From assembly GCA_947466585.1 (NCBI GenBank), contig CANIEU010000009.1:14923-78922 (forward strand): 64,000 bases of DNA. Reading direction: 5' to 3'. The DNA is from Fibrobacterota bacterium. GTDB taxonomy: Bacteria; Fibrobacterota; Fibrobacteria; UBA11236. Made by a program: the position numbers and the translations under genes. The notes below the pieces were generated by a model. The model saw only the letters and a program-made list of their open reading frames with translations. It was not told where the DNA came from and made no database searches. Shown here piece by piece: positions 1 through 64,000 of this stretch (positions within the stretch are counted from its first letter, which is position 1; every line of letters starts with the position of its first letter).

Positions 1-1
1 C

Positions 2-2383
2 AGCCTCTTCTTCGCACAAGGCTACGTCACCGCCCGCGACCGCCTTTGGCAGATGGACATTCAAAGCCGGGCCGGCATGGGTCGCCTCTCTGAAATCATG
101 GGTCCTTCGTTGGTCCGTTTCGACCAAGAACGCCGACGCATGGGAATGCCCGAAGCGGCGGCTGCCTCGCTCGAACGTATGCTCGCCGACTCCTTGACCC
201 GGGTGGCTCTCGAAGCCTATACCGAAGGTGTGAATGCGTGGATAACCAACCTAAAACCTGCGACTTACCCGCTTGAGTTCAAGTTGCTCGATTACGCCCC
301 CGAGCTTTGGACACCGCTTAAAAGTGCCGTGCTCATCAAGAACCTGCAGTGGACCCTGTCCCAAAGTGTCGACGACACGCGGCTCTCCCACGTACTTGAT
401 TCCCTCGGGTCGGGATTCTTCTCGCGCTACTATCCCGCGCGGCATCCCGGTGCGGAACCGGTGTTCCCCCAAGAGGTTTATCCCGGCGTCGATTCGACGC
501 ATGTTGGGAGTCGAGAAGCAGATCGAGGCGCAGGTCGAGAGGCGGGTCGAGGGATTGCGCAGGCCAACGCGTTGTCCGAGACTCCGGGCATCCTTCCTTC
601 GGGTCCGGTGGCAGGCGCGGCCCTTCAATCTCCCTCGATCACTTCTACCGGTCTTAAAGCCTGGTCCGACTCCCTGTGGCCGCGCCCGAATCGCGCCTCA
701 GGCTCGAACAACTTCGTCCTTGCCGGAACGCGCACCCGCACGGGTTACCCGATCCTCGCGAACGACCCGCATCTCGATCTGACCTTGCCTTCGTTGTGGT
801 ACGAGACACAGCTCAAGTCGGGTCCGGTGAACGCCTACGGCGTGAGCCTTCCGGGTTTGCCCGGTATCGTGATCGGGTTCACGGAGTCGACGGCGTGGGG
901 CCTCACCAACGGCATGGACGACGTGTACGATTGGGTGGCGCCCCAGTTCCGCAACGACTCGCTCAACCAATATTTGTGGCGCGGTCGGTGGCGCACTGTA
1001 CGTCGCGTGATCGATACGATCTTGGTACGCGGTAGCGAACCCGTGGTGGATACCCAGTTGTGGACGCACCTCGGGCCGGTGCCCGTGTTGCGCGGCGAAG
1101 CGCCCTTCGGTCCGAACACGCCGCCGCTCCACGCCCTGCAATGGACGGCGCTGCATCCCTCCAATGAGCCCGCGGCCTTTTTGCGGATGATGTCCGTCAA
1201 AAGTGTTTCCGACCTGGCGCGCATGTCGCGGTTTCTGGAAACACCCACGCAGAACGTGGCCTTCGTTACGCGCCGCGATATCGCCCTGTTCCACCAGGGG
1301 CGCATTCCCGAGAAGAGGGCGGGGCAGGGGAGACTGCTGGCCCGCGGCACAAGCGCCTCGACCTACAACAGTTCTTACAGCAGTGAGTGGCGCGCCTACA
1401 TTCCGGCCTCCGAGTTGCCGTTCGCGATCAACCCCGCACGGGGCTGGCTCGGCTCCGCCAATCAGGAGGCCACAAATGAAAAGTACCCTTGGTATCTCGG
1501 TTCCGATTTTTATCCTCCCGAACGCTCGCAGCGTTTGAACCGCCTGCTCGTCAACGAACAGGACGCAACCCTCTCTTCGGCCTGGAACATTTTGCTCGAC
1601 GATTACAGTCGACTCGCCGCCCGCGCCCTTCCGTTGCTGCTCCGGCACCTACCGGCACACGATTCGACCGCAACCGATACCGCACGTGCCGCCACCAACC
1701 AGCACTCTGCCGATTTACTCAGGGCCTGGGATTATCGCTACGCCGCCGGAGCGCAGGCGCCGGTGCTGTTCGATTTGTGGTGGGCGGAATTTTATCGCAT
1801 GGTGTGGATCGACGACTTGCGCGGAGACTTCGATGCCTACGTGCGCCCGTCGCGTGCGGTGACCTTGGCCTTGCTCGCCGGCGATACGCTCGATGAGGCC
1901 TTCGACGACATCCGCACGCAAACGGTGGAATCTGCAGGGGATTTGGCGCGCACCGCCTTCGCACATGCCTTACAAAAGGCGCGCCGCGCCGGGGCCGGCA
2001 AACCCAATCCCTTCAGTTGGGGGAATGCGGAGGTGGGGGAGATCCCTGTTTGGGGACGCTACCGTCCCTTGTCGATCCCGCACGTTCTGGGCCTCGCGCC
2101 GCTCGGTGTTTCGGGTCTGTCCGCCGATGGTTGCGGCGAGTGCTTGAACGCGCAACGCGGGAGCCACGGCCCTTCTTGGCGCATGGTGGTACAAACCGGC
2201 AAACGGCCCGAGGCGTGGGGCATCTACCCCGGAGGCCAAACGGGAAACCCTGGTTCGTCGCGCTACGATGCCTTCGTCAAGGATTGGGCGGCGGGGCGCG
2301 CCTATCGTCTGCTCTTCCTCAATTGGCCGCTCGAAGTTCCCGATTCGACCGGGTACATTCTGGCGCTGAAAGGCAAACGATGA
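2..2383 (+). CDS. Penicillin acylase/amidase family protein (Ntn-hydrolase S45); 5' end lies upstream of the window
   Basis: Frame is open from nt 2 (SLFFAQGYVTARDRLWQMD precedes the first in-window ATG at 53). The GSNNFVLAGTRT nucleophile region and NDPHL motif are typical of penicillin G/cephalosporin acylases. GC3 is high. Confidence 0.8.
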   Translation, partial: SLFFAQGYVTARDRLWQMDIQSRAGMGRLSEIMGPSLVRFDQERRRMGMPEAAAASLERMLADSLTRVALEAYTEGVNAWITNLKPATYPLEFKLLDYAPELWTPLKSAVLIKNLQWTLSQSVDDTRLSHVLDSLGSGFFSRYYPARHPGAEPVFPQEVYPGVDSTHVGSREADRGAGREAGRGIAQANALSETPGILPSGPVAGAALQSPSITSTGLKAWSDSLWPRPNRASGSNNFVLAGTRTRTGYPILANDPHLDLTLPSLWYETQLKSGPVNAYGVSLPGLPGIVIGFTESTAWGLTNGMDDVYDWVAPQFRNDSLNQYLWRGRWRTVRRVIDTILVRGSEPVVDTQLWTHLGPVPVLRGEAPFGPNTPPLHALQWTALHPSNEPAAFLRMMSVKSVSDLARMSRFLETPTQNVAFVTRRDIALFHQGRIPEKRAGQGRLLARGTSASTYNSSYSSEWRAYIPASELPFAINPARGWLGSANQEATNEKYPWYLGSDFYPPERSQRLNRLLVNEQDATLSSAWNILLDDYSRLAARALPLLLRHLPAHDSTATDTARAATNQHSADLLRAWDYRYAAGAQAPVLFDLWWAEFYRMVWIDDLRGDFDAYVRPSRAVTLALLAGDTLDEAFDDIRTQTVESAGDLARTAFAHALQKARRAGAGKPNPFSWGNAEVGEIPVWGRYRPLSIPHVLGLAPLGVSGLSADGCGECLNAQRGSHGPSWRMVVQTGKRPEAWGIYPGGQTGNPGSSRYDAFVKDWAAGRAYRLLFLNWPLEVPDSTGYILALKGKR

Positions 2384-2408
2384 GCGGAATTCTGAAACGA
2401 GGTCGGCC

Positions 2409-2801
2409 GTGATTCGCGCGCCGCTGATGTTTCTCATGTGCCTGCTCGGCGGAATGGTTTTTCCGTGGTGGTGGCCCGCCGTACCCGGACTGATCGCCGG
2501 GTTCTGGAAACCGGCCCGATTGGTGCGCGGCTTTCTGGCATCCGCTCTCGGGGCCTCTCTGGCCTGGGTGGTGGTGGCGATCTGGTACGATGCCCGTAAT
2601 CAAGGTTTGCTCTCGGGGCGCATCGCACCACTGTTCCATCTTCCCGGTCCCGGAGGATTGATTTTCGCCGCAGGCGTAGTGGGCGGTGTTTCCGGAGGCC
2701 TCGGGTCACTGTTCGGCGCGTGGTTTCGGCGCTTTTGGGCCAGCCTGCATGACGCCTTGGTCGAGGTCGCGGCACCCGTTCCGGACGAAGAGGATGAGTA
2801 G
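2409..2801 (+). CDS. Small hypothetical integral membrane protein (GTG start)
   Basis: 130-aa ORF with 3-4 hydrophobic segments (WWWPAVPGLIAGF..., LAWVVVAIWY, GGLIFAAGVVGGVSGG), high GC3 and an acidic C-terminus. No recognisable family. Confidence 0.55.
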   Translation: MIRAPLMFLMCLLGGMVFPWWWPAVPGLIAGFWKPARLVRGFLASALGASLAWVVVAIWYDARNQGLLSGRIAPLFHLPGPGGLIFAAGVVGGVSGGLGSLFGAWFRRFWASLHDALVEVAAPVPDEEDE

Positions 2802-2803
2802 AG

Positions 2804-2961
2804 GGTAGTAGGTAGACGGTAGATGGTAGTCGATAAAGAAAGAAGGACAAGAACAAGAACAACCCCTTTCCGGTCCGCTGCCTAAATTCTAATCCTCGGG
2901 ATATCGTTTTTTCTGGAATCTCATCAGTCTACCTACTACCGTCTACCGTCTACCTACTATC
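2804..2961. repeat. Compound inverted-repeat element, GGTAG/CTACC type (copy A)
   Basis: Left arm ggtagtaggtagacggtagatggtag (2804-2829) and right arm ctacctactaccgtctaccgtctacctactatc (about 2929-2961) are reverse complements. The core GGTAGTAGGTAGACGGTAG matches perfectly. The spacer is ~90 nt and A-rich. Confidence 0.8.
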
Positions 2962-2970
2962 TTACCCCCC

Positions 2971-3567
2971 ATGCAAAATCTGACCGATTCCATTCAGCGT
3001 TCCCTGGACTCGTCCCGCGATGTTTTGGCCGCGTTCGTCGCCGATCGTGAAAACGCCGCCACCATACGGCGCATGGCCGAAGCCGTGGCCGCGTGCTTTC
3101 AGGCCGGCAACAAGGTGCTCTCCTGCGGAAACGGCGGCTCCGCCTGCGACGCGCTGCACTTCGCCGAAGAATTCACCGGGCGCTTCAAGGGTGACCGCAA
3201 GGCCCTGCCGGTCATTCCGCTGCTCGACGGCGCGAACCTCACCTGCATCGCCAACGACTACGGCTTCGAGCACATCTTCTCGCGCGGTGTCGAAGCTTAC
3301 GGTAAGCCGGGCGACATGCTGCTCGCCATTTCTACCAGCGGCAATTCGGTCAATGTGATTCGGGGCATTGAGGCCGCGCGCGCGGGTGGTCTCAAGGTAT
3401 TGCTCTTCACGGGCAAGGATGGCGGAAAATTGCACGGAACCTGTGACGAAGAAGTTCTCGTGAAGTCCGTCGACACCGAACGCATTCAGGAAGCGCACAT
3501 GGTCGCGCTGCACATCCTCATCGAGTCGGTGGAGCGGATTTTGTTCCCGGAGAATTACAAGGACTAA
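2971..3567 (+). CDS. gmhA: Phosphoheptose (sedoheptulose-7-phosphate) isomerase, SIS domain
   Basis: KVLSCGNGGSACDALHFAEEFTGRF...ISTSGNS..VI...A...G.KV..TGKDGGK is near-collinear with E. coli GmhA. Confidence 0.8.
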   Translation: MQNLTDSIQRSLDSSRDVLAAFVADRENAATIRRMAEAVAACFQAGNKVLSCGNGGSACDALHFAEEFTGRFKGDRKALPVIPLLDGANLTCIANDYGFEHIFSRGVEAYGKPGDMLLAISTSGNSVNVIRGIEAARAGGLKVLLFTGKDGGKLHGTCDEEVLVKSVDTERIQEAHMVALHILIESVERILFPENYKD

Positions 3568-4257
3568 TCAGCCCTGCCCGTAGCTCGCATTCGGGCCGTG
3601 CTTGCGGTTGTAATGCTCGCTCAGAATGTGCCCGGGAATCGCGCCGATACCCGGGTTGAGCGCATACGTGCGCTGGGCCATTTCGGCCACGTGTTCCAGA
3701 GCCACCGCATTCTTGAGCGCCTGTGAGGCGCTCTTTCCCCACACGAACGGCGCATGATGCGCCACCAAAACCGCAGGCATGTCGAGCGGATTGATGTGTT
3801 CGAAGCGCTCGATGATGACCTTGCCGGTGTTGCCTTCATAGTCCGCGGCGATTTCCTCGGGCGTGAGATTACGGGTGACCGGGATGGTGCCCAGAAAATG
3901 GTCGGCGTGCGTGGTGCCGAGGCAGGGGATTTCGCGCAAGGCTTGGGCGAAGGCGACCGCATAAGTGCTATGCGTATGCACGATGCCGCCCACACCGGGG
4001 AACGCGCGATAAAGCATCACGTGGGTGATGGTATCCACCGAAGACCGGAGGGAACCTTCGACTTTCTTGTTTTCGAGGTCGACCACCACCATGTCTTCGG
4101 GCTTGAGTTTGGAATAGGCCACGCCGCTCGGCTTGATCACGACCAGACCCGTGTCACGGTCGATGCCGCTGACGTTTCCCCAGGTCAAGCCGGCGAGCGC
4201 GAGGCGTTCGATGTCTTTGTTGGCTTCGAGAACTTCGATTTTCAGGGCTTCCAGCAT
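3568..4257 (-). CDS. araD: L-ribulose-5-phosphate 4-epimerase (class II aldolase/adducin family)
   Basis: Motifs GNVSGIDRDTGLVVIKPSGV, HTHSTYAVAFAQ and GTTHADHF are present. The internal ATG at 4257, preceded by aaaggaaaag, is the preferred start (the ORF track extends to 4299). Confidence 0.75.
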   Translation of the reverse strand: MLEALKIEVLEANKDIERLALAGLTWGNVSGIDRDTGLVVIKPSGVAYSKLKPEDMVVVDLENKKVEGSLRSSVDTITHVMLYRAFPGVGGIVHTHSTYAVAFAQALREIPCLGTTHADHFLGTIPVTRNLTPEEIAADYEGNTGKVIIERFEHINPLDMPAVLVAHHAPFVWGKSASQALKNAVALEHVAEMAQRTYALNPGIGAIPGHILSEHYNRKHGPNASYGQG

Positions 4258-4334
4258 GGTCTTTTCCTTTGTTTGCCTGTGTTCAGGCGAATCTGGCAAG
4301 TTCTTGTTTTAATAGGGCTTGCGCGAATTGTGTT

Positions 4335-6035
4335 CTAGTTTCCCGCCTCGGCGCGGATCTGCAATAATTCCTTCATGACGTGGAACAATTCGGTTCCGTT
4401 TGTTTTGGTTGTACCAAAGGCGTCATGGAGATCGACGTAGAGGGCGTAGAGTTTTCGGTACGTTGCATGGGCTGCCGGGTCCGGCTGGTAAACCGTGTCC
4501 CGGAGTCCGCACAAGGCGGCCTGCGCCGCCGCCGTGTCGGCGAAACCACCTGCGGAGACCCCTGCCGCCACTGCACCGAAGGCAGCCGCGCCGAGTGCGC
4601 AGGTTTGAGCGCTGCGAGCGACCTTCATGGGGCGGCCGGTGATGTCGGCGTAGGTTTGTATGAGCAAGGCGTTTTTGTCGGCGAGGCCGCCGCAGTTGAT
4701 AACTTCGCGCACCGGTACGCCGTATTCTTCGATGCGCTCGATGATGCGCAAGGCTCCGTAAGCGGTGGCTTCGATCAGTGCGCGATAGATCTCGTGGGCC
4801 TTTGTATGCAGGGTCTGACCCAGCAGCAGGCCGGTGAGTCGTTGGTCGACAAGGATGGTACGGTTCCCGTTGTTCCAGTCGAGCGCGAGCAGGCCGCTGG
4901 CTCCCGGGGCGAGTTTCGCCGCTTCGCGTTCGAGCGCGGCGAATTTTTCGCCCGGCGTGGCACCGTACGACTCGGGCACATGGTTGTGCACGTACCAGAG
5001 GAAGATGTCGCCTACGGCGCTCTGTCCGGCTTCGATGCCGAAATACCCACCGAGTACGGATCCGTTCACGATGCCGCATACGCCGGGAATGTCTTCGAGC
5101 GGTCGGTCGGCGGGTGAGACCATGATATCGCAGGTGCTGGTGCCGAGGATTTTGACGAGGCTGCCTTCGCCGACTCCCGCACCCACGGCCCCCATATGTG
5201 CGTCGAAAGCGCCCACGGCTACGGCGGTGCCGGCACGCAATCCGGTTTTATGGGCCCACTCTTCCGAAAGCCCGCCGGCACGCACGTCGGAGGCGTGCGC
5301 CATATCATAGAGGCGGGCGCGCAAATCAGCCAGGGCCGGGTCGAGCGAGGCGAGGAAGGCGGTGTCTGGCAGTCCGCCCCAGGCGGGATTGAACATCGCT
5401 TTGTGTCCGGCGGCGCAGACGCTGCGCAGAAGTTTATCGGGCCGCGTTTCACCGGTGAGTACGGCGGGCAGAAAGTCGCACAGTTCGACCCAGGAATGAG
5501 CGGCGGCGAATACGGCAGGTGCGGTGTTTTTGCAATGCCAGATTTTGGCCCAGAACCATTCCGACGAATAGGTGCCGCCGCATTTGGCGAGGTACTGGGG
5601 CCGCTGCGCTTGCGCGGCGGCCGTGAGCGCCGCCGCTTCGGCATGCGAGGTGTGATCCTTCCAGAGCCAGCATTCTGCCGCGAGCAGGCCGCGGTATTCC
5701 GGGAGCAAGGCGAGCGGGGTGCCGTTGTGGTCGACAGGGAGAACCGTACTCCCGGTGGTGTCGACACCGATGCCGATCACTTCCGAGGGATCAAATGCCG
5801 GTTCCGCTTTGCGTGCTTCCGCAAGCACGCCGATCAGCAGCGCCTCAAGGCCGAGCAGATAATCACCGGGGTGTTGCCGTGCGATGTGCGGATCGGATGG
5901 GTCCGTCAGCACGCCGAGGTGACCGGAGGGATAGTCGAATACGGTGGTGGCGAGTTCGCGTCCGTTTGCGAGGTCGATGAGCAGGGCACGGCAGGAGTTG
6001 GTGCCGTAGTCGAGTCCGATGGCGTAACGAGACAA
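4335..6035 (-). CDS. araB: L-ribulokinase (FGGY carbohydrate kinase)
   Basis: N-terminus MSRYAIGLDYGTNSCRALLID is AraB-like, with FGGY N- and C-domains. It is adjacent to and co-oriented with araD. Confidence 0.8.
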   Translation of the reverse strand: MSRYAIGLDYGTNSCRALLIDLANGRELATTVFDYPSGHLGVLTDPSDPHIARQHPGDYLLGLEALLIGVLAEARKAEPAFDPSEVIGIGVDTTGSTVLPVDHNGTPLALLPEYRGLLAAECWLWKDHTSHAEAAALTAAAQAQRPQYLAKCGGTYSSEWFWAKIWHCKNTAPAVFAAAHSWVELCDFLPAVLTGETRPDKLLRSVCAAGHKAMFNPAWGGLPDTAFLASLDPALADLRARLYDMAHASDVRAGGLSEEWAHKTGLRAGTAVAVGAFDAHMGAVGAGVGEGSLVKILGTSTCDIMVSPADRPLEDIPGVCGIVNGSVLGGYFGIEAGQSAVGDIFLWYVHNHVPESYGATPGEKFAALEREAAKLAPGASGLLALDWNNGNRTILVDQRLTGLLLGQTLHTKAHEIYRALIEATAYGALRIIERIEEYGVPVREVINCGGLADKNALLIQTYADITGRPMKVARSAQTCALGAAAFGAVAAGVSAGGFADTAAAQAALCGLRDTVYQPDPAAHATYRKLYALYVDLHDAFGTTKTNGTELFHVMKELLQIRAEAGN

Positions 6036-6197
6036 ACAATTCCTCGCAGTTCGGTGAGAGCTGAAGAAGCGGAAAATGAAATTTTAACTGAATATAGGCC
6101 GTCGCACGCGACTCGATGCCGGATTTATGAGGGAAGATCGAAGCAAGAGTTTTCGATTCTCTCGTCCGTTCAATACGTCACAAATTAATGGGTCCAG

Positions 6198-6623
6198 TCA
6201 AAGAGCGGGCTGGGCGCGACGGCGACGATCCCAGCGGCGAGCCGCCCAAAAACCCAATAAAATTCCGGCGATGTCGACCGCCAGATCCTTGAGATCGAAC
6301 GTCCGGTTGGGCGTGAACAGCTGATGAATTTCGTCTAGCAGGCCGTAGAGCACGCCCACAGCCGGGGCGATCCATCCGCCCTTGGTCCAATGCAAAACCT
6401 CGTTGCCCAGCAACCGGGCCGTGAGGCCGGAACGAAAGGCGATCAGCACGCCGAGTCCGAAATAGGTGATGCCGTGCGCGACCTTGTCGGCGAAGGGAAA
6501 GTGCGGCAAGGGAAGATCCTGTCCGGGAATGCTGGACAAATAGAAGATGCCGCCCATGTAGAGCAGCGCGGCGAACCAGCCGAGGCGCGCGAAGATTCGG
6601 CGACCGGTATGCTTGCGGGGCAT
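6198..6623 (-). CDS. VanZ-like family membrane protein
   Basis: 141 aa, 3-4 TM helices, with the conserved LLDEIHQLF.P.R..D..D...D..G motif of VanZ-like proteins. Confidence 0.6.
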   Translation of the reverse strand: MPRKHTGRRIFARLGWFAALLYMGGIFYLSSIPGQDLPLPHFPFADKVAHGITYFGLGVLIAFRSGLTARLLGNEVLHWTKGGWIAPAVGVLYGLLDEIHQLFTPNRTFDLKDLAVDIAGILLGFWAARRWDRRRRAQPAL

Positions 6624-6646
6624 GCCGGTGCCGGGAACTTCGTGAA

Positions 6647-9256
6647 TCAGGCTTCAGGCTCCCCGTCGGTGGCATCCTGGGCTTCGTCAGCCACGGTATC
6701 CTCCGCTTCGGTTTCACCGTCGGTCTCCACGACAGGACCGGCTTCCGCCGCCTGCTGTGCGCGGGCCTGTTCGGCCGACTCAAGCTTCTCGGGATCGACG
6801 TCGTCCTTCTCGACGATGGTCACGCCGGTGACGGCGTCGCCTTCTTCGAGTCGGATCACGCGCACGCCCTGCGTGTCGCGACCGATCACGTTGATACCCC
6901 CGACTTCCTGCCGGATGATGTTACCCGTGCGGGTGATGATCAGGATTTCCTGATCTTCGCGCACCGACGCCATGCAAACGGCCGGCCCGGTCTTTTCGGT
7001 GATGCGGAAGTTGCGCACGCCCTTGCCGCCGCGGCCTGTGACGCGATATTCACCGGGTTCGGTGCGTTTGCCAGAGCCGTTTTCGGTAATGGTCAGTACG
7101 GTGATACCGTCTTCGACCACGTTCATCCCGATCACGACATCGCCTTCTTCGAGGTTGATGCCGCGTACGCCGCGGGTACCGCGTCCCATGGAACGGAACT
7201 TGCCCATGCCGAAGCGGTTGGCTTGTCCGAGGCGCGTGCCGATCATCACATCGTTAGCCGGGGAGGCCAACGCCACGCTGACGAGGCGATCGCCTTCGTT
7301 GAGTTCGATGGCGTTGATACCCGCCTGACGCGGACGTGAGTAAGCCTCCAGCGACATTTTGTTGATGACGCCGCGTTCGGTCGCGAACACGAGGAAGCGC
7401 GGATCTTCAAAGCCGCGCACCGGTACGAATGCGCTGACCTTCTCATCAGGTTGCAACTGGATCAGGTTGATCACCGCCTTGCCCTTGGCCGTGCGGGCCG
7501 CCTCGGGAATGAGGTGAACGCGCAACCAGTGGCAGCGGCCGAGGTTGGTAAACACCAACACGAAGCCGTGGGTCCAACCCACGAACAGGTGCTCGACGAA
7601 ATCTTCGTCTTTGAGGCCGGCTGCGGAGATGCCGCGTCCGCCACGACCCTGCAACTTGTAGGCGTCGGTACCGATGCGTTTGATGTAGCCGCCGTGCGAG
7701 ACGGTGATGACCATCGGTTCGTTGGGGATGAGGTCGAGCGCGTCGATGTCGTCGGCGTGATCCATGATCGCCGTGCGGCGTTCATCGCCGTGCTTTTCGA
7801 CGATGGCGATGAGTTCGCCCTCGATGATGGCCATGCGGCGGTCGCGGCTGCCGAGGATGTCTTGGAGATCGGCGATGGTTTTGAGGAGTTCCTGATACTC
7901 GTGCTCGATCTTGTCGCGCTCGAGACCGGTCAGGCGTTGCAGACGCATTTCGAGGATGGCGTCGGCCTGGCGTTCGGAGAGTTCGAACTGCTCCATCAAG
8001 CCTGCGCGCGCGGCGGAAGTGTCGTTGCTGGCGCGAATCAGCGCCACGATGGAATCGATATGGTCGAGCGCGATGCGCAGACCTTCGAGGATGTGCGCGC
8101 GGTCTTGTGCCTTGCGCAGGTCGAAGGCGGTGCGGCGTTCCACCACGTTGTGGCGGTGCTTGAGGAAGTAGAACACCAGATCGCGCAGGCCGAGGGTGCG
8201 CGGACGGCCTTCCACCAGAGCCAGATTGTTGATGCCGAAGGTTTCCTGCAATTGCGTGTGCTTGTACAGGGTGTTCAGCACCACTTCGGCAAAGGCGTCC
8301 TTTTTGAGCTCGATGATGATGCTCATGCCGTTGCGATCGCTCTCGTCGCGCAGGTCGGAGATGCCTTCGACTTCTTTGTCACGCACGAGCGCTGCCATTT
8401 TTTCGAGCAAGGTGGTCTTGTTGACCTGGTAGGGGATTTCCGATACCACGATGCGGTTGCGGCCGTTGGCCATTTCCTCGATCTCGCAACGTCCGCGCAC
8501 GACCACGCGCCCACGGCCCGTGAGATAGGCGTCGCGGATGCCGCTGCGGCCGTGGATGATGCCGCCGGTGGGGAAGTCGGGGCCGCTGACGAAAGGGAGC
8601 AAATCTTCCGCGCTGATGTCGGGGTTGTGGATCATCGCGATACAGGCGTTCACGATCTCACGCAGGTTGTGGGGGGCCATGTTGGTGGCCATACCTACCG
8701 CGATGCCCGTGCTGCCATTGACGAGCAGGTTGGGGAAGGCGGACGGAAGAACGGTCGGTTCCTTCAGGGACTCGTCGTAGTTCGGGACGAAGTCGACCGT
8801 ATCCTTGTCGAGATCCTGCAACACGAGCTCGGCGATTTTGTCCATGCGGGCTTCGGTGTAACGCATGGCCGCAGCGCGGTCGCCGTCGATGGACCCGAAG
8901 TTGCCCTGACCATCGACTAGCGGATACCGCATCGAGAAGCCTTGGGCGAGACGCACCAGCGTATCATAGATCGATGAGTCGCCGTGCGGATGGTACTTGC
9001 CCATCACCTCACCGACGATATTGGCGGACTTCTTGTAGGGCTTGTCGTTGGAAAGCGAAAGCGTGTCCATACCGAACAACACGCGCCGATGCACGGGCTT
9101 CAGTCCGTCGCGGACGTCGGGAAGGGCGCGCGACACGATCACGGACATCGAGTACCGGAGGTACGACATCTTCATCTCGTCTTCGATGAAGGCGTCGACC
9201 ACCTTTCCGCTGTTCGTGCCCCCGGCTGCGGGGATGGCGCTGATTTCGTTGCTCAT
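6647..9256 (-). CDS. gyrA: DNA gyrase subunit A
   Basis: [31 protein letters not shown] and the active-site Tyr region are present, followed by a C-terminal beta-pinwheel. There is an acidic, low-complexity C-terminal tail. Confidence 0.95.
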
Positions 9257-9333
9257 GACGGTACTCCTGGACTTTTAACGAGAGAATTCAAGAAAATGCG
9301 GATCGGATCGAACGGTTTGAAAAACGGGTGCGG

Positions 9334-10149
9334 TTACCGCGCGGCTTGAATGGTTGCTTGAGTCGCAGCGGGGCTGGGCGAGAGACTGTTCAGCCAGGCG
9401 GCGCGGAGCTGAAGGTCGGCCAGGGCGGATTCGTCCGACTGGGAGACGCGCAGCGGCGTCACCGCGATGTAGTTCTCCCGCAGCACGGCGTCGTCGGTTC
9501 CCACCTCGAACAATTCGGCCGGTTTGTGACCGAGCAGGCGGTGGGCGGAAATTCCGTGCGAGGTGGTTTCGTCAACGTAGTGGTCTCGGAACATCACGGT
9601 GCTCATCCGCGTAAAACGGGAGCCGGCCACATCTGAGGGCGCACAGGCCGGGAAGTTGATGTTCCAGAAGGTTCCGGGCTTGGGCAGCGATTCCGGGGCC
9701 CGGAGCAGGTTCAGGAGCCATTCCAAGGCATATTCGAGATGCACCGGGGTGCTTTCGGAGAGGCTGACCGCCAGTGCGGGGATGTTCCACAGCGCGGCTT
9801 CGCGGGCGGCGGCCACGGTTCCGGAGTACACGGCGCTGATGCCTGCGTTTTCGCCGAGGTTCGGGCCCGAGATTACCACATCGGGAAGCTGGTCGCGCAA
9901 CAAATGCGACACGGCAAACTTGACGCAATCGCTGGGCGTTCCGTCGACCCGGTACAGCGGCCAAGGCGTGGTCATCTCTTGCTCGTAGGTGAGGAACTTG
10001 CCGGTACCATGCGTGAAGGCGTGCGACTTGCCGCTTTGATCGTTTGCGGGGGCGGCCACCACGACATCGTGCTCGCCCGCCAGTGCGTCCGCGGAGCGGT
10101 ACAGCACGGGGCTCAGAACGCCGTCGTCGTTGGTCAGGAGAATGCGCAT
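9334..10149 (-). CDS. surE: 5'/3'-nucleotidase SurE
   Basis: MRILLTNDDG start and SGPNLG.N motif. Start placed at the internal ATG at 10149. The longer ORF to 10302 merely reads through the upstream repeat array. Confidence 0.85.
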   Translation of the reverse strand: MRILLTNDDGVLSPVLYRSADALAGEHDVVVAAPANDQSGKSHAFTHGTGKFLTYEQEMTTPWPLYRVDGTPSDCVKFAVSHLLRDQLPDVVISGPNLGENAGISAVYSGTVAAAREAALWNIPALAVSLSESTPVHLEYALEWLLNLLRAPESLPKPGTFWNINFPACAPSDVAGSRFTRMSTVMFRDHYVDETTSHGISAHRLLGHKPAELFEVGTDDAVLRENYIAVTPLRVSQSDESALADLQLRAAWLNSLSPSPAATQATIQAAR

Positions 10150-10159
10150 GAAACCTTTT

Positions 10160-10477
10160 TCAATAGGGTTTTCAATAAGGTTTTCAGGTGTGCGTTCGGA
10201 GCCGTTTTTAGAGCGGTTTTCCGAACAGTTATTCGAACAGTTTTCCGTACAGAATTCCTGCGCATTTTGAGCAGGAATTTTAGGGACTTTGAACCTTATC
10301 AAAGGTAGCTTCGGGGGCGTTTTTTCGCAACAAAAACCCGCTTTATTCCCAAGGTTTCTGAGGTGTTTTCCGGGCCAGTTTTCAAGGCGTTTTCTAGATT
10401 CCGCGCTTCGTGTTTTCCGGCCCGAATTCCGGTTCCGGTTTCACAGTTTTTCCATGGTTTTCCCAAGGTTTTTTTTC
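10160..10477. repeat. Array of degenerate ~12-bp tandem repeats (consensus ~GTTTTCCGAACA) in the divergent surE/hisS promoter region
   Basis: At least 14 GTTTTC/GTTTTT cores in ~320 bp, for example gttttccgaaca gttattcgaaca gttttccgtaca gaattcctgcgca ttttgagcagga. Locally AT-rich. Both strands stay open across it because the repeats lack stop codons. Confidence 0.8.
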
Positions 10478-11761
10478 ATGGCCGCAGAGCACATTCAAAC
10501 TCCCAAGGGAACGCGCGATTTCTTCCCCGCCGACATGCGTTTACAAAACCATGTTTTCGATGGTTGGCGAAGTGTTTGTCGTTCCTTCGGTTACGAAGAA
10601 TACGAGGGCCCGACCTTCGAGCATCTCGAGTTGTACGTCGGTAAATCCGGTCCCGAGATCGTGGAGCAGCTCTATCACTTCAAGGACAAGGGCGATCGCG
10701 ATCTTGCCTTGCGGCCCGAGCTGACGCCGACCTTGGCCCGCATGGTCAACGCCAAGGGTCCCGCGCTGCGCAAGCCTCTCAAATGGTTCTCCATCCCGCG
10801 CCTGTACCGTTACGAACGCGCTCAGCGCGGCCGTTTACGCGAGTTCTTCCAGCTCAACATGGACATCGTTGGGTGCGACACCGTGGCGGCCGAAGCCGAT
10901 TTGATTGCGGCAGTGATCGAGATGCTGCGCGGGTTCGGCCTGGGCTCGAGTGACTTCGCGGTCCGCATTGCCAGCCGGGCCCTGCTGTCGGAATTCCTCG
11001 ACCGCCTCGGCGTCGCCGCCGACTGCAAAGCCGGGGTCTATGCCGCGCTCGACAAACGCGCCAAAATTGGCGAAGCAGAATTCCGCCGCCTGCTCGATGA
11101 ACTCGGCGCCGGGAACGTTACCCCCGATCTGGAGCGTTTCTTTCAGTGCCGTTCGTTGCAAGACCTGACGCAGGTGTTTCCGGATCCATCGGCCGGGGAA
11201 CATGCCGCGCTGCAAGATTTGCAAAACCTTTTCACCCTGCTTGCAGGGCTTGGTTTGGAAGATTCCCTCACCATCGACACCTCGGTGGTGCGCGGACTGG
11301 CCTACTACACCGGCATCGTGTTCGAAGTATTCGATAAGGGCATCGGCCTGCGCGCCTTAGCCGGCGGCGGACGCTACGACAGCCTGATGGCCAGCCTCGG
11401 CGGCGCGCCCGTTTCGGCGGTGGGCTTCGGCATGGGCGACGTCGTGCTTGCGGAACTTCTGAAGGAAAAGGATCTCTTGCCGCAGGGCCGTTCCGGGGTG
11501 GACTACTACCTCGCCGATCTCGCTTCCGGAGAATTGCCGCGCGCCGAAATGCTTGCGCTGGCACAACGCCTGCGCGGCGCGGGGCGTTCGGTGGCCTATT
11601 CCCTCAAGGGCGGCAAGTTCAAAAAACAGATGGAAGAAGCCAATGACGCGGGCGCGAAACGCGTCCTCTTTTTCGGCTCCGATCGTGCGCCTGCGGGCAG
11701 CTTCGAAGTGAAGGATCTCGCCAGCGGCGAACAACAAGTTTTAGAGGAAGCGTTACTATGA
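10478..11761 (+). CDS. hisS: Histidine--tRNA ligase
   Basis: Class II aaRS motifs (LRPELT, GGRYD, GFGMG) and a C-terminal anticodon-binding domain. Start at the ATG at 10478 (MAAEHIQTPKGTRDF). Confidence 0.9.
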   Translation: MAAEHIQTPKGTRDFFPADMRLQNHVFDGWRSVCRSFGYEEYEGPTFEHLELYVGKSGPEIVEQLYHFKDKGDRDLALRPELTPTLARMVNAKGPALRKPLKWFSIPRLYRYERAQRGRLREFFQLNMDIVGCDTVAAEADLIAAVIEMLRGFGLGSSDFAVRIASRALLSEFLDRLGVAADCKAGVYAALDKRAKIGEAEFRRLLDELGAGNVTPDLERFFQCRSLQDLTQVFPDPSAGEHAALQDLQNLFTLLAGLGLEDSLTIDTSVVRGLAYYTGIVFEVFDKGIGLRALAGGGRYDSLMASLGGAPVSAVGFGMGDVVLAELLKEKDLLPQGRSGVDYYLADLASGELPRAEMLALAQRLRGAGRSVAYSLKGGKFKKQMEEANDAGAKRVLFFGSDRAPAGSFEVKDLASGEQQVLEEALL

Positions 11762-12213
11762 AAAAATCCGCCAAAAAATCGATTAAGAAATCCGTCGCAG
11801 TGGCCCATGTCGCGGGCGCAGGTTCCTCCGAGACCTACGAGGGGCGCCAGTCCCATATCCCCGGGATGAAGATGCCCGAGATCGAGACCTGGGAGTTTCT
11901 GTACCCCGGAAGCGCGACCACGCTGGAAGTGAGCGTTCCCGAGTTCACCTGCATCTGTCCCAAAACCGGTTTGCCCGATTTCGCAACCTTGGTCATAGCT
12001 TACGTGCCGAATAAACTTTGCCTCGAGCTCAAGAGTTTCAAGGAATACATCAATTCCTTCCGCGAGATGGGCATCTTCCACGAGCACGTGGTGAACCGCG
12101 TGCTGGCCGACTGCGTGAAGGCCTGCAAGCCGCGTGAAATGGAAGTCCGCGGCGTATTCAACGCTCGCGGCGGCATTCAGACGACTGCGTCAGCCGCCTT
12201 CCGTTCCCGTTAA
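11758..12213 (+). CDS. queF: NADPH-dependent 7-cyano-7-deazaguanine (preQ0) reductase, type I
   Basis: QueF motif ELKSFKEY and catalytic Cys in TCICPKTGLPDF. ATGA overlap with the hisS stop. Confidence 0.85.
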   Translation: MKKSAKKSIKKSVAVAHVAGAGSSETYEGRQSHIPGMKMPEIETWEFLYPGSATTLEVSVPEFTCICPKTGLPDFATLVIAYVPNKLCLELKSFKEYINSFREMGIFHEHVVNRVLADCVKACKPREMEVRGVFNARGGIQTTASAAFRSR

Positions 12214-12427
12214 TCGTTCCCACCATGGAGCGCTTCTTTCGCTGGCGGGAGTGGTAGGGTTCCACACCCGCCCTGCCTAATCCCTACCATCGATAAGGAT
12301 CAAGGTCTTATTGACACGGGATCTCGAGCGGAGAATCGCCTCCGAAGGCGCATCGATCACTCCCCGTTTTTTACATTTGCGGCTCTAAAATCGGCCCAAA
12401 CCTCTCCAAACCTGGAAAAGGAATCCC

Positions 12428-13501
12428 ATGAAAAAGGTCTACAACTTCAGCGCCGGCCCTGCCATCCTCCCGCGTGAGGCGATGGAAGCCGGTTCGCGTG
12501 CGTGCCTCGAATTTCAGGGCATGGGCATGTCCCTGCTCGAGATTTCGCATCGCTCGAAGGAGTTCGAGCAGGTTGTGGCCGATGCCGTCGCCATCGTGAA
12601 GGAATTGCTGGGTGTTCCCGATGGATACAAGGTGCTGTTTCTTCAGGGCGGCGCGAGCCTTCAATTCGCCATGGTTCCGATGAACCTGCTGGGAGACAAC
12701 GAAACCGCCGCTTACACGAACACGGGCGTCTGGGCCGACAAGGCGATCAAGGAAGCCAAACTGTTCGGCAACGTGAACGTGGTCGCTTCGAGCAAGGAAG
12801 CGAATTACACCTTCATCCCGAAGGACTATACCGTACCTGCCGACGCGCAGTACTTTCATGTCACCTCGAACAACACCATTTACGGCACGCAATTGCAGAG
12901 CTTTCCCGAGTCGCCGGTACCGCTGGTAGCGGACATGAGCAGCGATATCTTCAGCCGTCCGGTGGACGTGTCGAAGTTCGGCTTGATCTACGCCGGCTCG
13001 CAGAAGAACATGGGCATCGCGGGTACGACCTTGGTGATCATCCGTGAAGACTGGATGGGCAAGGGCAAACGCAAGCTGCCGTCGATGCTCGACTACAAGG
13101 TGCACGCCGACAACGATTCGATGTACAACACGCCTCCGGCGTTCGCCATCTACATGGCGCTTGAGACACTGAAGTGGGTGAAGGCGCAGGGCGGCGTGTC
13201 GGCCATGCAGACGCGCAACGAGGAAAAGGCCGCGACGCTGTACGCCGAGATCGACAACAACCCGCTGTTCAAGGGCACCTGTGCGGTGGAAGACCGTTCG
13301 CGCATGAACATCACCTTCGTGATGGAGAAGCCCGAACTGGAGAAGGAGTTCTTGAAGGAAGCCGAAGCCGCAGGGTTGTCGGGCCTCAAGGGACACCGTT
13401 CGGTGGGCGGCTTCCGTGCGAGCATCTACAACGCCATGGGCCTCGACGGCGTGCAGGCGTTGACTTCACTCATGCAGGACTTCGCCAAGCGTCACGCCTG
13501 A
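12428..13501 (+). CDS. serC: Phosphoserine aminotransferase
   Basis: [12 protein letters not shown] start and the PLP-lysine region (GSQKNMG), collinear with SerC. Confidence 0.9.
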
Positions 13502-13525
13502 TCCAAGCGGCGCTGTCCGAGAACG

Positions 13526-13558
13526 AGCCCGACCGGTTTTCCGGCCGGGCTTTTTTTT
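13526..13558 (+). terminator. Rho-independent terminator after serC
   Basis: Hairpin gcccgaccgg-tttt-ccggccgggc followed by T8. Confidence 0.75.
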
Positions 13559-13793
13559 GTGCTGCCGCATCAAAATTCGTCGAAAACCCCAAAATGACGT
13601 AAATACCGAAAAAGTACCTGTTAGAAGGCTGATTCGGTACGAGAGGAGGACCGCCATCCCCGTCTCATAGGGGATAATTGCGCCGAAAAGGCCATTTGTT
13701 GCAATGTATGGATAATGAAGGCACCGCGTGATAGTACCAAAATATGCCGATTTAATGCAAATACGTGCGTTCAATTGGTGTTTAATTCATACC

Positions 13794-15254
13794 ATGCCCG
13801 TTACCAGAGCCCAGGAATTCCAGCAATGGATTCTTGCCGAGATCGCAAAATTACCTGCGGACACCTGTCTGCCTCCCGATCGGGAATTAAGCGCGCAATG
13901 GGGACTTTCGACCATCACGGTGCAGCGTGTGCTAGCCAAGCTGCGCGACGAGGGCACGGTGATCCGAATTCCCGGCAAGGGTACGTTCACGCCCAACGGC
14001 AACAAGATGGGCCTGACCACCTTGCAGATCAAGGCCGGCACCCTGCGTGAATCCTCGGTGGAACATTTGGTCAGCAGTTTGGTGCGATTGATCTCCGAGG
14101 GCGTGTATCGCAAAGGCAAGGCGCTGCCCCCGGTCAAGTTCGTGCGCAATCAGTTCAAGGTGTCTTCCGAGACGGTGACCACGGCCTACCAGCGGCTCGA
14201 GCAACTCGGGTATGTCGAAAAAATCGGGAAGAGCTATTGGGTGGGCCGGCTCGATCAGCTGATGACGCAGCATGCCGTTCAGGAAGTGTTCTTTTTGCGT
14301 TTCGGGACCGACGATTTCCAGGAGATCTTCAATTCCGAACCGATCGCCTTGGCCTTCCAGAAAATGGAGCGCGAGCTTTACAACGGCGGATACTTTCTTC
14401 ATCCCGAAAAGGCCGAGAACCTTCCCGAGCTTGCCCGGGAGTGGGAAGCCAAATGGCGCTACCCCGCGGGCATCGTCTTTTACGCGGTGGACCCGTCGCA
14501 CCTGCCCTTTCTGCGCGACTTCTTCGACAAGCACGGCGCGCAACTTAAAAACCGCGTGCGCGTGCTGGTGCACGGAGCCAACGGCAATCTCACCGAGCTG
14601 GTGCCGCACGCCCAGGTGTTTCTGCGTGGGAACGTCGATACCGAGAAGGCACGCGTACTCGCGTACTATCTGCTCAACGCAGGATACCGGGAGGCGAATT
14701 TCTGTATCGATGAAACCGATCTCTCGGAGTTCGTGGATGTGCGCTTCTTTTTGAAGATCGCGCTTTCGGTAAAGAACATCATTCCCGACTTCGTGTTCCG
14801 CTTCATCATCCGGCCCAAGCCCGGGTCAACGGTGCGCCTGGCGTTTTCAGACCATCTCGACGAGGGGTATCGCACCTACCTCAAAAGCAAGTATCCCAAC
14901 GCCAATCTCGAAAACCTCGAGAGTCACGTGCAGTTCAGCACCGAGCCCTTTGCCGCCTGCGCGGAGCACCCTGCCACTCGCATCTGGATTTTCTTCCGGG
15001 ATCAAATGGCCGCCGAGGCGATGGATTGGCTCCGCGCACGGGGAAAGAGCGTTCCGCAAGACGTGGCGATCGCCGGGTTTCAGAACGACCCGCGCTACTA
15101 CCACCTCGGCATCAGTACCTGCGGGCCCGATTGGGACAACATGGGTTATGTGATGGCCCACGCCATCATCGGCGACATCAAGCTGTCGAAATCCCGCAAG
15201 GGCTTTGTGAAGGTCCGCTGCCACATGGTGGACAAGCTGACGACGCCGCGGTAG
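13794..15254 (+). CDS. Transcriptional regulator with two tandem GntR-type wHTH domains and a LacI/PBP-type sugar-binding C-terminal domain (AraR-like)
   Basis: wHTH 1 is LPPDRELSAQWGLSTITVQRVLAKLRDEGTVIRIPGKGTF. wHTH 2 is LPPVKFVRNQFKVSSETVTTAYQRLEQLGYVEKIGKSYWV. The C-terminal DVAIAGFQNDPRYYHLGISTCG is a LacI-family C-domain signature. Start chosen at M23 (MPVTRAQ...). Confidence 0.65.
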   Translation: MPVTRAQEFQQWILAEIAKLPADTCLPPDRELSAQWGLSTITVQRVLAKLRDEGTVIRIPGKGTFTPNGNKMGLTTLQIKAGTLRESSVEHLVSSLVRLISEGVYRKGKALPPVKFVRNQFKVSSETVTTAYQRLEQLGYVEKIGKSYWVGRLDQLMTQHAVQEVFFLRFGTDDFQEIFNSEPIALAFQKMERELYNGGYFLHPEKAENLPELAREWEAKWRYPAGIVFYAVDPSHLPFLRDFFDKHGAQLKNRVRVLVHGANGNLTELVPHAQVFLRGNVDTEKARVLAYYLLNAGYREANFCIDETDLSEFVDVRFFLKIALSVKNIIPDFVFRFIIRPKPGSTVRLAFSDHLDEGYRTYLKSKYPNANLENLESHVQFSTEPFAACAEHPATRIWIFFRDQMAAEAMDWLRARGKSVPQDVAIAGFQNDPRYYHLGISTCGPDWDNMGYVMAHAIIGDIKLSKSRKGFVKVRCHMVDKLTTPR

Positions 15255-15263
15255 GAGACGAAG

Positions 15264-15412
15264 AGTGGCTGGGCATGAGTGGTTGGGAATGAGTGACTAG
15301 TGGCTAGCAACACGTCAGGAAACGAGAGATCCTGGATTTCCTTGTTCTCTCTTTACAAGCCACTAACCACTTGTCACTACCCACTACCCACTAGTCACCA
15401 ACCACTCAAGTG
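15264..15412. repeat. Compound inverted-repeat element, AGTGG/CCACT type (copy E)
   Basis: Left arm gagtggctgggcatgagtggttgggaatgagtgactagtgg; right arm ccactaaccacttgtcactacccactacccactagtcaccaaccactc. The ~46-nt spacer contains gatcctgg...ttgttctctc, similar to the copy B spacer. The right arm overlaps the stop of the convergent hydrolase gene. Confidence 0.75.
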
Positions 15413-16202
15413 TCGAGGAATTGAATTCCTCCACCGCTTCCCAGTGATGCACGTGGCCCCAGCGCCCGAACACCTTGAGTTTGCTGCCCGCGATGCGGCT
15501 GTGCAAATACTCGCTGTAGCTCATAGGCGTGAAGATATCCGCTGAACCGATGGTGATCAGGCAGGGTACCTTGATCTCGTGCACGTTTGCGGTGGTGTCG
15601 TGGGTGATGCAGGCGGAAGCCTGCGCGGCGAAGGCGTGCTGCGGCATCCAATCACCCCTTGCTGCGGTATCGGGGCCGGAGCTCTGAATCGCGGCCTTCA
15701 GTTCCGCGCTGTGCGCATTGGTCCACTCCGGTGTCCAAATCCAGAGGAAGAGCAGTTCCTGGAAATCTTCGGGCTTCACCACCGCGCGCACCTTGGAGAG
15801 GTTTTCGAATACCGTGGCGGCGTAGGGGCTGAACTTCGCCCAAGTGCATACCAGCACCATGGAGCGGACGAGATCAGGATGACGCAACGCGATTTGCTGG
15901 GCGATGGCTCCGCCCATGGAAATGCCCGCAAGCCGCACCTTGCCCAAACCCAGGCCGCGGATCAGACCCGCGTAGTCATCCGCCATTTGTGCGGTGGTGT
16001 ACGGGCCTTCGGGTTTGTCCGATTCGCCGGTGCCGCGGTTGTCGACGAGAAAGCACCGGAAAATGTTGGCGTAGGCTTGGGCATGAGCTTCCCACACCTG
16101 TCCGTCGGCTCCGAGGCCCATGATCAGCACTAAAGGTTCTCCGGTGCCGCGTTCTTCGTAAGCAATGCGTATGCCGTTGGTCTCAATGAATTTCTTGATC
16201 AC
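15384..16202 (-). CDS. Alpha/beta-fold hydrolase
   Basis: G-x-S-x-G nucleophile elbow (GISMGG), HGW, and an overall alpha/beta-hydrolase fold pattern. Confidence 0.7.
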   Translation of the reverse strand: MIKKFIETNGIRIAYEERGTGEPLVLIMGLGADGQVWEAHAQAYANIFRCFLVDNRGTGESDKPEGPYTTAQMADDYAGLIRGLGLGKVRLAGISMGGAIAQQIALRHPDLVRSMVLVCTWAKFSPYAATVFENLSKVRAVVKPEDFQELLFLWIWTPEWTNAHSAELKAAIQSSGPDTAARGDWMPQHAFAAQASACITHDTTANVHEIKVPCLITIGSADIFTPMSYSEYLHSRIAGSKLKVFGRWGHVHHWEAVEEFNSSTLEWLVTSG

Positions 16203-16334
16203 GGGGCTCCTTGACCGGTTGCGGGACTCTCACATTCTAACCTCTAGGAGACCGGTGCGCCCGGGAAATTCAACCTTCCCCGTACCGGTAATGCATCGAA
16301 ACCGCACCGCCCCGCAAGGGCGTTCCGTGCGGGC

Positions 16335-17615
16335 TCAGCGGATTTTGGTCGGTTCCGCTTTAGTTTCCACCTTGGGTTCCAATTTCGGTTCCAGCTTGGG
16401 TTCCACCGCATCCCGCGGTTTGGTCTCGCGGATTTTGGGGTCCTTGTTCACCATTTGATTCTCCTGCACGATCGGCGCTTCGGTGCCCGTATTGTCCGAG
16501 ACCATGCCTTCTGCGGCAGCAGCTTCCGCCGCCGATGCCGCAGAGTCGGCGCGCAGCGCCAGCATGGCCCGGTAGCGCGCCCGGTTGCCCGCAGCGATGA
16601 TGATGAAGCCGTTGTGCTCGGCGTAGGTTTCACTGAAATAATGAGCGTGCGACCCGTCGTCCTTGGCCACAAAGAACATCATTCGGGTACCCTCCGGATG
16701 GAGCGCGGCGCGCAACGCCGATTCCCCCGGGCTGCAAATAGGTCCCGGAGGCAGTCCGGTAAAGCGGCGCGTGTTGTACAGGGAGTGCGACTGCAGATCT
16801 TCTTTGCGCAGGGGAGAGGTCATCTTGCGCACGGCGAAACGCACCGTGGGATCGGCGCCCAGCGACCAGCCTTTGCGCAGGCGGTTGTGAAACACGCCGG
16901 AGATGGTTTTCTGCTCGCGCTTCACCGCTGCTTCCTTCTCCACGATCGAGGCCATGGTGACCAGCCCGTTCACCCCGTACTGTTTTACGAACTCCGACTC
17001 TTCGATCGGCAGCGTGGCGAGCACCTCCTGAAAGCGCGACACCAGCAGGCGGAGCACATCCTGTTCCTTCAGTTTCCACGGCACGATATAGGTGTCGGGA
17101 TAGAGGTAGCCCTCCAGGTCGGAAGCCTGCAGTCCTAAGGAGTGTGCGAATTCTTCCGAGTGCACCAGCGACTCGAATTGCAGCGAGTCGAGAGGAAAAT
17201 ATTTTTTCAGAATGCCGTAAATTTCCCAACTGGCCCTGCCTTCGGGAATGGTCATGGAGCGCGTGGCCATTTCGCCGAAGGTCAGCTTGGTGGCGATTTC
17301 CATAATCGAATTGCGCGGGGGCAGGTAATAGAACCCCGAACGGATGCGACGCTCCCAACCGGTGATACGCAGCACCACCTTGAGCACGCGGGGGAAGGCG
17401 ATCAACCCTTTTTCATGCAGGTCGGTCACCAAGGCATTGGCCGTAATGTTTTCGGGAACTTCGTAGAGAACGCGTGGCGGGAGGTCGGCGGCGGCGCTTT
17501 CGAACAGCGGCCATTTGCCCCACAACAGAAATCCCGTGATGGCGACCAACAAAGCGGCCAGCACGATCGCGCGCGTCACAAATGTTCGGGTTTTTTTGAT
17601 CCAGGCCGCGGTCAT
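16335..17615 (-). CDS. mltG: Endolytic murein transglycosylase MltG (YceG-like) with low-complexity C-terminal tail
   Basis: N-terminal TM helix, YceG motifs (LASIVEKE, GLPPGPI), and a C-terminal PKLEPKLEPKVETKAEP tail arising from 12-bp tandem repeats. Confidence 0.75.
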   Translation of the reverse strand: MTAAWIKKTRTFVTRAIVLAALLVAITGFLLWGKWPLFESAAADLPPRVLYEVPENITANALVTDLHEKGLIAFPRVLKVVLRITGWERRIRSGFYYLPPRNSIMEIATKLTFGEMATRSMTIPEGRASWEIYGILKKYFPLDSLQFESLVHSEEFAHSLGLQASDLEGYLYPDTYIVPWKLKEQDVLRLLVSRFQEVLATLPIEESEFVKQYGVNGLVTMASIVEKEAAVKREQKTISGVFHNRLRKGWSLGADPTVRFAVRKMTSPLRKEDLQSHSLYNTRRFTGLPPGPICSPGESALRAALHPEGTRMMFFVAKDDGSHAHYFSETYAEHNGFIIIAAGNRARYRAMLALRADSAASAAEAAAAEGMVSDNTGTEAPIVQENQMVNKDPKIRETKPRDAVEPKLEPKLEPKVETKAEPTKIR

Positions 17616-17756
17616 GGTCAGAGCTCCTCCGGCGTGTTCACCTATTTCACCTAATGTAGGCGTTCCCGAGGCGGTTCATGGGGCACTTCGGAAGAAAGTA
17701 CAAGAACGGGGCGCGCGTTCGTACGGATCGATTGCGAACCGCGTGCCCGTCGTTGG

Positions 17757-18755
17757 TTAGTTCCAGCCGTCGCTGGCGGGTTTCCCTGCGCGCGAAAGGC
17801 CGTAAGCCTCGAGCTTGAACTCCGCCAAGCCAAGGCGGCTTGCAGAAGAGGTCAGTAGTACCGGGCACTTTTCTTTTTTGAAACGTTTGTCGATGGGGAA
17901 TTCCCCGAGGTCGCATTTGCTCAGCACGATGAGCTTCGGCTTTTCGAGCAGCAAGGGATGGAACTTTTCCAGTTCCTTGCGCAGGATTTTGTACTGGCCA
18001 TACGGATCTTCACCCGAAGCGTCGATGGTGAACGCAAGGCAACGCGTGCGTTCGATGTGACGTAAAAAGCGATGACCCAAACCCTTGCCTTCGGCGGCAC
18101 CTTCGATGATGCCGGGAATGTCGACCAGAACGAAGCTGGCGCCGGGAGCGATGCTCACCACGCCGAGCGCGGGCTTGAGGGTGGTGAAGGGGTAGTCGGC
18201 AACCTTCGGGGTGGCCGAAGAGACCGCGCGCACCAGCGAGCTTTTGCCCGCATTCGGAAAGCCGACCAAACCGCAATCGGCCAGCAGTTTCAATTCGAGC
18301 GCCAAGCGGCGGCGTCCGCCGGGAGCGCCGGGGGTGAATTGACGGGGAGCCTGGTTGCGCGAGCTTTTAAAGGCCGTGTTGCCGGCGCCGCCGCGACCGC
18401 CTTCGGCGATGATGACGCGCTGACCGTCTTTTTTAAGGTCGGCGAGAACTTCGCCGGTGTCGGCGTCTTTGACCAAGGTGCCGGCAGGGAGCAGCAGGAT
18501 CTGATCCACGCCGCTGCGGCCGGTACAATCGCCGGTGCCGCCCTTTTCGCCGTTTTCCGCCTTGAAAATGCGGCTTTGGCCGATGTCGTAGAGGGTGTGG
18601 CGATCCTTGCTGGCCACCAGAATCACGTGGCCGCCGCGGCCTCCGTTGCCACCGGCGGGACCGCCCATGGGCACGTATTTCTCGTGCCGGAAAGCGACCA
18701 TTCCGTCGCCCCCTTTGCCCGCAAGGACCTCGATCTTCGTTTCATCCAAAAACAT
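17757..18755 (-). CDS. obg: GTPase Obg/CgtA
   Basis: Obg-fold N-domain (MFLDETKIEVLAGKGGDGMVAFRHEKYVPMGGPAGGNGGRGG) and G-domain motifs GLVGFPNAGKSS and DIPG. Start placed at the internal ATG at 18755. Confidence 0.9.
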   Translation of the reverse strand: MFLDETKIEVLAGKGGDGMVAFRHEKYVPMGGPAGGNGGRGGHVILVASKDRHTLYDIGQSRIFKAENGEKGGTGDCTGRSGVDQILLLPAGTLVKDADTGEVLADLKKDGQRVIIAEGGRGGAGNTAFKSSRNQAPRQFTPGAPGGRRRLALELKLLADCGLVGFPNAGKSSLVRAVSSATPKVADYPFTTLKPALGVVSIAPGASFVLVDIPGIIEGAAEGKGLGHRFLRHIERTRCLAFTIDASGEDPYGQYKILRKELEKFHPLLLEKPKLIVLSKCDLGEFPIDKRFKKEKCPVLLTSSASRLGLAEFKLEAYGLSRAGKPASDGWN

Positions 18756-18871
18756 GAGATCGGTAAAGGTAGAATCAATGCCGGTCGAGCGTTGCCTTCC
18801 CTTTACAGTCCTTTCGACTGCCCTGCAGTCGTATTGTCTTCCCTGCATGGGGGAACTAACTTGCCCGTTCC

Positions 18872-19390
18872 ATGTATTCCAAAGGTCCCACCCGCTTCGG
18901 CACCCCCGAAGGCTATATCGAATCCCTGCTGCAACGTTTGCGCGAGGACGATGCCAGCGTGTTGGCCGATTTTCTGGACTGGCAAAGCAAGCCGCTCGAG
19001 TTTTTTGAAAAGGTCGAGGGTGCCCACGAATTTCTCGACCAACTGACGTTCAAGATCAAGGAAAGCAAATCGCGGATGAGCAAGGACATGCTCACCCAGT
19101 TTTCCCTCGATTTTCTGCGCAATACGTTGGTCTCGTACGGCTACAATCCGAAGTTCGTGGCGGTGCAGTGTAAGGCGCTGATCACCTATTACCAGAATCA
19201 GAAAAATCTGGCCAAGGCGATCGAGGTTTGCGAGTTTCTGATTGAGAATGGAATCACCGACGACGACGCCCGGGGATTTCACGTGCGTCTCGACGAATTC
19301 CACCGCCTCAAGAAAAAGGTCGACGAACGCGGGGGAGACCTCAGCGGCATCACCTTCGTCCCGATCGAAGACGATGAGGACGAAGAGTAG
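18872..19390 (+). CDS. Hypothetical protein, acidic C-terminus
   Basis: 172-aa ORF with high GC3. No recognisable family. Confidence 0.5.
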   Translation: MYSKGPTRFGTPEGYIESLLQRLREDDASVLADFLDWQSKPLEFFEKVEGAHEFLDQLTFKIKESKSRMSKDMLTQFSLDFLRNTLVSYGYNPKFVAVQCKALITYYQNQKNLAKAIEVCEFLIENGITDDDARGFHVRLDEFHRLKKKVDERGGDLSGITFVPIEDDEDEE

Positions 19391-19394
19391 GGAA

Positions 19395-19512
19395 GGGTAG
19401 GTAGTCGGTAGTAGGTAGACGGTAGCGAAAACGTCTCGACCACGCGCCGCGTAGTTTCCCGAAAAGATCTTCCGTGTTCTCTACCGTCTACCTACTACCG
19501 ACTACCGTCTAT
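19395..19512. repeat. Compound inverted-repeat element, GGTAG/CTACC type (copy B)
   Basis: 26-bp perfect inverted repeat: ggtagtcggtagtaggtagacggtag paired with ctaccgtctacctactaccgactacc. 55-nt spacer. It abuts or overlaps the stop codons of both convergent flanking genes. Confidence 0.85.
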
Positions 19513-20126
19513 TTCACAATTCCCTGTAGCTCTTTGAACTCCGCCGTACCGGCTTTGCGGAGCCATTCGAACATGACCATTTCAACCGTCACGATTTGCG
19601 CACCATGGGTTTCCATGCGGCGCAGCGCCGCGCGCTTGTCCGACTCCTTGCGCGACGAAACCGCATCCTCCACTACAGAGACGGCCACATCGGGGTTTCG
19701 GGCCAAATCCAGCGCGGTTTGCAAAATGCACACGTGCGTTTCGACGCCGCAGAGCAAAAGCTGATCGCGTCCCGAGTCCGAAAGCTTTTTCAGGGCCGCT
19801 ACCCATTCCGGAACGTCGCAGGCGCTGAAGGCGAGTTTTTCGAGGATCGGGGTCCCTGTCTGCAGCTCTGCCGCGATGGTTCCCAATGTGGGCCCGAGTG
19901 CCTTGGGGTACTGTTCGGTGACCAGCGCAGGAACGCCGAGGCGTGCGGCGGCCTTCGCCAAAATCGCGATGCGATTTCCCACGGCGTCCATGTTCTCGAC
20001 GGCGCCGTAAAACTTTTCCTGCGCGTCGATGATGAGTAACACGGAACGCGACGCGTCTAGTAGGGAAGGGCTGCGGTTGGCCGGGGATTTCTCGGGGAAG
20101 AGCATGGGCGTAAGATAACCAGACAA
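19509..20126 (-). CDS. Isochorismatase-family (cysteine) hydrolase
   Basis: LLIIDAQEKF and LLLCGVETHVCILQTALD (catalytic Cys) fit the isochorismatase-like fold. An alternative start exists at 20105. Confidence 0.7.
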   Translation of the reverse strand: MSGYLTPMLFPEKSPANRSPSLLDASRSVLLIIDAQEKFYGAVENMDAVGNRIAILAKAAARLGVPALVTEQYPKALGPTLGTIAAELQTGTPILEKLAFSACDVPEWVAALKKLSDSGRDQLLLCGVETHVCILQTALDLARNPDVAVSVVEDAVSSRKESDKRAALRRMETHGAQIVTVEMVMFEWLRKAGTAEFKELQGIVK

Positions 20127-20411
20127 ATCTCACGCTGTGCCGGGCTGCGACCGTCGTCCCGTGAAGGCGGGCAAGGCATCCAGTCAGCGTAGGGCCTTCC
20201 GAAAATACTCGCTCTCTGTTGGCGTTTCTTTGCAGTCTGGACCCCGGCCTTCGCCGGGGTGACGGATTAGCAGGAAAGGTGGCGAAGAAAAACAGGGAAC
20301 GACAGGGACGCCGGTGCGAGACCGAGGCCCGCTAGGCGGCCCGACGCAGACATACCGTTAGTATGGCGAGGAGGGCCAACGCCGCGGGACAAAGGTCGCA
20401 GCCCGGTGCCG

Positions 20412-20455
20412 GAGGGCAAAAGAAAATCCTCCAGCTTTGGGCTGGAGGATTTTCG
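20412..20455 (-). terminator. Rho-independent terminator for ilvC
   Basis: Perfect 13-bp palindrome aaaatcctccagc/gctggaggatttt with a T-rich tract on the minus strand (ttttcttttg). Confidence 0.8.
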
Positions 20456-20473
20456 AGAATCACGAGACGAGGA

Positions 20474-21490
20474 TTAAACCTCTTTCGAATCGATCCACTT
20501 CATGTTCTTGCGAAGCTTGCGACCCACGACTTCGAGCGGGTGCTTCTTTTCCTTGGCTTCCCATGCGCGGAACTTCTTGCCACCGCTCTGGAGTTCCTTG
20601 AGGAAGTTCTTCGCGAAGGTGCCGTTCTGGATCTCCTTGAGGACCTTCTTCATCTCGGCCTTGGTCTTGGCGTTGACGATGCGCGGGCCGGTGACCATGT
20701 CGCCGTATTCGGCGGTGTTGGAAACGGAGTAGCGCATGTACGAGAGGCCACCCTGGTAGAACAGGTCGACGATGAGCTTGAGCTCATGCAAGCACTCGAA
20801 GTAGGCCAGCTCTTCCGGGTAGCCGCCTTCGGTGAGGGTCTCGAAGCCGGCCTTGACCAGTTCCGACACGCCGCCGCAGAGAACGGCCTGTTCGCCGAAC
20901 AAGTCGGTTTCGGTCTCGTTCTTGAAGCTGGTTTCGATGGCACCGGCGCGGAGGCCGCCCACACCGCGGGCGTGGGAGAGGGCAATGTCACGGGCTTTGC
21001 CGGAGGCGTTCTGCTGGATCGCGATCAAGCAAGGCACGCCGCCGCCCTTGAGGAATTCGCTGCGGACGAGGTGACCGGGTCCCTTGGGCGCGACCATAAT
21101 GACGTCGACATCCTTCGGGGGCTTGATGTTCTTAAAGTGGATATTGAATCCGTGCGAGAACACGAGCACCTTGCCCTTGGTGAGGTGGGGAAGGATGTCG
21201 GTCTCATAGACCGCCTTCTGCACTTCGTCGGGGAGGAGAATTTGGATCACGTCGGCCTTGGCAGCCGCTTCGGTGGCCGACACGAGCGTGGTACCGGCCT
21301 TGAAGCCGTGCTTGAGGGCGAGCTTGTAGTTGGCCGAACCCTTGCGCTGGCCGATGATGACCTTGACGCCGCTGTCGCGGAGGTTCTGCGCCTGGGCGTG
21401 GCCCTGGCTTCCGTAACCGATGACGGCTACCGTCTTGCCCTTGAGTGCTGCGCCCGTGCTGTCTTTGCTCGTGTAAACCTTCAATGCCAT
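20474..21490 (-). CDS. ilvC: Ketol-acid reductoisomerase (class I)
   Basis: [24 protein letters not shown] Rossmann motif and a knotted C-domain. Start at the internal ATG (MALKVY). Confidence 0.9.
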
Positions 21491-21612
21491 GGTCGAAACC
21501 TTTCGCGGAGTTAGGGGCGGAATAGTAGTAAAACGGGGGGAGCGGGGCATCCTGTTCAGGGGGCTGAAAACAGGCGCCTTCCGAGGCCGTTTCCGAGGTA
21601 ACTTTTCCCCCC

Positions 21613-22989
21613 ATGTTCGAACAGCTAACCGACAAACTGGACAACGTGTTCCGCCGCCTACGCGGGCAACACCAAATTACCGAAGAAAACGTCTCCGAAT
21701 CGCTCCGCGAAGTACGGGTGGCCTTGCTGGCCGCCGACGTGCACTTTCAGACGGTCAAGGAGTTCATCGCCGCAGTGAAGGCCAAGGCGCTAGGTGCCGA
21801 GGTGTTGGCCTCTGTGAGTCCGGGGCAGATGATCGTCAAGATCCTGCATGACGAAATGGTGACCTTGCTCGGTGGCCAATCCGAGGAGCCCCGTTTTGCG
21901 GGCAGCCCCCCGGTCGGCATTTTGATGATGGGTTTGCAGGGCTCGGGTAAAACCACCGCTTCGGGCAAACTGGCTATGTTGTTGCGCGACAAGTGGCATC
22001 GCAAGCCCCTATTAGTGGCGTGCGACGTGTACCGCCCCGCAGCCATCGAACAGCTCAAGGTGCTGGGGGCACAGCTTGGGGTGCCGGTGTACGACGAAGG
22101 CCTCGGTGATCCGGTGCGCATCGCGAAGAACGGATTGCAGGCCGCCCGCGAGCAGGGCTGCGACACGGTGATCTTCGACACCGCGGGCCGCTTGCAGATC
22201 GACGACGACCTCATGATCGAGCTGGAGAAAATCCAGGCGGCCGTGAAGCCTTCGGAGCGGTTCTTCGTCGCCGATGCGATGACCGGTCAAGAGGCGGTGA
22301 ACGTCGCCAAAACCTTTAACGACCGTCTCGACTTCACCGGTGTGATTTTAACCAAGATGGACGGCGATGCGCGCGGTGGTGCGGCCCTGTCGGTGAAATC
22401 GGTTACCGGCAAGCCGGTGCGCTACGTGGGTACAGGCGAAAAACTCGACGCGCTCGAACTTTTTCATCCCGACCGTATGGCTTCGCGCATCCTCGGCATG
22501 GGCGACGTGCTCACGCTCGTTGAAAAGGCGCAGGAAGTTTACGACGAGAAGGAAGCCAAACAGCTTCAAAAGAAGATGATGGGGAACAAGTTCGACCTGA
22601 ACGACTTCCTCATGCAGTTGCGCCAAATGAAAAAGATGGGATCGATGGCCGACATGATGGCGATGATCCCCGGCATGGGCAAGCTCGCGAACGCCAAAGT
22701 GGACGAGAGCAAACTCAAATACACCGAGGCCATTCTCAGTTCGATGACGGCGAAGGAACGCATCAGCCCGAAGATCATCGACGGGCGTCGCCGCTTCCGC
22801 ATCGCCGCCGGCAGCGGCACCACCTTGCAGGAAGTGAATCAGGTGCTCAAGCAGTTCGAGCAGATGCAGAAGATGATGAAGCAAGTTTCAGGCATGGCCG
22901 GCAAGGTGGGCGGCATGAAGCAGCTTCAAAAAATGATGCACAGTAAGGGCGGCGGCGGCGGTTTCCCCGGGCGATTCCCCGGAATGTAA
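21613..22989 (+). CDS. ffh: Signal recognition particle protein Ffh
   Basis: N/G domain motifs ([24 protein letters not shown]) and a Met-rich M domain. Confidence 0.95.
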
Positions 22990-23355
22990 GGGTGGCGGCC
23001 GTCCGCACTGCTTAGAAGGATTCCTTTGGCTTTTTGCGTGGAGCCGAGGTTGCAGTCTTCGGCGTCTTTGTTTCCGTCGATGCCGGCCAAATTGCAGACT
23101 CCGGGTTTGCGGAAAGAGGTCTCGGCTGGGGCCGAGAATAATTGGCTACCGAAAGCGGAAAACGGGCGAACGGAAAAAAACCGGGTTGATCGAGCCCGAC
23201 CGGCAACAAAATGTCATCGCCGGCTTCCAGCTGTTTGTCTGATTTTTGATGCGCCATGGTTTGTTCGCTCCTCATTCGAATGTTCCCGGAATTCTTCGGA
23301 TACCGGGTTGCCCCGGCAGGTTCTCGAACCCCGCTGCGTCGGCTATGCGGTCGAT

Positions 23356-24261
23356 CTAGCCGTACTTCTTGTTGAAATCGTCCACGGCCGTTTTGCATTG
23401 CTGCGTGGCGGGCCAGGCATTGGGCCAAAAGCACAGGTCTATGGTCCACCAGTCGTGCTTCACGCCGCCGTGCTGGGTTAGCTCCTGTAGCACCGGTCCG
23501 AAGTCGACATTGCCGTTGCCGATGGGCGTGTGCGTGCTGGTGCCGTGTTCATTGAGCGAACCATCGCAGTCGATCAATTGGATGGCGTTGATCTTGCCGC
23601 GCAGTTTTTTGGCCAGATCTAATACGCCGCCTTCGGAGACTTCTCTCTCACCGCCGGTCTGACGTAGGCCCACCACGGCGCAGGTATAGGCGTGGCAGGT
23701 GTCGAACATGGCGCCAAAGTTGGGTTCCTGCACCGCATCCACGATTTCGATGATGTCGCTGGGGCGGTTGAAGATGAAGCCGGGTTCGAACTCCCAGGTC
23801 ACGTCGATGCCCATGTCGGCGGCCATGCGGCACACCTGTTTCCAGGTCTTCACGATGCGGTCGCGCGCCACGTCCTTGCCAATGGTGTCCATCAGTTCGG
23901 GCGGTTGCACGGTGTCGACGCGGAACAGTGTGATGCCGAGATCCTTGGCGAACTCCAGATTCTTGCGCACCGTGGCGAGGTAGGCCTTGCCGCCGTCTTC
24001 GGCGTCCACCAGATGCTCGCTCCACATGTCACCGGCGATGCCCGAGAACTGCAGGCCATTCGACTCGACGAGATCCTTGAGGGTTTGACGCGATTCCTTG
24101 GTGGGATGATTGTCGGGTTTGGGATGCGATCCGAACGCGCCGAGTTCGAGGCCGTCGAACTTCATGTCGCTGAGTCCTTCGACAACGGTGCGGAAGGGAA
24201 TGGGTTTCTCGGCGTAGGGGCCCACGGAATAGGCCCATGTTCCGATCGATACCTTGTGCAT
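23356..24261 (-). CDS. Sugar phosphate isomerase/epimerase (xylose-isomerase-like TIM barrel)
   Basis: TIM-barrel family signatures (ITLFRVDT, WEFEP, FDTCHA). Start at the internal ATG (MHKVSIG). Confidence 0.7.
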   Translation of the reverse strand: MHKVSIGTWAYSVGPYAEKPIPFRTVVEGLSDMKFDGLELGAFGSHPKPDNHPTKESRQTLKDLVESNGLQFSGIAGDMWSEHLVDAEDGGKAYLATVRKNLEFAKDLGITLFRVDTVQPPELMDTIGKDVARDRIVKTWKQVCRMAADMGIDVTWEFEPGFIFNRPSDIIEIVDAVQEPNFGAMFDTCHAYTCAVVGLRQTGGEREVSEGGVLDLAKKLRGKINAIQLIDCDGSLNEHGTSTHTPIGNGNVDFGPVLQELTQHGGVKHDWWTIDLCFWPNAWPATQQCKTAVDDFNKKYG

Positions 24262-24441
24262 CTGCTCTGTCTCCTGAATCAAAAGTGGTGACGTCTAGTG
24301 ATTGTACCGGAAATCAGCGCGCGATGTGGTAGTAATTGCGGAACTATGGGTATTATTTCGGCGTCGAAACAAACCGACTTCCGTCGCCATCCGTTGCGAG
24401 GGAGGCCAAAAGTTGTATCATAAGGGTATTTTTCGGGCACT

Positions 24442-25191
24442 ATGAAACCAGACGTTTTCAAACGGGAGTTCCTCGATTCGCTTGACAGTCTCGGCGGACT
24501 GGAGGAGTTGTTCGAGAACCTTCCCAACCTTTGGTTCTTCGTGAAGGATACCGAAGGGCGTTTTATTACGGCCAATCAGAACGTGGTCAAGATGTGCGGG
24601 CAGCGCACAGTGGCCGACTTGGTGGGGCGCACCGACTTCGAGTTCTTTCCCAAGCACAATGCGGAAGCCTTTCAGCGCGATGATCTGTCGGTGGTCAAGT
24701 CCGGGGTGAAGATCGTGGACCGAGTCGAACCGATCTCGAACGAAGACGGCAGCATCCGGTGGTACACGACCAACAAGATTCCGCTGTTCGGCCGCGACGG
24801 TTCCGTGATCGGCGTGGCGGGCACAACCCGGGAACTCGATGCAGACCACAACCCCGACCCGGTGTACGCCGAGTTTTCGGGGGTGATCGACCATATCAAC
24901 AGGAACTTTTCACAATCCATTGAAATTGAAAGCCTTGCAAAAATGATGTCGCTCTCGGTCAGCCAGTTCGAGCGGCGGTTCAAGGCGGTTTTCCAGGAAG
25001 CTCCGGTACGGTTCATTTTGAAAATCCGAGTGAGCGAGGCCTGTAAACAGCTGGTCAACTCGCGCAAGCCGGTGTCGTGGATCGCCCGGGCAACGGGGTT
25101 TTTCGACCAGAGCTATTTCTCAAAGCAGTTCTCCCGTCGCATGGGGGTGACGCCGCGCCAGTATCGGGAGAAGTATTACCAAGGGTCTTGA
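24442..25191 (+). CDS. PAS-domain AraC-family transcriptional regulator
   Basis: N-terminal PAS-like fold (FFVKDTEGRFITANQ...SGV...WYTTNKIPL), then a C-terminal AraC HTH (SLAKMMSLSVSQFERRFK...SWIARATGFFDQSYFSKQFSRRMGVTPRQYR). Confidence 0.75.
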   Translation: MKPDVFKREFLDSLDSLGGLEELFENLPNLWFFVKDTEGRFITANQNVVKMCGQRTVADLVGRTDFEFFPKHNAEAFQRDDLSVVKSGVKIVDRVEPISNEDGSIRWYTTNKIPLFGRDGSVIGVAGTTRELDADHNPDPVYAEFSGVIDHINRNFSQSIEIESLAKMMSLSVSQFERRFKAVFQEAPVRFILKIRVSEACKQLVNSRKPVSWIARATGFFDQSYFSKQFSRRMGVTPRQYREKYYQGS

Positions 25192-25427
25192 CTTGCTTCT
25201 GCGGGGGTGGTGTCAAATTCCGGTCCGTTCATTTGATTCATTACAGGAATCGTCCGGCGCATAAATTTCGCCGAAAAGTCGAATTCGGTCCCGATTCAAG
25301 CGGCAAAAAAAGCGCCTCCGGCATAGATTCAGCAATACGTGAGGGGGTCCATCGATCCCCTTGTTCCGATCCGTACCATCCGGATCTTCAGGATCGTATG
25401 CGGGGGTTTTCCCCGGGAGAGTTTCAA

Positions 25428-27248
25428 ATGCATCACAATCATTTTTTTACCACCGCATTTACTGCGACTGCATTTGCCACCGTGCTCGGACTTTCGATTC
25501 CGGCGAGCGCCCAGTTTACTTACAACGGTTGTTCCGCGCTCTCTTCCTCCGAATTTTCGAGTCAGGAACTCTTCAACCGGCGCGGCGGAGCGGGTTTGCT
25601 CACGCCCTTCGCCCGTGACTCGGTCGCCGAACCCACCTACATGGCGGTGCAGGGAATCTATAGCGGCGACAGCGTGATCGGCACGAACGTGTACTTCGTC
25701 GAACGCAAGGGCAAGGTCAAGTTTTACGACGGCGTTGCCAAGCGCGTCGACAGTGTCGGCTACATCCCCAACTGGGCGGGCCAATCGGGTGCAGGCAACA
25801 ATAACGACAACGGCCTGATGGGTATCGCTCTAGATCCCGCCTTCGCGACCAACAAGCGCATCTATTTCTGGTACTCGCCTACACTCAGCAACACAAGCGC
25901 GAACCGGCGCCTGCGTCTCTCGCGCATCACTCTGAACGACCAGAACAAGCTAAACATGGCCTCCGAACAGATTCTGATCGACATCAAGGCCAGCAAAACC
26001 GACCAATGGCACAGCGGCGGCCCGATGACGTTCGACGCTTACGGTGACCTGTGGCTCACCATTGGCAACAACACCGTGGACGTCACCACCGGCGGGGGAC
26101 AGTACTCCACCACCGACAGCAGTGCCAGCGCCGAATGGGGCTCTTCGAATACCGCCAACCTCCGCGGCGGCGTGCTTCGCATCCACCCAGACGAATCCGT
26201 CCGCGGCTACACGATTCCCGCAGGTAACTTCGGCGAATACTGGGCCAACTATTTCGAGGGCAAGGGCAATACCACGCTCGCCGCGCAGTACCGCGACACC
26301 GCCCTTGTGAAGCCCGAGATCTACGTGAAGGGTACGCGCAGCAACTATTCCATCGCCGTGCATCCCACGCGCCGTTGGCTCGCCTGGGGCGAGGTGAATT
26401 ACAACGCCGCCGACGACGAGTTCAATCTGCTCTCGGCCCCCGCCTTCACAGGCTTCCCTTACTGGCATGGCAACAACGTGGTACTTCCGCGACCAGGCAC
26501 CGTGGCCGCCAAAGACACCGCCGCGCCCACCAACCTCTCGCCTTTCAACTCGGGAGTCACAACCCTGCCGCCGGTCAAACGCCCGGTGATGTGGTACGGT
26601 ACCTCCATCACCGCAACCACGCTGAGCAACAGCAACGTGGCCATCGGCGGCCCCATCTACGTCTATGACGCTTCGCTCAAGGCCGCGGGCAAATTCCCGC
26701 CGCACCTGCATCATCACTGGGTGACCATGAGCGAGCTCAGCAGCCAGATGTGGATCACCGGACAGATCGATTCCTCCACGGTGACGCTCACGGGTACACC
26801 CACACGCGTCGACAACGGCATCTTCAACAAAACCTTGCGCCAGCCCATTCAGGCGCAGTTCGGCCCCGATGGCGCACTGTACGTGTTGTTCTATGGCAGC
26901 GGGTCCAACTACGCCATCGGCAACTCGGGCGTGGTGCGCATCGCCTACACCGGAACCTGCTTGCCCGTTGGCACCGCCATCCGCAACGACCGCCTCGCCG
27001 GCGGTGTCGAGGGTTCGCGCATCGCCGTCTCGTTTGAAGGCAATGCGCTTCGCATCCAGGAACCAGGCAACCACGTGTTCACGCTGCAAGACGTTTCGGG
27101 CCGCGAATTGTTCCGCCGCAACGGAGCGATGGGTGCGGAGTACCGTCTCGACGCACTGCGCGGCAACCTGAACCTGGGCACCGGCGTTTACACCCTGCGG
27201 GTGCGCACCAACCGCGGCACTTTCGTCCGCAACGTCTCGTTCTTTTAA
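25428..27248 (+). CDS. Secreted beta-propeller protein (soluble glucose/sorbosone dehydrogenase-like fold) with T9SS C-terminal sorting domain
   Basis: Signal peptide MHHNHFFTTAFTATAFATVLGLSIPASA. Dehydrogenase-like blades (GLMGIALDPAF...IYFWYS, HSGGPMTFDAYGDLWLTIGN, LRGGVLRIHPD). C-terminal ~80 aa match the Por-secretion CTD pattern. Confidence 0.65.
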   Translation: MHHNHFFTTAFTATAFATVLGLSIPASAQFTYNGCSALSSSEFSSQELFNRRGGAGLLTPFARDSVAEPTYMAVQGIYSGDSVIGTNVYFVERKGKVKFYDGVAKRVDSVGYIPNWAGQSGAGNNNDNGLMGIALDPAFATNKRIYFWYSPTLSNTSANRRLRLSRITLNDQNKLNMASEQILIDIKASKTDQWHSGGPMTFDAYGDLWLTIGNNTVDVTTGGGQYSTTDSSASAEWGSSNTANLRGGVLRIHPDESVRGYTIPAGNFGEYWANYFEGKGNTTLAAQYRDTALVKPEIYVKGTRSNYSIAVHPTRRWLAWGEVNYNAADDEFNLLSAPAFTGFPYWHGNNVVLPRPGTVAAKDTAAPTNLSPFNSGVTTLPPVKRPVMWYGTSITATTLSNSNVAIGGPIYVYDASLKAAGKFPPHLHHHWVTMSELSSQMWITGQIDSSTVTLTGTPTRVDNGIFNKTLRQPIQAQFGPDGALYVLFYGSGSNYAIGNSGVVRIAYTGTCLPVGTAIRNDRLAGGVEGSRIAVSFEGNALRIQEPGNHVFTLQDVSGRELFRRNGAMGAEYRLDALRGNLNLGTGVYTLRVRTNRGTFVRNVSFF

Positions 27249-27265
27249 GCGCGCGGTAGAGTGAC

Positions 27266-28108
27266 ATGGCCAACATCCGTTTTACCTGCGAAACCTACGC
27301 CTGGATCATGTGCGGCGACACCTTTATCGGTAAGATCGATCACATGGCCGACACGGCTTCGCAAGCCGGTTTTCAGGGTCTAGAGCCCATGAACCTGCAA
27401 CTCGGGCCCTTCTGGGATCACGCCAAGTTGAAGGACGCGCTTGATGCCCGCAACATCCGGTTGTCCTCCGTGGCGCTGGTGTGCGACTGGTTGGGTGATG
27501 GCGAGTCCTCCGCCGAGCGCGCCGAAGCCGACAAGATGATGGATCTCATTCAGAGCTTTCCGTACGATGTGCTGCTCATGCCCGTGCAGATGCCGCAGAA
27601 GAACCGGGACAACCTCGACCTGCGCCAAAAGAACTTCATCACCTGCGTCAACGGGCTCGCCCGCCGCGCGGCAAACCGTGGCATCGTCAGTTCGTACCAC
27701 CCCAACTCGCCCGACGGCTCGATCTTCCGCACGCGCGAAGATTACGACAAGCTGTTGCCGCGCCTCGACCGCGATGCGCTGGGTTGGACTCCCGACGTCG
27801 GCCACATCGCCAAGGGCGGCATGGATCCGGTCGTGCTCATCCGCGAATACCGCAGCCTGGTGAACCATATCCACTTCAAGGATATGTTCGCTGACGGCAC
27901 CTGGGCTCAAACGGGTGAGGGCGACATCGACTTCAAAAGCGTCATCGATGATCTGGTCAAAACCGACTTCGCCGGCTGGGTTGTGTTCGAGGACGAATGC
28001 GATGACGCCATCGGCGACCCGGACGGGGTCACGCTCAAGGACGGCATCTACATCCGCGACACCGTAAAATCGTGGATTCCGGCGGAAGCCCTCGCATCAT
28101 TCAGCTGA
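27266..28108 (+). CDS. Sugar phosphate isomerase/epimerase family protein (TIM barrel)
   Basis: Xylose-isomerase-like TIM-barrel motifs (HIHFKD, WVVFE). Confidence 0.65.
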   Translation: MANIRFTCETYAWIMCGDTFIGKIDHMADTASQAGFQGLEPMNLQLGPFWDHAKLKDALDARNIRLSSVALVCDWLGDGESSAERAEADKMMDLIQSFPYDVLLMPVQMPQKNRDNLDLRQKNFITCVNGLARRAANRGIVSSYHPNSPDGSIFRTREDYDKLLPRLDRDALGWTPDVGHIAKGGMDPVVLIREYRSLVNHIHFKDMFADGTWAQTGEGDIDFKSVIDDLVKTDFAGWVVFEDECDDAIGDPDGVTLKDGIYIRDTVKSWIPAEALASFS

Positions 28109-28262
28109 ATTCGACAGTTTTCGGCCCGATCCAGCCGTTTTAGAGGGGATTCGCGGGTTCAAAAGGGGAGAGGGTCGAATACCTTTCCGGGCGCAGCCGG
28201 GAACCGGTACCCCCTGGAGACTCGAAAACCCCGTAATTACGCAAAGAATACCGATCCTATCC

Positions 28263-28290
28263 TTGCAAATTCGTCCCCTTTTTCTACACT
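28263..28290 (+). promoter_or_regulatory. Sigma-70-type promoter for rpsP
   Basis: TTGCAA (28263-28268), 16-nt spacer, TACACT (28285-28290), about 30 nt upstream of the rpsP start. Confidence 0.55.
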
Positions 28291-28323
28291 TTGCCCTCCA
28301 ATTCCGAATTCGGGAGTAATACT

Positions 28324-28881
28324 TTGGCCGTTGTCATTCGCCTCGCCCGCATGGGCAAAACGCACAAGCCGTTCTATCGCATCACCGTCGCGGACTCGCG
28401 TGCGGCCGCCACCGGCAAGTTCCTCGAGCAAATCGGACACTACGATCCGAACCTGAACCCGCCGGCCATCAAGGTCGACGAGGCCAGCGCGCTCAAATGG
28501 CTCAAGAACGGCGCCCAGCCGAGCGACACCGTGCGCTCGCTGTTCTACCGTCAGGGTTTGATGGAGAAGTCGACGCTGACCCGCAAGGGCAAGGCTTCGG
28601 CCGATTCCGCGCTCAAGACCCGCGAATCCTTCCAGGCCAAGAAGCCCAAGGTGCACAAGAAGGCCAAGGAGAAGGCAGAAGCCAACGCCAAGGCCGCTGA
28701 AGCCGCCGCTGCTGCTGAAGCCAAGGCTGCTGCTGAAGCCAAAGCCGCCGCCGAAGCTGCTGCTGCCGCAGAAGCCGCAGCCGCTACCGCTGCTGCTGAA
28801 GAAGCCAAGGCTGCTGCCGAAGCACCGGCCGCCGAAGCTCCCGCTGCTGCTGCTGAAGAAGCCGCTCCGGCCGCCGAGTAA
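28324..28881 (+). CDS. rpsP: 30S ribosomal protein S16 with ~90-aa Ala/Lys/Glu-rich C-terminal extension
   Basis: LAVVIRLARMGKTHKPFYRITVADSRAAATGKFLEQIGHYDP is the S16 core. A TTG start at 28324 matches the canonical N-terminus; an upstream ATG at 28291 is the alternative. The tail is the KAAAEAAAA repeats. Confidence 0.85.
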   Translation: MAVVIRLARMGKTHKPFYRITVADSRAAATGKFLEQIGHYDPNLNPPAIKVDEASALKWLKNGAQPSDTVRSLFYRQGLMEKSTLTRKGKASADSALKTRESFQAKKPKVHKKAKEKAEANAKAAEAAAAAEAKAAAEAKAAAEAAAAAEAAAATAAAEEAKAAAEAPAAEAPAAAAEEAAPAAE

Positions 28882-28911
28882 CGCATTCTCCGGTTCGCCG
28901 GAAATCTTTAA

Positions 28912-28943
28912 AGCCGTCGGAGCGATCCGGCGGCTTTTTTGTT
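28912..28943 (+). terminator. Rho-independent terminator downstream of rpsP
   Basis: gccgtcgg-agcgat-ccggcggc followed by T6. Confidence 0.6.
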
Positions 28944-28986
28944 GCCCCCGGATTCCAAAAGCCGAATTCTTAACTTCCAGCACGTC

Positions 28987-29589
28987 ATGAAATCCTATCA
29001 CATCACCTTGGGCATCCTCGCGCTGTTCCTGCTGGTATCCTTCCCGGGTGCGCACGATCGCGTGACCTGGTGGCTTGAAGTCTTTCCGATCTTCCTGGCT
29101 GCGCCCGTGGTGTGGCATTTCGGACGCAGCGGGCGACTCAGCCCGTTTCTGCAGGGTGTGATCGTCTTCCACGCGCTCATCCTCTGTATCGGCGGTCATT
29201 ACACCTACGCGCTCGCGCCGCCGGGGGAGTGGGTCCGCGATCTAGGCATCGGAATGCGCAACAACTACGACAAGCTCGGGCATTTCATGCAGGGCGTCAC
29301 CCCGGTGATCGCGATCCGCGAAATCCTGATGAGGCAGAATCGCTGGGAGCCGAATACAGGCTTCATGGCCACGCTGGCTGTGCTCGCCGCAGGCGGCATC
29401 AGTGCCGTATACAAGGTTGTGGAAATGATCGCCGCCTTGGTTATGGGCGGCGGGGCCGATGCCTTTTTGGGGACGCAAGGTTTTGTTTGGGACACCCAAA
29501 CCGACATGGCCACCGCCTTGGTCGGCGCCCTATTCGCGGTGTTGTTGTTCTCCAAAACGCACCTGCGCTCTATGACTGCTTCCGAATAG
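28987..29589 (+). CDS. DUF2238-family (YjdF-like) membrane protein
   Basis: Multi-TM protein whose conserved core (CIGGHYTYA..P.G.W) is typical of DUF2238. Start chosen at ATG 28987 (MKSYHITLG). Confidence 0.6.
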   Translation: MKSYHITLGILALFLLVSFPGAHDRVTWWLEVFPIFLAAPVVWHFGRSGRLSPFLQGVIVFHALILCIGGHYTYALAPPGEWVRDLGIGMRNNYDKLGHFMQGVTPVIAIREILMRQNRWEPNTGFMATLAVLAAGGISAVYKVVEMIAALVMGGGADAFLGTQGFVWDTQTDMATALVGALFAVLLFSKTHLRSMTASE

Positions 29590-29652
29590 CGAATTCCGAT
29601 CCGCCGAAGGTGGATCGATCTTCGGCGGACTTCGGGGCTTCGCCCCTCAGCT

Positions 29653-29692
29653 TCCAACAACCTACTACCTACTACCTCCTACCTACTACTTT
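29653..29692. repeat. Solo CTACC-type repeat arm (half element of the GGTAG/CTACC family)
   Basis: cctactacctactacctcctacctactac. No partner arm within ~200 nt. Confidence 0.6.
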
Positions 29693-29698
29693 TTACCT

Positions 29699-30226
29699 AT
29701 GCCTGTTCTTCCTAACGATTACACGCTTGTCGGCGTCTTGCAAAAACCCTACGGCCTGCTCGGCGACATGAAGGTGCGCCCTGAGACCTTCGACTTCGCT
29801 CGTCACGAAACCCTCAAGCGGGTCTTCGCCCGCAACCACGCCGGTGACATCACCGAGCTCGAGGTGCGCGCCACGCGCGGCGACAGTCAGTTCTGGTATC
29901 TCAAGTTCGAAGGTCGCCGCACCCCCGAATCGCTAATCGAATTGTGCGGTCAGGAGCTGTTGATCGACTCTGCGGAGCGTTTGCCGCTTCCCGAGGGCAT
30001 GGTGTACTTCTCCGAGCTGCCGGGCATGCGCGTGCACGACGAGCGCGGCGAAGACATCGGCGAAATTCTCGAAGTGCGTGAAACCGGACCGGTGGAATAT
30101 CTCGCGGTGCGTTCGGTCAAAGGCGAACTCCTGGTTCCCTGGACCGACCACTTCGTCAAGAAAATCGACAAGCAAACCCGTATCGTGCACATGGATTTGG
30201 CCGAGTTGCGCGGCGTGATCCTCTAG
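29699..30226 (+). CDS. rimM: 16S rRNA processing protein RimM
   Basis: RimM N-domain (LVGVLQKPYGLLGDMKV) and a PRC-barrel C-domain. Confidence 0.85.
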   Translation: MPVLPNDYTLVGVLQKPYGLLGDMKVRPETFDFARHETLKRVFARNHAGDITELEVRATRGDSQFWYLKFEGRRTPESLIELCGQELLIDSAERLPLPEGMVYFSELPGMRVHDERGEDIGEILEVRETGPVEYLAVRSVKGELLVPWTDHFVKKIDKQTRIVHMDLAELRGVIL

Positions 30227-30229
30227 CCC

Positions 30230-31021
30230 ATGCGCATAGACGTCATCACGCTTTTCCCTGAAATGTTCGAGGCACTCAGCGCCAGCATTCCGGGGCGCGC
30301 CATGACGGCGGGGGCGCTGGAATTACACACGCATCAACTGCGGAACCACGCCATTAACAAGCACAACCAGGTCGACGACGCCCCCTACGGTGGCGAAGCG
30401 GGCATGGTGCTGCGGCCCGAACCGTTGCGCGACGCGCTGCAAGCCCTGCTGGCAAACGTTTCCGAACCCGATACGCTCCCGGGCGCTGCCCGGGAAAAGC
30501 CCCGCGTGATTCTGATGAGCGCGCAGGGGAGACTGCTCGATCAACAACGCGCCGCCGAAATCGCTGCGATGGAGCGCGTGGTTCTCGTCTGCGGACATTA
30601 CAAGGGTGTGGATCAGCGCTTCGTCGACACCTACGTCGACGAGCAAATCTGCGTCGGTGAATACGTGCTCTCGGGCGGAGAATTGCCCGCCATGGTGTTG
30701 ATCGATGCCGTGGCGCGCCTGTTGCCCGGCGTGATCGGCGATATCGAATCCGCCGACACCGATTCGTTTGCGCGCCCGGGTCGACTGGGTTGGCCGGTGT
30801 ATACGCGCCCCGCCCACTTCGAAGGAAAAAGCGCTCCCGAAGTTTTGCTTTCGGGGCATCACGCCCTGATCGAAACCTGGCGGACGCTCGAAAGTTTGCG
30901 GCTTACCCGCGAGAACCGACCCGACTTGTTGGAGCGTTTTCCGGTAACCCAAGCCGAGCAAAACCTGATGGATCCGCCCCGGAAGAAGCGTAAATCCCGC
31001 CGTCCGGCCACTGGAGAATAA
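30230..31021 (+). CDS. trmD: tRNA (guanine37-N1)-methyltransferase TrmD, basic C-terminal tail
   Basis: MRIDVITLFPEMF, DDAPYGGEAGMV and SGG..PAMVLIDA are present. The extra DPPRKKRKSRRPATGE tail is unusual. Confidence 0.9.
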   Translation: MRIDVITLFPEMFEALSASIPGRAMTAGALELHTHQLRNHAINKHNQVDDAPYGGEAGMVLRPEPLRDALQALLANVSEPDTLPGAAREKPRVILMSAQGRLLDQQRAAEIAAMERVVLVCGHYKGVDQRFVDTYVDEQICVGEYVLSGGELPAMVLIDAVARLLPGVIGDIESADTDSFARPGRLGWPVYTRPAHFEGKSAPEVLLSGHHALIETWRTLESLRLTRENRPDLLERFPVTQAEQNLMDPPRKKRKSRRPATGE

Positions 31022-31174
31022 CGCTTTTTTAGTTAATTAGTCGATTTTAGCTAGAAGTGCCGAGATCTAGTCCCAATCTCCTGAGCAAGGTAAAATCGAT
31101 TATTTGATTCGTTAAATCGGTAAATAAGCTTTAAAAAAGCCATATCCCCATAATATTTCGATACTATAGGGATA
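31022..31174 (+). promoter_or_regulatory. AT-rich regulatory region upstream of the carH-like gene; candidate operator
   Basis: Strongly AT-rich in a GC-rich genome. Contains direct repeats aaatcgattat.../aaatcggtaaat and an inverted repeat ctaga-N11-tctag. Confidence 0.45.
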
Positions 31175-32236
31175 ATGATTGAAACCGAAACGGACTTCCT
31201 TACCACCTCGCAGGCCGCTCTTTTACTCCAAGTTCACGAATCCTCTGTGAAGCGGTGGAGCAACTCGGGCGAACTGAAACTCGAAAAAACCTCCGGCGGT
31301 CACCGCCGTATTCGTTTCGAGGCGCTTCTCGATTTCGCCCGGGCCAAGGATCCGGGAGGAGATCTCTTGTTCTTCGCCCCGCACGAAGAGGAAGTCGCAC
31401 GCGCGGCGCTCGATGCCCGCGACCGCAATCAGTTCGACGGGGTGGGCGAACTGATCCTGCGCTTTTGCGACACGGAACCTCCGCGTTGGCTCGCTCATCT
31501 GATCCGCTACCTGGAGGGACCGTGCGGCATTCCCCTCACGCGCATCTTCGACGCCGGCATCGGCGGGGCGCTGGCCGATGTCGGCACCCAATGGCAAAAC
31601 GGGTCGCGCACGATCGCGCTCGAACACCGCTTCACTCAAAAGATCCTCGACGCCCTGCATGCCATTCTCACCCATCTCGAAGATGTGGACGACGCCGAAG
31701 AATCGGCGGAGCAAGCCTTGCGTGCGGTGCATGCCCTGGATCCCAAAAACGCAGTAGCATCGGATCGAGGAACCGTGGAAGGGCGCAAGCGCCCCCATGC
31801 GGTGGTGGGTTGCTCCGAGGGCTGCCACCATGAGATCGGCGCCTTGATGGCGCGCATCCTGTTGCAACGCGCCGGCTGGAGCGTAACCTATCTCGGTGCC
31901 AACGTGCCGTTCGAAGAGATGGCCGGTATTCAGGAGCTGGAACGCGCGCAAGTGATGTGCGTTTCTTTCGTGTCGCCGCTGGGTGCTGGGGATGTGCGCC
32001 GCTGCCTCAAAGTGCTGAACGCCTTGCAACAGCCCAATGCGCCCTATCGGCTCGTCACCGGAGGCCTGTCGTACCTTGCGGGCACCGAAGACCAGTATGA
32101 AACGCGCATCCCCATCAAGTTCGTGGAATCCATGGAAGGCTTTGAGCGGTGGTTCCGCACACAATTTGCCAAGGAGTTGGCGCGAGCCGCCAATTTCCGC
32201 AATGCAGTGGCCGGGGTCGCTGGGGTACCCCGATGA
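31175..32236 (+). CDS. CarH/LitR-like light-responsive regulator (MerR HTH + B12-binding domain)
   Basis: N-terminal MerR HTH (LTTSQAALLLQVHESSVKRWSNSGELK). C-terminal cobalamin-binding Rossmann with HAVVGCSEGCHHEIGALMARILLQRAGWSVTYLG, a H-x-x-G motif resembling the CarH E-x-H-x-x-G. Confidence 0.75.
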   Translation: MIETETDFLTTSQAALLLQVHESSVKRWSNSGELKLEKTSGGHRRIRFEALLDFARAKDPGGDLLFFAPHEEEVARAALDARDRNQFDGVGELILRFCDTEPPRWLAHLIRYLEGPCGIPLTRIFDAGIGGALADVGTQWQNGSRTIALEHRFTQKILDALHAILTHLEDVDDAEESAEQALRAVHALDPKNAVASDRGTVEGRKRPHAVVGCSEGCHHEIGALMARILLQRAGWSVTYLGANVPFEEMAGIQELERAQVMCVSFVSPLGAGDVRRCLKVLNALQQPNAPYRLVTGGLSYLAGTEDQYETRIPIKFVESMEGFERWFRTQFAKELARAANFRNAVAGVAGVPR

Positions 32237-34026
32237 AGGCCGCGATGAATGATGAGATGAATCGTAACAGGAAATGTGACATGCCTTCCAAGATGTCCAT
32301 TGAGGACAATCAATCGAGCCTGCCCGCATGGTTGCGCGCGCAATCCGATACCTTGTCCACCGAAACCTCGATGGAATATCTAGCGCGGCACAGTCACTCC
32401 TTCCGCTATGCCGCGCGCTTTTTACCCCCGCCGTTCGACACGCATGTCGCCGATGTGTACGCCTTTTGCCGATTCACCGACGATCTGGTCGACGGGTCCA
32501 CGCTGCCTGTTCCCGAGTTGCGCGCGCGCCTCTCCGACTGGCGGCGCTTGGCGCAACAAGCGCATAGAGGAGTGCCCACGGGCTTCGCTCTGCTCGACCG
32601 CCCCCTGATCGACATGGGGCGGCGCGGCATCCCCTTTGATTACGCCAGCGAGTTGATCGCTGGTGTGGCCATGGATTTGGAGCCGCGCCGCTACGCCACA
32701 CTCGCAGAACTCGATCTTTACAGTTACCGCGTGGCCTCAGTGGTAGGCCTGTGGCTCACCCGGCTCGTCGGAGTGAACGATCCGCAGGTACTGAAGCGTG
32801 CCGCCGATCTGGGTCACGCCATGCAGGTGACCAATATCCTCCGGGATGTGGGGGAGGACTGGGCCGTGGGTCGTTTGTATCTGCCGCTCGATGTGCTGGC
32901 CCGTCATGGAGTTCGCGAGGAAGACTTGGCAGAGTCCATGGCTTCCGCATCCGTCGATTCCCTTCCTCTGGGCTGGCAGGGTGCGATGGAAGAACTGATG
33001 TCCCTCGCCGATGCCCGCTACTGGAGTGCCTTCGGTGCGATTCCCGCCTTGCCCCGGTTTTTCCGCGTTCCCGTCGCGGTGTCGGGTCTTGTGTATCGCG
33101 ACATCCACACCGCCATCCGCCGCAACCGGTATGACAACCTGCGCTGCCGGGCACACACCTCGCGCACTCGTAAACTGTGGCTGGGCCTGAAGGCCCGCAT
33201 GCAAGTGGGCCTTTCAGGTATCGGCATCGGAGTCGAACGAGAGCAGGTGACTTCGCATTCCCTCAAGGACGCGCCGGAAAGTGCGGCAGCGCGGGGGTTC
33301 AGCCTGCGGAAGGCCGGCCTGCGCATCGTGCTACCGCTGTTCCTGTTGTTGTTGCTGTTTCTCGCGGGTGCCGCCGCAGGTTCGGCGCAGCCTCAAACTC
33401 CGCCCGCGCTCGAGTCGAGCGCAGAAGCGCGGGCGCGCCGGGAGTTGACTCGCATCGAGACCGAAATGCGGGGGCAACCGGAGAACCTCGATCTGCAGCT
33501 GCAACGCCTGCGTATTTTGCATCCCCTCAGCGTTCAGGATGCGGCGCTGCTGCCCGTGTCGCGGTCGGCGCGCGATCAGGCCGAACGCACGGTACGTGAA
33601 AATCCGGGAACGGCGCTGCAATCCAAGCAGCGTGGGGCAGAGCCGCTCAACCTGCTGCTGGCCTACGCAGGCGCGCTCGACGTGGTGGAAGCGCGCCATG
33701 CCTTTTGGCCGCGGGCCCGCCTCGAACCCTTGGAGCGCGGATTGCCGCGACTCGATTCGGCGGTGCAGCGCGATCCCGACAACGCCGAGATCCGTTATTT
33801 AAGACTCACCAGCAGCTATTACCTGCCGTTTTTTCTGGGGCGCAAATGGAGCGTGCGCGAAGATTTTAAGGCGTTGGCGGAATTGTTGCCGCGCGCGCGC
33901 GACGCCTACCCGGCGGAGTGGTATGCCGCCATCACCGATTTCGTACTGGAGAAGGGCGATCTCGGCGAGCGCGAGAGAAGCCGGTTGCAACGCGCGCGGC
34001 GCGAAGCGTTCGCGCGGAACCCGTGA
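32233..34026 (+). CDS. crtB: Phytoene synthase fused to ~250-aa C-terminal TM-anchored domain of unknown function
   Basis: N-terminal ~330 aa carry squalene/phytoene synthase motifs (YAFCRFTDDLVD, MQVTNILRDVGED). A hydrophobic helix IVLPLFLLLLLFLAGAAAG and a charged alpha-helical domain follow in the same frame. ATGA overlap with the regulator. Confidence 0.8.
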   Translation: MKAAMNDEMNRNRKCDMPSKMSIEDNQSSLPAWLRAQSDTLSTETSMEYLARHSHSFRYAARFLPPPFDTHVADVYAFCRFTDDLVDGSTLPVPELRARLSDWRRLAQQAHRGVPTGFALLDRPLIDMGRRGIPFDYASELIAGVAMDLEPRRYATLAELDLYSYRVASVVGLWLTRLVGVNDPQVLKRAADLGHAMQVTNILRDVGEDWAVGRLYLPLDVLARHGVREEDLAESMASASVDSLPLGWQGAMEELMSLADARYWSAFGAIPALPRFFRVPVAVSGLVYRDIHTAIRRNRYDNLRCRAHTSRTRKLWLGLKARMQVGLSGIGIGVEREQVTSHSLKDAPESAAARGFSLRKAGLRIVLPLFLLLLLFLAGAAAGSAQPQTPPALESSAEARARRELTRIETEMRGQPENLDLQLQRLRILHPLSVQDAALLPVSRSARDQAERTVRENPGTALQSKQRGAEPLNLLLAYAGALDVVEARHAFWPRARLEPLERGLPRLDSAVQRDPDNAEIRYLRLTSSYYLPFFLGRKWSVREDFKALAELLPRARDAYPAEWYAAITDFVLEKGDLGERERSRLQRARREAFARNP

Positions 34027-34814
34027 TGCGTATCGATATGTCTCAATCCCTCCCTGTTTTTTCGAACCTGCTTGCGCGCGGCTTCGAAATCGTATTTGAC
34101 CTTGTGAAGAGTGTCGGCCTCGCCGGGGTGCATTGGAGCATCCCCGCTGGCCTGGCGCAGCGCCTGCCGGCCGATCGACCCGTGGTGCTGTTCGGAAACC
34201 ACTCCAGCAATTGGGATGGTTTTCTGTACCGTGACCTGCAAAAGAAACTGCGCCCCGGCATGCCGATCTACAGCCTGATGCTCGAGCGTGAATTGCGGCG
34301 TCTGCCGCTCTTTCGTGCCCTGGGCGGCATCGGTATTGATTCGACCTCTCCCGGCTCCGTGGCTCGTGCCTTGCGGTCTGCAAGAGCGCTGCGAGGGCCC
34401 TCTTTTACTTCCGCCGGCTTTTTCTTCAGCGTGTTTCCGCAAGGCTCCACCTATCCCGCCGGCAAACGCCCGCTGGGATTTCAGGAAGGCCTCCGGCACT
34501 TTGCAAAAGCGCTGGGCCCGGTGACCTTGTTGCCGGTGGCGTTGCAATTCGAACTGCTGGGCAGCGTGCGTCCGCATGCCTTTGTTTCCGTAGGCGAGCC
34601 GATCGCGGTTCCAGAATCCGCGGGGAAGGTCATTGACCTCGGCTCCATTCCCTCGCTCGATGTGCTCGAAGCACAGGTGACGGCTCTGTTGGATGGGCTG
34701 AACGCCGATCTCTCGGCACGCGGCGAAGCCGCGGTTTCAATACCTGGCGAAGCCACGGTTTCAATGCCGGGCGAAGCGGCGGTATCCAACGTAGTAGGGG
34801 AGAGTCCCGTATGA
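34026..34814 (+). CDS. Lysophospholipid/1-acyl-sn-glycerol-3-phosphate acyltransferase-family protein (likely carotenoid glycoside acyltransferase, CruD-like)
   Basis: H-x4-D acyltransferase motif (NHSSNWDGF) and FPQGST. The C-terminal 27-bp x3 tandem repeat encodes GEAAVSIPGEATVSMPGEAAVS. ATG overlaps the crtB stop. Confidence 0.65.
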   Translation: MRIDMSQSLPVFSNLLARGFEIVFDLVKSVGLAGVHWSIPAGLAQRLPADRPVVLFGNHSSNWDGFLYRDLQKKLRPGMPIYSLMLERELRRLPLFRALGGIGIDSTSPGSVARALRSARALRGPSFTSAGFFFSVFPQGSTYPAGKRPLGFQEGLRHFAKALGPVTLLPVALQFELLGSVRPHAFVSVGEPIAVPESAGKVIDLGSIPSLDVLEAQVTALLDGLNADLSARGEAAVSIPGEATVSMPGEAAVSNVVGESPV

Positions 34815-36022
34815 TCGCTGCCCTGTTGCATGCCGGCTTCTTCGCCGCAAACCTCGAGTCGGTAGCGGCCACCGCTTCGTTGTGCATCCTTGCGGGCATG
34901 GTTTGCATGGTCGTATTCAACACCCTGACTGCGCCACGCGCAGGGGGCCAAAAGTCGCCAACGGTGTTCCCGAAGGTGAGTTTGCTGGTGCCCGCGCGCA
35001 ACGAGGCGCACAACGTGCCCATTCTCGCCGCGCATTTCGAAAAGCTGGAGTATCCGAATTTGGAGATCATTCTCCTCGACGATGCTTCCGACGATGGCAC
35101 GGGGGCGGCGCTCGGAGATCTGGTAAACCTCCCGGCATTGCGCGGGCGCGCCCGCTCGTTGCGGGGCGCAGAATTGCCCACCGGTTGGCTCGGGAAAAAC
35201 TGGGCCTGTCATCAACTCGCTCAAACTTCCTCGGGAGATGTGCTGATCTTTTGCGATGCCGATGCGCGCCCCGGGCCGCAAGCGGTGACCCGCACCGTGG
35301 CGTTGTTGGAACACTATGGCGTCGGCTGCGCCACCTTGATGCCGCGCCAGGTGCTCGGGTCGTGGGCCGAGCGCGCGGTGATTCCGGTACTGCTGCACAT
35401 CTCGCTGTTCTGCTTCCTTCCCATCGCCCTCGTGCCGCGCCTGCGCTGGAAGCGCCTCGGGGTGGGGAACGGGCAATGGCTTTCGTTCCGTCGCTCCGCA
35501 TACGCCGCGGTGGGCGGCCATGCGGGCGTGCGCGACAAGGTGGTGGAAGATATCGCCCTTGCGCAGCGTGCCCAGACCCATGGAAACGGTCTGGTCGTGG
35601 GGTTGGCGACCGATACGCTTGCCGTGCGCATGTACCGAAACTTCCGCGAAGTGTGGGATGGTTTCGGCAAAAACGTGTTCGTGCTCACAGGCGGTACGCT
35701 GTGGCAGACGCCGTTCTTCGGCTTGTTTTTTGCGCTGATCCACATTCTTCCCTGGCTGCTCTTCCTCCTGCATCCGCAGTTGTGGGGGCTGCCGCTCGCT
35801 TTGCTTTTGGTTTGTCGCGTGCTCACCGCCCGTGCCTTGGGCGAACCGCTGGGGGCCATTGCCGGACAAGTCGCCGGGTCCATCCTGGTTCCCCTCATCG
35901 TCGCGCGCTCGCTGTTCGATTTCCGTTTTCATCGCCTGCAGTGGAAGGGCCGCATTCTGAATGCCGGTCCGCCTCCGGTGCAAAGTTTGGCCCAGAATCG
36001 GGCCTCCAAGGAGTCTTTGTGA
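34811..36022 (+). CDS. Family-2 glycosyltransferase (likely carotenoid glycosyltransferase, CruC/CrtX-like role)
   Basis: GT2 motifs (SLLVPARNEAHNV, ILLDDASDDGT, FCDADAR) and C-terminal TM helices. It sits inside the carotenoid operon. Confidence 0.7.
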   Translation: MIAALLHAGFFAANLESVAATASLCILAGMVCMVVFNTLTAPRAGGQKSPTVFPKVSLLVPARNEAHNVPILAAHFEKLEYPNLEIILLDDASDDGTGAALGDLVNLPALRGRARSLRGAELPTGWLGKNWACHQLAQTSSGDVLIFCDADARPGPQAVTRTVALLEHYGVGCATLMPRQVLGSWAERAVIPVLLHISLFCFLPIALVPRLRWKRLGVGNGQWLSFRRSAYAAVGGHAGVRDKVVEDIALAQRAQTHGNGLVVGLATDTLAVRMYRNFREVWDGFGKNVFVLTGGTLWQTPFFGLFFALIHILPWLLFLLHPQLWGLPLALLLVCRVLTARALGEPLGAIAGQVAGSILVPLIVARSLFDFRFHRLQWKGRILNAGPPPVQSLAQNRASKESL

Positions 36023-37551
36023 ATTCCGTGACCGAACAAAAAAAAGGGGCAGTGCCCCGAACCGCCATCGTGATCGGCTCCGGCTTCGGCGGGCTGTCCG
36101 CCGCTATTCGCCTGCAAAGCCGGGGTATTCAGGTCACACTGGTGGAGCAACGGGAAAAGGTCGGCGGCCGCGCCTACCAAATGAAAGAAGGCGGGTACAC
36201 CTTCGACATGGGCCCGTCCCTCATCACCGCGCCGCAGATCCTCGACAAGGTGTTTGCCTGTGCGGGCACATCGTTGTCGGCAGCCTTGCCGCTGTTGCCG
36301 CTCGATCCGTTTTACCGCGTGTTCTTTCACGATCACAGCCGCTTCGAGTACAACGGATCCCCGGAAGGCATGAAGGCGCAGATGCGCCAGTACAATGCCG
36401 CCGATGCGGACCGCTACGACGATTTCATGAAGGCCGTGGCGCCCATTTATGCGGAAGTGATCGAGAAGGGATTGGGCAGTCGTTCCTTCGGGAATCCCTG
36501 GACGATGATTCGTTTTATCCCCACGGTGATTCGCCTCGGGGCGTGGCGTACTGCGACGCAATTCGCCAACAAGTACTTCAAGGACTGGCGTCACCGCTTC
36601 GTGTTCAGCTTCCATTCGCTGTACATCGGCGGCAACCCGTTTCACTGCCCGGCGATTTACCAGATGATTCCGTTTTTGGAGCGGGCACAGGGTGTCTGGT
36701 ACACGCCGGGCGGCATGTATTCGTTGACGCGGGCACTGGAAAAGGCCTTTATCGGACTCGGTGGTGTGGTGCGCACGTCCACCCCGGTAACGCGCATCCG
36801 GGTTGAAGGAGGCAGAGCGACCGGTGTAGAAATTCCGGAGGGATTCCTTCCCGCCGATCTGGTGGTGAGCAACGCCGACGTGGGATTCACCTACGCGAAA
36901 CTGATCGCACCGGAGCATCGCCGCAAGTGGACTGACGCGAAGGTGAACCGTCAGGAATTCACGATGAGTTGCTTCCTGATCTTCTTGGGCGTGAAGAAGC
37001 GCTATCCGGAATTGGCCCATCATACCCTGATTCTGGCGGAGCGCTATAAGGATCTGTTGAAAGACATTTTCAAGAACAAGATTCTGCCTGGTGATTTCAG
37101 CATGTACGTGCACGCGCCCACGCGCACCGACGACACCATGGCGCCGCCAGGGTGCGAGAGTCTGATGGTGCTGGTTCCGGTGGCGAATCAGGCGTCGGGT
37201 ATCGACTGGAAGACTCAGGCGCAGCCCTATGCGGACAAGATCCTGGACTTTTTGGAACAGTGGGGTTTGACTGATTTACGGGAGAACCTGGAAGTCTTTA
37301 AGCTGTTCACGCCCGATGATTTCGAATCGGAGCTTTCGGCGTGGCGGGGCAATGCCTTCGGCATCGAGCCGCGTTTGTCGCAGACGGGTTACTTCCGCCC
37401 GCACAACCGGAGCGAGGATCTGGCGGGGTTGTACTTTACCGGGGCGGGCACGCATCCCGGCGCGGGTGTTCCCGGCGTGATGCTTTCTGCCGAGGCCGCA
37501 GAGCGGTGTATCGTCGAGGATTGGCCCGCGTTAACGAAGAAAGGTTTATGA
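36019..37551 (+). CDS. crtI: Phytoene desaturase
   Basis: FAD-binding IVIGSGFGGLSAAIRL and a CrtI-family C-terminus (GLYFTGAGTHPGAGVPGV). GTG start overlaps the upstream stop. Confidence 0.9.
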   Translation: MNSVTEQKKGAVPRTAIVIGSGFGGLSAAIRLQSRGIQVTLVEQREKVGGRAYQMKEGGYTFDMGPSLITAPQILDKVFACAGTSLSAALPLLPLDPFYRVFFHDHSRFEYNGSPEGMKAQMRQYNAADADRYDDFMKAVAPIYAEVIEKGLGSRSFGNPWTMIRFIPTVIRLGAWRTATQFANKYFKDWRHRFVFSFHSLYIGGNPFHCPAIYQMIPFLERAQGVWYTPGGMYSLTRALEKAFIGLGGVVRTSTPVTRIRVEGGRATGVEIPEGFLPADLVVSNADVGFTYAKLIAPEHRRKWTDAKVNRQEFTMSCFLIFLGVKKRYPELAHHTLILAERYKDLLKDIFKNKILPGDFSMYVHAPTRTDDTMAPPGCESLMVLVPVANQASGIDWKTQAQPYADKILDFLEQWGLTDLRENLEVFKLFTPDDFESELSAWRGNAFGIEPRLSQTGYFRPHNRSEDLAGLYFTGAGTHPGAGVPGVMLSAEAAERCIVEDWPALTKKGL

Positions 37552-37883
37552 GGGTTGTCGTGGAAGGAGATCGGACAACCAGTTCGTGCTCGGAGCGGCT
37601 CCGCTCCGGACGCTATAAACAGGCCCTGCGGGCCAGTTTGTCGCTAGGCTATCCGGTGCTCGCCGCTCTTCCGCGCGAACCGGTGCGCCCGCTCTCCACG
37701 ATGACAGTTTGCAAGCTTTCCCAGATCAAAACACCTTGGCACGACCGCCGGGCGGAGGCGGAAAAACTTCTCGAAGCGGAGCGAGACGCGGGGTCCCCTC
37801 TGGGGACGTCGAGCGAGCATCGAAAGTTTTTCCGTCGACCATCCCGGCGCATGCACGAGCCCTCGTTTGGAAATGGTCGATGA
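37548..37883 (+). CDS. Possible small hypothetical protein between crtI and the cyclase (uncertain)
   Basis: 111-codon ORF whose ATG overlaps the crtI TGA (tATGAg) and whose TGA overlaps the cyclase ATG (cgATGa). GC3 (~65%) is lower than in neighbours, so it may be a non-coding spacer. Confidence 0.3.
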   Translation: MRVVVEGDRTTSSCSERLRSGRYKQALRASLSLGYPVLAALPREPVRPLSTMTVCKLSQIKTPWHDRRAEAEKLLEAERDAGSPLGTSSEHRKFFRRPSRRMHEPSFGNGR

Positions 37884-38602
37884 GTTTCTGGAATTCTCAC
37901 CTCACATACCTCACGATCGACCTGCTCACGATCGCGTTTCCGCTCGCGTACAGCTTTACCGCACGGTCGGGCTTCAGCAAGCACCTGGGTCGCGTATGCG
38001 CGGCCATCGCATTGGTCGCCGTCCCCATGCTCGTCTGGGACGCCGTGTTTACGGCCCACGGAGTCTGGGGATTCAATCGAGATTACATCCTCGGCTTCTC
38101 TCCATTCGGGTTACCGGTGGAGGAAATCCTCTTCTTCCTCTGCATTCCCTTCGCCTGCCTGTTCATCTACGACACCGTTAAAAATTTCCCCCGCCTCGCA
38201 CTGCCCGAACGCCCCGTCCGCATTCTTGCCGGCCTGCTCGCCGTCGTGTTGATCGCGTTCGCTACGGCGAACACACACCGCGCCTACACGCTGCTCGCCT
38301 GCCTCGGCGCCGCGCCTTTCCTGGTCGCCCTCGCCGCTGGTCACCTCCGCTTTCGCCTCGGCCACATCGCCAGTGCCTACATGTTCCACCTGATTCCGTT
38401 CTTCCTCGTCAACGGAATCTTGACCGGCATGTTTACCGCGCAACCCGTGGTGTGGTACAACAACGCCGAAAACCTCGGCATCCGTTTGGGCAGCATTCCC
38501 ATTGAAGATGCCGCATACTCCATGATCCTACTGTTCGGTGCGATCTTTCTACTGGAACGACCGACCTCGCAGAAAACCGAAAAACCCGGAAGCCCACTGT
38601 GA
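37880..38602 (+). CDS. Lycopene cyclase domain protein (CrtYcd-type, fused heterodimeric cyclase)
   Basis: ~240-aa polytopic membrane protein with the duplicated cyclase-domain pattern (W..HL.YL..DL...FP and a second half with PVEE.LFF). Position between crtI and crtZ supports the call. Confidence 0.6.
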   Translation: MSFWNSHLTYLTIDLLTIAFPLAYSFTARSGFSKHLGRVCAAIALVAVPMLVWDAVFTAHGVWGFNRDYILGFSPFGLPVEEILFFLCIPFACLFIYDTVKNFPRLALPERPVRILAGLLAVVLIAFATANTHRAYTLLACLGAAPFLVALAAGHLRFRLGHIASAYMFHLIPFFLVNGILTGMFTAQPVVWYNNAENLGIRLGSIPIEDAAYSMILLFGAIFLLERPTSQKTEKPGSPL

Positions 38603-39039
38603 TTCTCGACCTGCTGATTTTCTTCTCCGTCTTTTTTCTGATGGAAGCTGTCGCCTGGGCCGCGCACAAATACGTGATGCACGGGTTTTTGTGGTCGCTG
38701 CATGAATCGCACCATCTGCCGCGCACGGGGGCGTTCGAGAAGAACGACTGGTTCGGCGCGTTCTTCAGCTTGGTGGCCATGGCGCTGTTCGCGGCGGGGT
38801 ATTTCATCGACGTCCGCTTTACCGCGGCGGGGTTGGGCATGACGGCGTACGGCTTCGCCTACCTGTTTCTGCACGACATTCTCAATCACAAACGTTTCGG
38901 AATTCACATCAAGCCGAACAATCGTTATCTGCGGTCCGTGCTGCAGTCCCATCGCATCCACCATGCGACCCAGGGCAAGGACGGCTGCGTGTCGTTCGGG
39001 TTTCTGGTACCGATGCGAGCCAAAAGGCGCATTTTTTAA
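38599..39039 (+). CDS. crtZ: Beta-carotene 3-hydroxylase
   Basis: His boxes AAHKYVMHG, HESHH, HDILNHKRF and HRIHHAT..GKDGCVSFGF are collinear with Pantoea CrtZ. GTG start overlaps the upstream stop. Confidence 0.85.
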   Translation: MILDLLIFFSVFFLMEAVAWAAHKYVMHGFLWSLHESHHLPRTGAFEKNDWFGAFFSLVAMALFAAGYFIDVRFTAAGLGMTAYGFAYLFLHDILNHKRFGIHIKPNNRYLRSVLQSHRIHHATQGKDGCVSFGFLVPMRAKRRIF

Positions 39040-39213
39040 AAAAACCGCTCCGGATTCGTCGGAACAGGCGCTTTTTTGCCGGCCCGAATTGGCAATTTCG
39101 GCCACAATTCCTATCATTTCGCCCCAATCTTACCGGATGCGCGTGTTACGGGTTCCAAGGAACCGACCGCTGTCCAGACGGCTTTTGAGAAATTTTCGAG
39201 AAGGAAACGTGCC

Positions 39214-39582
39214 ATGCATCCCAAAATCGCCCTCGTCCACGCCAGCGTTCACCGCACCGATCTGCCGGAATTCCGTTCCGGCGACACCGTCAGCGTCGAC
39301 TTCAAGGTTATCGAAGGCAACAAGGAGCGCGTCCAGACCTTCACGGGCGTTGTGATCCAACGCCGCGGTTCCGGCGTGTCGGCCACCTTCACGGTGCGCA
39401 AGATCTCGAACGGCATCTCGGTGGAGCGTATTTTCCCGCTCGAGTCGCCCCGCCTCACCGGCATCAAGGTCAGCCGCCTCGGCAAGGTCCGTCGCGCCCG
39501 TATCTTCTACATGCGCGGACTGTCTGGCAAGAGTGCCCGCATCAAGGAGCGCAAGGTTCCTTACGCTGGCAAGAAGGCGTAA
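39214..39582 (+). CDS. rplS: 50S ribosomal protein L19
   Basis: [29 protein letters not shown] is present, with RBS aaggaaa 8 nt upstream of the ATG. Confidence 0.9.
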
Positions 39583-39607
39583 GAAGCTCTTTCCGAGCAA
39601 ACACAAT

Positions 39608-39645
39608 GACCCGCTTTCGGCTCGCGCCGGAGCGGGTTTTTTGTT
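39608..39645 (+). terminator. Rho-independent terminator after rplS
   Basis: acccgctttcgg-ctcgcg-ccggagcgggt followed by T6. Confidence 0.7.
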
Positions 39646-39650
39646 GCCTA

Positions 39651-39795
39651 GAAGTGGAGTGGTTAGTGGATAGTGAATAGGGTGCTGTGGCTGGAGAGGT
39701 GACTCGTGTTTCGAGAAAACTACCCGCAGCATCCTTATTTGCATGTCTAACCACTATCCACTACCCACTATCCACTAACCACTCTTATCTACCTT
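39651..39795. repeat. Compound inverted-repeat element, AGTGG/CCACT type (copy D)
   Basis: Left arm gagtggttagtggatagtg is the exact reverse complement of the right arm cactatccactaaccactc. The right arm also contains ccactacccacta, shared with copy E. ~60-nt spacer. Confidence 0.8.
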
Positions 39796-39801
39796 CCCTC
39801 C

Positions 39802-41814
39802 GTGGCCACCTCCGAACTCATCCGTCTTACCGGCGTGGGGCCCAAGCGCCTCGCGGCGCTGCAAGCGGCGGGGATCCAGACCTTTCGCGACTTGGTGTAC
39901 CGGGTGCCGCGCCGCTACGTCGACCGCACGCGGCTGACGCCGATCGCCACGCTGAACGAGGGTGACGACGCCTTCTTCGTGGCCCGTATCGACTCGGTCA
40001 AAACCCCGCCGGGCCGTCTCAACGTCACCGTTTCGGATGAGACGGGCAGCTTCGAACTCGCCTTCTTCAACGCCGCGCAATTCCTGCGTCAAACGCTGCT
40101 CCCCGGCCGCCGCATCTCGGTGGCGGGCGTGGTCAAACGCTTCCGCACCTTGCAGATCGCGCACCCCGAGTGGGAGATTTTGCGGGAGGATCAAGACCCG
40201 CGCGGCGGCTTGCTGCCGTTGTACCCGCTCACCGAGGATTTGGCAGAGACCCGCGCCGAGCACAAGTTGCTGCAAAAGCTCGCCCTCGAAGCCCTCGACA
40301 CTTACGCATTCTCAGATCCGATTCCGTTGCCTGAGCGCACCTTCCTGGGCCTGCGTCCCGAGAAGGACGTCCTCAAAATCCTCCACGCGCCCGAGACCCT
40401 TGCCGATGTGGCCGCCGCGCTCGCCGAGTTGAAGACCCGCGAGCTGTGGCCGCTGTGCAGGGCCCGTGCCGAGGCCCGCCGCCTGCGTCGCACGCGCGGC
40501 AGGGCCTTTCCTTCTACTCCCACCGTTGAAGCGGCAGAGAAGGCCGTACGCGCGGCCTTGCCCTTCACGCTCACCGGCGGGCAGGAAGAGGTGCTTGCCC
40601 AGATTCACGCTGCAATGGGCGGAGGGGAGCAGGGACGAGGCCAGTTCTTCGGATTGCTGCACGGCGATGTGGGTTCGGGTAAAACGGCTGTGGCCTTGCT
40701 CTCTGCCGTGCGCGTGGTTGCGTCGGGATCACAAGTGGCCTTGCTCGCCCCAACCGAAATACTGGCGGTGCAGCATTACCGCAATCTGGAACCGTGGCTC
40801 CGCGCCGCCGGCATCGAGATCGCACTCCTCACGGGAGATACTGCGCCCGCGGACCGTCGCCACATCGAAGCGAAGCTGGCGGACGGAACCTTGCCGATCA
40901 TCGTGGGGACGCACGCCTTGCTCTCCAGCGGCACGGTGTTCAAAGATCTGCGTTATGTGCTGGTGGACGAGCAGCATCGCTTCGGCGTGGAGCAGCGCGC
41001 CCTGCTGACGCAGAAGGGCGTGGAGCCGCACGTGCTCTACCTCTCCGCCACGCCGATCCCGCGTACGTTGGCGCAGTCGCTGTACGGCGATCTCGAGGTA
41101 TTGACCCTGGCCGAAAAACCTGCGGGCCGCCTGCCGGTGAAAACGCGCATCGTGCCCGCCGCCAAGCAGGCGGAGCTGTTGCAGTTCCTCCGGGGCGAGA
41201 CGCTAACGAACAATAATCAGGTTTACTGGGTGGTGCCGCGCATCAGTTCGAGCGGCGAAGAAGAAGATGGTGTTGCCGGAATCGAGAGTGCAGTCAAACG
41301 CTTGAAAGCCGCCGCACCTAAAAACGAATGGAAGGTGGAGTCGGTTCACGGCCGGGTTCCCTCTGCCGATCGGGACCGCATCCTGTCCGCTTTTCGGCGG
41401 GGCGAAATCCACGCCCTGGTGGCGACCACGGTGATCGAGGTGGGCGTGGACGTGCCGGGCGCGAACCTGATGGTGGTGGACGGCGCGGATCGCTTCGGCA
41501 TGGCGCAGTTGCATCAGCTGCGCGGTCGCACGGGGCGCGGCGCGGCGCAGGCGTGGTGCTTTTTACTGGAGCCCTCGCCGCTGGGTTGGAACGAAGACAC
41601 TGAGGCCCGTCTGCGCGATTTCGCCGGTACCGAAGACGGGTTCGCGATTGCGGAGATGGACCTGAAGCGACGCGGTGCGGGCAGCCTCGACGGCAAGCAG
41701 CAAAGCGGGTTCGGCCTGTTGCGCTTTGCGGATATTCTGGAGGATGCGGATTTGATCCGCGAACTCGGCGCGCGCGCGGAGGCGTTCGCCGAGAGGGGCG
41801 TTGCCGGAACTTAA
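39802..41814 (+). CDS. recG: ATP-dependent DNA helicase RecG
   Basis: Wedge/OB N-domain, SF2 helicase motifs (GDVGSGKT, DEQHRFG, SATPIPRT), and a TRG motif region. GTG start. Confidence 0.9.
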   Translation: MATSELIRLTGVGPKRLAALQAAGIQTFRDLVYRVPRRYVDRTRLTPIATLNEGDDAFFVARIDSVKTPPGRLNVTVSDETGSFELAFFNAAQFLRQTLLPGRRISVAGVVKRFRTLQIAHPEWEILREDQDPRGGLLPLYPLTEDLAETRAEHKLLQKLALEALDTYAFSDPIPLPERTFLGLRPEKDVLKILHAPETLADVAAALAELKTRELWPLCRARAEARRLRRTRGRAFPSTPTVEAAEKAVRAALPFTLTGGQEEVLAQIHAAMGGGEQGRGQFFGLLHGDVGSGKTAVALLSAVRVVASGSQVALLAPTEILAVQHYRNLEPWLRAAGIEIALLTGDTAPADRRHIEAKLADGTLPIIVGTHALLSSGTVFKDLRYVLVDEQHRFGVEQRALLTQKGVEPHVLYLSATPIPRTLAQSLYGDLEVLTLAEKPAGRLPVKTRIVPAAKQAELLQFLRGETLTNNNQVYWVVPRISSSGEEEDGVAGIESAVKRLKAAAPKNEWKVESVHGRVPSADRDRILSAFRRGEIHALVATTVIEVGVDVPGANLMVVDGADRFGMAQLHQLRGRTGRGAAQAWCFLLEPSPLGWNEDTEARLRDFAGTEDGFAIAEMDLKRRGAGSLDGKQQSGFGLLRFADILEDADLIRELGARAEAFAERGVAGT

Positions 41815-41972
41815 ACCTTGGCGTCGACCTTGGGCGTAAGCTGGATGACGCCGGTGGGCGTTCCGTAGAGTTCCAAGAGGGTCGGGGGGGCTTCGACGAC
41901 GACTTCGGGTTCGGGGGTCTGGAGCGCTTTGGCGGCGGCTTCGTTGCTTTTGATGTTGTCTTTGTGGGCCAT
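41811..41972 (-). CDS. Small hypothetical protein (53 aa)
   Basis: Strong GC3 bias in frame (MAHKDNIKSNEAAAKALQTPEPEVVVEAPPTLLELYGTPTGVIQLTPKVDAKV). Convergent with recG and overlapping it by 4 nt. Confidence 0.4.
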   Translation of the reverse strand: MAHKDNIKSNEAAAKALQTPEPEVVVEAPPTLLELYGTPTGVIQLTPKVDAKV

Positions 41973-42101
41973 GGTACGTCTTTGGTGACGGGAGCAAGAT
42001 TGCACCCGCGAGGGACTCGCGAAGGATGCAAAATGCGCGGGTCCATAACGGTTTGCTGCGAAAATACCGGCTTTAAATGACGGGATTGTTCAAAAGGCGC
42101 C

Positions 42102-43219
42102 TTATCCTTTTGGTTGAGGTTGCTTGAGGTGCTGGAGTTCGCGCTTTAGTTCCCGCATAAGTTCCCGTTTCAATTCGGCTTCGGTAGGGAGGTGGAGCTT
42201 GTATCGACTGGCAAATATTTTTTGGGCCTTTTCATTTCCGAGCGTATACCGGACGACAGCGTCATTCTTATCGGTACAGAGTAAGAGCCCTAAGGTGGGC
42301 TGGTCTGTACCACATCGGCGCTTTTGGTCGAAGTAGTTGACATAAAGCTGCATCTGTCCCAAATCTTGGTGCGTGAGCTTTCCCGTTTTGAGATCGATGA
42401 TCACGAAGCACTTGAGCACGGTGTGGTAGAAGACGAGATCGATGTAAAAATGGTCGCCGTCCAACGTGATGCGCTCCTGCCTAGAGATGAATGCGAACCC
42501 ACGTCCCAATTCAAATAGAAACGACTGAAGGTTGCTGATAAGGCCCGATTCCAGTCCTGATTCTACGAGCCTTGGGGATTCGGGTAAGCCGAGGAATTCG
42601 ATTACGATCGGGTCTTTGAATACATCACCAGCAGACTTGTTTCCTGACCTTTTTGGGCGAGTCTCAAGAGACCTTTTTTGTCTTTGCTGAGCGCGAGTCG
42701 TTCATAGAGTAATCTGTTGATTTGACGTTCGAGTTCGCGTGCGGACCAGTTGTTTCGAGTCGCTTCGATTTCGTAGAAGGAACGTCCCTGTGGGTTGTCC
42801 ACCCTTAAGAGGTTTCGATAGTGGGTCCAGGAGAGGCCTAGGTTAATCTCACCGTGTTGAAAAGAATTTCCACTCACTGCGTGGAAATTCTCTCCCTCTT
42901 TGATCAGCCTTGGATAGGTTTGATAAAATTGTTTCATGTAGGCGAGATTCTGTGGCGAGTACCCAGGGCCCAGATCTTTCGTCATTCTTTTTGAAAGTTG
43001 TCGGATAAGGCCTCTTCCATATTCGGCCCGTCCGTTGCCTTTTTGTTCTTCTTCTACGATTTCGCGACCTACAAGCCAAAAGGCAATGACCTGCGCACTG
43101 TTCACAGAACGGGCAGCAGTGTCCCTTGCTTTTTCGAGTATTCCCAGAATCCTTTTGTAAAAGCCGGGTTTTCCGCGATTCGTTTTAGGCCCGACAATAG
43201 TGTGGGATTTGGTCAGCAT
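42102..43219 (-). pseudogene. DUF1016/YhcG-like PD-(D/E)xK nuclease, disrupted by a frameshift
   Basis: The N-terminal 205-aa ORF (42602-43219) and C-terminal ORF (42102-42509) belong to one family. The conserved KDPIVIEFLGLPE...GRGFAFISRQERI...IDLVFYH...IIDLK region is in a different frame from the N-part. The single-nt shift lies near 42600-42625. Confidence 0.7.
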
Positions 43220-43497
43220 AGGCTTCCTTTGTCAGAAGAAGCCTGAGAAGTTGATTTTTGGCGGTCTTAAATGCGAGTGACGATGGGTGCAATTTGAAGG
43301 GGAATAATGGGAACCTAAAAGAGGTCTGAAAATCGAGACGAAATGATTTGTCGCCGTTATCGAATTTCGGGTTTTGCCTTTCGAGGCGGTTTACAGGGAA
43401 TGTTCTGTGCCTAAGTTCGAGATGGTCAGGATGATCGATCTGATTTGTAATCCGGTTTCACCCAACGGTTCCATGGACTCGAACAAAGGAGACTCCA

Positions 43498-43656
43498 ATG
43501 CCCAAGCGTCGCACCCACCGGTATTTGATGATTACCTGCATGATCGCTCTCGCGTTGATTACGGCGGAGACGGCTCATCTTGAGGGTGCACAGGACCGGG
43601 CTCCGGCTTCGGCGCCGGTGGTGTTTGAGCATGCCCTGATGGCCAGTAACAGCTAG
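43498..43656 (+). CDS. Small hypothetical membrane protein (52 aa) with strong SD
   Basis: aaaggagactccaATG; the product MPKRRTHRYLMITCMIALALITAETAHLEG... has one predicted TM helix. Too short for the ORF track. Lies in the low-GC islet. Confidence 0.3.
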   Translation: MPKRRTHRYLMITCMIALALITAETAHLEGAQDRAPASAPVVFEHALMASNS

Positions 43657-43921
43657 TTGCGGGCCTTTGGAATGTTATCGGAATTGGGATTTGGATTCGA
43701 TCTGGCGGCTACGGTTTTTTCAGCACGAACCGCCCGGTCTTTTTGCCACCGACACGTTCTATCCAAAGGATCTGAACACAGCCGTGGGCTATTTCATAAG
43801 TAAAGCATATGGAAATTCATAAGTAAAGCGCAAGAGATGGTCGAGCCGATGTGGGTCGGCTCAAGGTCCGGCGTGCGGTGGGGTTAAGTCTGTGTGCCTG
43901 CGGCACGGATGGCCCTACTCC

Positions 43922-45796
43922 TCAGGTACTTTGGTTTTTTATTGAAAGTCTGGACTTGAAATAATCCCTTGTTTCGGAATCTGTGAAGTACACATAGCAG
44001 CCCTTTTGCCCACGCGTCATAAGCGTGCGGTAGGTATTCTTGATGATCAGGTCGGTCTGAATGGCCGTTGCAATTGGGTTTTCCCTCGACCGTTTCTTCC
44101 AACCGAACACCGACTTGTCGCCCCGTGCTCGTTTTGATGGATCAGTAACAACCTTGCCGTCACGGACAATTAGGTCGGGTCCTACGATGACTCCGACATA
44201 GTCGATTTCGAGGCCTTGGCAGGTGTGTATGCAGCCCACTTCGCTGACGGAATTTTTTTGAATGATCCAAGCCTGCCCGTGTTCATTAAGATTCCAAGTG
44301 GCGGCATATTCGCCGATATGGATATCCTTTTTTTCTGGATTATTCTTGCTGACCCATTCCCAGCAATACCCTGCAACAATGCGGGCTTTATTCTTCTCTT
44401 CGTTTTTGTATTTAATGAAATCGTGAAGAGCCTCTGGGTCATCAAACACCTTGAAGTCGTATTCGAGATCGGTAAGATCCGTGTTCGCGGTTTCTCGCAC
44501 CTGGAGCATGTTGTCGAGCCACGCGAGGTAACCATCGGAACCATTGCAGCGGAATTGGGATTCAAGCTGAAGCTCCGTAACTTCGGCTCCGGCTGCATTG
44601 GCAAACGTCCGAATTTGATTCATATCCCCGATATCTTCGAGGGTGACTCGTTGGTCTTCATCGAGAAAGAAAATGGCACAATTCGAGGCGTTGATGATTT
44701 CCATTACCTGATTTTCGCCCAGGTGTTTAAACATTCCGGATTTGAGATTCAACCTATGGGCTTCATCGACGATTAATGTGTCGTATGCGGACCGTTCAAG
44801 CGCGTGAAAACTTCCAGATCCACTGAAAAGTCCGGCAATGCGGTTCTTGCGCATTGTACCCGCGAGTTTGGCTTCATATACCAATCGGGGGGCAGAGTTT
44901 CGGGTGACGTAGAGCGCGTTGTGTTCGCGTTTACTCGTGAGCTCAACGAGTAGGTTGATTGCGAGAACCGATTTACCCGTTCCGGGGCCACCCTGAATAA
45001 TGAGAACTTTTTTGTGGGAGGGGGTGGCCAGCATGGCAAGGCGCAGGGCATGCTGGTAGGCGACTTTCTGGTCGTCGATCATGACGAACTCAGCGTTGCC
45101 TGAAAGCATGCCGGCGATGTGGTCGGCAAGGCCTTTGGAGGGCCGGATTCTGCCGTGTTCAATGCGGGTCATGATCCGGCTATCGTCGCCATGTTTGATG
45201 CGTTCGCCGATATAACCGCGGAGCTTTAAAGCGTCGGGCTTTAAGAATAAGGGGGCGCGCTCGATGTGTTCGGCGTAGCGATCATTCCGAATGACCTCAT
45301 CTGGTGCGTAGTTGTGCAAATATGCGCAGGGATGAAGCTGGATGGCGTCTTCTTCGACGGTGGCATTGTAATCCTCTAAGAGCCGTTTATACGACCAAGC
45401 CTGATAAGAGGGGTGGGTGAGTTCCCGTTCTCCTTTGCCTACAAAGGTGGTGACGACGGCATCAAGTTCGGTGATCCCTGCTGTTTGCCACTGTTTGAGT
45501 TCAATGAGTACCACGCTTTCTTGGCATTCGCCGTCGCGCCCGGTGATGATGAAGTCGATGCGCTTGGAAGACCGGGGAATGTGGTATTCAATGGCGACAC
45601 CGGAGTCTTTGGCGATTTCGTCGGTGGCGAGGACTCGCTCCATGTGTTGGAGCGAGTTGGCCCAGGAGCGGATTTCTGCGGCTCCGACTTTGTGGCCGCC
45701 GGTGGCCTTTTTGAAGGCGTCCAGAATGATGTTTTCGATGTCGTTACTCAAGACATCGATTTGGAATTGTTCCTTGGTCGCGGAGTAGACGATCAT
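43922..45796 (-). CDS. DUF2075-family protein: N-terminal PD-(D/E)xK nuclease-like domain fused to SF1-like P-loop ATPase
   Basis: N-terminal IDFIITGRDGECQESVVLIELKQW (D...E.K nuclease signature). Walker A VLIIQGGPGTGKSVLAINLL and Walker B DTLIVDEAHRL. Low-GC context, so likely horizontally acquired. Confidence 0.75.
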   Translation of the reverse strand: MIVYSATKEQFQIDVLSNDIENIILDAFKKATGGHKVGAAEIRSWANSLQHMERVLATDEIAKDSGVAIEYHIPRSSKRIDFIITGRDGECQESVVLIELKQWQTAGITELDAVVTTFVGKGERELTHPSYQAWSYKRLLEDYNATVEEDAIQLHPCAYLHNYAPDEVIRNDRYAEHIERAPLFLKPDALKLRGYIGERIKHGDDSRIMTRIEHGRIRPSKGLADHIAGMLSGNAEFVMIDDQKVAYQHALRLAMLATPSHKKVLIIQGGPGTGKSVLAINLLVELTSKREHNALYVTRNSAPRLVYEAKLAGTMRKNRIAGLFSGSGSFHALERSAYDTLIVDEAHRLNLKSGMFKHLGENQVMEIINASNCAIFFLDEDQRVTLEDIGDMNQIRTFANAAGAEVTELQLESQFRCNGSDGYLAWLDNMLQVRETANTDLTDLEYDFKVFDDPEALHDFIKYKNEEKNKARIVAGYCWEWVSKNNPEKKDIHIGEYAATWNLNEHGQAWIIQKNSVSEVGCIHTCQGLEIDYVGVIVGPDLIVRDGKVVTDPSKRARGDKSVFGWKKRSRENPIATAIQTDLIIKNTYRTLMTRGQKGCYVYFTDSETRDYFKSRLSIKNQST

Positions 45797-46140
45797 AGCT
45801 CGGTGTATTTGGCGGAACTGCCCTTGGCTTTGTCAATCGGGTACTTGGCCTCGTTTTCAACCATCTTTTGCTCAAGGGCGGCCATGAGGTCGATGCCATG
45901 CTTGTCGGCGAGCATGAGGGTCCAGTAGAAGACATCGGCAAGCTCGGCGGCGAGTTTGTCCTCGGACCCGGGTTTGATCTGGTTGTCTTGAGTCCACTGG
46001 AAGAGCTCTAGGACCTCGGAGGCTTCGAGCTGGAGGCTGATGGCCAGATTTTTTGAATCGTGAAATTGTGACCAGTCCCGGGCTTCACAAAACTTCCGGA
46101 TTTTGCCGATGATCACACTTAATTGCGCAGAAGTTCCCAT
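45793..46140 (-). CDS. MazG-like nucleotide pyrophosphohydrolase (all-alpha NTP-PPase) small protein
   Basis: EExxE...ExxD-type metal-binding pattern (LEASEVLELF...AAELADVFYW). ~115 aa. Stop overlaps the DUF2075 start (ATGA). Confidence 0.65.
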   Translation of the reverse strand: MGTSAQLSVIIGKIRKFCEARDWSQFHDSKNLAISLQLEASEVLELFQWTQDNQIKPGSEDKLAAELADVFYWTLMLADKHGIDLMAALEQKMVENEAKYPIDKAKGSSAKYTEL

Positions 46141-46565
46141 GGGGTGAAGTTTAGCATCACAGTGGAATAAAAGTGTGACACCAGAAAAGGACTCCCCCTT
46201 CGATCGAATCACACGCCTACAACTTACTGACCCACCCCACATCCACCTCACCGCCGCATCCCCAACGAAACCCGAAACCCGCGTTCCCACACCGAACCCG
46301 ACTCAAACAAAAATCAAACGCCTACCCATAACCCTCCCTGATGAAACCTTTGCAAACCTATGACACAGCTGTGATACTCCACCTCTCCGCACCCCGTATA
46401 TTCCCCATGTCGACAACACGTCGCAACCCGGACGGCCGGATCAGTAGGGGGGACCCTCCCAACGATTCAGGACGAGAAACAGAGGTCCCTGCGGCGGGGG
46501 TAAAGCAAGAGCGGTTCGCAATACAGCGGACCGCCCTTTTCTATTGACCAAATCCTATCGGCCAC

Positions 46566-46598
46566 AAAAAAAACGAGCCCCCGAGGGAGGACTCGTTT
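46566..46598 (-). terminator. Rho-independent terminator (minus strand) after the frameshifted secreted-protein gene
   Basis: Minus strand reads aacgagtcctccc-tcgg-gggctcgtt followed by T8. Confidence 0.65.
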
Positions 46599-46713
46599 TG
46601 CAATCAGGGCCACGGGTTAATCACCACCCGAGACCCTCACTACGCCCTACAAAAACAGCTTACTTCAAGACTCCGCCTACGGCGGACTTCGGGCCTTCGG
46701 CCCTCAGCATCAC

Positions 46714-47525
46714 TTATTTGAGGACCATTACGGCCAGCGGCGAACCGGTGTGTTGGCGGTTGTGCAGATAATAGCCCCGGTTGTAATCCAGGTACACATC
46801 ATCCGACGAATGCCACTTCGTGTTCCAGTTTTCCGGATACGGATCCACGATCACGAACTCATCGCCCTCATGCTTGAAATGCGCATAGCCGTCGATCATC
46901 GTCGGCTCGTCGCCGATGCGGAAATCATGCGCCACGGTGTAGTACTTCTCATAGGCCGGCTGCGTAATGAAAGCGCCGCCGTAACCGCCGCGTGGGTCCA
47001 GGTCGAACGATCCCGCTTCCAGTTCTTGGAGCGCGCATTGTTCCAATCCTTACCACCCTGCCAGGTACCGGTCTGGCGCCACATGCGTTCGTCTTGCCAC
47101 TTCTTCGCATCCTCATCCGAACGAACGGGATGATCCTCGTGATGCGTATGCCCCTTCATGGTGGCGTTCACGTGGGTCATCTTGTTCTTGGAGCCCGGGC
47201 CCTTGGTGCCGGCGGCAGCTTCCATTCGGTGCTCATGACGCCAGCGCATTTCGGCATCGCGACGCTCCTGCGCTTCTGCGGAGTCCTTCGGCGGGTGCGC
47301 GTATTCGAACTTGTGACCGGGTTCGTACTTGTCATCCTCCATGCGCTCGGAAGCACTCGTTTTCGGCTTGGCAAAGCTCGGCTGTGTGGTCACCAAGCCA
47401 AGGCCCGCCAACACCAGCAGCGTCATCGTGCCGAGCAAAATCTGCGGCATGGGTGAACGCGTCAGAATATTGGCGGATGAAGGGGAAGGAGGTTTGTTAA
47501 AAGGGGTCGGAATTTTTTGGGTCAT
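46714..47525 (-). pseudogene. Secreted hypothetical protein with internal frameshift
   Basis: The signal-peptide-bearing N-part (ORF 46896-47639) and C-part (46714-47046) overlap in different frames. Coding signal (GC3) switches frame near 46975-47010. An upstream in-frame ATG at 47639 is the alternative start. Confidence 0.5.
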
Positions 47526-48164
47526 CTGAATCTCCGGGTTATGGGGGTCCATCAATGAACTTGGAACGCCTCCGCGGGCGTAGGGGGTCTTGACCCCAAG
47601 TCCTTCGAAACGACGATGAAGACCGGACGTTGAAAACACAACCTTTGAAACCTACGGCATCGTCTCCATCGATAATCCCGCATCAGAGTGGGGATGGCTC
47701 CGAATAGAATCCTCCACCACGATCGCGAGTACCGCTGAAGCCGTGAGCAACGACAGCAGTACCGCGCCGATGGTCAGCATCGAACGACGCACCCTCAGGC
47801 TATGGAAGGAATGGGCATCTTGGGAAGGCGGTTTCAGGTACAACGGCATGGCGGAACTCCGGGGCAGGGGCGGGCGGAGCTACAAGAGACACCCCGAAAG
47901 ACAGCAAATGAAGGAGGTTTAACCCGGTGTTTTCGAAATTTCCCAAAAAGCGGGAAATTTCGATTACGGCGGGTGAAACCTAGGGAATGTGTGGCCCCAA
48001 CTTTGGCGCAACTATGACACAAATGCGACACTTCGTTACTGGGGGCGCGGTAGATTACAAGAAGTCAACCTGCTCTGTACCCCGGACGGATGAACCAAGG
48101 CTCTCTCTCCCCTGAGGTTCAAACGAGAAACAAGGGTCACTGCGGCGCATGATGACAAGGAAGG

Positions 48165-48196
48165 GGCGGCTCTAGCGGGCTGCCCTTTCTTTTTGG
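48165..48196 (+). terminator. Candidate intrinsic terminator with no annotated upstream gene
   Basis: ggcggctc-tagc-gggctgcc (2 GU pairs) followed by ctttctttttgg. Nearest upstream plus-strand coding is more than 5 kb away. Confidence 0.35.
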
Positions 48197-48475
48197 CCTC
48201 CAATCCCGCTGCGCGCCTATTTCCCGTATTGACAAGCACTTACGCGAAGCCCGTCCCCCCGGCAGAACCTCGAACCCGCGCGCGCTCGGGCAGGCAATCG
48301 ATCTGAAGCCGGTTCCGAACAACCCGATGCCTTGTTAATGACGAAAAGAGGGGTAGGGAAGGGCCCTGTAAAGAACTAACTTTCCCCCGGTTTTGCGATT
48401 TTTCGCCCTTTTTTAAGTCTTCCGAAGTCGCTGCTGCAGTCAAATACAAGCTTTAACCGAGAACGGGACCGGTTC

Positions 48476-51709
<3,234 letters not shown>

Positions 51710-51796
51710 CCGGTGGAATCGATTGTAGGGGCGAATGATCCTTCGCCCCTACACCCCGCGTGGGAACCCGCCCTCATTTTCGTACAATATCCCCTT

Positions 51797-53893
51797 ATGT
51801 CCCGCCTCCGGAATATTTGCCGCCGCGCCCTGATCCTGGGAGGGGCGATCGCCCTGTCCACGGGATTTTCGGCCTGTTCCGGGATTTACTTCAACACCAC
51901 CTTCAACGCCGAAAAAGCCTATCGCCAGGCGATCGACATGCGCGCCAAGCGCTTGCGGTTGAACCCCGACGATACGGTGTCGGTCACCGCCGACGAAAAA
52001 GCCAAACTCACCCGCGCCGTGACCAAATCGTCGAAGGTGCTCGAGCTCTGGCCCAATGATCCGAAGTACACACCGCGCGCGGTGTTCCGCATTGCCGAGT
52101 GTCAATTGCTGATGGGCGATTACGGGAATGCGGCTTTCAAGTATGGCGAGTATATCCGGTATTTTCCCAAAGCCGACAACATCCCGTTGGCCCGCGTGCG
52201 CATGGCGAAGGCGTTGTACCTCGACGGCAAGCGGCTGTCCGCGCGCGACGCCCTCGCCGAAGTGCAGGCCACCCATCCGCAAGGCGAGGTTAAGCGGGAA
52301 GCGTTGTTGCTCGCCGCGCGCATGCGCATCGACGATCAATCCGGGGCCGAAGGGCTGGAGCTGTACGAAGAACTGTTGAAGGACAATGCCTTGCTGGCCA
52401 GCGAGTCGCGCTCTGAACTGCATTGGCGCGCCGCGCAACTGGCCTACGATTTGGGGCAATGGCAAAAGGCCCGCGATCACGCTATCGCCGCCGACAATTC
52501 CGCCTTGCCCGCACGGGTGCGCTTCCGGAACCAGCGCCTCGCCGTGTTGGCGCTATACGGGCTGGGGCGTCAAAAGGAAGGCCTTGCCGAGGTGGAGGAC
52601 ATGTGGGGCAAGCGCGAGTTCCGTGTTTTCCGACCCGACATTAAATTGCTGGAAGCGCGTGGAGTAGAAAGCCAGGGTTTGGCAAATTGGCCTGCGGCCT
52701 CAAAACTGTATCGCGAGACCGTGCGTCTGGGTAACCGGCGTCCCTCCGCCGCCGAAGCGTGGTATCGCATCGGTGCCCACGTACTTGATGTACAGAACCG
52801 CGAAGACAGCGCCAAGGTTTATTTCGACTCCGCTTCGGCGGCGGGGAGCAGCTTCGAGTTTGGCACCTTGGGCGCGGACTACTCCAGTGCCCTAGGCCGT
52901 TTGGCGGATTTAAGAACGGTCGATTCCGTAACCTTGGCCGCCCAAGCTGAGACGCGTTGGTTGCTTCTGCATCCGGTGGACAGTCTTGCATTGCGCGATA
53001 GTTTGCTGGCCCGTGATTCGATTCTGCATGCCGACAGCCTGAACGCGCTTGCCAAAAAAGACGCAATCTTGAAGAAAGGGTCGAAGAAAAAAAGCGATAA
53101 GACCGCTGCAGCCGACTCGGTTAAAGCGGCCAAAGAAGCTGCGGCCAAGGTCGCCAAGGTTCAGAAAGCACCCAGCCCGCAATACGCGCCCTTCCTGATC
53201 GCCGAGCTGTTTCACTTCCGATTGCCCAAACCCGACAGCGCGCACGTATTCCTCAACCGCATCGTTTCCGATACGTTGGAAGACACTCTCTACACGCGCA
53301 GGGCGATCTATGCGCTGGCCTGGCTGGAAGAAAACCAATACCACAACAAGAATCGCGCGGATTCGCTCTACCGCGTTTTGCTGACGCGCTATCCTGAAAC
53401 CGAATGGGCCAAGCAAGCCGAGAAGAACCTTGAGTTGCCGCCCACCGTGCAAACGCCCGACGACAAGGCGCATACGTTGTTTCTGGCAGCTGAAAACCGC
53501 CGCTTTGCGGGGGAAGACTTGAAAACCCGCGTGTGGCCTGCCTACCGGATCGTAGCTGACAGCTTCCCGCAAAGCCGCGATGCGGCCAAGGCCCTGTTTA
53601 CCGTCGCCTTTACCGAAGAGCAGGCGGCCATCGCAAAGGCGGATACGGCGAAGGTGGATACGGTGCGCGCTGCGTACGCCATGGTGCGCGACAAGTTCCC
53701 CGGTACCCCGCAGGCAGTGGCGGCGGAATCGTGGATCAGTGCGGTGGAAGCGGCACCTGCCAGCAGTGGTTCGTCTACCGAAACCCCGAAATCCAATAGG
53801 GAGGAAGAAGCCGATACCCAATCGGAAGAGGACACGAATGGGCCGCCCAAGGTGGAACTCCTCGACCCGGCTGCGGAGCAGGATTTGTATTAA
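51797..53893 (+). CDS. TPR-repeat lipoprotein
   Basis: Lipobox-like signal LSTGFSAC, multiple TPR-like helical repeats, and an acidic C-terminus. Start placed at the internal ATG at 51797. Confidence 0.6.
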   Translation: MSRLRNICRRALILGGAIALSTGFSACSGIYFNTTFNAEKAYRQAIDMRAKRLRLNPDDTVSVTADEKAKLTRAVTKSSKVLELWPNDPKYTPRAVFRIAECQLLMGDYGNAAFKYGEYIRYFPKADNIPLARVRMAKALYLDGKRLSARDALAEVQATHPQGEVKREALLLAARMRIDDQSGAEGLELYEELLKDNALLASESRSELHWRAAQLAYDLGQWQKARDHAIAADNSALPARVRFRNQRLAVLALYGLGRQKEGLAEVEDMWGKREFRVFRPDIKLLEARGVESQGLANWPAASKLYRETVRLGNRRPSAAEAWYRIGAHVLDVQNREDSAKVYFDSASAAGSSFEFGTLGADYSSALGRLADLRTVDSVTLAAQAETRWLLLHPVDSLALRDSLLARDSILHADSLNALAKKDAILKKGSKKKSDKTAAADSVKAAKEAAAKVAKVQKAPSPQYAPFLIAELFHFRLPKPDSAHVFLNRIVSDTLEDTLYTRRAIYALAWLEENQYHNKNRADSLYRVLLTRYPETEWAKQAEKNLELPPTVQTPDDKAHTLFLAAENRRFAGEDLKTRVWPAYRIVADSFPQSRDAAKALFTVAFTEEQAAIAKADTAKVDTVRAAYAMVRDKFPGTPQAVAAESWISAVEAAPASSGSSTETPKSNREEEADTQSEEDTNGPPKVELLDPAAEQDLY

Positions 53894-53899
53894 TCCCTT

Positions 53900-55120
53900 C
53901 TACTTCGCGGCCTTCCTCCCCAGCTTCTGACCTTTCCAGGTGAAGCTACCGAAGGAACCGGCGACGGTGGCGGAGAGCACCAGCGGAATGTGCAGCGCCG
54001 CGGTGAAGGGGAAAAAGCGCAACAGCGGCATCAGTCCGAAAAGGCGAAACCCCGAGCGCATCACCCACAGATCGGCAAGGGTCTTCACCAAAAAGCCGAT
54101 CACGCCGAGCAGACCCAAACTGCCATCGCCAACGTGGAACAGACCGAGGGTCAAGAGCACCGCAATGGCGGCGTAAAAGGCAAATACCGCCAGCAGAAAC
54201 GCCAGCTGTGCCGGACGATAGTGGACGCACTTGCCTGCCCAGCGTTTGCGCTGCTCCCAAAAGTGACCCCAGGTTTCCGGAGGCGTGGTCTCCACGCGCG
54301 CTTCGGGAGCGGCGCAATAGCGGATGGCCCAGTTACCCGTGGCGTGAATTTCTTGCAACGTGAAGTCGTCGTCGCCGCTGACTACCGTGCCGTGGCGCGC
54401 AAAGGCCCCCGCTTCATCGAACGCCCGGCGGCGGTAGGCCAGGTTGTTGGCGTTGGCGATCACGGGAAACCCGAGACCCACCAGCGCCGCCGCACTGATC
54501 CCGTACGAGATAAACTCCAAGGCGCGCGTGCCGCCGGAAGGTGAATAGCCGGAGTCGGGTTCTAGGTAGGCCGTGAGCCCGATCACCATGCCGGTGTCGT
54601 CGTAGAACTCGGTACCGAGTGCGGTGAGCCAGCGTTTGCCCATGGTGCAGTCGGCATCGGTCACGGCGATCCACTCGCCGCGCGCTTGTTCCAGTCCGCG
54701 TAAAAGGGCGTGTTTCTTGGGGCTCATACCAGGCGGCAAGGCCTCGATGCGCAATGAATCCACCCGTCCGGGATAGCGTGCCGCATAATCGCTTAAAACC
54801 GCCGGAGTACCGTCCACGGAGCGGTCGTCCACCACCACGATTTGAAGACGATCTGCCGGCCATTCCTGTTGCAGCAAAGCGTCCAGGGTGCTGGGGAGGT
54901 TGGACTCTTCGTCGCGCGCGGCGATCAATACGGTGACCATAGGGCGCTGTTCCGCTAGATGCGGAGGGGTCTGATCAGGCCCATTTTGACCTTCTGGCCG
55001 GTTTTGATCATCCGTTCGCTTCCCATCCCGCAGATTCTCGAGCCTTTTCAGGCCGCGCACCAGCCAAAAATCGAGAATTGCGTACATCACGCAGGCCGTC
55101 AGAAAGATCGGAGTGAACAT
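53900..55120 (-). CDS. Family-2 glycosyltransferase, membrane-anchored
   Basis: VTVLIAARDEESNLPSTL, IVVVDDRSVDGT and TDADCT (GT2 DxD). N- and C-terminal TM helices. Confidence 0.7.
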   Translation of the reverse strand: MFTPIFLTACVMYAILDFWLVRGLKRLENLRDGKRTDDQNRPEGQNGPDQTPPHLAEQRPMVTVLIAARDEESNLPSTLDALLQQEWPADRLQIVVVDDRSVDGTPAVLSDYAARYPGRVDSLRIEALPPGMSPKKHALLRGLEQARGEWIAVTDADCTMGKRWLTALGTEFYDDTGMVIGLTAYLEPDSGYSPSGGTRALEFISYGISAAALVGLGFPVIANANNLAYRRRAFDEAGAFARHGTVVSGDDDFTLQEIHATGNWAIRYCAAPEARVETTPPETWGHFWEQRKRWAGKCVHYRPAQLAFLLAVFAFYAAIAVLLTLGLFHVGDGSLGLLGVIGFLVKTLADLWVMRSGFRLFGLMPLLRFFPFTAALHIPLVLSATVAGSFGSFTWKGQKLGRKAAK

Positions 55121-55320
55121 GAAGGGGGAAGGTAGTTTACAGCACCTGAATGTTGCCTCCGGGGTCAAAACGCCCCCATTTTATAGGAACAAACCGGAGA
55201 AAATCGACGAAGCTTCGGGCGCACCCGTCTACGTTGGGCGGTATCACATCCACGGGTCTCGTGTGTAAACGCATTCCGGATTCCGTGTCTCCTTCCTGAA
55301 CAAAGGACAAAGCAATCCAC

Positions 55321-58008
55321 ATGCGTCTAAATTCCCTTTTGAACAAATCGGCTAGGATGATACCCCTCGGGGCTCTCTTCTTGGGCGTGTCTGTGGTGTC
55401 TGTGCAAGCCGCGCCGATCACGATGCTGGCCTATAAAGACTCCACCAAACTTGCCGACACCCTTGCGCTGCGTCGTGAGGTGGCCGTCACACTTACGCCT
55501 GTCGTCGTCGGCGGACCCGTGGACAGTTTCGCCATCGTCGGGTTTACCACCACGCTTCCCACCGGGATCACTTTCGATAAGGTGACCGGTGTATTGTCCG
55601 GAACCCCGACGGCCGTCTTCACCGCGGCGAATCGCACCATCCGTGCGTATGCAACCGGCGGCGTCGACAGCATCACCCGCACCGTGCGCATCTCCTGCGC
55701 GCTGGTGACGAGCCTCGCTTGGCGCGATTCCACCAAACCGGCGGATACCCTGCTTTTGCGTCGCAATGTCGCGGTCACGTTCACGCCGACCTACTTCGGC
55801 GGCACGCTCGACAGCTTCAAGGTGGTCACCACCTTCGGCGGCGGCGGCGGCGGGATTGCCGCAACCACTCTGCCGGACGGCATCACGCTAAACCCACTTA
55901 CGGGTGTGATTTCCGGAACACCCACGAGCACGTTCCCCGTTGCGAATCGCACCATCCGCGGGTACGGATCCGCAGGCACCGATAGCGTCACGCGTACCAT
56001 TCGTATCTCTTCATTTTTGGTGACGAGCCTGTCTTGGAAGGATTCAACCAAACCCGCGGATACCTTGAGTTTCACCACCGGAATTGCGGTCAACCTCACG
56101 CCGACCTATTTGGGCGGAACCCTCGATAGCTTCAAGGTTGTGGCGACCGGCGGTGGCGGCGGGGGTGGCGGCGGTGCCGTCACTCTTCCTGCGGGCATCA
56201 CCCTCAACGCCCTCACCGGCGTACTTTCGGGCACGCCTACCGCGGCTTTTACCGCCGCCAATCGTTCGATCCGCGGCTATGGCTCCGCCGGTACGGACAG
56301 CATTACCCGGACCCTGCGGATCACGGCCGTACTCGGCAGCACGCAAAACCTCGGATACACGCGCGATACGGTGACCGTTGCCGTTGGGGTGACGTCCGTC
56401 AATTCTCCCGTGTTTACGGGGCGCGTCCCCACGGGCTGGTCGGTGACGCCGTCCTTGCCCGCGGGTCTTGCCTTGAACGCGACCACGGGTGTGATTTCGG
56501 GGAGGGCTGCTGCGACCTCCGCTGCAACATACTATACGGTGAAGGCCCTCGATCTCACCGACACGCTTACGAAGGTGTTGCGCATCACGGTGGCGGCCTC
56601 GGAGGATTACACGACCTGGGGTCAATATGCTTCCCTCTGGCTGAACACTTCCCCGTCGACAGGCGGCGTCGTGCTCACGGGTAACGTCACGAAATTCCCC
56701 GTGCTCGTGCGGTTGGATGCCACCAACTTCGCCGCCGGATTTTCGCAAACGGCCCCGCAACAAAGCGACCTGCGATTCACCAAGTCGGATGGCACGACCT
56801 TCCTTCCGCATGAGGTGGAGCGTTGGGATTCCGTGGGGCAGGCCGCCGACGTGTGGGTTTTGGCCGATACGGTTTACGCCGGCAACGCCACGCAAAACAT
56901 TCGTTTGCATTGGGGCAAGAGTGGGGTATTGAATGCCTCTTCCGGCGCCACGGTTTTCGACACGGCCTTCGGCGACCGCGCGGTGTACCACTTTACCGGC
57001 ACGGTCAACACCGTGAATGAAACCGACGTGACGCCAAACGCCTTCGTTGCGACCAACCTCAGCACCGTGGATATCCAGAACCCGGCCGTGATCGGTCGCG
57101 GACGCGACTTCAACGGCACCAACGAACATTTCCGCGTGCAGGCGAACCCCGCCGGTGTGCTCGATTTTGCGGCCAACGCGAATTACACGGTATCGGCTTG
57201 GGCCAGCGCCAATATCGCGCAAGACGACCGCATCATTCTTTCAAAGGGTGGGCTGGCCTACACGCTCAAGGTCAACGCCACCGGCAACTGGGAGTTCTCC
57301 GAATACAATCGCAACGCCGGCAGCGCGCCGGGCGGCGACACCGCCGTCCCTTGGGCTCTGCAGGCCGTGGTGGATTCGCAATTGGCCTCCGCAACGGATT
57401 GGCAGTATGTGGTTGGCGTCAGCAACGGCGCCACCAAGCGTCTCTATGTGAACGGCGTCTTGCTCGCCACCAACACGGGTGCCGCACTTTCCAACTTCGG
57501 CACGCCCAGCGCCACCGCGCGGGTCAGCACCGACACTTTGACCTTGGGACGCCAGGCCGAAGCCTCTGCCGGTTTCTGGGCCGGTGATCTGGACGAAGTG
57601 CGCCTCTCCACAGTCGCTCGCAGCGCCGATTACATCAAGTTGAGCTATGCGAACCAACTCACGACGCAAAATCTGGTTTCGTTCACGCTCCCTGTTTCGG
57701 TACGTGCTTCCAACCGCGCAGCGCTCCAGCGGTCACCCACGTTGGCGTTCAAGTCTTCGGGTTCCGGAATTCTGTTCCGCATTCAGACGACGGAATTCGC
57801 CAGCGCGCAGCTCTCGCTCACCGACATGCAAGGCCGCACCGTCTGGAGTCGCAGCGTTTCTGCAGGCACGGAACAGATTCAATGGGACGGGAATAACCGT
57901 GCCGGGGCGCTCGCACCTTCGGGAATCTACGTGGCTCGCATCGTCCTTCTGGATGGAAACGCGCGCACCTTGAACGTGCTTGAGACACGGGTGCCCTTGA
58001 TGCGGTAA
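55321..58008 (+). CDS. Large secreted protein: tandem Ig-like (putative Ig/dystroglycan-type) domains + LamG/ConA-like lectin domain + T9SS C-terminal domain
   Basis: Signal peptide. Three or four ~95-aa repeats with the LP.GIT....TGV.SGTPT motif. ConA-like segment (FNGTNEHFRV...YTVSAWAS...LYVNGVLLA...WAGDLDEVRL). C-terminal Por-secretion CTD. Confidence 0.7.
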   Translation: MRLNSLLNKSARMIPLGALFLGVSVVSVQAAPITMLAYKDSTKLADTLALRREVAVTLTPVVVGGPVDSFAIVGFTTTLPTGITFDKVTGVLSGTPTAVFTAANRTIRAYATGGVDSITRTVRISCALVTSLAWRDSTKPADTLLLRRNVAVTFTPTYFGGTLDSFKVVTTFGGGGGGIAATTLPDGITLNPLTGVISGTPTSTFPVANRTIRGYGSAGTDSVTRTIRISSFLVTSLSWKDSTKPADTLSFTTGIAVNLTPTYLGGTLDSFKVVATGGGGGGGGGAVTLPAGITLNALTGVLSGTPTAAFTAANRSIRGYGSAGTDSITRTLRITAVLGSTQNLGYTRDTVTVAVGVTSVNSPVFTGRVPTGWSVTPSLPAGLALNATTGVISGRAAATSAATYYTVKALDLTDTLTKVLRITVAASEDYTTWGQYASLWLNTSPSTGGVVLTGNVTKFPVLVRLDATNFAAGFSQTAPQQSDLRFTKSDGTTFLPHEVERWDSVGQAADVWVLADTVYAGNATQNIRLHWGKSGVLNASSGATVFDTAFGDRAVYHFTGTVNTVNETDVTPNAFVATNLSTVDIQNPAVIGRGRDFNGTNEHFRVQANPAGVLDFAANANYTVSAWASANIAQDDRIILSKGGLAYTLKVNATGNWEFSEYNRNAGSAPGGDTAVPWALQAVVDSQLASATDWQYVVGVSNGATKRLYVNGVLLATNTGAALSNFGTPSATARVSTDTLTLGRQAEASAGFWAGDLDEVRLSTVARSADYIKLSYANQLTTQNLVSFTLPVSVRASNRAALQRSPTLAFKSSGSGILFRIQTTEFASAQLSLTDMQGRTVWSRSVSAGTEQIQWDGNNRAGALAPSGIYVARIVLLDGNARTLNVLETRVPLMR
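55425..56340 (+). repeat. Three ~300-bp tandem nucleotide repeats encoding the Ig-like domains
   Basis: The three units beginning around 55425, 55718 and 56031 are ~70-80% identical. Confidence 0.7.
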
Positions 58009-58054
58009 AATGTGGCCCTATGCGGTAACTCCCGCATTCAGAACTCGGTCCATC

Positions 58055-58092
58055 AAAAAAGCCTCCGCTCGAATCGAGCGGAGGCTTTTTGT
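58055..58092. terminator. Bidirectional rho-independent terminator between convergent genes
   Basis: A6-gcctccgctcg-aat-cgagcggaggc-T5, a perfect 11-bp stem. Confidence 0.85.
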
Positions 58093-58133
58093 TTCCAAGG
58101 GAGAATCACCGAATCGGTATCTTAGAGCGACAC

Positions 58134-59708
58134 TTAGAGCCACACCGCAGAGGTCATCGCTCTCCGGCCCTGATGAGTGATCGCTTCGAGTCGGAGATAG
58201 CCGGAACCGGTGCCCACATTCTTGCTTTCCAGCGAAGCCGCACGCAGGCCCGCCAGCACATCGGCTCCCACCGTTTCATCAACCCGTAAGAGACCCGAGG
58301 ATTTGTCTTCGCTGCCCCCGAAGGTCCAATCCGCCAACACGCGTTCGCGCGTTTCTCCGCGCGCCGCCCCGTACACGGTGACCGAAACGAGCGGCCCGTA
58401 GTCGGAGGTCGAGACGGCGATGACTTGAAAATGATTGCCCGCGGCGCGCAGCTCTGCGTAGGGCCCATCGGTGATCAGGCAACGCGGGTAAGCCAAGCTA
58501 CCGCGGAAGGTTGCGCGCAACGACTCTGCATCGCGCCCCGCCGCCGGCACCAACGTGCGCACGCGTCCGAATAAGTGGCTGCGGCCCTGTTTCAGCGACA
58601 CCAGCGGCAGCTTCACGCCCGTATTGCGGTTGAAATCGCCGTGGGCATCGTTTGCGCCGATAGGGAGGAGGCGATGGCCCTGCAGAAGTTGTTCGATCCA
58701 GAACGCCTTGCCCGCCAGGTAGTCGGGCCCGAGATTGCCATTCCAGAACTGCAGGCCGCGCACGCCACGCATACCGCGATCCCATTGCAAATCCTCGGCA
58801 CGCCACTCGCCGCGCCGAAAGATCTGGCGTTCGAGCCAGCCGATGCGGGCCTTGGGGTGCGCCGCGAACGAGGGCGTTTCGCCCAGTAAATCCAAGGTCT
58901 CCGCGATGGTGAGGTCGGGACGGTTGCGCAGTCCGCGCCGCCCGCCATCGCCCAGACCGGGTAAAAATTCAGGATGCCCAAAGGTGAGCAAATGCACGTT
59001 TTCGCCGCGACTGTTCCCGCACGAAACCTCCTCGCCGGGCACCAAGGTCGGACGCTCCGGGTGTTCGCGGTTCAGTGCCTCGGCCTGCGCGCGATACTCC
59101 GCAAAATTGGCCTTGGGAACGCATGTCTCTAGGAACCGTTCGCGCTTGTAATAAAAGTCGTACGAATGATCGGTGCAGAGCACGAAATCGAGCCCCACCG
59201 CATCGGCGGTTTGCTGCATCAAATCGAGCGGCGCTCCGAACTCCACCGGGTCGGACGAATACTCGCTGTGGCAATGCATCTCACCGGCAAACCATCCCGG
59301 AGGGTAGGGCAGGGGAGATTCCAGTCGCAACACTTCCAGGGGTGTAGGGAGCAGGCCGGGGAGGTTGTGGTTCTCAAAGGTTCGAGTCTCTGCGCGGGAG
59401 GTCGTGCCCAATTTGCCCAATGTGCCCAATGGGCCGCTCTTCTGCTCGATGGTGATCTTACCGGAGATACGCACCAACCCGCGCAAGGCACCGGATTGCA
59501 GCTCGGGTAGGGGAAAAGCGAGGTGTTGTAGGTTTCCCTGGCATACCTGATCGGGCTCAAAACTGCGAACGGCCGTGCCGCCGAAATCGTCCCACAGATG
59601 AAAACGGACACTGCAAATACGAATGGGGTAGAGGTCCGCATCCTTGACCAAGAGCCAAACCGTCAGCGGTTTGCCGGGCAACAGCTGATGCGGCGCATCC
59701 AGAAACAC
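58134..59708 (-). CDS. PHP-domain metal-dependent phosphoesterase family protein with N-terminal extension
   Basis: PHP motifs GEMHCHSEYSSD, CTDHSYDF, HLLTFGH and GANDAHG. Confidence 0.65.
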   Translation of the reverse strand: MFLDAPHQLLPGKPLTVWLLVKDADLYPIRICSVRFHLWDDFGGTAVRSFEPDQVCQGNLQHLAFPLPELQSGALRGLVRISGKITIEQKSGPLGTLGKLGTTSRAETRTFENHNLPGLLPTPLEVLRLESPLPYPPGWFAGEMHCHSEYSSDPVEFGAPLDLMQQTADAVGLDFVLCTDHSYDFYYKRERFLETCVPKANFAEYRAQAEALNREHPERPTLVPGEEVSCGNSRGENVHLLTFGHPEFLPGLGDGGRRGLRNRPDLTIAETLDLLGETPSFAAHPKARIGWLERQIFRRGEWRAEDLQWDRGMRGVRGLQFWNGNLGPDYLAGKAFWIEQLLQGHRLLPIGANDAHGDFNRNTGVKLPLVSLKQGRSHLFGRVRTLVPAAGRDAESLRATFRGSLAYPRCLITDGPYAELRAAGNHFQVIAVSTSDYGPLVSVTVYGAARGETRERVLADWTFGGSEDKSSGLLRVDETVGADVLAGLRAASLESKNVGTGSGYLRLEAITHQGRRAMTSAVWL

Positions 59709-59822
59709 CTCGGGCCAACGCTTGTGCAGCGGCGACCACGGCAGGTTGAACTTGTAATGCGTTTCGGCGTAGGAATGAATGGGGAACCTCGGTGAAGGAA
59801 ATTAGGTAATGGGGAAAGGAAC

Positions 59823-60032
59823 CTAGGGTTTTACCGGGGTTGTCGCCACAGTGGTCCAATACGCACTTGTGTATTCCCGGCAGGCCTTGCGCACCAGATC
59901 GGCAACGGAGATGTCTTTGCCGGTGCGCTTACGCTCGTGCACCACGATGGCCTCAAGGTCGAGGTATTCCTGACCCATGTAGATGTTGCGGCGGGTCTTG
60001 ACTGGCTTGGAGAATCCTGTGTTCGAATTCAT
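59823..60032 (-). CDS. Ribbon-helix-helix (CopG/ParD-like) DNA-binding protein, solo
   Basis: RRNIYMGQEYLDLEAIVVHERKRTGKDISVADLVRKACREY fits the RHH beta-alpha-alpha pattern. Upstream ATACAC repeats. Low-GC patch. Confidence 0.55.
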   Translation of the reverse strand: MNSNTGFSKPVKTRRNIYMGQEYLDLEAIVVHERKRTGKDISVADLVRKACREYTSAYWTTVATTPVKP

Positions 60033-60608
60033 GGCAACCTCCAAAAAGGGGTAAAATCTGCCATAAATATACACAACATACACCATATACACAAGTAATA
60101 TTGGCGGATAGGGGAGTCTGCCCTACTGAATTATGGGAGTAAAAGTCTTGCCTGTAAAGTCCACAATCCCAATTAATTAAAGGTTATACAGTATTCTTGT
60201 AAGGTAAAGGATGAATATAAGCGGCGAAATTTGCCAAAAAACCGACATACCGTTCTCTTGGGAGTCTTAGGCTGGTTTCACCGAACACCAAGGCTAAGGC
60301 GCTTCGGACAGCTTCAAAGGCCGAAATATTGGAATCAGGGCCCCACGGTTCAATAATATCAGGGTCCTGGTGAGCATACGGAATTGGCTGAAGTCCTAAT
60401 CGACCTGTGGTCCTGGTGGATTTCCTCTAGCTCTCTGAGGCGATCTGGATTTCGCCGCGGACCAAGCCTGCATCGGACACGGAACCAGATTCCACATCGC
60501 ATCGCTTGAAGTCGACACCACAACAGCTGACGCATAGAAATCCTTGTCCACACGGACTCGAAGTCCAGCCTGATCAAGCGCACACTGCTTTGAGCCCACG
60601 CAGCTTGG

Positions 60609-60677
60609 ATATTATGTAAACTATTTGGTTTTTCGCCAAAAATCCTAGTCTACCAAACCAAATAGTTTACATAATAT
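60609..60677. repeat. Perfect 23-bp inverted repeat with 23-nt spacer
   Basis: atattatgtaaactatttggttt ... aaaccaaatagtttacataatat. AT-rich. Lies in the low-GC patch next to tRNA-Gln. Confidence 0.85.
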
Positions 60678-61075
60678 AACTTATGCGAACCAAATTATCT
60701 CAAAATGAAGGTCAAAAAGCAGGTCAAAAACGGGATCTTCCCGAGGCTGTTTTGGGGTCAGGATTTCTCATGGCCCGACGCGATTAGGATCGATACAACC
60801 CGCCGCGCGTTATCGGTATTCCGTGTTTCCACGGATTCCCGAACCGTGTGCAATGCCAGAGCAACTCGATCCACCCTGTTTTGTGGTTGTCCTGGTTGTG
60901 CTTGATCAGACTTCCAGAGTGGACGGATTACGGGCAGGGAGCCGCACAAAAGGGAGACTGAACGGAGGGAGGATTGTCAGGGTTAACCGAGGCGGGGTGC
61001 AACAACGGTGCCACCCCTACCCTGTTTTAATGGCCCGGCTGGACCGGGCACGGCAAAGTTGCCGAAGGAAAATGG

Positions 61076-61149
61076 TGGTTGGGGTGCAAGGATTCGAACC
61101 TCAATAAGCAGAACCAGAAACTGCTGTCCTACCATTGGACGACACCCCA
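61076..61149 (-). tRNA. tRNA-Gln (anticodon CTG), CCA encoded
   Basis: Minus-strand sequence TGGGGTG-TC-GTCC-AATGGTA-GGAC-A-GCAGT-TTCTGGT-TCTGC-TTAT-TGAGG-TTCGAAT-CCTTG-CACCCCA-A-CCA. 7-bp acceptor stem. Resembles E. coli tRNA-Gln (UGGGGUA...GGUUCGAAUCC). Confidence 0.75.
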
Positions 61150-61639
61150 ACGAGCGGTGAAAAATTACTTGCATGCCGGCTCTTCGTCAAAGGGTTCGTG
61201 CAAGTGTGGGGGCCGTTATTGGATTCGGCTGATTGCCGGTTTGGGCAATCCATTCGCCCCCGGTTCCGTGTAGATTCGGTTCAGGGAATGACAGGGGAAT
61301 TTTGCAAAGGGGGGAAACATGCATGATTCACTTTTTCCGCGGACGCTTGCCTTGGACTGGAGTATCCCGTTTCTGTCGGGCCGGCTGGAACGCAACAGCT
61401 GCATCGACAACGACGACGTGTTCAATTTGCGGATCGCGCTCGGGCTGCATCACGATGTGGTCGAGGTCTGCGCTGACCCGCATTTGTTCGGGAACGTGGC
61501 CGACAACCCGCATCCGATGACCAAGGGTTCTGTTTTGACACGGTAATCGCGAGGTTCGGGACGTTACCGGGCTGTCGCACCGGGGTATAGTCAGGAAAGA
61601 CCCGCATTTCCTTTCCAGTACCCCGGACATTTACGAGAT

Positions 61640-63520
61640 TTGAGTCCTGCCTGTTTTTTTAGCGCGGGAATCTCTTTGTCTACTAACTCATCTTCCGCCG
61701 CTGCGACCAAATCCGTGCCGGCCGCCAAATTCAAATTGTCGGACCGCTGGGCCCTGCTGAAGCCGTATCTCGCGGAGCACAAGGTTCCCATTCTGTGGGG
61801 CTGGACCTTCGTGGTGGTTTCCACCGCGCTCGATCAGGTCAACCCGTGGATGATCAAGATCATTCTCGACAGCCTGGGTGCGGGCGCGGGAAAGGCCCCT
61901 GTGTTCGGGGCGCTCGGCGGCATTCTTGCCGCCACGGCGGTATCGGCTGGGTTGCTCTTCTATCAGCGGTTGTGGGTGATCCGCGCGTCGCGTGATATCG
62001 AGTATGCGCTGCGCCGCGATTTGTTTTCGGCCCTGATGGCGCAGCCGCGCGCGTTCTTCGACCGCCAAAACACGGGCGATCTGATGTCGCGCGCCACCAA
62101 CGATCTGGACCGTATCCGCGATATGGTAGGCCCGGTGGTGTTGCATTTGGCGCGCATGGGTTTTCTGCTCATCTTCACCACGATCTGCGTGGCGATGCTG
62201 AATCCCAAACTGTTGCTCACGGGATTGTTGCCGGCGTTGATCATGCCGGTGCTGGCGAACTTCTTTCTGATCCGCATGTACACGCATTTCGGGCGCATTC
62301 AGAAGAACCTCTCGTCCCTTAACGGGTTTGTGCAGGATACGCTAACCGGCATTCAAGTGGTGAAGGGCTTTGGGCGCGCTGATCCGTTCGAGCGCAAGTT
62401 CGCGGCGGCCTCGGCCGATTTGCGCGACTCCTCCCTGAAGATCGCGCGCTTCAATGCCGCCATCTGGCCCGCCATTGGCGTGCTCGGTGTGATCGGCATC
62501 GTGCTTTCGGCCTGGCTTGGCGGCCGCATGGTGATTCAGGGCGAGATCAGCTTGGGCACGTTGTCCGCCGCGATCCTGTACCTGCTGCGCCTCCAATTTC
62601 CTCTCGTGGGTCTCGGCTGGGTGGCCAGCATGATCCAGCGCGGCAACGTGTCGGTCGATCGACTGCTGCAATTGCAGTCGGAGTTCGTGGTACCCGTGGG
62701 CCTCTCCCCTTCCCTGTCGACCTCCTCACCGACTTCATCACCAACCTCATCACCAACCTTTTCCACCCTCGAAGCGCACGGTCTGGCATTCACCTACAAC
62801 GACTTTGACAAGGTGTTGTCGGACGTCTCCTTCACCTTAAAACCTGGCACCTCGCTGGGAATCGTCGGCCCCACGGGTTCGGGCAAGACGACTCTGTTGC
62901 ACCTGCTGTGCGGTCTCTATCCGCCCACCGCGCCCGACATGCTGCGCCTCAACGGCGTGTCGCGCGAATCGGTTTCGGACGAAGCGTGGCGTTCGCGTTT
63001 TAGCTACGCCCCGCAGGACGGATTTTTGTTCTCGACCACGATTCGGGAAAACATCGAGTTCGGTGCGGCGAACACTCTTACTCAGACTGCTGGACTGACG
63101 TTGGAGAAAGCCGCGGAGTGGTCGGGTCTGTCGCGCGATTTGCCGCAGTTCCCCAACGGGTACGAGACCTTGCTGGGCGAGAAGGGCATCAACCTGAGCG
63201 GCGGCCAACGCCAACGAGTGGGCCTGGCGCGGGCGCTACTTTCACCGGCGCCCATTCTGTGCCTCGACGATACGCTCTCGGCGCTCGATGCCGAGACCGA
63301 AGAGATCGTGCTGACGCATTTGCGCGGATTATTCCGCGAGCGCTGCCTCGTGGTGGTGGCGCACCGTTATTCGGCGGTGAAGCATTGCGACGAAATCATC
63401 TATCTGCAAGACGGGCGCGTCACGGAACGCGGCTCCCACGAAGAATTAATCCGCCTCGGCGGGGCCTATGCGGCGATCTGGGAAAAGCAACGGATCTCCG
63501 AAAGTCTGGAGCAAGCATAA
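61640..63520 (+). CDS. ABC exporter, fused permease/ATP-binding subunit (MdlB/MsbA-like), with low-complexity linker
   Basis: 6-TM exporter domain, then NBD motifs (GPTGSGKTT, LSGGQRQRVGLARAL, LCLDDTLSALD). A 12-bp tandem duplication (tcatcaccaacc x2) encodes the SSPTSSPT linker insert. Confidence 0.8.
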   Translation: MSPACFFSAGISLSTNSSSAAATKSVPAAKFKLSDRWALLKPYLAEHKVPILWGWTFVVVSTALDQVNPWMIKIILDSLGAGAGKAPVFGALGGILAATAVSAGLLFYQRLWVIRASRDIEYALRRDLFSALMAQPRAFFDRQNTGDLMSRATNDLDRIRDMVGPVVLHLARMGFLLIFTTICVAMLNPKLLLTGLLPALIMPVLANFFLIRMYTHFGRIQKNLSSLNGFVQDTLTGIQVVKGFGRADPFERKFAAASADLRDSSLKIARFNAAIWPAIGVLGVIGIVLSAWLGGRMVIQGEISLGTLSAAILYLLRLQFPLVGLGWVASMIQRGNVSVDRLLQLQSEFVVPVGLSPSLSTSSPTSSPTSSPTFSTLEAHGLAFTYNDFDKVLSDVSFTLKPGTSLGIVGPTGSGKTTLLHLLCGLYPPTAPDMLRLNGVSRESVSDEAWRSRFSYAPQDGFLFSTTIRENIEFGAANTLTQTAGLTLEKAAEWSGLSRDLPQFPNGYETLLGEKGINLSGGQRQRVGLARALLSPAPILCLDDTLSALDAETEEIVLTHLRGLFRERCLVVVAHRYSAVKHCDEIIYLQDGRVTERGSHEELIRLGGAYAAIWEKQRISESLEQA

Positions 63521-64000
63521 TGGTCGCCGAACCCTACCTCCATTCCGATAAAACCACGTCGTTCCTCGACCGCAAGTTGTGGATGCGCATCCTTGGTTTG
63601 GCCCGGGAACAAAAGTGGCTGGCGATCGGAGCCTTGTCTCTCTTGGTGGTCGCCGAAATTCTGCCCCTGTTTCAACCGCGCATCTTGCGGAGCATGATCG
63701 ACGGCCCCATCCACGACAAGAATCTGGACGGGATCTTGCATTACCTGCTGGCGTTCGGGGCGGTGGCCTTGGTCGGCGGTGCCTTGGAATATGTACGGTC
63801 GATGCTGACGCAGCGTCTGGGCCTCGAGGTGATCCACAATCTGAGGCTCAAGCTCTTCGGGAAGCTCAAGGGCTTTCACATGGACTTCTTCAACCGCACG
63901 CCGGTGGGGCGTTTGATGACGCGCCTCGGCAACGATGTTGACAGCCTGAACAGCATGTTCACCGAGGGTCTGGTGGAGCTTTCGGGCGCGCTGCTGGTGA
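63520..64000 (+). CDS. ABC exporter permease/ATP-binding subunit, partner of the preceding gene (3' end beyond the window)
   Basis: ATG overlaps the upstream TAA. TMD start (LWMRILGLAREQKW...LSLLVVAEILPLF) is typical of heterodimeric ABC exporters. Open to the window end. Confidence 0.7.
   Translation, partial: MVAEPYLHSDKTTSFLDRKLWMRILGLAREQKWLAIGALSLLVVAEILPLFQPRILRSMIDGPIHDKNLDGILHYLLAFGAVALVGGALEYVRSMLTQRLGLEVIHNLRLKLFGKLKGFHMDFFNRTPVGRLMTRLGNDVDSLNSMFTEGLVELSGALLV

Follow-up and report, generated by a model that had tools for sequence, protein, structure and literature searches.

The ends of several genes in a 64-kb stretch of an uncultured Fibrobacteria MAG (the window, i.e., the whole stretch of DNA that was analysed) carry long inverted repeats with internally repetitive arms, which raises the question of what these repeats are and what keeps them at gene ends. 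Four compound inverted repeats (A, B, C, and E), one solo arm (D), and one decayed remnant are present in the window, and the loci listed in a preliminary description all exist, with offsets of at most about 5 nt. Each compound element comprises two inverted simple-sequence arrays with a unit of 7 nt (8 nt in some relatives). The arms had been described as pentamer tandems; analysis by TRF instead yields a period of 7 nt (GGTAGNN and GGNTAGT), the unit consisting of a conserved 5-nt core and two variable bases, and they are hence heptamer tandems. Element A (2793–2962) is composed of a G-rich arm of four to five GGTAGNN units (2793–2832), a 95-nt spacer without homology to the spacers of the other elements (2833–2927), and a C-rich arm of four to five NNCTACC units (2928–2962). 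In element B (15263–15410), a G-rich arm of degenerate GAGTGGN/TAGTGGC heptamers with a period of 7/14 (15263–15315) is paired with seven CCACTAN units (15360–15410). Element C (19396–19512) comprises four GGTAGNN units (19396–19425) and a C-rich arm (19479–19512) that holds, at 19481–19506, the perfect 26-nt complement of 19400–19425, as had been noted. Element E (39657–39785) consists of three AGTGGNT units followed by an inner complementary segment (39657–39695) and a C-rich arm of five CCACTAN units (39746–39785). The solo arm D, likewise recovered as described, is a C-rich array of five CCTAnTA units on the plus strand (29653–29692) before rimM.

When inverted repeats were sought within 250 nt, the top four of the window by length were C (arms of 34 nt, 94% complementarity), B (40 nt, 75%), E (39 nt, 77%), and A (30 nt, 90%), and the loops of the window elements span 39–95 nt. 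The G/purine-rich arm is usually located 5′ on both strands, with a bias of 51:5 that is partly conditioned on the GGTAG search pattern. The core reported earlier for two copies corresponds to the 19-mer GGTAGTAGGTAGACGGTAG, common to A (2804–2822) and C (19407–19425), whereas the spacer blocks said to be shared dissolve on inspection: TGTTCTCT occurs twice, which is matched by 25% of shuffles, and the spacers show no homology, with 26% column identity on alignment. The short locus at 12254–12290, in the spacer between QueF and the aminotransferase gene, does exist, as a hairpin (GGTAGGG...CCCTACC) with no tandem array; a contracted remnant is the probable explanation, given the large inverted arrays, of periods 7 and 8, at the same junction in two relatives (L216 and L217).

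Matches to GGTAGNNGGTAG with up to one mismatch number 22 against 1.2 expected, a count reached by none of 100 shuffles, and those to AGTGGNTAGTGG number 10 against 0.4 expected. A sequence-agnostic detector of period-7 arrays returned eight arrays in the 64 kb, all of them arms of A, B, C, D, or E, as opposed to about 0.4 in shuffled sequence. Per 100 kb, period-7 arrays reach a density of 10.9 in the window and 17 in relatives, compared with 2.2 in unrelated bacterial contigs (553 kb) and approximately 0.6 in shuffled sequence, and the density of period-8 arrays is 0, 9, and 0.2 in the window, relatives, and controls, respectively; across the 80 unrelated control contigs, the occurrence of arrays is patchy. 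Six sequencing runs, assembled independently, give the same element A base for base (five assemblies span all of A, and L124 covers the right part only), which excludes an assembly artefact and indicates that the arrays are not hypermutable over short time scales.

The arrays fill untranslated space beginning at the stop codon. The stop codon of the upstream gene lies inside the left arm or at most 9 nt before it in A, B, and C. Briefly, the G-rich arm of A contains the TAG stop (2799–2801) of an upstream 130-aa membrane-like ORF (hyp130), and its C-rich arm ends 9–10 nt before the gmhA ATG (2971). The G-rich arm of B begins 9 nt past the stop of a GntR-family gene (15254), and its C-rich arm covers the last eight codons and the stop (15384–15386, minus strand) of a convergent alpha/beta-hydrolase gene. 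The G-rich arm of C begins 6 nt past the stop of hyp172, a conserved 172-aa ORF specific to Fibrobacteria, and its C-rich arm overlaps the stop of a convergent isochorismatase gene. The placement claimed earlier, at or over stop codons, between convergent genes, and lacking T-tracts, is thus borne out for A, B, and C, and no T-tracts were found 3′ of A, B, C, or E; E differs in position, being located 3′ of the canonical rplS terminator hairpin (39610–39643) and ending 17 nt before the recG GTG (39802). D ends 6–8 nt before the rimM ATG (29699).

In relatives with 77–92% DNA identity, the same junctions nearly always carry a tandem-armed inverted repeat built from unrelated units (GCTCAAT, ACAGCNN, TGAAATC, and others), sometimes with period 8. 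Thus, the comparison of orthologous junctions proposed in the preliminary description reveals that the elements persist while their units turn over. An element is present at the GntR/hydrolase convergent junction in 4/4 genomes, at hyp130–gmhA in 5/5, at the convergent hyp172/isochorismatase junction in 5/6 with one 7-bp remnant, and at the convergent gmhA/aldolase junction in 3/5, the window and L128 being empty there. At neighbouring junctions, no element was found (0/4, 0/4, 0/6, and 0/4), and two of these carry canonical terminators. Between L213 and L214, the flanks align at 88–92% identity and the alignment stops exactly at the element (11 nt vs. 65 nt), implying that elements turn over faster than their flanks. 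Features resembling slippage are also evident, including unequal arms (34 vs. 117 nt in L216), duplicated blocks in L217, solo arms, and remnants. In this Fibrobacteria lineage, nearly all clear arrays are complementary pairs and not singles.

These observations are best explained if the elements are locus-bound, fast-evolving palindromic microsatellites, neither mobile nor a sequence family in the usual sense, a reading to which we give about even credence. Replication slippage in a 7–8-nt register would allow arms to grow, shrink, and be homogenised, and arm-to-arm copying would preserve complementarity as the unit sequence drifts, the likely route being intramolecular template switching on the hairpin, a known mechanism of quasi-palindrome correction. 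One junction would consequently keep its element over long times while the sequence is wholly replaced. Both slippage and template switching are read from the patterns described above and would leave the preference for 7–8 nt unaccounted for. Retention may occur wherever the hairpin is harmless or useful, i.e., behind convergent genes and in the intervals separating co-transcribed ones. RNAs transcribed from either strand are predicted to fold into 25–35-bp stems whose pairing would tolerate a shift of one or two units. These structures may provide a generic 3′-end or intercistronic barrier for exonuclease protection, transcript insulation, or weak termination, and REP hairpins in Escherichia coli act as such a barrier. 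Solo C-rich arrays at start codons, such as D, may be unstructured leaders. Alternatively, the strong junction-specific persistence could be caused by selection for some specific function.

Predicted RNA folds are stable on both strands (z = −3.8 to −10.3), and the arms pair at 0.75–1.00 in the best register, 0.7–0.8 after a shift of 7 or 14 nt, and 0.2–0.3 out of phase. An Rfam search returned no match even at E ≤ 5. The 3′-UTR RNA structure suggested in the preliminary description agrees with the folds on two strands and with the siting of elements at stop codons or in convergent junctions, and it is weakened by the lack of strand-specific G·U bias (9 sense vs. 9 antisense stem transitions and 10 transversions in seven co-directional elements), the canonical terminators beside some copies, and the solo arms before start codons (D and L218).

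The absence of G·U bias is also expected if the arrays are neutral mutational by-products, or "genomic weeds", of slippage and palindrome-templated repair, which have no function at the RNA or DNA level and are tolerated only at sites where they disrupt neither promoters nor coding regions. Such arrays would be free to vary in unit sequence, in unit length (7 or 8), in arm length, and in their spacers, as observed; remnant or empty sites exist, as in L213 and at gmhA/aldolase; elements co-occur with canonical terminators; and the patchiness among control contigs is what a lineage-specific mutational bias would give. However, the contrast between conserved junctions (4/4, 5/5, and 5/6 plus one remnant) and their neighbours (0) coincides with flanks that are only 77–82% identical, the clear arrays of the lineage are paired throughout with few exceptions, and the B and C junctions lack another visible terminator in most genomes. 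We consider this neutral origin a serious but rather unlikely competitor to locus-bound microsatellites with retained hairpins.

It is less probable still that a host protein recognises the arrays by their 7-nt register, a form of the protein-binding, iteron-like motif put forward in the preliminary description. Such a protein would act either on dsDNA (gyrase, as at BIMEs, or a nucleoid protein) or on ssRNA/DNA (cold-shock or S1-type OB-fold proteins), with the inverted layout reflecting a symmetric complex and solo C-rich arrays before start codons serving as translational leaders. Periodicity is kept while sequence is not, arm orientation is consistent, and the solo CCTAnTA array 6–8 nt before the rimM ATG is retained, with nine units, in L218, whose RimM protein is 86% identical. 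Furthermore, each CspB protein binds a single heptamer and, in Beggiatoaceae, TAACTGA arrays occur just 5′ of starts (PMC4679880), and Nostoc heptamer arrays alter promoter reporters (bioRxiv 10.1101/2022.06.06.494920). By contrast, orthologous sites carry units with no relation to one another (GGTAGNN, GCTCAAT, ACAGCNN, and TGAAATC), so that a protein specific for one sequence cannot serve them all; period 8 occurs as well, and the window contains no candidate gene linked to the elements.

A role as U-tract-less bidirectional terminators of the flanking genes is agreeable with placement directly 3′ of stops and between convergent genes, with hairpins that are very stable on both strands, and with the lack of a canonical terminator at the B and C junctions in most genomes. 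Nevertheless, no T-tract follows the elements, the loops are long (39–95 nt in the window), the genome uses canonical T-tract terminators (20422–20454, 39610–39643, and 58056–58090), and, judging from established terminator mechanics, the C-rich 3′ arm would form a strong RNA:DNA hybrid that disfavours release. Copies in the window (E), L220, and L216 adjoin such canonical terminators, which means that the elements do not serve simply to terminate their own genes; this role is accordingly very doubtful.

Lastly, non-autonomous elements of the MITE, REP, or REPIN type moved by a transposase encoded elsewhere, the mobile family envisaged in the preliminary description, would account for the geometry (a 120–170-nt intergenic inverted repeat), the 19-mer common to A and C, and the GTAG within every GGTAG unit, GTAG being the tetranucleotide at REP 5′ ends, but this origin is highly improbable and was not supported, since a common core or spacer is lacking, no body shared among copies and bounded by terminal inverted repeats was seen, no transposase or RAYT was found among the ORFs scanned with Pfam, arm lengths differ by whole units, GTAG is absent from most relatives' units, and position is kept while units vary among loci and orthologous sites, the opposite of a fixed-sequence mobile element at varying sites. 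The REP/BIME/REPIN hairpins of proteobacteria are similar in being intergenic or intra-operon, often a few nt from stops, arranged in inverted doublets, and associated with GTAG, and they can shield upstream mRNA from 3′ exonucleases. REPs form a family of conserved sequence and are dispersed by a RAYT transposase, unlike the present elements, in which position and not sequence is conserved and the arms are microsatellites.

The architecture is not restricted to the window, a restriction that the preliminary description had named as refuting its claim, or to its relatives. In loci of other phyla, according to locus titles, 46 inverted pairs of the same architecture with many different units were found, in Acidobacteriota, Planctomycetes lineages, Chloroflexi lineages, Gemmatimonadetes, Cyanobacteria, Elusimicrobia, Betaproteobacteria, Saccharimonadales, and others; the phyletic occurrence is wide. 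It has already been published for Xanthomonas (GGGAATC), Nostoc, and Geobacter and is little studied; the present elements constitute the Fibrobacterota case. In Xanthomonas, 70–75 convergent inverted pairs per genome are capable of forming stem-loops (Rehm et al., 2015, PMC4692102); the arrays are transcribed, lie near the end of the upstream ORF, and occupy the same junctions across species with differing length and sequence, and a polymerase-slippage hypothesis is cited (PMC4692102). The present elements resemble those of Xanthomonas and Nostoc/Anabaena (GGGGAYT) in having tandem 7-nt units with fixed and variable positions, usually about four units, in being about 90% intergenic, nearer to the upstream ORF end than to the following ORF and seldom located in divergent junctions, and in recurring between the same genes in related species with differing length and sequence. 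They differ in phylum, in the period of 8 also found in relatives, in that nearly all arrays are inverted pairs, and in the long spacers of the window elements (39–95 nt). Moreover, the units here have only GG runs and those of relatives have no G runs, so that the G-quadruplex idea is not transferable from Xanthomonas and Nostoc.

As cited in the Xanthomonas study, cyanobacterial STRR heptanucleotides were first reported in Calothrix PCC 7601 (PMC4692102). STRRs likewise include several heptanucleotide units in tandem in the non-coding DNA of one genome with lineage-specific abundance; by contrast, they are mainly direct arrays used for fingerprinting, inverted pairing and stop-codon anchoring are not defining, and the units are unrelated. 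The STRR report on Calothrix PCC 7601 is reportedly that of Mazel in 1990. The Geobacter metallireducens elements, GGACCGG ×4 and MTYCTGA ×5 (Aklujkar et al., 2009, PMC2700814), are also multicopy with four to five tandem heptanucleotides, and one class is drawn looping back onto the opposite strand, whereas they were found by BLAST as sequence families, lie partly inside genes, and are read as regulator sites. Finally, the solo arrays of D and L218 resemble the TAACTGA direct heptamer repeats of Beggiatoaceae, cyanobacteria, and Bacteroidetes (MacGregor, 2015, PMC4679880), which are sense direct arrays ending a few nt 5′ of starts, including those of translation-machinery genes; the D unit is different and C-rich, and arrays here are mostly inverted pairs, as opposed to 169 direct sets and only one inverted in the genome of that study. 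Solo C-rich arrays also fit the C/T-rich, Shine-Dalgarno-free leaders of this lineage.

Compound inverted repeats with tandem-repeat arms are found in the window at A (2793-2962), B (15263-15410), C (19396-19512), and E (39657-39785), and they are its four longest inverted-repeat pairs in a search limited to 250 nt. Briefly, the arms of element C (19400-19433 and 19473-19506) are 34 nt long and 94% complementary, those of A (2806-2835 and 2930-2959) 30 nt and 90%, those of E (39657-39695 and 39746-39784) 39 nt and 77%, and those of B (15276-15315 and 15369-15408) 40 nt and 75%. The sequences at the loci reported in the preliminary description match what was said of them there, including the 26-nt perfect match in C and a 19-mer core common to two copies, which are A and C; the site at 12254-12290, already called short, holds only a short hairpin. 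The arms had been read as pentamer tandems, whereas Tandem Repeats Finder (TRF) gives a period of 7 at every arm, with 3.3-5.3 copies, and the pentamers are 5-nt cores within heptamers, i.e., GGTAGNN in A, C, and the solo arm D (29653-29692), and GGNTAGT (= AGTGGNT) in B and E. TRF and a generic period-7 detector agree on arrays of at least three head-to-tail 7-nt units, as in heptameric SSRs. The detector is sequence-agnostic, requiring s[i]=s[i+7] in at least 75% of a 14-nt window, and it yields 8 period-7 arrays in the 64 kb, all of which are arms of A-E, compared with approximately 0.4 from shuffled sequence. Two arm-pattern searches in the window similarly returned 22 matches with 1.2 expected and 10 with 0.4 expected.

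Long stems are predicted on both strands of the elements (fold z = -3.8 to -10.3). The arms pair at 0.75-1.00 in the best register, 0.7-0.8 after a slide of 7 or 14 nt, and 0.2-0.3 out of phase, and the stems therefore tolerate slippage. Arrays are paired at four of the five array loci, in the convergent inverted arrangement of heptameric SSRs, D being a C-rich array without a partner arm. The spacers are not alignable (26% column identity, no shared core), and the blocks once proposed as common to several copies are not significant, the motif TGTTCTCT being common to B and C only. Furthermore, element A is identical across independent assemblies from six sequencing runs, five of which span the whole element and one of which (L124) covers its right part only; it is therefore not an artefact, and the arrays are not contingency-locus-like.

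Gene contexts were assigned with Pfam in this sequence of approximately 60% G+C, and the named homologues of the flanking proteins come from Fibrobacteria or Fibrobacterota MAGs, one of them being 80% identical to the 172-aa ORF next to C; the window is accordingly assigned to an uncultured member of the Fibrobacteria. Element A lies between a 130-aa ORF and gmhA and the 12254 hairpin between QueF and an aminotransferase, in both cases co-directional; B separates a GntR-family regulator from a convergent alpha/beta hydrolase, and C the 172-aa ORF from a convergent isochorismatase; D follows DUF2238 and a set of hairpins and precedes rimM; and E follows rplS and its canonical terminator and precedes recG. 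The array of A contains the TAG stop of the upstream gene, the right arm of B encodes the final eight hydrolase codons, and the right arm of C encodes the isochorismatase stop codon. The position at stop codons that had been claimed for the family thus holds for A, B, and C, but not for E, which is placed after a canonical terminator. All arrays are intergenic, overlapping at most the last few codons of a gene, which is the non-coding bias of heptameric SSRs. In the window and its relatives, the left arm starts between -8 and +41 nt from a stop codon, and the end of the right arm coincides with a convergent stop or is 19-90 nt upstream of the next start; none of the five divergent spacers in the window carries an array. 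Homology was sought between the two hypothetical ORFs that precede GGTAG elements, both acidic-tailed, and was not found. The provision of TAG in all three frames was considered as the purpose of the arms and set aside: the units GGTAGNN and GGNTAGT do provide it, and array-borne TAGs terminate the ORFs that flank A, B, and C, but the property is not general because many units of the relatives contain no stop (GCTCAAT, CAGTTTA, GTCGGAA, and GGGTACY).

Syntenic contigs of relatives were compared in three regions, i.e., those of gmhA, the 172-aa ORF, and rimM, where the flanking DNA is 77-82% identical to that of the window. Between the 130-aa ORF and gmhA, all five genomes carry the element, with units GGTAGNN in the window, ACGGTNN in L127, GCTCAAT in L130, and GGTATGT in L131, and with a decayed left arm and a CTACC right arm in L128. 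The GntR/hydrolase junction is occupied in 4/4 (AGTGGNT in the window, GCTCAAT in L213, ACAGCNN in L216, and period-8 CAACAGTA in L217), and the junction of the 172-aa ORF and isochorismatase in 5/6 (GGTAGNN in the window, CAGGTNA in L214, period-8 GCAACGGN in L215, ACAGCNN in L216, and several arrays in L217), L213 keeping a remnant, a 7-bp hairpin of the outermost units only. The convergent gmhA/aldolase junction, empty in the window and L128, holds CAGTTTA, GTCGGAA, or TGAAATC inverted arrays in L127, L130, and L131 (3/5), and between QueF and the aminotransferase (2/4) L216 has large arrays (arms of 34 and 117 nt) and L217 a period-8 array, the window and L213 having remnants. No genome has arrays at the aminotransferase/GntR and IlvC/isochorismatase junctions, both of which have conserved canonical terminators, or at hydrolase/YceG and YceG/Obg, and the divergent spacers across genomes are without them in almost every copy. 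L213 and L214 encode an identical 172-aa protein, and their DNA alignment, at 88-92% identity, is interrupted precisely at the element, one genome having 11 nt there and the other 65 nt. These comparisons indicate that position and geometry are conserved and that sequence, unit, and length are not; the elements persist at orthologous junctions through full replacement of the unit, and related genomes differ there in length and sequence, as heptameric SSRs do.

Inverted pairs were scored 12 times, in seven of the eight loci of relatives tested, and the comparison of orthologous intergenic regions that had been suggested thus recovered tandem-armed inverted repeats with different units. G+C-rich low-complexity matches within coding regions were scored as false positives, and with these set aside the arrays of the relatives are intergenic, with the exception of one pair in L220 that falls within a 96-aa ORF call, probably an erroneous one. 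This ORF (L220 15920-16210), between the desaturase and lycopene cyclase genes, is largely an AGAACTC-type heptamer array with its inverted partner. The spacer orthologous to C in L217 (10519-10931, 413 nt) contains three array types, i.e., ACAGTNN, GCTGTNN, and TTTCAGA, and a duplicated block of approximately 100 nt, so arrays can stack and duplicate as blocks. Separately, the isochorismatase/IlvC spacer of L216 (11237-11867) has four tandem copies of a unit of approximately 37 nt (GGAGGTCTCTCATCCTCACCCCCAACCCCCTCACAAA), unlike the heptamer arrays.

The density of period-7 arrays is 10.9 per 100 kb in the window and 17 per 100 kb in the relatives, compared with 2.2 per 100 kb in 553 kb of unrelated bacterial contigs; period-8 arrays number 0, 9, and 0.2 per 100 kb, respectively. 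The control consists of 80 Obg loci from a metagenome scan, 48-58% identical and from unrelated bacteria; they had been considered as a source of orthologous junctions, and because the protein is too conserved and the loci are unrelated, they serve as background only. Clear non-GC-rich arrays occur in only three control contigs, in two of which the units resemble the GGGATTC (Xanthomonas) and GGGACTG (cyanobacterial STRR) types. Furthermore, a scan for (GGTAGNN)x4 over one genome per GTDB species yielded loci with at least 46 tandem-armed inverted pairs of many different units. The record titles among the matches listed include Acidobacteriota, Planctomycetaceae/Pirellulales/Gemmataceae, Chloroflexi lineages, Gemmatimonadetes, Cyanobacteria, Elusimicrobia, Betaproteobacteria, Saccharimonadales, and others, and a Thermomicrobiales contig (a Chloroflexi lineage) among them has five scored pairs in 8 kb; the elements are therefore not confined to the window, being present in its relatives and in many other phyla. 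Among the matches listed, the window, and the relatives, the 5′ arm has more G than C in 51 pairs, is C-richer in 5, and is equal in 4, the 51:5 count being conditioned on the GGTAG query. The G-rich-5′ rule is looser in the Fibrobacteria relatives, which are described better by a purine-rich 5′ arm.

The closest published description is that of the Xanthomonas GGGAATC and Nostoc GGGGAYT arrays, which are approximately 90% intergenic, near the end of the upstream ORF, and rare between divergent genes (Rehm et al. 2015, PMC4692102). These arrays form 70-75 convergent inverted pairs per genome, are transcribed, and have no function found; their junctions are kept and the arrays differ between species (PMC4692102). 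As cited in the same article, heptameric SSRs were observed in 2007 to be over-represented in bacteria, and polymerase slippage has been put forward for them; the cyanobacterial STRR heptanucleotides are the subject of related reports. Heptanucleotide x4/x5 elements have also been reported in Geobacter (PMC2700814) and heptamer arrays near recF/recO in Nostoc (bioRxiv 10.1101/2022.06.06.494920). The elements of the window share all defining features of this loosely defined kind except G-quadruplex potential: their units have GG at most, rather than at least four G3+ tracts per array, and G tracts are absent from the units GCTCAAT, TGAAATC, and ACAGCNN of the relatives, and a quadruplex reading was rejected on these grounds. 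The feature is real and striking and forms no new category; it is a member of a known, under-studied, and unexplained bacterial repeat class in a new phylum and with new units. In the literature searches, neither an account from Fibrobacterota nor one of period-8 variants or of a unit being replaced at a fixed junction was found. Published heptamer work concerns Xanthomonas, a few cyanobacteria, Beggiatoaceae, and Geobacter, to which the present analysis adds Fibrobacterota and evidence of the inverted-pair architecture in many more phyla. It is the gene junction, and not a sequence, to which the elements are bound: hairpin geometry and the 7-8-nt period outlast full replacement of the unit. 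Because this geometry is detectable by a sequence-agnostic rule, a cross-genome census is possible, with correlation to repair and polymerase genes.

The elements are best read as palindromic microsatellites bound to particular gene junctions, and this account, taken together with the origin and effect proposed below, is given about an even chance of being right; confidence in the nature of the elements is high, and in their action low. Each arm would be expanded, contracted, and homogenised by slippage in a 7-8-nt register, which would account for arms of unequal length, for remnants and solo arms, and for duplicated blocks. The arms may be kept complementary during drift of the unit by template switching from one arm to the other, as in quasi-palindrome correction, and the 25-35-bp stems, when transcribed, might act as generic 3′-end or intercistronic barriers by analogy with REP hairpins. 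If the hairpins do shape mRNA 3′ ends or couple neighbours, they would represent an overlooked gene-end layer in organisms whose terminators are poorly understood.

A purely neutral by-product is a lesser possibility that deserves some weight, and it would make the elements a clean natural system for slippage and palindrome-templated repair. In a test of RNA-level selection, no G·U strand signature was seen in a small sample of seven co-directional elements (9 transitions yielding G·U on the sense strand, 9 on the antisense strand, and 10 transversions). A sigma-70 promoter scan gave fewer matches than shuffles and none inside the elements.

It is unlikely that the arrays are read by a period-sensing protein, a proposal that includes a leader role for solo C-rich arrays and bears on D. 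With 5 units, this array stops 6-8 nt short of the rimM ATG. In L218, a relative whose RimM is 86% identical to that of the window, a canonical rpsP terminator is followed by the counterpart array, which comprises 9 CCTAnTA-type units like those of D and stops 8 nt short of the rimM ATG. Both are sense-strand direct heptamer arrays next to a start codon, like the TAACTGA direct repeats described just 5′ of start codons (PMC4679880), although the unit sequence differs. As an indication from rough longest-ORF start calls, ATG starts in the window generally follow C/T-rich tracts that lack a Shine-Dalgarno motif, e.g., at 2962-2970, 18849-18871, 21595-21612, and 29690-29698 (TTACCCCCC ATG, TTTTCCCCCC ATG, CCCGTTCC ATG), and position -1 of the starts so called is A in 3% and C or T in 85%. 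A C-rich arm beside a start thus fits the local leader composition.

It is similarly doubtful that tandem-armed inverted repeats form a distinct cross-phylum class set by geometry, i.e., a 7-8-nt period, inverted arms, and a G-rich arm on the 5′ side, which is actively maintained and functionally used. Maintenance would be by dedicated arm-to-arm copying or by a conserved period-reading factor. In co-directional pairs, the stem base would bring the stop of one gene beside the start of the next, and in element A the 5′ arm contains the stop and the 3′ arm is followed at 9-10 nt by the ATG. Ribosomes that terminate there might then melt the stem base and free the downstream start, as a long-range translational coupling, and between convergent genes the elements would serve as two-way insulators.

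The elements do not fit other known classes against which they were tested, namely intrinsic terminators, REP/REPIN, MITE, iterons, and Rfam families. A role as terminators lacking a U-tract is very improbable, although the B and C junctions have no other terminator in most genomes. The elements have no T-tract and have loops of 39-95 nt, rather than a short GC-rich stem with a 3-8-nt loop, in line with the preliminary view that they are not classical terminators; a terminator scan of 1-20000 gave no site at A, B, or C, canonical terminators with T-tracts occur elsewhere in the window (58056-58090, 20422-20454, and 39610-39643), and copies adjoin canonical terminators at E, at the L216 orthologue of B, and at two L220 sites. 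Iterons, to which the arms had been likened, are 17-22-bp direct repeats beside a replication initiator gene or origin, whereas these units are 7 nt long and in an inverted layout, their copies are scattered over junctions of housekeeping genes, and the ORFs scanned in the window include no rep gene. No Rfam covariance model matched the elements at the gathering threshold or at E <= 5.

The suggestion of a MITE- or REP-like mobile family is hardly tenable, since the spacers are non-homologous with no common core or conserved interior, the elements occupy orthologous positions, and a Pfam scan of 40 window ORFs revealed neither a transposase nor a RAYT. No flanking direct repeats, i.e., target-site duplications, were seen where occupied and empty or contracted sites are comparable, the gmhA/aldolase flanks being too diverged for alignment. 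In place of one conserved 20-40-nt palindrome in many near-identical copies, as in REP/REPIN, the window has two unit types and orthologous sites have unrelated units; GTAG, which REP palindromes have at their 5′ end, is in every GGTAG unit, but as part of the repeat, and it is absent from most units of the relatives.

Several further features of the window were recorded. The usual rpsP-rimM-trmD-rplS cluster is interrupted (28291-39582), with DUF2238 between rpsP and rimM and with a B12-binding HTH regulator and carotenoid genes (phytoene synthase, desaturase, lycopene cyclase, and hydroxylase) in the trmD/rplS interval; in L219 and L220 the carotenoid insert is retained and rplS is inverted. 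The rpsP (S16) ORF (28291-28881, 196 aa) contains 9/18/30-nt tandem repeats at 28637-28823, with many GCT/GCC, GAA, and AAA/AAG codons. These repeats would encode a C-terminal extension rich in Ala, Lys, and Glu, and they draw weak spurious Rfam matches. Tandem repeats of 24 nt, in 2.3-2.6 copies, at 16351-16407 (3′ part of the YceG/MltG gene) and 34722-34783 (34.7-kb region) are probably coding because their period is a multiple of 3. The segment 42102-47639 has a low G+C content (0.49-0.56, compared with approximately 0.60) and looks like a small defence or foreign island; it encodes a YhcG/DUF1016 PDDEXK nuclease split into two ORFs, possibly by a frameshift (N-domain 42602-43219, C-domain 42102-42509), and a Schlafen-group-3-like helicase (43922-45796) overlapping a MazG-like gene (45793-46290). 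An inverted repeat of 30 nt, 83% complementary and with a 7-nt loop, lies at 47915-47981 in the long spacer upstream of carB (48476). Additionally, a perfect 23-nt AT-rich inverted repeat with a 23-nt spacer (ATATTATGTAAACTATTTGGTTT / AAACCAAATAGTTTACATAATAT, 60609-60677) is situated in a low-G+C spacer; a tRNA gene (61079-61149, minus strand) is approximately 400 nt away, and the repeat may be an operator or the relic of an integration site.

Follow-up and report, generated by a model that had tools for sequence, protein, structure and literature searches.

Between the divergently transcribed genes surE and hisS, the stretch of Fibrobacterota DNA analysed here (64,000 nucleotides; the window in what follows) carries a dense array of short T-runs, which raises the question of what such an array does at the head of two housekeeping operons. 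It might be a row of regulator-binding sites, a shaped or UP-like stretch of promoter DNA or a degenerate minisatellite, or it might act in RNA or in replication. As we argue below from the window and from related loci, the gap is most likely a DNA-shape element that tunes two divergent promoters; classical regulator sites, a role in RNA and an origin of replication are less likely.

Genes and operons flanking the array

The coordinates of the genes and of the features between them are collected in Table 1. The surE gene (Pfam SurE, 5.8e-50) begins at a start codon that reads CAT at 10147-10149, on the minus strand. In relatives, surE and gyrA are separated by 20-58 bp or overlap by 4 bp, and we therefore regard them as an operon, one that is present in all relatives examined; hisS and queF likewise form an operon, since queF overlaps the end of hisS. 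The gap thus separates a leftward transcription unit, surE-gyrA, from a rightward one, hisS-queF, and the presence of gyrA in the operon headed by surE changes the likely biology of the array.

The first-pass annotation of this DNA had proposed that the repeats, which lack stop codons, artefactually extend both flanking open reading frames. This is borne out by the surE-side frame (9334..10302, minus strand) and the hisS-side frame (10289..11761, plus strand), both of which reach into the gap, and by public gene calls of relatives, among which an over-extended SurE of 342 aa and an over-extended HisS of 496 aa are examples. Stop-free repeats of this kind lead gene callers to add false N-termini to SurE and HisS in public databases.

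Table 1. Features of the surE-hisS locus, in window coordinates; promoter boxes are predictions.
Feature	Position	Strand	Description
gyrA	6647..9256	-	77 bp downstream of surE
surE	9334..10149	-	True start MRILLTNDDG; leads the leftward operon
surE-hisS intergenic gap	10150..10477	+	328 bp; ~20 T-runs, (G)T3-8C, on the hisS-sense strand; ~11.5-bp grid; 44.5% GC
Left array	10156..10299	+	Twelve units in strict 12-bp register; TTTTTCAATAGG, GTTTTCAATAAG, GTTTTCAGGTGT ... GTTTTCCGAACA, GTTATTCGAACA, GTTTTCCGTACA ...
Palindrome	10253..10279		AATTCCTGCGCA-TTT-TGAGCAGGAATT; 12-nt arms, 92% complementary; within the left array
Predicted surE-gyrA -10	10302..10307	-	TACCTT; inferred from conservation
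Predicted surE-gyrA -35	10325..10330	-	TTGCGA; T-run before, A-run in the spacer after
Right array	10341..10477	+	T-run units 10-13 bp apart
Right-array cores	10354, 10365, 10378, 10389, 10412, 10438, 10446, 10457, 10468	+
Predicted hisS-queF -10	10395..10400	+	TAGATT; T-run plus C always directly before (TTTTC-TAGATT-CGG)
hisS	10478..11761	+	True start MAAEHIQTPKGTRDF, ATG 10478; tRNA-synt_His 1.9e-45
queF	11758-12213	+	4-bp overlap with the end of hisS

A one-strand, periodic array of T-runs

The GTTTTC-type cores first noticed between surE and hisS are readily recovered: nine exact copies lie on the plus strand between 10168 and 10462 and none on the minus strand there, with 62 in the whole window on both strands, and when one mismatch is allowed a single 150-bp stretch holds 12 matches against a window mean of 1.03. 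More generally, the hisS-sense strand of the gap carries 20 T-runs (T>=3) as against 3-4 A-runs. The described AT-richness is likewise evident (T at 120 of 328 positions; 44.5% GC, compared with ~60% for the window). This is the sole T-run cluster of its kind in the 64 kb, with the top motif density; weaker motif clusters at ~4261 and ~60749 were unrelated sequence when inspected.

The cores span the region, which had been described as filled by the array, but two conserved promoter boxes and a palindrome interrupt it; the palindrome has no counterpart in the relatives' loci compared. Lying downstream of the predicted surE promoter, the left array would be the DNA of a surE 5' leader of ~145 nt. 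The final units of the right array, immediately before the ATG, repeat the hisS ribosome-binding unit, (CC)AAGG-TTTTC. Tandem Repeats Finder reports just three short arrays (2.5-3 copies; periods 12, 12 and 11), and the repeat is accordingly a degenerate one. It is not a CRISPR array, as had been recognised from the start: the units are 11-12 bp long with a 6-7-bp core, whereas CRISPR repeats measure 24-48 bp and alternate with unique spacers of comparable length.

The period had been put at ~12 bp, with autocorrelation suggested as a check. In the left half (10150-10300) the lag-12 signal is strong (z=7.0), and it remains significant over the whole gap (z=5.9), matched by none of 1000 dinucleotide shuffles; the right half, with spacings of 11-13 bp, gives z of about 2. 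Taken across the whole gap, the best T-run period is instead 11.5-11.6 bp, at a power that none of 500 shuffles reached. No other stretch of the 64 kb matches the gap in the power of its A/T-run periodicity (11.2; the 99th percentile is 6.5), and the remainder of the window lacks such a signal. A 23-bp super-period, as from a dimer unit, gave no signal.

Predicted promoters within the gap

Conservation among relatives points to two promoters. On the minus strand, surE-gyrA is predicted to have a sigma70-like promoter, TTGCGA-17-TACCTT. Across 11 aligned clade-A loci its -10 box keeps TA...T (TACCTT in eight, TAGATT in two, TAGTTT in one), its -35 box keeps TTG in every case, and the spacing between the two is always 17 bp; in three of three hold-out loci both the AAAGGTAGCTC box of the -10 and the TTG of the -35 recur (TTGCGA/TTGAAA/TTGAGA across the loci). 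The predicted hisS -10 box is TAGATT in 8 of the 11 aligned loci and in two of the three hold-outs, the variants being TACCCT, TAGGTT (twice) and TAAATT. No conserved hisS -35 is found among the aligned loci, where T-runs fill that zone.

A consensus promoter and terminator scan of 9900-10700 returned nothing, the surE box scoring 7/12, under the sigma70 threshold, and in the literature on Fibrobacter promoters or start sites we found nothing usable. The Bacteroidetes-type -7 motif TAnnTTTG was considered as a general promoter signal and dropped (6 matches in the window, 12.5 expected); we preferred the sigma70-like TTGNNN-17-TANNNT of the minus strand, which is conserved.

The grid, not the sequence, is conserved among relatives

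The divergent surE-gyrA/hisS-queF arrangement is kept in sixteen related Fibrobacterota loci, and hisS stands opposite every surE-gyrA locus retrieved, with a truncated gene in that position in one of them (L174). An identical SurE occurs on 13 contigs, and the one place compared is identical to the window. Although the relatives' spacers are unalignable, their T-runs sit on the same 11.5-bp grid. The best period is 11.2-11.6 bp in each clade-A relative; pooled, the relatives peak at 11.5 bp (power 52, background 5-13), and the distances between pairs of T-run ends peak at 12, 23-24, 34-35, 46-47 and 58 bp, with empty troughs. The sequence-unrelated clade B, which combines A-runs with T-runs and lacks a tandem-repeat structure, peaks at 11.5 bp too (34.5, against a null maximum of 18.4). 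Clusters of the exact word GTTTTC were found in none of 80 hisS loci from relatives, and the resulting view that the array is not conserved was reversed on scoring T-run phasing instead. Upstream of hisS genes that lack surE, no 11.5-bp signal was found in 95 loci, mostly Fibrobacter-genus or rumen-derived.

The grid is also anchored to the promoters. Measured from either -10 box, the relatives' T-run ends give R=0.59-0.68 at 11.5 bp, compared with 0.04-0.14 at 11.0 or 12.0 bp, and three segments of the gap share one phase (9.3, 8.7 and 9.0) once the runs belonging to conserved boxes are removed, so that the grid continues unbroken and in the same phase through the inter-promoter DNA. In the three hold-out loci R was 0.72 and the phase 9.5, and their boxes lay 66, 77 and 88 bp apart, in agreement with the prediction. 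It is thus shown for 13 relatives with unrelated spacers that the grid is kept, both in period and in phase to the two predicted promoter boxes. Successive deviations in spacing are negatively autocorrelated (lag-1 value -0.36, P=0.0015), permuted spacings reach a coherence of 41.6 +/- 5.7 where the observed value is 61.9, and the order extends over a longer range than a random walk of unit lengths would produce; because the relatives share ancestry, statistics drawn from them overstate independence.

What varies is the number of units. Distances from box to box fall at 65-66, 75-77, 88, 100-102 and 123 bp, in steps of ~11.5 bp, and leader lengths vary likewise, so that the array gains and loses whole units; the copy-number variation proposed as a check is therefore seen, as a comparison between species rather than strains. 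Across lineages the number of units ranges from about 2 to about 20. Within the unit, conservation is confined to the T-run and the C after it, which carries about 1 bit, with weak information in the preceding G; the C follows in 77% of the relatives' units, far above the expectation from composition, and T-run and C persist across lineages whose spacers are fully randomised. At one extreme, L166 (61% SurE identity) keeps both promoter boxes with nearly no T-runs, and the lattice would thus be dispensable for basal promoter function.

Alternative readings of the array

A protein-based explanation would take the units as direct repeats bound by a protein that recognises their sequence, polymerises head to tail, coats both promoters and co-regulates both operons. 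Candidates would include an OmpR/PhoB-type winged-helix response regulator (hexamer plus 5-6-bp spacer), a ParR/omega-like ribbon-helix-helix protein and a phi29-p6-like architectural protein. The units do share a single orientation and a structure of GTTTTC(C) plus 5-6 variable bases, direct repeats at 10-12 bp centre to centre are present, and C is in excess after the T-run (77%). The grid crosses gaps of 23, 35 and 46 bp, as a cooperative filament would, and the two repeat clusters around the promoter resemble the layout of R1 parC, where two repeat clusters flank the promoter. The 11.5-bp period, moreover, falls between the 11 bp (GA-1) and 12 bp (phi29) per p6 monomer (PMC10899789). The conserved information, however, is very low, T-run plus C alone where such a protein would need 6-7 informative positions. 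Dimer-like sites number nine in the region and two elsewhere in the 64-kb window, both in coding sequence; the exact dimer occurs in none of 170 other loci, no candidate regulator gene adjoins the region in any relative examined, and the unit number swings widely from lineage to lineage, as noted above. On balance, we consider an array of this kind unlikely.

The array could alternatively be a neutral degenerate minisatellite, an 11-12-bp unit expanded and contracted by replication slippage from a T-run beside the hisS -10 box or ribosome-binding site, with the grid and the strand bias as by-products of tandem ancestry. Tandem ancestry would explain the single orientation, and adjacent units are indeed more alike than distant ones (CAATAGG/CAATAAG; CGAACA/CGAACA/CGTACA; CCATG/CCCAAG); the lineages' segment lengths differ by whole units, and in L166 the array is almost gone. 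Yet T-run and C survive where the spacers have been completely randomised, and several distinct sub-families of unit all carry the same core. The negatively autocorrelated spacing deviations, and a coherence above both the permuted-spacing and the random-walk nulls, also run against neutral drift, as do the 11.5-bp phasing of the mixed, non-tandem runs of clade B and a grid phase to both promoter boxes that is the same in 13 relatives. Neutrality seems to us improbable.

At the RNA level, the repeats might act in the transcripts, as GUUUUC(C) in the leader of hisS and as GGAAAAC in that of surE, by binding S1, Hfq, a CsrA-like protein or Rho (pyrimidine patches ~12 nt apart), as a ribosome standby site, or through leader-leader pairing. 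Both arrays lie mostly within the inferred 5' leaders, the units ahead of the hisS ATG repeat the AAGG-UUUUC ribosome-binding unit, and the two leaders would be complementary to each other over a 19-nt repeat (84% identity between 10240-10258 and 10412-10430). The surE leader folds better than its shuffles; the leader folding scores (z=-3.3, that of surE, and -2.4), however, come from hairpins that are absent in relatives and hence lineage-specific. The grid, moreover, crosses the non-transcribed inter-promoter DNA unbroken and in phase, and with T-runs on the same strand on both sides the two RNAs would bear opposite motifs. A search of Rfam gave nothing at the gathering score and, at E<=5, just two chance-level miRNA matches. 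We judge an RNA role very improbable.

Finally, a chromosomal replication origin or chromosome-organising site, with the repeats as initiator or partition-protein boxes, is suggested by an AT-rich, repeat-dense gap between divergent housekeeping genes beside gyrA, and by sites that share one orientation at a spacing of ~11 bp, much as in E. coli oriC with its low-affinity DnaA-box arrays, but it is barely credible and already weakly refuted, since no TTATCCACA-like DnaA box occurs at <=1 mismatch between 8635 and 13706, GC skew over the 64 kb is positive on the left and about zero on the right, the opposite of an origin and with no V-shaped minimum, neither dnaA, dnaN nor par is found among the 20 window ORFs scanned with Pfam or the relatives' flanking genes, and the unit carries too little information for an initiator box.

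DNA shape and a possible link to supercoiling

The reading that we prefer is that the array acts through the shape of its DNA. Of the three functions first proposed, a shaped or UP-like tract is favoured, coupled with minisatellite-like evolution, over an array of regulator sites, because T-run plus C alone is informative and the window's other promoters lack comparable sites, and because the T-runs lie on a long-range, promoter-anchored grid in all relatives. The curvature prediction suggested at the outset yields a mixed picture. Planar curvature of the gap is predicted to be in the top 0.4-1.4% of the window, below its maximum, with several other intergenic regions more curved, and we accordingly rejected planar bending, at a moderately high level, as the main property. 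The predicted writhe, by contrast, is +0.14 to +0.16, the largest of any 330-bp window or within 0.002 of the largest (about 8 SD), a small value in absolute terms that, like the curvature, comes from wedge models with approximate parameters; it would arise from the 11.5-bp period. Ten of 11 clade-A loci, and several loci of clade B, likewise have a predicted writhe that is positive relative to shuffles.

How such a lattice might work can be sketched as follows. The grid covers two putative back-to-back promoters and both of their transcribed leaders, and would act through DNA shape rather than base-specific recognition. With a period of 11.5 bp, longer than the 10.5-bp helical repeat, successive narrow-minor-groove bends would each be rotated by ~34 degrees, giving a right-handed superhelical path with positive intrinsic writhe in place of a planar bend. 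DNA of this form should prefer right-handed interwound, negatively supercoiled plectonemes, or a right-handed wrap on a protein scaffold, and the accessibility of the promoters would then depend on local supercoiling. This would be a plausible means of linking DNA topology to the operon of gyrase and to that of hisS opposite, with a precedent in the curved gyrA promoter of Streptococcus pneumoniae. New units would arise through slippage and be kept if the grid is preserved. We give about even chances to the combined reading of the gap as a promoter-phased A-tract lattice that probably couples the gyrA operon and hisS to DNA supercoiling.

We note some observations that sit less easily with an explanation from shape. 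Whole-unit slippage would by itself preserve the grid, and shape requires neither that the runs lie on one strand nor that they end in C. In addition, a large part of the lattice is downstream of where transcription is predicted to start, an uncommon position for activating DNA of the UP-like or curved kind.

A bolder version of the shape reading, which we put forward tentatively and regard as rather unlikely, is that the lattice is a dedicated, evolvable topology sensor or organiser of the gyrase operon: a right-handed superhelical grid of A-tracts at 11.5 bp whose shape is read by plectoneme geometry itself, by GyrA's C-terminal domains or by a p6-like architectural protein. If so, local supercoiling would switch surE-gyrA and the hisS operon, lineages would tune the response by whole 11.5-bp units, and the locus would offer a discrete system, open to manipulation, in which to study the much-debated function of the ~11-bp periodicity that A-tracts show in bacterial genomes.

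Comparison with known systems

Operators of the OmpR/PhoB family consist of head-to-tail hexamers or heptamers with 4-6-bp spacers, repeating at ~11 bp, sometimes in many units and with cooperative extension; the Streptomyces PHO box, with its 11-nt units of GTTCACC plus four bases, and the ArcA or PhoP boxes are of this type. Such sites carry 6-7 informative positions and recur at many promoters of a regulon, whereas the unit here is a T-run plus C confined to one promoter region in 64 kb. The TTTTGAT heptads bound by ToxR upstream of ctxAB, near-perfect repeats of strain-variable copy number, are similar to our array in being T-rich direct repeats of a promoter region whose number differs between lineages; unlike them, the units here are degenerate, vary between species and follow a helical-scale period.

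A T-rich periodic signal that replaces the -35 box is described for RpoD promoters of Campylobacter and Helicobacter (Petersen et al. 2003, as cited in PMC9825172). The predicted hisS promoter is alike, in that its -10 is conserved, a conserved -35 is lacking, and T-runs lie near -14, -25 and -37. The style in those organisms, however, is genome-wide, in AT-rich genomes and with a period of ~10-11 bp, whereas here a single locus of a 60%-GC genome shows it, next to a surE promoter that has a predicted -35.

Protein p6 contacts the minor groove every 12 bp (phi29) or 11 bp (GA-1), and the bound DNA forms a right-handed superhelix that restrains positive supercoils, the protein reading a pattern of bendability and not a base sequence (PMC10899789). 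It is a phage protein acting at genome ends, and the resemblance to the lattice is one of geometry only. A further comparison is with the gyrA promoter of S. pneumoniae, whose curvature is needed for relaxation-induced up-regulation and serves as both activator and sensor (PMC5534458). In each case a DNA-shape element, here a predicted one, stands at a promoter driving gyrA. The pneumococcal element, though, bends in a plane and occupies the 126 bp upstream of the start site (PMC5534458), whereas the lattice is predicted to combine modest planar curvature with writhe, covers both leaders and serves a second, divergent operon.

Another parallel is with the helically phased A-tract clusters that make up a structural code of ~11 bp in the genomes and promoters of bacteria (PMC4132750, PMC9825172, PMC3940949). 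Periods above 10.5 bp go with plectonemic loops (PMC4132750), phased A-tracts are aligned with the -10 box and transcription start, and the clusters up-regulated in one study's topoisomerase-I induction experiment show periods above 11 bp (PMC9825172). The gap shares with these clusters A/T runs without TpA every 11-12 bp over at least 100 bp, at promoters and in phase with the -10. It differs in that its runs are all on one strand and end in C, that it grows and shrinks by whole units, and that the same grid phase is held across a phylum-level group; and where the A-tract bias is genome-wide, the signal here is one discrete locus of ~330 bp, with the rest of the window free of it. The role of the ~11-bp periodicity (packaging, plectoneme positioning and supercoiling-dependent transcription are the candidates) has been argued for decades, mainly from faint genome-wide statistics. 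Here such a signal takes the form of one sharp 330-bp lattice locked to two identifiable, predicted promoters, one of them driving DNA gyrase, with its phase rather than its sequence conserved across many uncultured Fibrobacterota and its unit number varying naturally, and it yields clear, testable predictions for half-unit versus whole-unit changes and for the response to gyrase inhibition.

A T-run array between two divergent operons

The surE and hisS genes of this uncultured Fibrobacterota member, whose closest HisS relatives come from Fibrobacteres/Fibrobacteria MAGs (58–83% identity), are separated by 328 bp. The closeness of surE to gyrA (20–58 bp apart, or overlapping by 4 bp, in relatives) and of hisS to queF argues that this gap serves two predicted divergent operons, driving surE-gyrA leftward and hisS-queF rightward. 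As the first-pass annotation had stated, the gap is AT-rich (44.5% GC against ~60% for the window; T at 120 of 328 positions) and filled with GTTTTC-type repeats: all 9 copies of the exact word within 10168–10462 lie on the plus strand, compared with 62 occurrences on both strands of the 64-kb window. Allowing one mismatch, a single 150-bp stretch holds 12 matches (mean 1.03), and dimer-like GTTTTC-N4-7-GTTTTC sites number 9 in the region and 2 elsewhere in the window (shuffles, 0.44). There are 20 T-runs of at least three bases, against 3–4 A-runs. An independent assembly (L001) is identical throughout the region.

The reported ~12-bp period holds for the left half, where twelve units keep a strict 12-bp register (autocorrelation z = 7.0 at lag 12 and 5.6 at lag 24, reached by 0 of 1000 shuffles); unit spacings in the right half are 10–13 bp (z ~2), and the grid of the whole gap is 11.5 bp. 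Tandem Repeats Finder returns three short arrays only, so the repeat is degenerate. Among 330-bp segments scanned for periodicity the gap ranks top (power 11.2 vs a 99th percentile of 6.5), and no similar A/T-run periodicity occurs in the rest of the window.

Both flanking reading frames run into the stop-free repeats, as had been noted, and public calls in relatives are lengthened upstream in the same way: SurE reaches up to 342 aa (vs ~270) and HisS 476–496 aa (vs ~425). This over-extension is an annotation artefact that leaves inflated N-termini in protein databases.

Features of the window and over-extended calls in relatives
Feature	Position	Strand	Details
gyrA	6647–9256	minus	downstream of surE, 77 bp between
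surE	9334–10149	minus	protein start MRILLTNDDG
Strict 12-bp array	10156–10299		twelve units
19-nt direct repeat, left copy	10240–10258		GTTTTCCGTACAGAATTCC
Palindrome in left array	10253–10279		AATTCCTGCGCA/TGAGCAGGAATT; 12-nt arms, 3-nt centre
Central box, predicted −10	10307..10302	minus	TACCTT
Central box, predicted −35	10330..10325	minus	TTGCGA; 17-bp spacer to −10
Second box, predicted −10	10395–10400	plus	TAGATT within TTTTC-TAGATT-CGG; ~80 bp upstream of hisS ATG
19-nt direct repeat, right copy	10412–10430		GTTTTCCGGCCCGAATTCC
hisS	10478–11761	plus	divergent from surE
queF	3' of hisS		4-bp overlap with hisS end
Long inverted repeats	2798–2961, 15293–15398, 19400–19506, 29658–29690, 39657–39784		intergenic
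Low-GC segments	~42000–46500, 59700–61640		0.49–0.53 vs ~0.60
Schlafen-group-3-like helicase	43922–45796	minus	in first low-GC segment
tRNA-Gln	61076–61149	minus	adjoined by second low-GC segment
Over-extended calls	L084 835–1863, L085 508–1998, L168 799–2229		in relatives; proteins P0003, P0009, P0010

Elsewhere in the window, the intergenic inverted repeats form a family with arms of 30–39 nt, 77–94% complementary and 39–99 nt apart, which consist of (GGTAGNN)n / (NNCTACC)n heptads or related TAGTGG-type units; if one mismatch is tolerated, GGTAGNNGGTAG occurs 22 times (1.2 expected). REP/MITE-like elements and bidirectional terminators are both possible identities for the family. The two low-GC segments are candidates for islands gained by horizontal transfer or for an integration hotspot.

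An 11.5-bp grid shared by relatives

We compared 24 divergent surE-hisS loci from genome and metagenome collections, adding three further loci afterwards as a hold-out set. These relatives do not conserve GTTTTC as an exact word, and their spacers cannot be aligned. In clade A (the nearest relatives, SurE 61–84% identical), T-runs lie overwhelmingly on the hisS-sense strand (T-run to A-run counts of 13:2, 19:2, and 11:2, for example). With the window included, C follows the T-run in 93 of 121 cases and G precedes it in 65 of 121; the unit profile has no other conserved position besides the T-run and these flanking bases. Distances between T-run ends, pooled over relatives without the window, peak at 12, 23–24, 34–35, 46–47, and 58 bp, with near-zero counts between. 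Each clade-A locus has a best period of 11.2–11.6 bp, and the pooled spectrum a sharp peak at 11.5 bp (power 52 vs 5–13 elsewhere).

Clade B, a second group of unrelated sequence with mixed A- and T-runs, likewise peaks at 11.5 bp (34.5; highest null value, 18.4), with the caveat that its loci share ancestry. Its loci L004, L006, L091, L092, and L093 have a different, well-conserved layout, …GAAAATGCGGTTTTCGCGGCCTCAAAATCGAG…TCCTCACAG…CACATTAGCTAAATT…, whose runs still follow an 11.4–11.5-bp period. No 11.5-bp signal was detected upstream of hisS in 95 loci where it is unpaired with surE (mostly Fibrobacter-genus or rumen-derived), which double as a negative control of the method.

Phasing with predicted promoters and probable constraint

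Two boxes are kept in all clade-A loci. The central box, which we infer to be the surE-gyrA promoter, retains TTG, the 17-bp spacing, and TA...T in 11 of 11 aligned loci and is recognizable in 3 of 3 hold-outs, with variants TTGAAA/TTGAGA and TAGATT/TAGTTT; its match to the E. coli consensus is only 7/12, so the scanning tool overlooked it. The second box is a predicted hisS −10 element; clade A has no conserved −35 for it, and T-runs fill that zone. Under these assignments, the left array would be DNA of a surE leader of ~145 nt, and part of the right array would fall within a hisS leader of ~70 nt. Each putative leader carries one copy of the 19-nt direct repeat (84% identical); as the leaders are transcribed oppositely, two 7-nt blocks of one RNA would be complementary to the other RNA. 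For the palindrome, which relatives lack, an operator or a 5' stem-loop in the surE mRNA is conceivable.

In relatives, T-run ends are phased with either −10 box at 11.5 bp (Rayleigh R = 0.59–0.68) and not at 11.0 or 12.0 bp (0.04–0.14). With the T-runs belonging to conserved boxes taken out, a common phase remains across the surE leader, the inter-promoter segment, and the hisS leader (9.3, 8.7, and 9.0, respectively), and the three are jointly coherent at 11.5 bp only (R = 0.62 vs 0.04); the hold-out loci give R = 0.72 and phase 9.5. A role of the repeats at the RNA level is disfavored by this identical grid passing through non-transcribed DNA, and an Rfam search of the region gave no match.

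The copy-number comparison proposed in the first-pass annotation was informative: −10 to −10 distances (65, 65, 66, 66, 75, 77, 77, 88 [four loci], 100, 102, and 123 bp) differ by steps of ~11.5 bp, and leader lengths vary likewise; thus, the array gains and loses whole units. In the window, neighboring units resemble one another locally, a sign of recent slippage. Deviations of spacings from 11.5-bp multiples are negatively autocorrelated (−0.36, with permutations giving −0.08 ± 0.09; P = 0.0015) and long-range coherence is high (61.9 vs 41.6 ± 5.7 for permuted spacings and 35.2 ± 7.7 for a random walk); the T-runs are thus placed as expected for a regular underlying grid with jitter. Taken with conservation confined to the unit core and with clade B, which is not a tandem array, this order argues for a constrained grid. 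In one relative, L166, both boxes are present and T-runs are almost absent, suggesting that the lattice would modulate the promoters without being a necessary part of them.

Predicted DNA shape

We applied three dinucleotide wedge models (Bolshoy-Trifonov, De Santis, and AA-wedge), which here give approximate values. Planar curvature is moderate (top 0.4–1.4% of 120-bp windows), with several other intergenic regions more curved, as expected for an 11.5-bp period that does not match the 10.5-bp helical repeat. Predicted writhe, in turn, is +0.14 to +0.16, ~8 SD above the mean and either the highest of all 330-bp windows or at most 0.002 below that maximum; for the intrinsically bent tract that had been suggested, the models predict superhelical writhe rather than strong planar bending. 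Synthetic controls confirm the sign (negative for 10-bp repeats, positive for 11–13-bp repeats), and, relative to shuffles, 10 of 11 clade-A loci and several in clade B also have positive writhe. The lattice would therefore direct the DNA along a right-handed superhelix with a pitch of ~110 bp per turn, by our own estimate from a 34 degree rotation per unit.

Interpretation and comparison with known systems

The evidence best fits a promoter-phased A-tract lattice that would act via DNA shape. One rival is an array of sequence-specific protein sites (OmpR/PhoB-, ParR-, or p6-like), in line with the regulator-binding sites entertained in the first-pass annotation; the single orientation and spacing of units fit, but unit information is very low and comparable sites are lacking at other promoters of the 64-kb window. 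The degenerate minisatellite also proposed there accords with unit-wise length changes, and a neutral repeat with units of fixed length and jittered boundaries might, less probably, generate the grid; however, core-only conservation, long-range order, and clade B disfavor neutrality. An origin of replication is disfavored by the lack of DnaA boxes in the region and the wrong skew pattern within the 64-kb window.

The array described in the first-pass annotation is confirmed with a refined period, and the functions proposed there are supported in part. Phased A-tract promoter elements are already known, and the gap is a distinctive variant among them, notable for its conserved 11.5-bp grid, strict strand asymmetry, unit-quantized evolution, and link to a gyrA operon. 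Periods above 10.5 bp have been tied to plectonemic loops and supercoiling-dependent promoters (PMC4132750); A-tracts occur in phase with the −10 box and start site, and periods above 11 bp in clusters up-regulated during a topoisomerase-I induction experiment (PMC9825172). At the S. pneumoniae gyrA promoter, a shape element is required for relaxation-induced up-regulation (PMC5534458). Since gyrA is transcribed from one of the two operons here, the array could plausibly link expression to local supercoiling. The 10.75-bp period of the E. coli gyrase wrapping motif (PMC6379681) is no close match to 11.5 bp. Protein p6 of phages phi29/GA-1, contacting DNA every 12 or 11 bp in a right-handed superhelix (PMC10899789), uses a similar type of geometry.

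Follow-up and report, generated by a model that had tools for sequence, protein, structure and literature searches.

A probably light-switched seven-gene carotenoid operon between trmD and rplS of a Fibrobacterota bacterium and its predicted thermozeaxanthin-like product

In Escherichia coli and most bacteria, rpsP, rimM, trmD and rplS form the canonical trmD operon, and the locus described here raises the question of how a set of pigment genes came to lie within it, what these genes make, and whether their expression is tied to that of their ribosomal neighbours. The window (the whole 64,000-nucleotide stretch of DNA from an uncultured Fibrobacterota bacterium that was analysed) keeps these four genes collinear and co-oriented, whereas rpsP is followed by a terminator and a gene for a DUF2238 membrane protein, trmD and rplS lie apart with 8.2 kb of crt genes in between, and rplS has a conserved promoter of its own. 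Seven plus-strand genes occupy the trmD–rplS interval, encoding, in order, a CarH/CtMerR-type regulator, CrtB, a PlsC-like acyltransferase, a GT2 glycosyltransferase, CrtI, a fused lycopene cyclase and CrtZ. An earlier note on this DNA had described a carotenoid operon splitting trmD from rplS, and this was borne out by the open reading frames, Pfam and NCBIfam; its gene assignments were right, its coordinates hold, and independent gene callers gave the same genes on identical metagenome contigs. The locus is probably best explained as an autonomous, light-switched carotenoid operon, insulated from its neighbours, in an old and clade-wide placement and with a thermozeaxanthin-like product. Its features, all listed on the plus strand, are as follows.

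28324–28881, +, rpsP (S16); Pfam Ribosomal_S16, 79.5 bits, aa 9–67 of 185
28910–28937, +, intrinsic terminator after rpsP; 12-bp stem then T-run, −22.8 kcal/mol, z −2.6
28939–29589 (start 28987 in the gene callers), +, DUF2238 membrane protein; Pfam DUF2238, 143 bits
29699–30226, +, rimM; Pfam RimM and PRC_RimM
30230–31021, +, trmD; Pfam tRNA_m1G_MT, 169 bits
31090–31125, +, conserved upstream motif, candidate operator
31143–31174, +, imperfect palindrome/hairpin abutting the regulator start codon; −11 kcal/mol, z −2.8
31175–32236, +, CarH/CtMerR-type AdoCbl-binding transcriptional regulator, first operon gene; HTH_17 and B12-binding domains
32233–33324, +, phytoene synthase CrtB domain and linker, N-terminal part of a fusion; SQS_PSY, 212 bits, aa 51–313
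33325–33381, +, transmembrane helix linking CrtB and the extension domain; Kyte-Doolittle hydropathy 2.6
33400–34026, +, conserved all-alpha TPR-like extension domain, ~200 aa
34023/34026–34814, +, PlsC-family acyltransferase (CruD-like)
34811–36022, +, GT2 glycosyltransferase (CruC-like); Glycos_transf_2 and Glyco_transf_21
36019–37551, +, phytoene desaturase CrtI; NCBIfam crtI_fam, 557 bits (cut-off 238)
37552–37879, +, structured intra-operon spacer, 328 nt; MFE −152.5 kcal/mol, z −3.3
37880–38602, +, fused CrtYc/Yd-type lycopene cyclase with two Lycopene_cyc domains; Pfam Lycopene_cyc, 118 bits, 2 stretches
38599–39039, +, beta-carotene 3-hydroxylase CrtZ; FA_hydroxylase, 43.9 bits (cut-off 31)
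39045–39078, +, weak hairpin and U6 after crtZ; −9.8 kcal/mol, z +0.9, scan match on the minus strand only
39089–39117, +, sigma-70-type promoter of rplS, TTGGCA-17-TATCAT; promoter scan
39214–39582, +, rplS (L19); Pfam Ribosomal_L19, 151 bits
39608–39645, +, strong intrinsic terminator after rplS; −29.3 kcal/mol, z −4.5, 0/200 shuffles as good
39802–41814, +, recG

As had been claimed for most of the operon genes, neighbours overlap by 1–4 nt, at five junctions out of six, with 4-nt ATGA/GTGA overlaps, and the overlap between crtB and the acyltransferase gene is 1 nt if the latter starts at the ATG at 34026. A small ORF (37548–37883) that the earlier note had listed in brackets as a possible eighth gene was not supported as a gene, as it has no Pfam or NCBIfam match and no homologue, was left uncalled by the gene callers, and shows atypical codon usage (log-likelihood −0.13, against 0.32 ± 0.11 in real genes). 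The separation of rpsP from rimM by a DUF2238 gene with an upstream terminator was likewise found as described, and this gene is an insertion specific to the window species, the rpsP–rimM interval of L087–L092 being without it. The rpsP product carries a long C-terminal tail rich in Ala, Glu and Lys.

The earlier note had listed crtB but missed a CrtB–transmembrane–TPR-like fusion; the whole ORF (32233–34026, plus strand) encodes 597 aa instead of about 300, of which the C-terminal 260 aa comprise a transmembrane helix and a conserved extra domain. The Asp-rich CrtB motifs DDLVD and DVGED are seen in the translation, and 16 of the 18 fusion proteins that were compared are hydrophobic where the helix lies. 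The extension domain, to which no Pfam family matched and whose AF2 model has a pLDDT of 86, is conserved in 69 of 121 CrtB homologues, and four relatives (L092, L094, L099 and L100) encode it in a gene of its own, with an N-terminus that resembles a signal peptide. With 2774 cluster representatives matching it, the TPR-like extension is a large family without a Pfam match, always linked to CrtB.

Among PDB entries, the regulator encoded by the first gene of the operon matches CtMerR best (8JBS, E 1.6e-16), across both the DNA-binding and the B12 domains. CtMerR (PDB 8JBS/8JBT), its closest solved relative, has been shown by experiment to be an AdoCbl photoreceptor whose tetramers dissociate into monomers in light (PMC11796333). 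The GxxW, EH, GxxH and GxxxP signature of AdoCbl photoreceptor-regulators (PMC11796333) is common to both proteins, and in the alignment it is invariant across the family and in TtCarH. However, the similarity of the two is only moderate, and the window protein has an acidic insertion of 30–40 aa before the Rossmann domain. Upstream, the AT-rich gap of 153 bp between trmD and the regulator gene (31022–31174) holds a motif with two invariant CG cores 21 bp apart (AAAtCGATT ... AAATCGGT), which is kept in seven loci, including L093, whose operon has another chromosomal site; the imperfect palindrome at the start codon has a core, TTTCGATACT, common to the window and L087. In the dark, the AdoCbl-binding repressor would probably bind this conserved motif (31090–31125) upstream of its own gene, and in light it would probably be released, switching the operon on.

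As judged by homology, CrtB would form phytoene, CrtI would convert it to lycopene, the fused cyclase would yield beta-carotene, and CrtZ would hydroxylate the latter to zeaxanthin; the GT2 enzyme would then glycosylate a 3-hydroxyl, and the acyltransferase would join a fatty acid to the sugar as an ester. The cluster holds no GGPP synthase gene. The cyclase matches TIGR03462 (108 bits, cut-off 39), and CrtZ is 46% identical to CrtZ of Pantoea ananatis over 135 aa, with all four His boxes aligned. The acyltransferase, in which the HX4D motif reads NHSSNWD in the translation, is 36% identical to that of Thermus pTT27 over 144 aa (E 8e-13), the GT2 enzyme is 42% identical to its counterpart there over 299 aa (E 6e-48), and the overlapping acyltransferase-then-glycosyltransferase order is the same in both. 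The Thermus pair carries the annotations CruD and CruC, as enzymes of thermozeaxanthin synthesis (PMC4021367). Relatives without these two genes retain the remaining pathway genes, so that the two appear as a separable tailoring module. The predicted product is, as the earlier note had expected, a thermozeaxanthin-like xanthophyll glycoside ester, that is, a zeaxanthin sugar–fatty-acid ester, a prediction drawn from the homology to the Thermus pair and to Pantoea CrtZ.

In Thermus thermophilus pTT27, as in the window, a B12-dependent CarH-type regulator (CarH/LitR) adjoins crtB, crtI occurs together with a ~230-aa protein with two lycopene-cyclase domains, and the same chemistry is predicted, from zeaxanthin to its glucoside and then to the fatty-acid ester. 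However, the Thermus hydroxylase is a cytochrome P450 of the CYP175A1 type and not CrtZ, its CrtB lacks the C-terminal extension domain, its carH is divergently transcribed and of the canonical MerR type (TtCarH matches the window regulator only at E 0.009), and its genes lie on a megaplasmid, interspersed with phr, a toxin-antitoxin pair and fni. The Pantoea crtEXYIBZ cluster also encodes CrtB, CrtI and CrtZ and shares the aglycone zeaxanthin, whereas its cyclase is the flavoprotein CrtY, its glycosyltransferase CrtX belongs to family GT1 and not GT2, crtE lies inside the cluster, and both an acyltransferase and a B12 regulator are absent. Acyl-glycoside carotenoid clusters of Rhodothermus marinus and Salinibacter resemble the window in their glycosyltransferase–acyltransferase module, in their MerR-type regulator and in a CrtB that is made as part of a fusion protein, there CruF-CrtB (PMC7414004), and a Rhodothermales homologue (P0058) has the same transmembrane helix and extension domain C-terminal to CrtB. 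Unlike the window, which has CrtZ and no CruF, those pathways require the CruF 1',2'-hydratase, modify gamma-carotene derivatives at their acyclic end and include a CrtO ketolase.

The end product might nevertheless differ from a zeaxanthin glycoside ester, if the GT2 enzyme and the acyltransferase used another hydroxyl or another lipid (e.g., a hopanoid-like or other membrane lipid) or if the cyclase made monocyclic carotenoids that were tailored differently. We regard this as unlikely, even though the best NCBIfam model of the GT2 enzyme is the hopanoid-associated HpnB (126 bits) and not CruG (102 bits), both far under their cut-offs, and the acyltransferase has no NCBIfam match and a marginal Pfam score (Acyltransferase, 26.9 bits, cut-off 23). 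It has also been reported that the Rhodothermus CruC and CruD homologues act on the C-1' hydroxyl made by CruF and not on the ring 3-OH (PMC7414004); however, no CruF (PF04240) domain is present in the window cluster or in the CrtB fusion, where CrtZ is the only hydroxyl-introducing enzyme of the operon. Moreover, in at least five lineages the acyltransferase and GT2 genes are embedded among the crt genes, with overlaps that couple their translation, and within the plasmid collection their closest annotated relatives belong to the zeaxanthin-glucoside-ester cluster of Thermus, whose own CruC and CruD assignments presumably rest on annotation. A regulator that senses cobalamin availability or redox state instead of light, or that acts as an activator, is very unlikely, although His132 of TtCarH, the light-state ligand, is replaced by Gln in the alignment of the window regulator's family, the DNA-binding domain is HTH_17/excisionase-like with no canonical MerR domain, and the motif lies ~50–85 bp upstream of a start codon before which the sigma-70 scan recognised no promoter. 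The replacement of His132 suggests that the photochemistry may differ, as reported for CtMerR, yet CtMerR also lacks an equivalent of this residue and still photoconverts and monomerises in light (PMC11796333). Moreover, regulators of the CarH/LitR type are classically found alongside carotenoid genes.

As for the placement, in a sample of 80 diverse genomes anchored on trmD, rplS was found downstream of trmD on the same strand in 58, with a gap of at most 400 bp in 46 of these (median 144 bp), and none carried crt genes at this place. By trmD, the closest relative is a Fibrobacteria MAG, and GyrA likewise has its best named matches among Fibrobacteria MAGs, at 64–72% identity, so that the organism is assigned to class Fibrobacteria by best hits. 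At least seven related lineages, with trmD 63–88% identical, carry the same operon directly 3' of trmD (among them L097 88%, L087 81%, L091 73%, L092 72%, L090 69%, L088 63%). In L007, a more distant Fibrobacteria genome, trmD and rplS are contiguous (23 bp apart), and by this synteny the L007 arrangement is the ancestral state and the window placement is derived but not recent. The insertion proposed in the earlier note therefore stands as a derived and unusual interruption but not as a recent one; with seven lineages sharing it, the interval is routinely occupied within the clade, an outcome that the note itself had named as counting against an insertion. That this genome alone recently received a horizontally acquired pigment island, by chance inside its trmD operon, is scarcely credible. 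The cassette does relocate, as it occurs at several chromosomal sites across relatives, four of them elsewhere (L093, L094, L099 and L100), and the AT-rich boundary at 31022–31174 is unlike the flanking composition; however, the position is shared, divergence of the crt genes keeps pace with that of the flanks (CrtI 80–82%, CrtZ 69–71%), GC and GC3 match those of the flanking genes with no compositional break in the operon, and no flanking repeats, integrase genes or tRNA genes were found. The cassette would instead be a movable unit in a phylum-level lineage, one that probably settled between trmD and rplS in the clade of the window long ago. Functional coupling, in which read-through from rimM-trmD into the crt genes or from these into rplS ties pigment to ribosome synthesis and so gives the reason why the arrangement was kept, had also been proposed, and it is quite improbable. 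The window and L092 have every gene in the same orientation, and even a lineage whose trmD is 63% identical keeps the operon behind trmD. Some read-through is possible, since weak terminators follow trmD (z −1.6) and crtZ (the latter leaky at best), and the first strong terminator is 3' of rplS. However, the promoter of rplS, the sole promoter-like match in the scan of 28000–40000, is conserved as TTGnCA-17-TATCAT with its leader in L092 and also in L088, L090 and L091, where rplS is inverted and convergent with crtZ across bidirectional terminators, which argues that coupling to rplS is dispensable. The operon also comes with a dedicated regulator and the conserved motif ahead of it, at unrelated sites as well.

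Expression coupling of the operon with rplS is thus unlikely, and the operon appears to be transcriptionally insulated. With transcript boundaries as read from the sequence, the old trmD operon would have been re-partitioned into rpsP with its terminator, (DUF2238-)rimM-trmD, the crt operon, and rplS with its promoter and strong terminator, so that the pigment and ribosomal genes would be neighbours and not one regulon.

The trmD-rplS region of the window houses a carotenoid (crt) operon within a ribosomal gene cluster. The genes listed between rpsP and rplS in the earlier note were confirmed by an ORF map together with Pfam and NCBIfam profile searches, and the same genes were returned by independent gene calls on identical contigs in several metagenome assemblies. 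The features, with their sources, are as follows:

28324-28881, plus strand: rpsP (ORF map, Pfam)
28939-29589, plus strand: DUF2238 gene (ORF map, Pfam)
29699-30226, plus strand: rimM (ORF map, Pfam)
30230-31021, plus strand: trmD (ORF map, Pfam)
31175-32236, plus strand: regulator with HTH_17 and B12-binding domains (ORF map, Pfam/NCBIfam)
32233-34026, plus strand: CrtB (ORF map, Pfam/NCBIfam)
34023-34814, plus strand: PlsC-family acyltransferase (ORF map, Pfam)
34811-36022, plus strand: GT2 glycosyltransferase (ORF map, Pfam/NCBIfam)
36019-37551, plus strand: CrtI (ORF map, NCBIfam)
37880-38602, plus strand: protein with two lycopene-cyclase domains (ORF map, Pfam/NCBIfam)
38599-39039, plus strand: CrtZ-type hydroxylase (ORF map, Pfam)
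39214-39582, plus strand: rplS (ORF map, Pfam)
39802-41814, plus strand: recG (ORF map)

By Pfam matches and coordinates, all four genes of the trmD operon (rpsP, rimM, trmD and rplS) are present in canonical order on one strand, and their contiguity is broken by the DUF2238 gene between rpsP and rimM and by seven crt genes (8.2 kb) between trmD and rplS. Within the crt block, five of the six junctions are ATGA or GTGA overlaps. The DUF2238 gene (28939-29589) occurs only in the window species, including the identical contigs L001-L004, and is absent from the relatives L087-L092; it therefore represents a second break in the trmD operon, much younger than the first.

Several features of the surroundings were also recorded. 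The S16 protein encoded by rpsP (28324-28881) has 185 aa; its match to the S16 domain covers just residues 9-67, the remainder being a low-complexity Ala/Glu/Lys-rich tail; long S16 proteins (154-187 aa) are found in relatives too. The ffh gene (21613-22989) lies about 5.3 kb from rpsP (window 21613-28323), with genes for two AP_endonuc_2/xylose-isomerase-like proteins, one PAS-AraC regulator and one GSDH-family protein in between. Upstream of rpsP in L087-L091 there are likewise GSDH and AP_endonuc_2 genes, while ffh is immediately upstream of rpsP in L092. Just past recG, window 42000-46000 has a GC content of 0.49-0.52 against about 0.60 elsewhere, holds a Schlafen group 3-like helicase gene (43922-45796, minus strand) and may represent acquired DNA.

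As for the host, the best named matches of the window GyrA are "Fibrobacteria bacterium" MAGs (64-72% identity), followed by Chitinispirillia, Fibrobacterales and Fibrobacter at about 60%, and for trmD the nearest species representative, again a Fibrobacteria MAG, reaches only 59% identity. These match levels place the window in a poorly sampled, uncultured lineage of Fibrobacterota.

The trmD-rplS interval was surveyed in 80 diverse genomes anchored on trmD. The rplS gene was found downstream of trmD on the same strand in 58 of the 80, with a gap of at most 400 bp in 46 of these 58 (median 144 bp) and of 0.5-5.4 kb in 12, while in the other 22 genomes rplS was not within the flank. Crt genes were found in this interval in none of the 80. 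The nearest of them, the more distant Fibrobacteria genome L007, has rpsP-rimM-trmD-rplS with a trmD-rplS spacing of 23 bp. Closer relatives were found by tracing CrtB homologues to their contigs, and in six of them the crt operon is located directly 3' of trmD: L097 (trmD 88% identical), L087 (81%), L091 (73%), L092 (72%), L090 (69%) and L088 (63%). Divergence of the crt genes keeps pace with that of their flanks, CrtI being at 80-82% and CrtZ at 69-71%. The claim that the pigment operon is an insertion in the ribosomal cluster thus stands as to how unusual the arrangement is (0/80 genomes) and needs qualification from related-genome synteny, the position being old and shared by L087, L088, L090-L092 and L097. 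A metagenome scan using the cyclase, meant to find closer relatives in which the crtI-cyclase spacer could be compared, gave no relative above 45% identity; those recovered carry cyclase-crtZ(-crtI), with no trmD, rplS, acyltransferase, GT2 or extension gene nearby.

How the cassette reached this interval was considered from its composition, flanks and distribution. Insertion by a mobile element was rejected, since neither direct nor inverted repeats were found around the crt block and no compositional break was seen at it within the window. The cassette is nevertheless present at four unrelated sites in the relatives L093, L094, L099 (beside gyrA) and L100. The full version at these other sites reads regulator-crtB-extension protein-acyltransferase-GT2-crtI-cyclase-crtZ, L093 being without the extension protein and L094 without the regulator. 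Along the trmD-linked clade, the acyltransferase/GT2 module is missing in the subgroup L088-L092 and kept in L097, L098 and the window. Such a distribution probably reflects a cassette that moves as a unit within the phylum Fibrobacterota, with a single early entry into the trmD-rplS interval in the window's clade and vertical inheritance since. In L099 (GCA_043745805.1, 1-13800; GyrA 69% identity), the full eight-gene cassette is flanked by a hisS-surE-gyrA block on one side and a GntR regulator gene on the other; the window has the same genes as these flanks 17-25 kb upstream of its crt operon.

Transcription signals indicate how the interrupted cluster might be expressed. Strong terminators are predicted 3' of rpsP (-22.8 kcal/mol) and 3' of rplS (-29.3 kcal/mol, z -4.5), and weak hairpins 3' of trmD (z -1.6) and of crtZ (z +0.9). 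The only sigma-70-like promoter returned by a sigma-70 scan of 28-40 kb is TTGGCA-17-TATCAT (39089-39117), upstream of rplS, and L092, L088, L090 and L091 all retain it together with the first part of the leader. In the last three, rplS has the opposite orientation and converges on crtZ, with bidirectional terminators in between and a TTGnCA-17-TATCAT promoter kept:

L088, 15105-15467: inverted rplS with its promoter
L090, 15049-15429: inverted rplS with its promoter
L091, 10981-11343: inverted rplS with its promoter

As the promoter is kept even where rplS is inverted, rplS is probably an independent unit in the window's clade. The earlier note had suggested that read-through might couple the expression of the pigment genes and rplS; the conserved promoter speaks against this, and functionally important read-through appears unlikely, although some leak is possible. 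A single co-transcribed trmD-operon mRNA is likewise argued against by the predicted terminator after rpsP and the conserved promoter before rplS. Upstream of the regulator, the scan returned no sigma-70 promoter, and manual inspection gave no convincing -35/-10 pair. No known RNA element was matched in Rfam in the operon, the rplS leader or the crtI-cyclase spacer even at E ≤ 1, and the rplS leader has no convincing covarying structure.

The core pathway enzymes were assigned by domain models and motifs. CrtB matches SQS_PSY (212 bits) and its translation contains the Asp-rich motifs DDLVD and DVGED, with the equivalog-level NCBIfam CrtB models below their cut-offs. CrtI scores 557 bits against crtI_fam (TIGR02734; cut-off 238). 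The cyclase matches PF18916 in two stretches (118 bits) and TIGR03462 at 108 bits against 39, as a two-domain protein of the CrtYc/Yd type. CrtZ matches FA_hydroxylase (43.9 bits; cut-off 31) and shares 46% identity with Pantoea ananatis CrtZ, all four His boxes (HxxxxH, HxxHH, HxxxxH and HxxHH) being aligned. On the basis of the CrtI and fused-cyclase assignments, both good, and of CrtZ, zeaxanthin is the expected aglycone.

The two tailoring genes resemble those of Thermus. The GT2 protein, a catalytic domain encoded in the crt cluster next to the acyltransferase gene, shares 42% identity over 299 aa with the glycosyltransferase from the carotenoid cluster on the Thermus thermophilus plasmid pTT27 (E 6e-48), and the acyltransferase shares 36% identity over 144 aa with the product of the gene just upstream of that glycosyltransferase gene (E 8e-13); the order and overlap of the two genes are identical in the window and Thermus. 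The acyltransferase matches PF01553 (26.9 bits against 23), and its HX4D motif reads NHSSNWD in translation. The Thermus acyltransferase and glycosyltransferase genes are annotated as CruD and CruC of the thermozeaxanthin pathway (PMC4021367). The GT2 protein reaches only 102 bits against the cut-off of 600 of the CruG equivalog NF045692, HpnB scoring slightly better, and by these scores it is not a CruG orthologue. No CruF hydratase is encoded in the cluster, which leaves the 3-hydroxyls introduced by CrtZ as the only evident acceptors. Because of this and the homology to the Thermus pair, zeaxanthin glycoside fatty-acid esters are a reasonable prediction from gene content, one leaning on homologues that are themselves mostly assigned by annotation. 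The earlier proposal of zeaxanthin glucoside fatty-acid esters finds support in the Thermus homology and the CrtZ similarity, and is weakened by the glycosyltransferase falling below the CruG cut-off. Near the 3' end of the acyltransferase gene, a tandem 24-nt duplication (34722-34769) encodes a repeated GEA(A/T)VS(I/M)P octapeptide.

The regulator matches HTH_17 (40.8 bits; cut-off 27), while MerR (17.7 bits) is below its cut-off. Its N-terminal domain aligns with the DNA-binding domain of CtMerR (PDB 8JBS) as a winged HTH of the MerR superfamily. CtMerR is also its best solved relative (E 1.6e-16), Thermus CarH (TtCarH) reaching only E 0.009. For CtMerR, AdoCbl binding, photoconversion by green light and a tetramer-to-monomer transition have been shown, and the light-responsive cobalamin-binding signature comprises GxxW, EH (Wx9EH), GxxH with the axial His, and GxxxP (PMC11796333). 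The window regulator carries this signature as GTQW...ALEH, GCHHEIG and GANVP, and its W, EH, HEIG and G...P columns do not vary among eight family members and TtCarH. TtCarH His132 is replaced by Gln in the family of the window regulator, and CtMerR likewise does not have that histidine. With 34 bits against the cut-off of 400 for the CarH equivalog NF052513, the protein would be a CtMerR-like B12 photoreceptor-regulator and is not a CarH orthologue. Upstream of the operon, two invariant CG cores with a spacing of 21 bp, AAAACGATT ... AAtCGtt, are common to seven loci, one of them L093, where the operon sits elsewhere; this conserved motif is a candidate operator for the regulator. An imperfect palindrome with 14-bp arms (31143-31174, z -2.8) ends at the regulator start codon; its core TTTCGATACT is common to L087, and a CGATA(C/T)T element precedes the regulator start codon in L088, L091 and L092. 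The palindrome might serve as a second operator or as a hairpin affecting translation.

At twice the usual length, CrtB has a hydrophobic helix at residues 365-383 and, over residues ~390-597, a domain without Pfam or PDB sequence match. This C-terminal extension occurs fused or as a separate gene:

Window 33325-34026, plus strand: TM helix and ~200-aa TPR-like domain, fused to CrtB
L092, 6281-6976: extension domain
L094, 11113-11841: extension domain
L099, 7001-7720: extension domain
L100, 7001-7705: extension domain

In these four relatives, the extension is a separate gene of 230-240 aa directly 3' of crtB, with a signal-peptide-like N-terminus. It is kept in 69 of 121 CrtB homologues, always as [CrtE or CruF]-CrtB-TM-domain, including one Rhodocaloribacter and one Longimicrobiales protein; CrtE-CrtB and CruF-CrtB proteins of other phyla likewise carry it C-terminal to CrtB. 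The lineages are Fibrobacterota, Rhodothermales and Longimicrobiales-type, and a profile search matched at least 2774 cluster representatives (966 with E ≤ 1e-10). The extension is firmly linked to CrtB genetically. AlphaFold predicts an all-alpha structure for the domain with confidence (pLDDT 86); among its invariant residues are His, Asp and three Arg, in the motif EIRYLRL-S-YYLPFF-GR. Foldseek gave nothing at E ≤ 1e-3, and there is no sequence relative in the PDB and no Pfam family. The domain is predicted to lie on the periplasmic side. By analogy with the TPR-like periplasmic lipid/sterol binders TatT and BstC, or the haemophore HusA, it might, speculatively, bind xanthophylls or their glycoside esters and pass them from the inner membrane in the direction of the outer one. 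That it constitutes a previously unrecognised component of bacterial carotenoid pathways is a rather doubtful proposition at present.

A further small ORF (37548-37883) had been proposed between crtI and the cyclase gene. The spacer (37552-37879, 328 nt) has ATGA junctions at both ends and one open frame, which persists in only 3% of shuffles and leaves the ORF a small chance of being a gene. The ORF has GC2 0.56 and GC3 0.65, a codon score below 99.6% of real-gene windows, no family match and no homologue, including in the equivalent spacer of L088, and it was set aside as an unsupported gene given this non-coding-like codon usage and lack of matches. The spacer RNA folds far better than shuffles (-152.5 kcal/mol, z -3.3), and crtI and the cyclase gene abut without a spacer in most relatives.

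By analogy, the operon would work like the CarH-controlled thermozeaxanthin cluster of Thermus. It differs in having a CrtZ hydroxylase where Thermus has a P450, a CtMerR-like regulator as first gene, a CrtB-TM-TPR fusion, and an unusual location inside the former trmD operon. The findings do not overturn current understanding; their value lies in a well-defined candidate for heterologous expression and a lead to a CrtB-linked domain. They provide a clear natural case of a deeply conserved ribosomal operon broken and re-wired around an inserted accessory operon, with a new rplS promoter, and bring to light a large protein family that lacks annotation and is linked genetically to phytoene synthase. 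The searchable literature yielded no report on carotenoid synthesis in Fibrobacterota; from the operon, one clade of uncultured and apparently non-gut Fibrobacteria would be expected to be pigmented and to respond to light, and thermozeaxanthin-like membrane xanthophyll esters to occur outside thermophiles.
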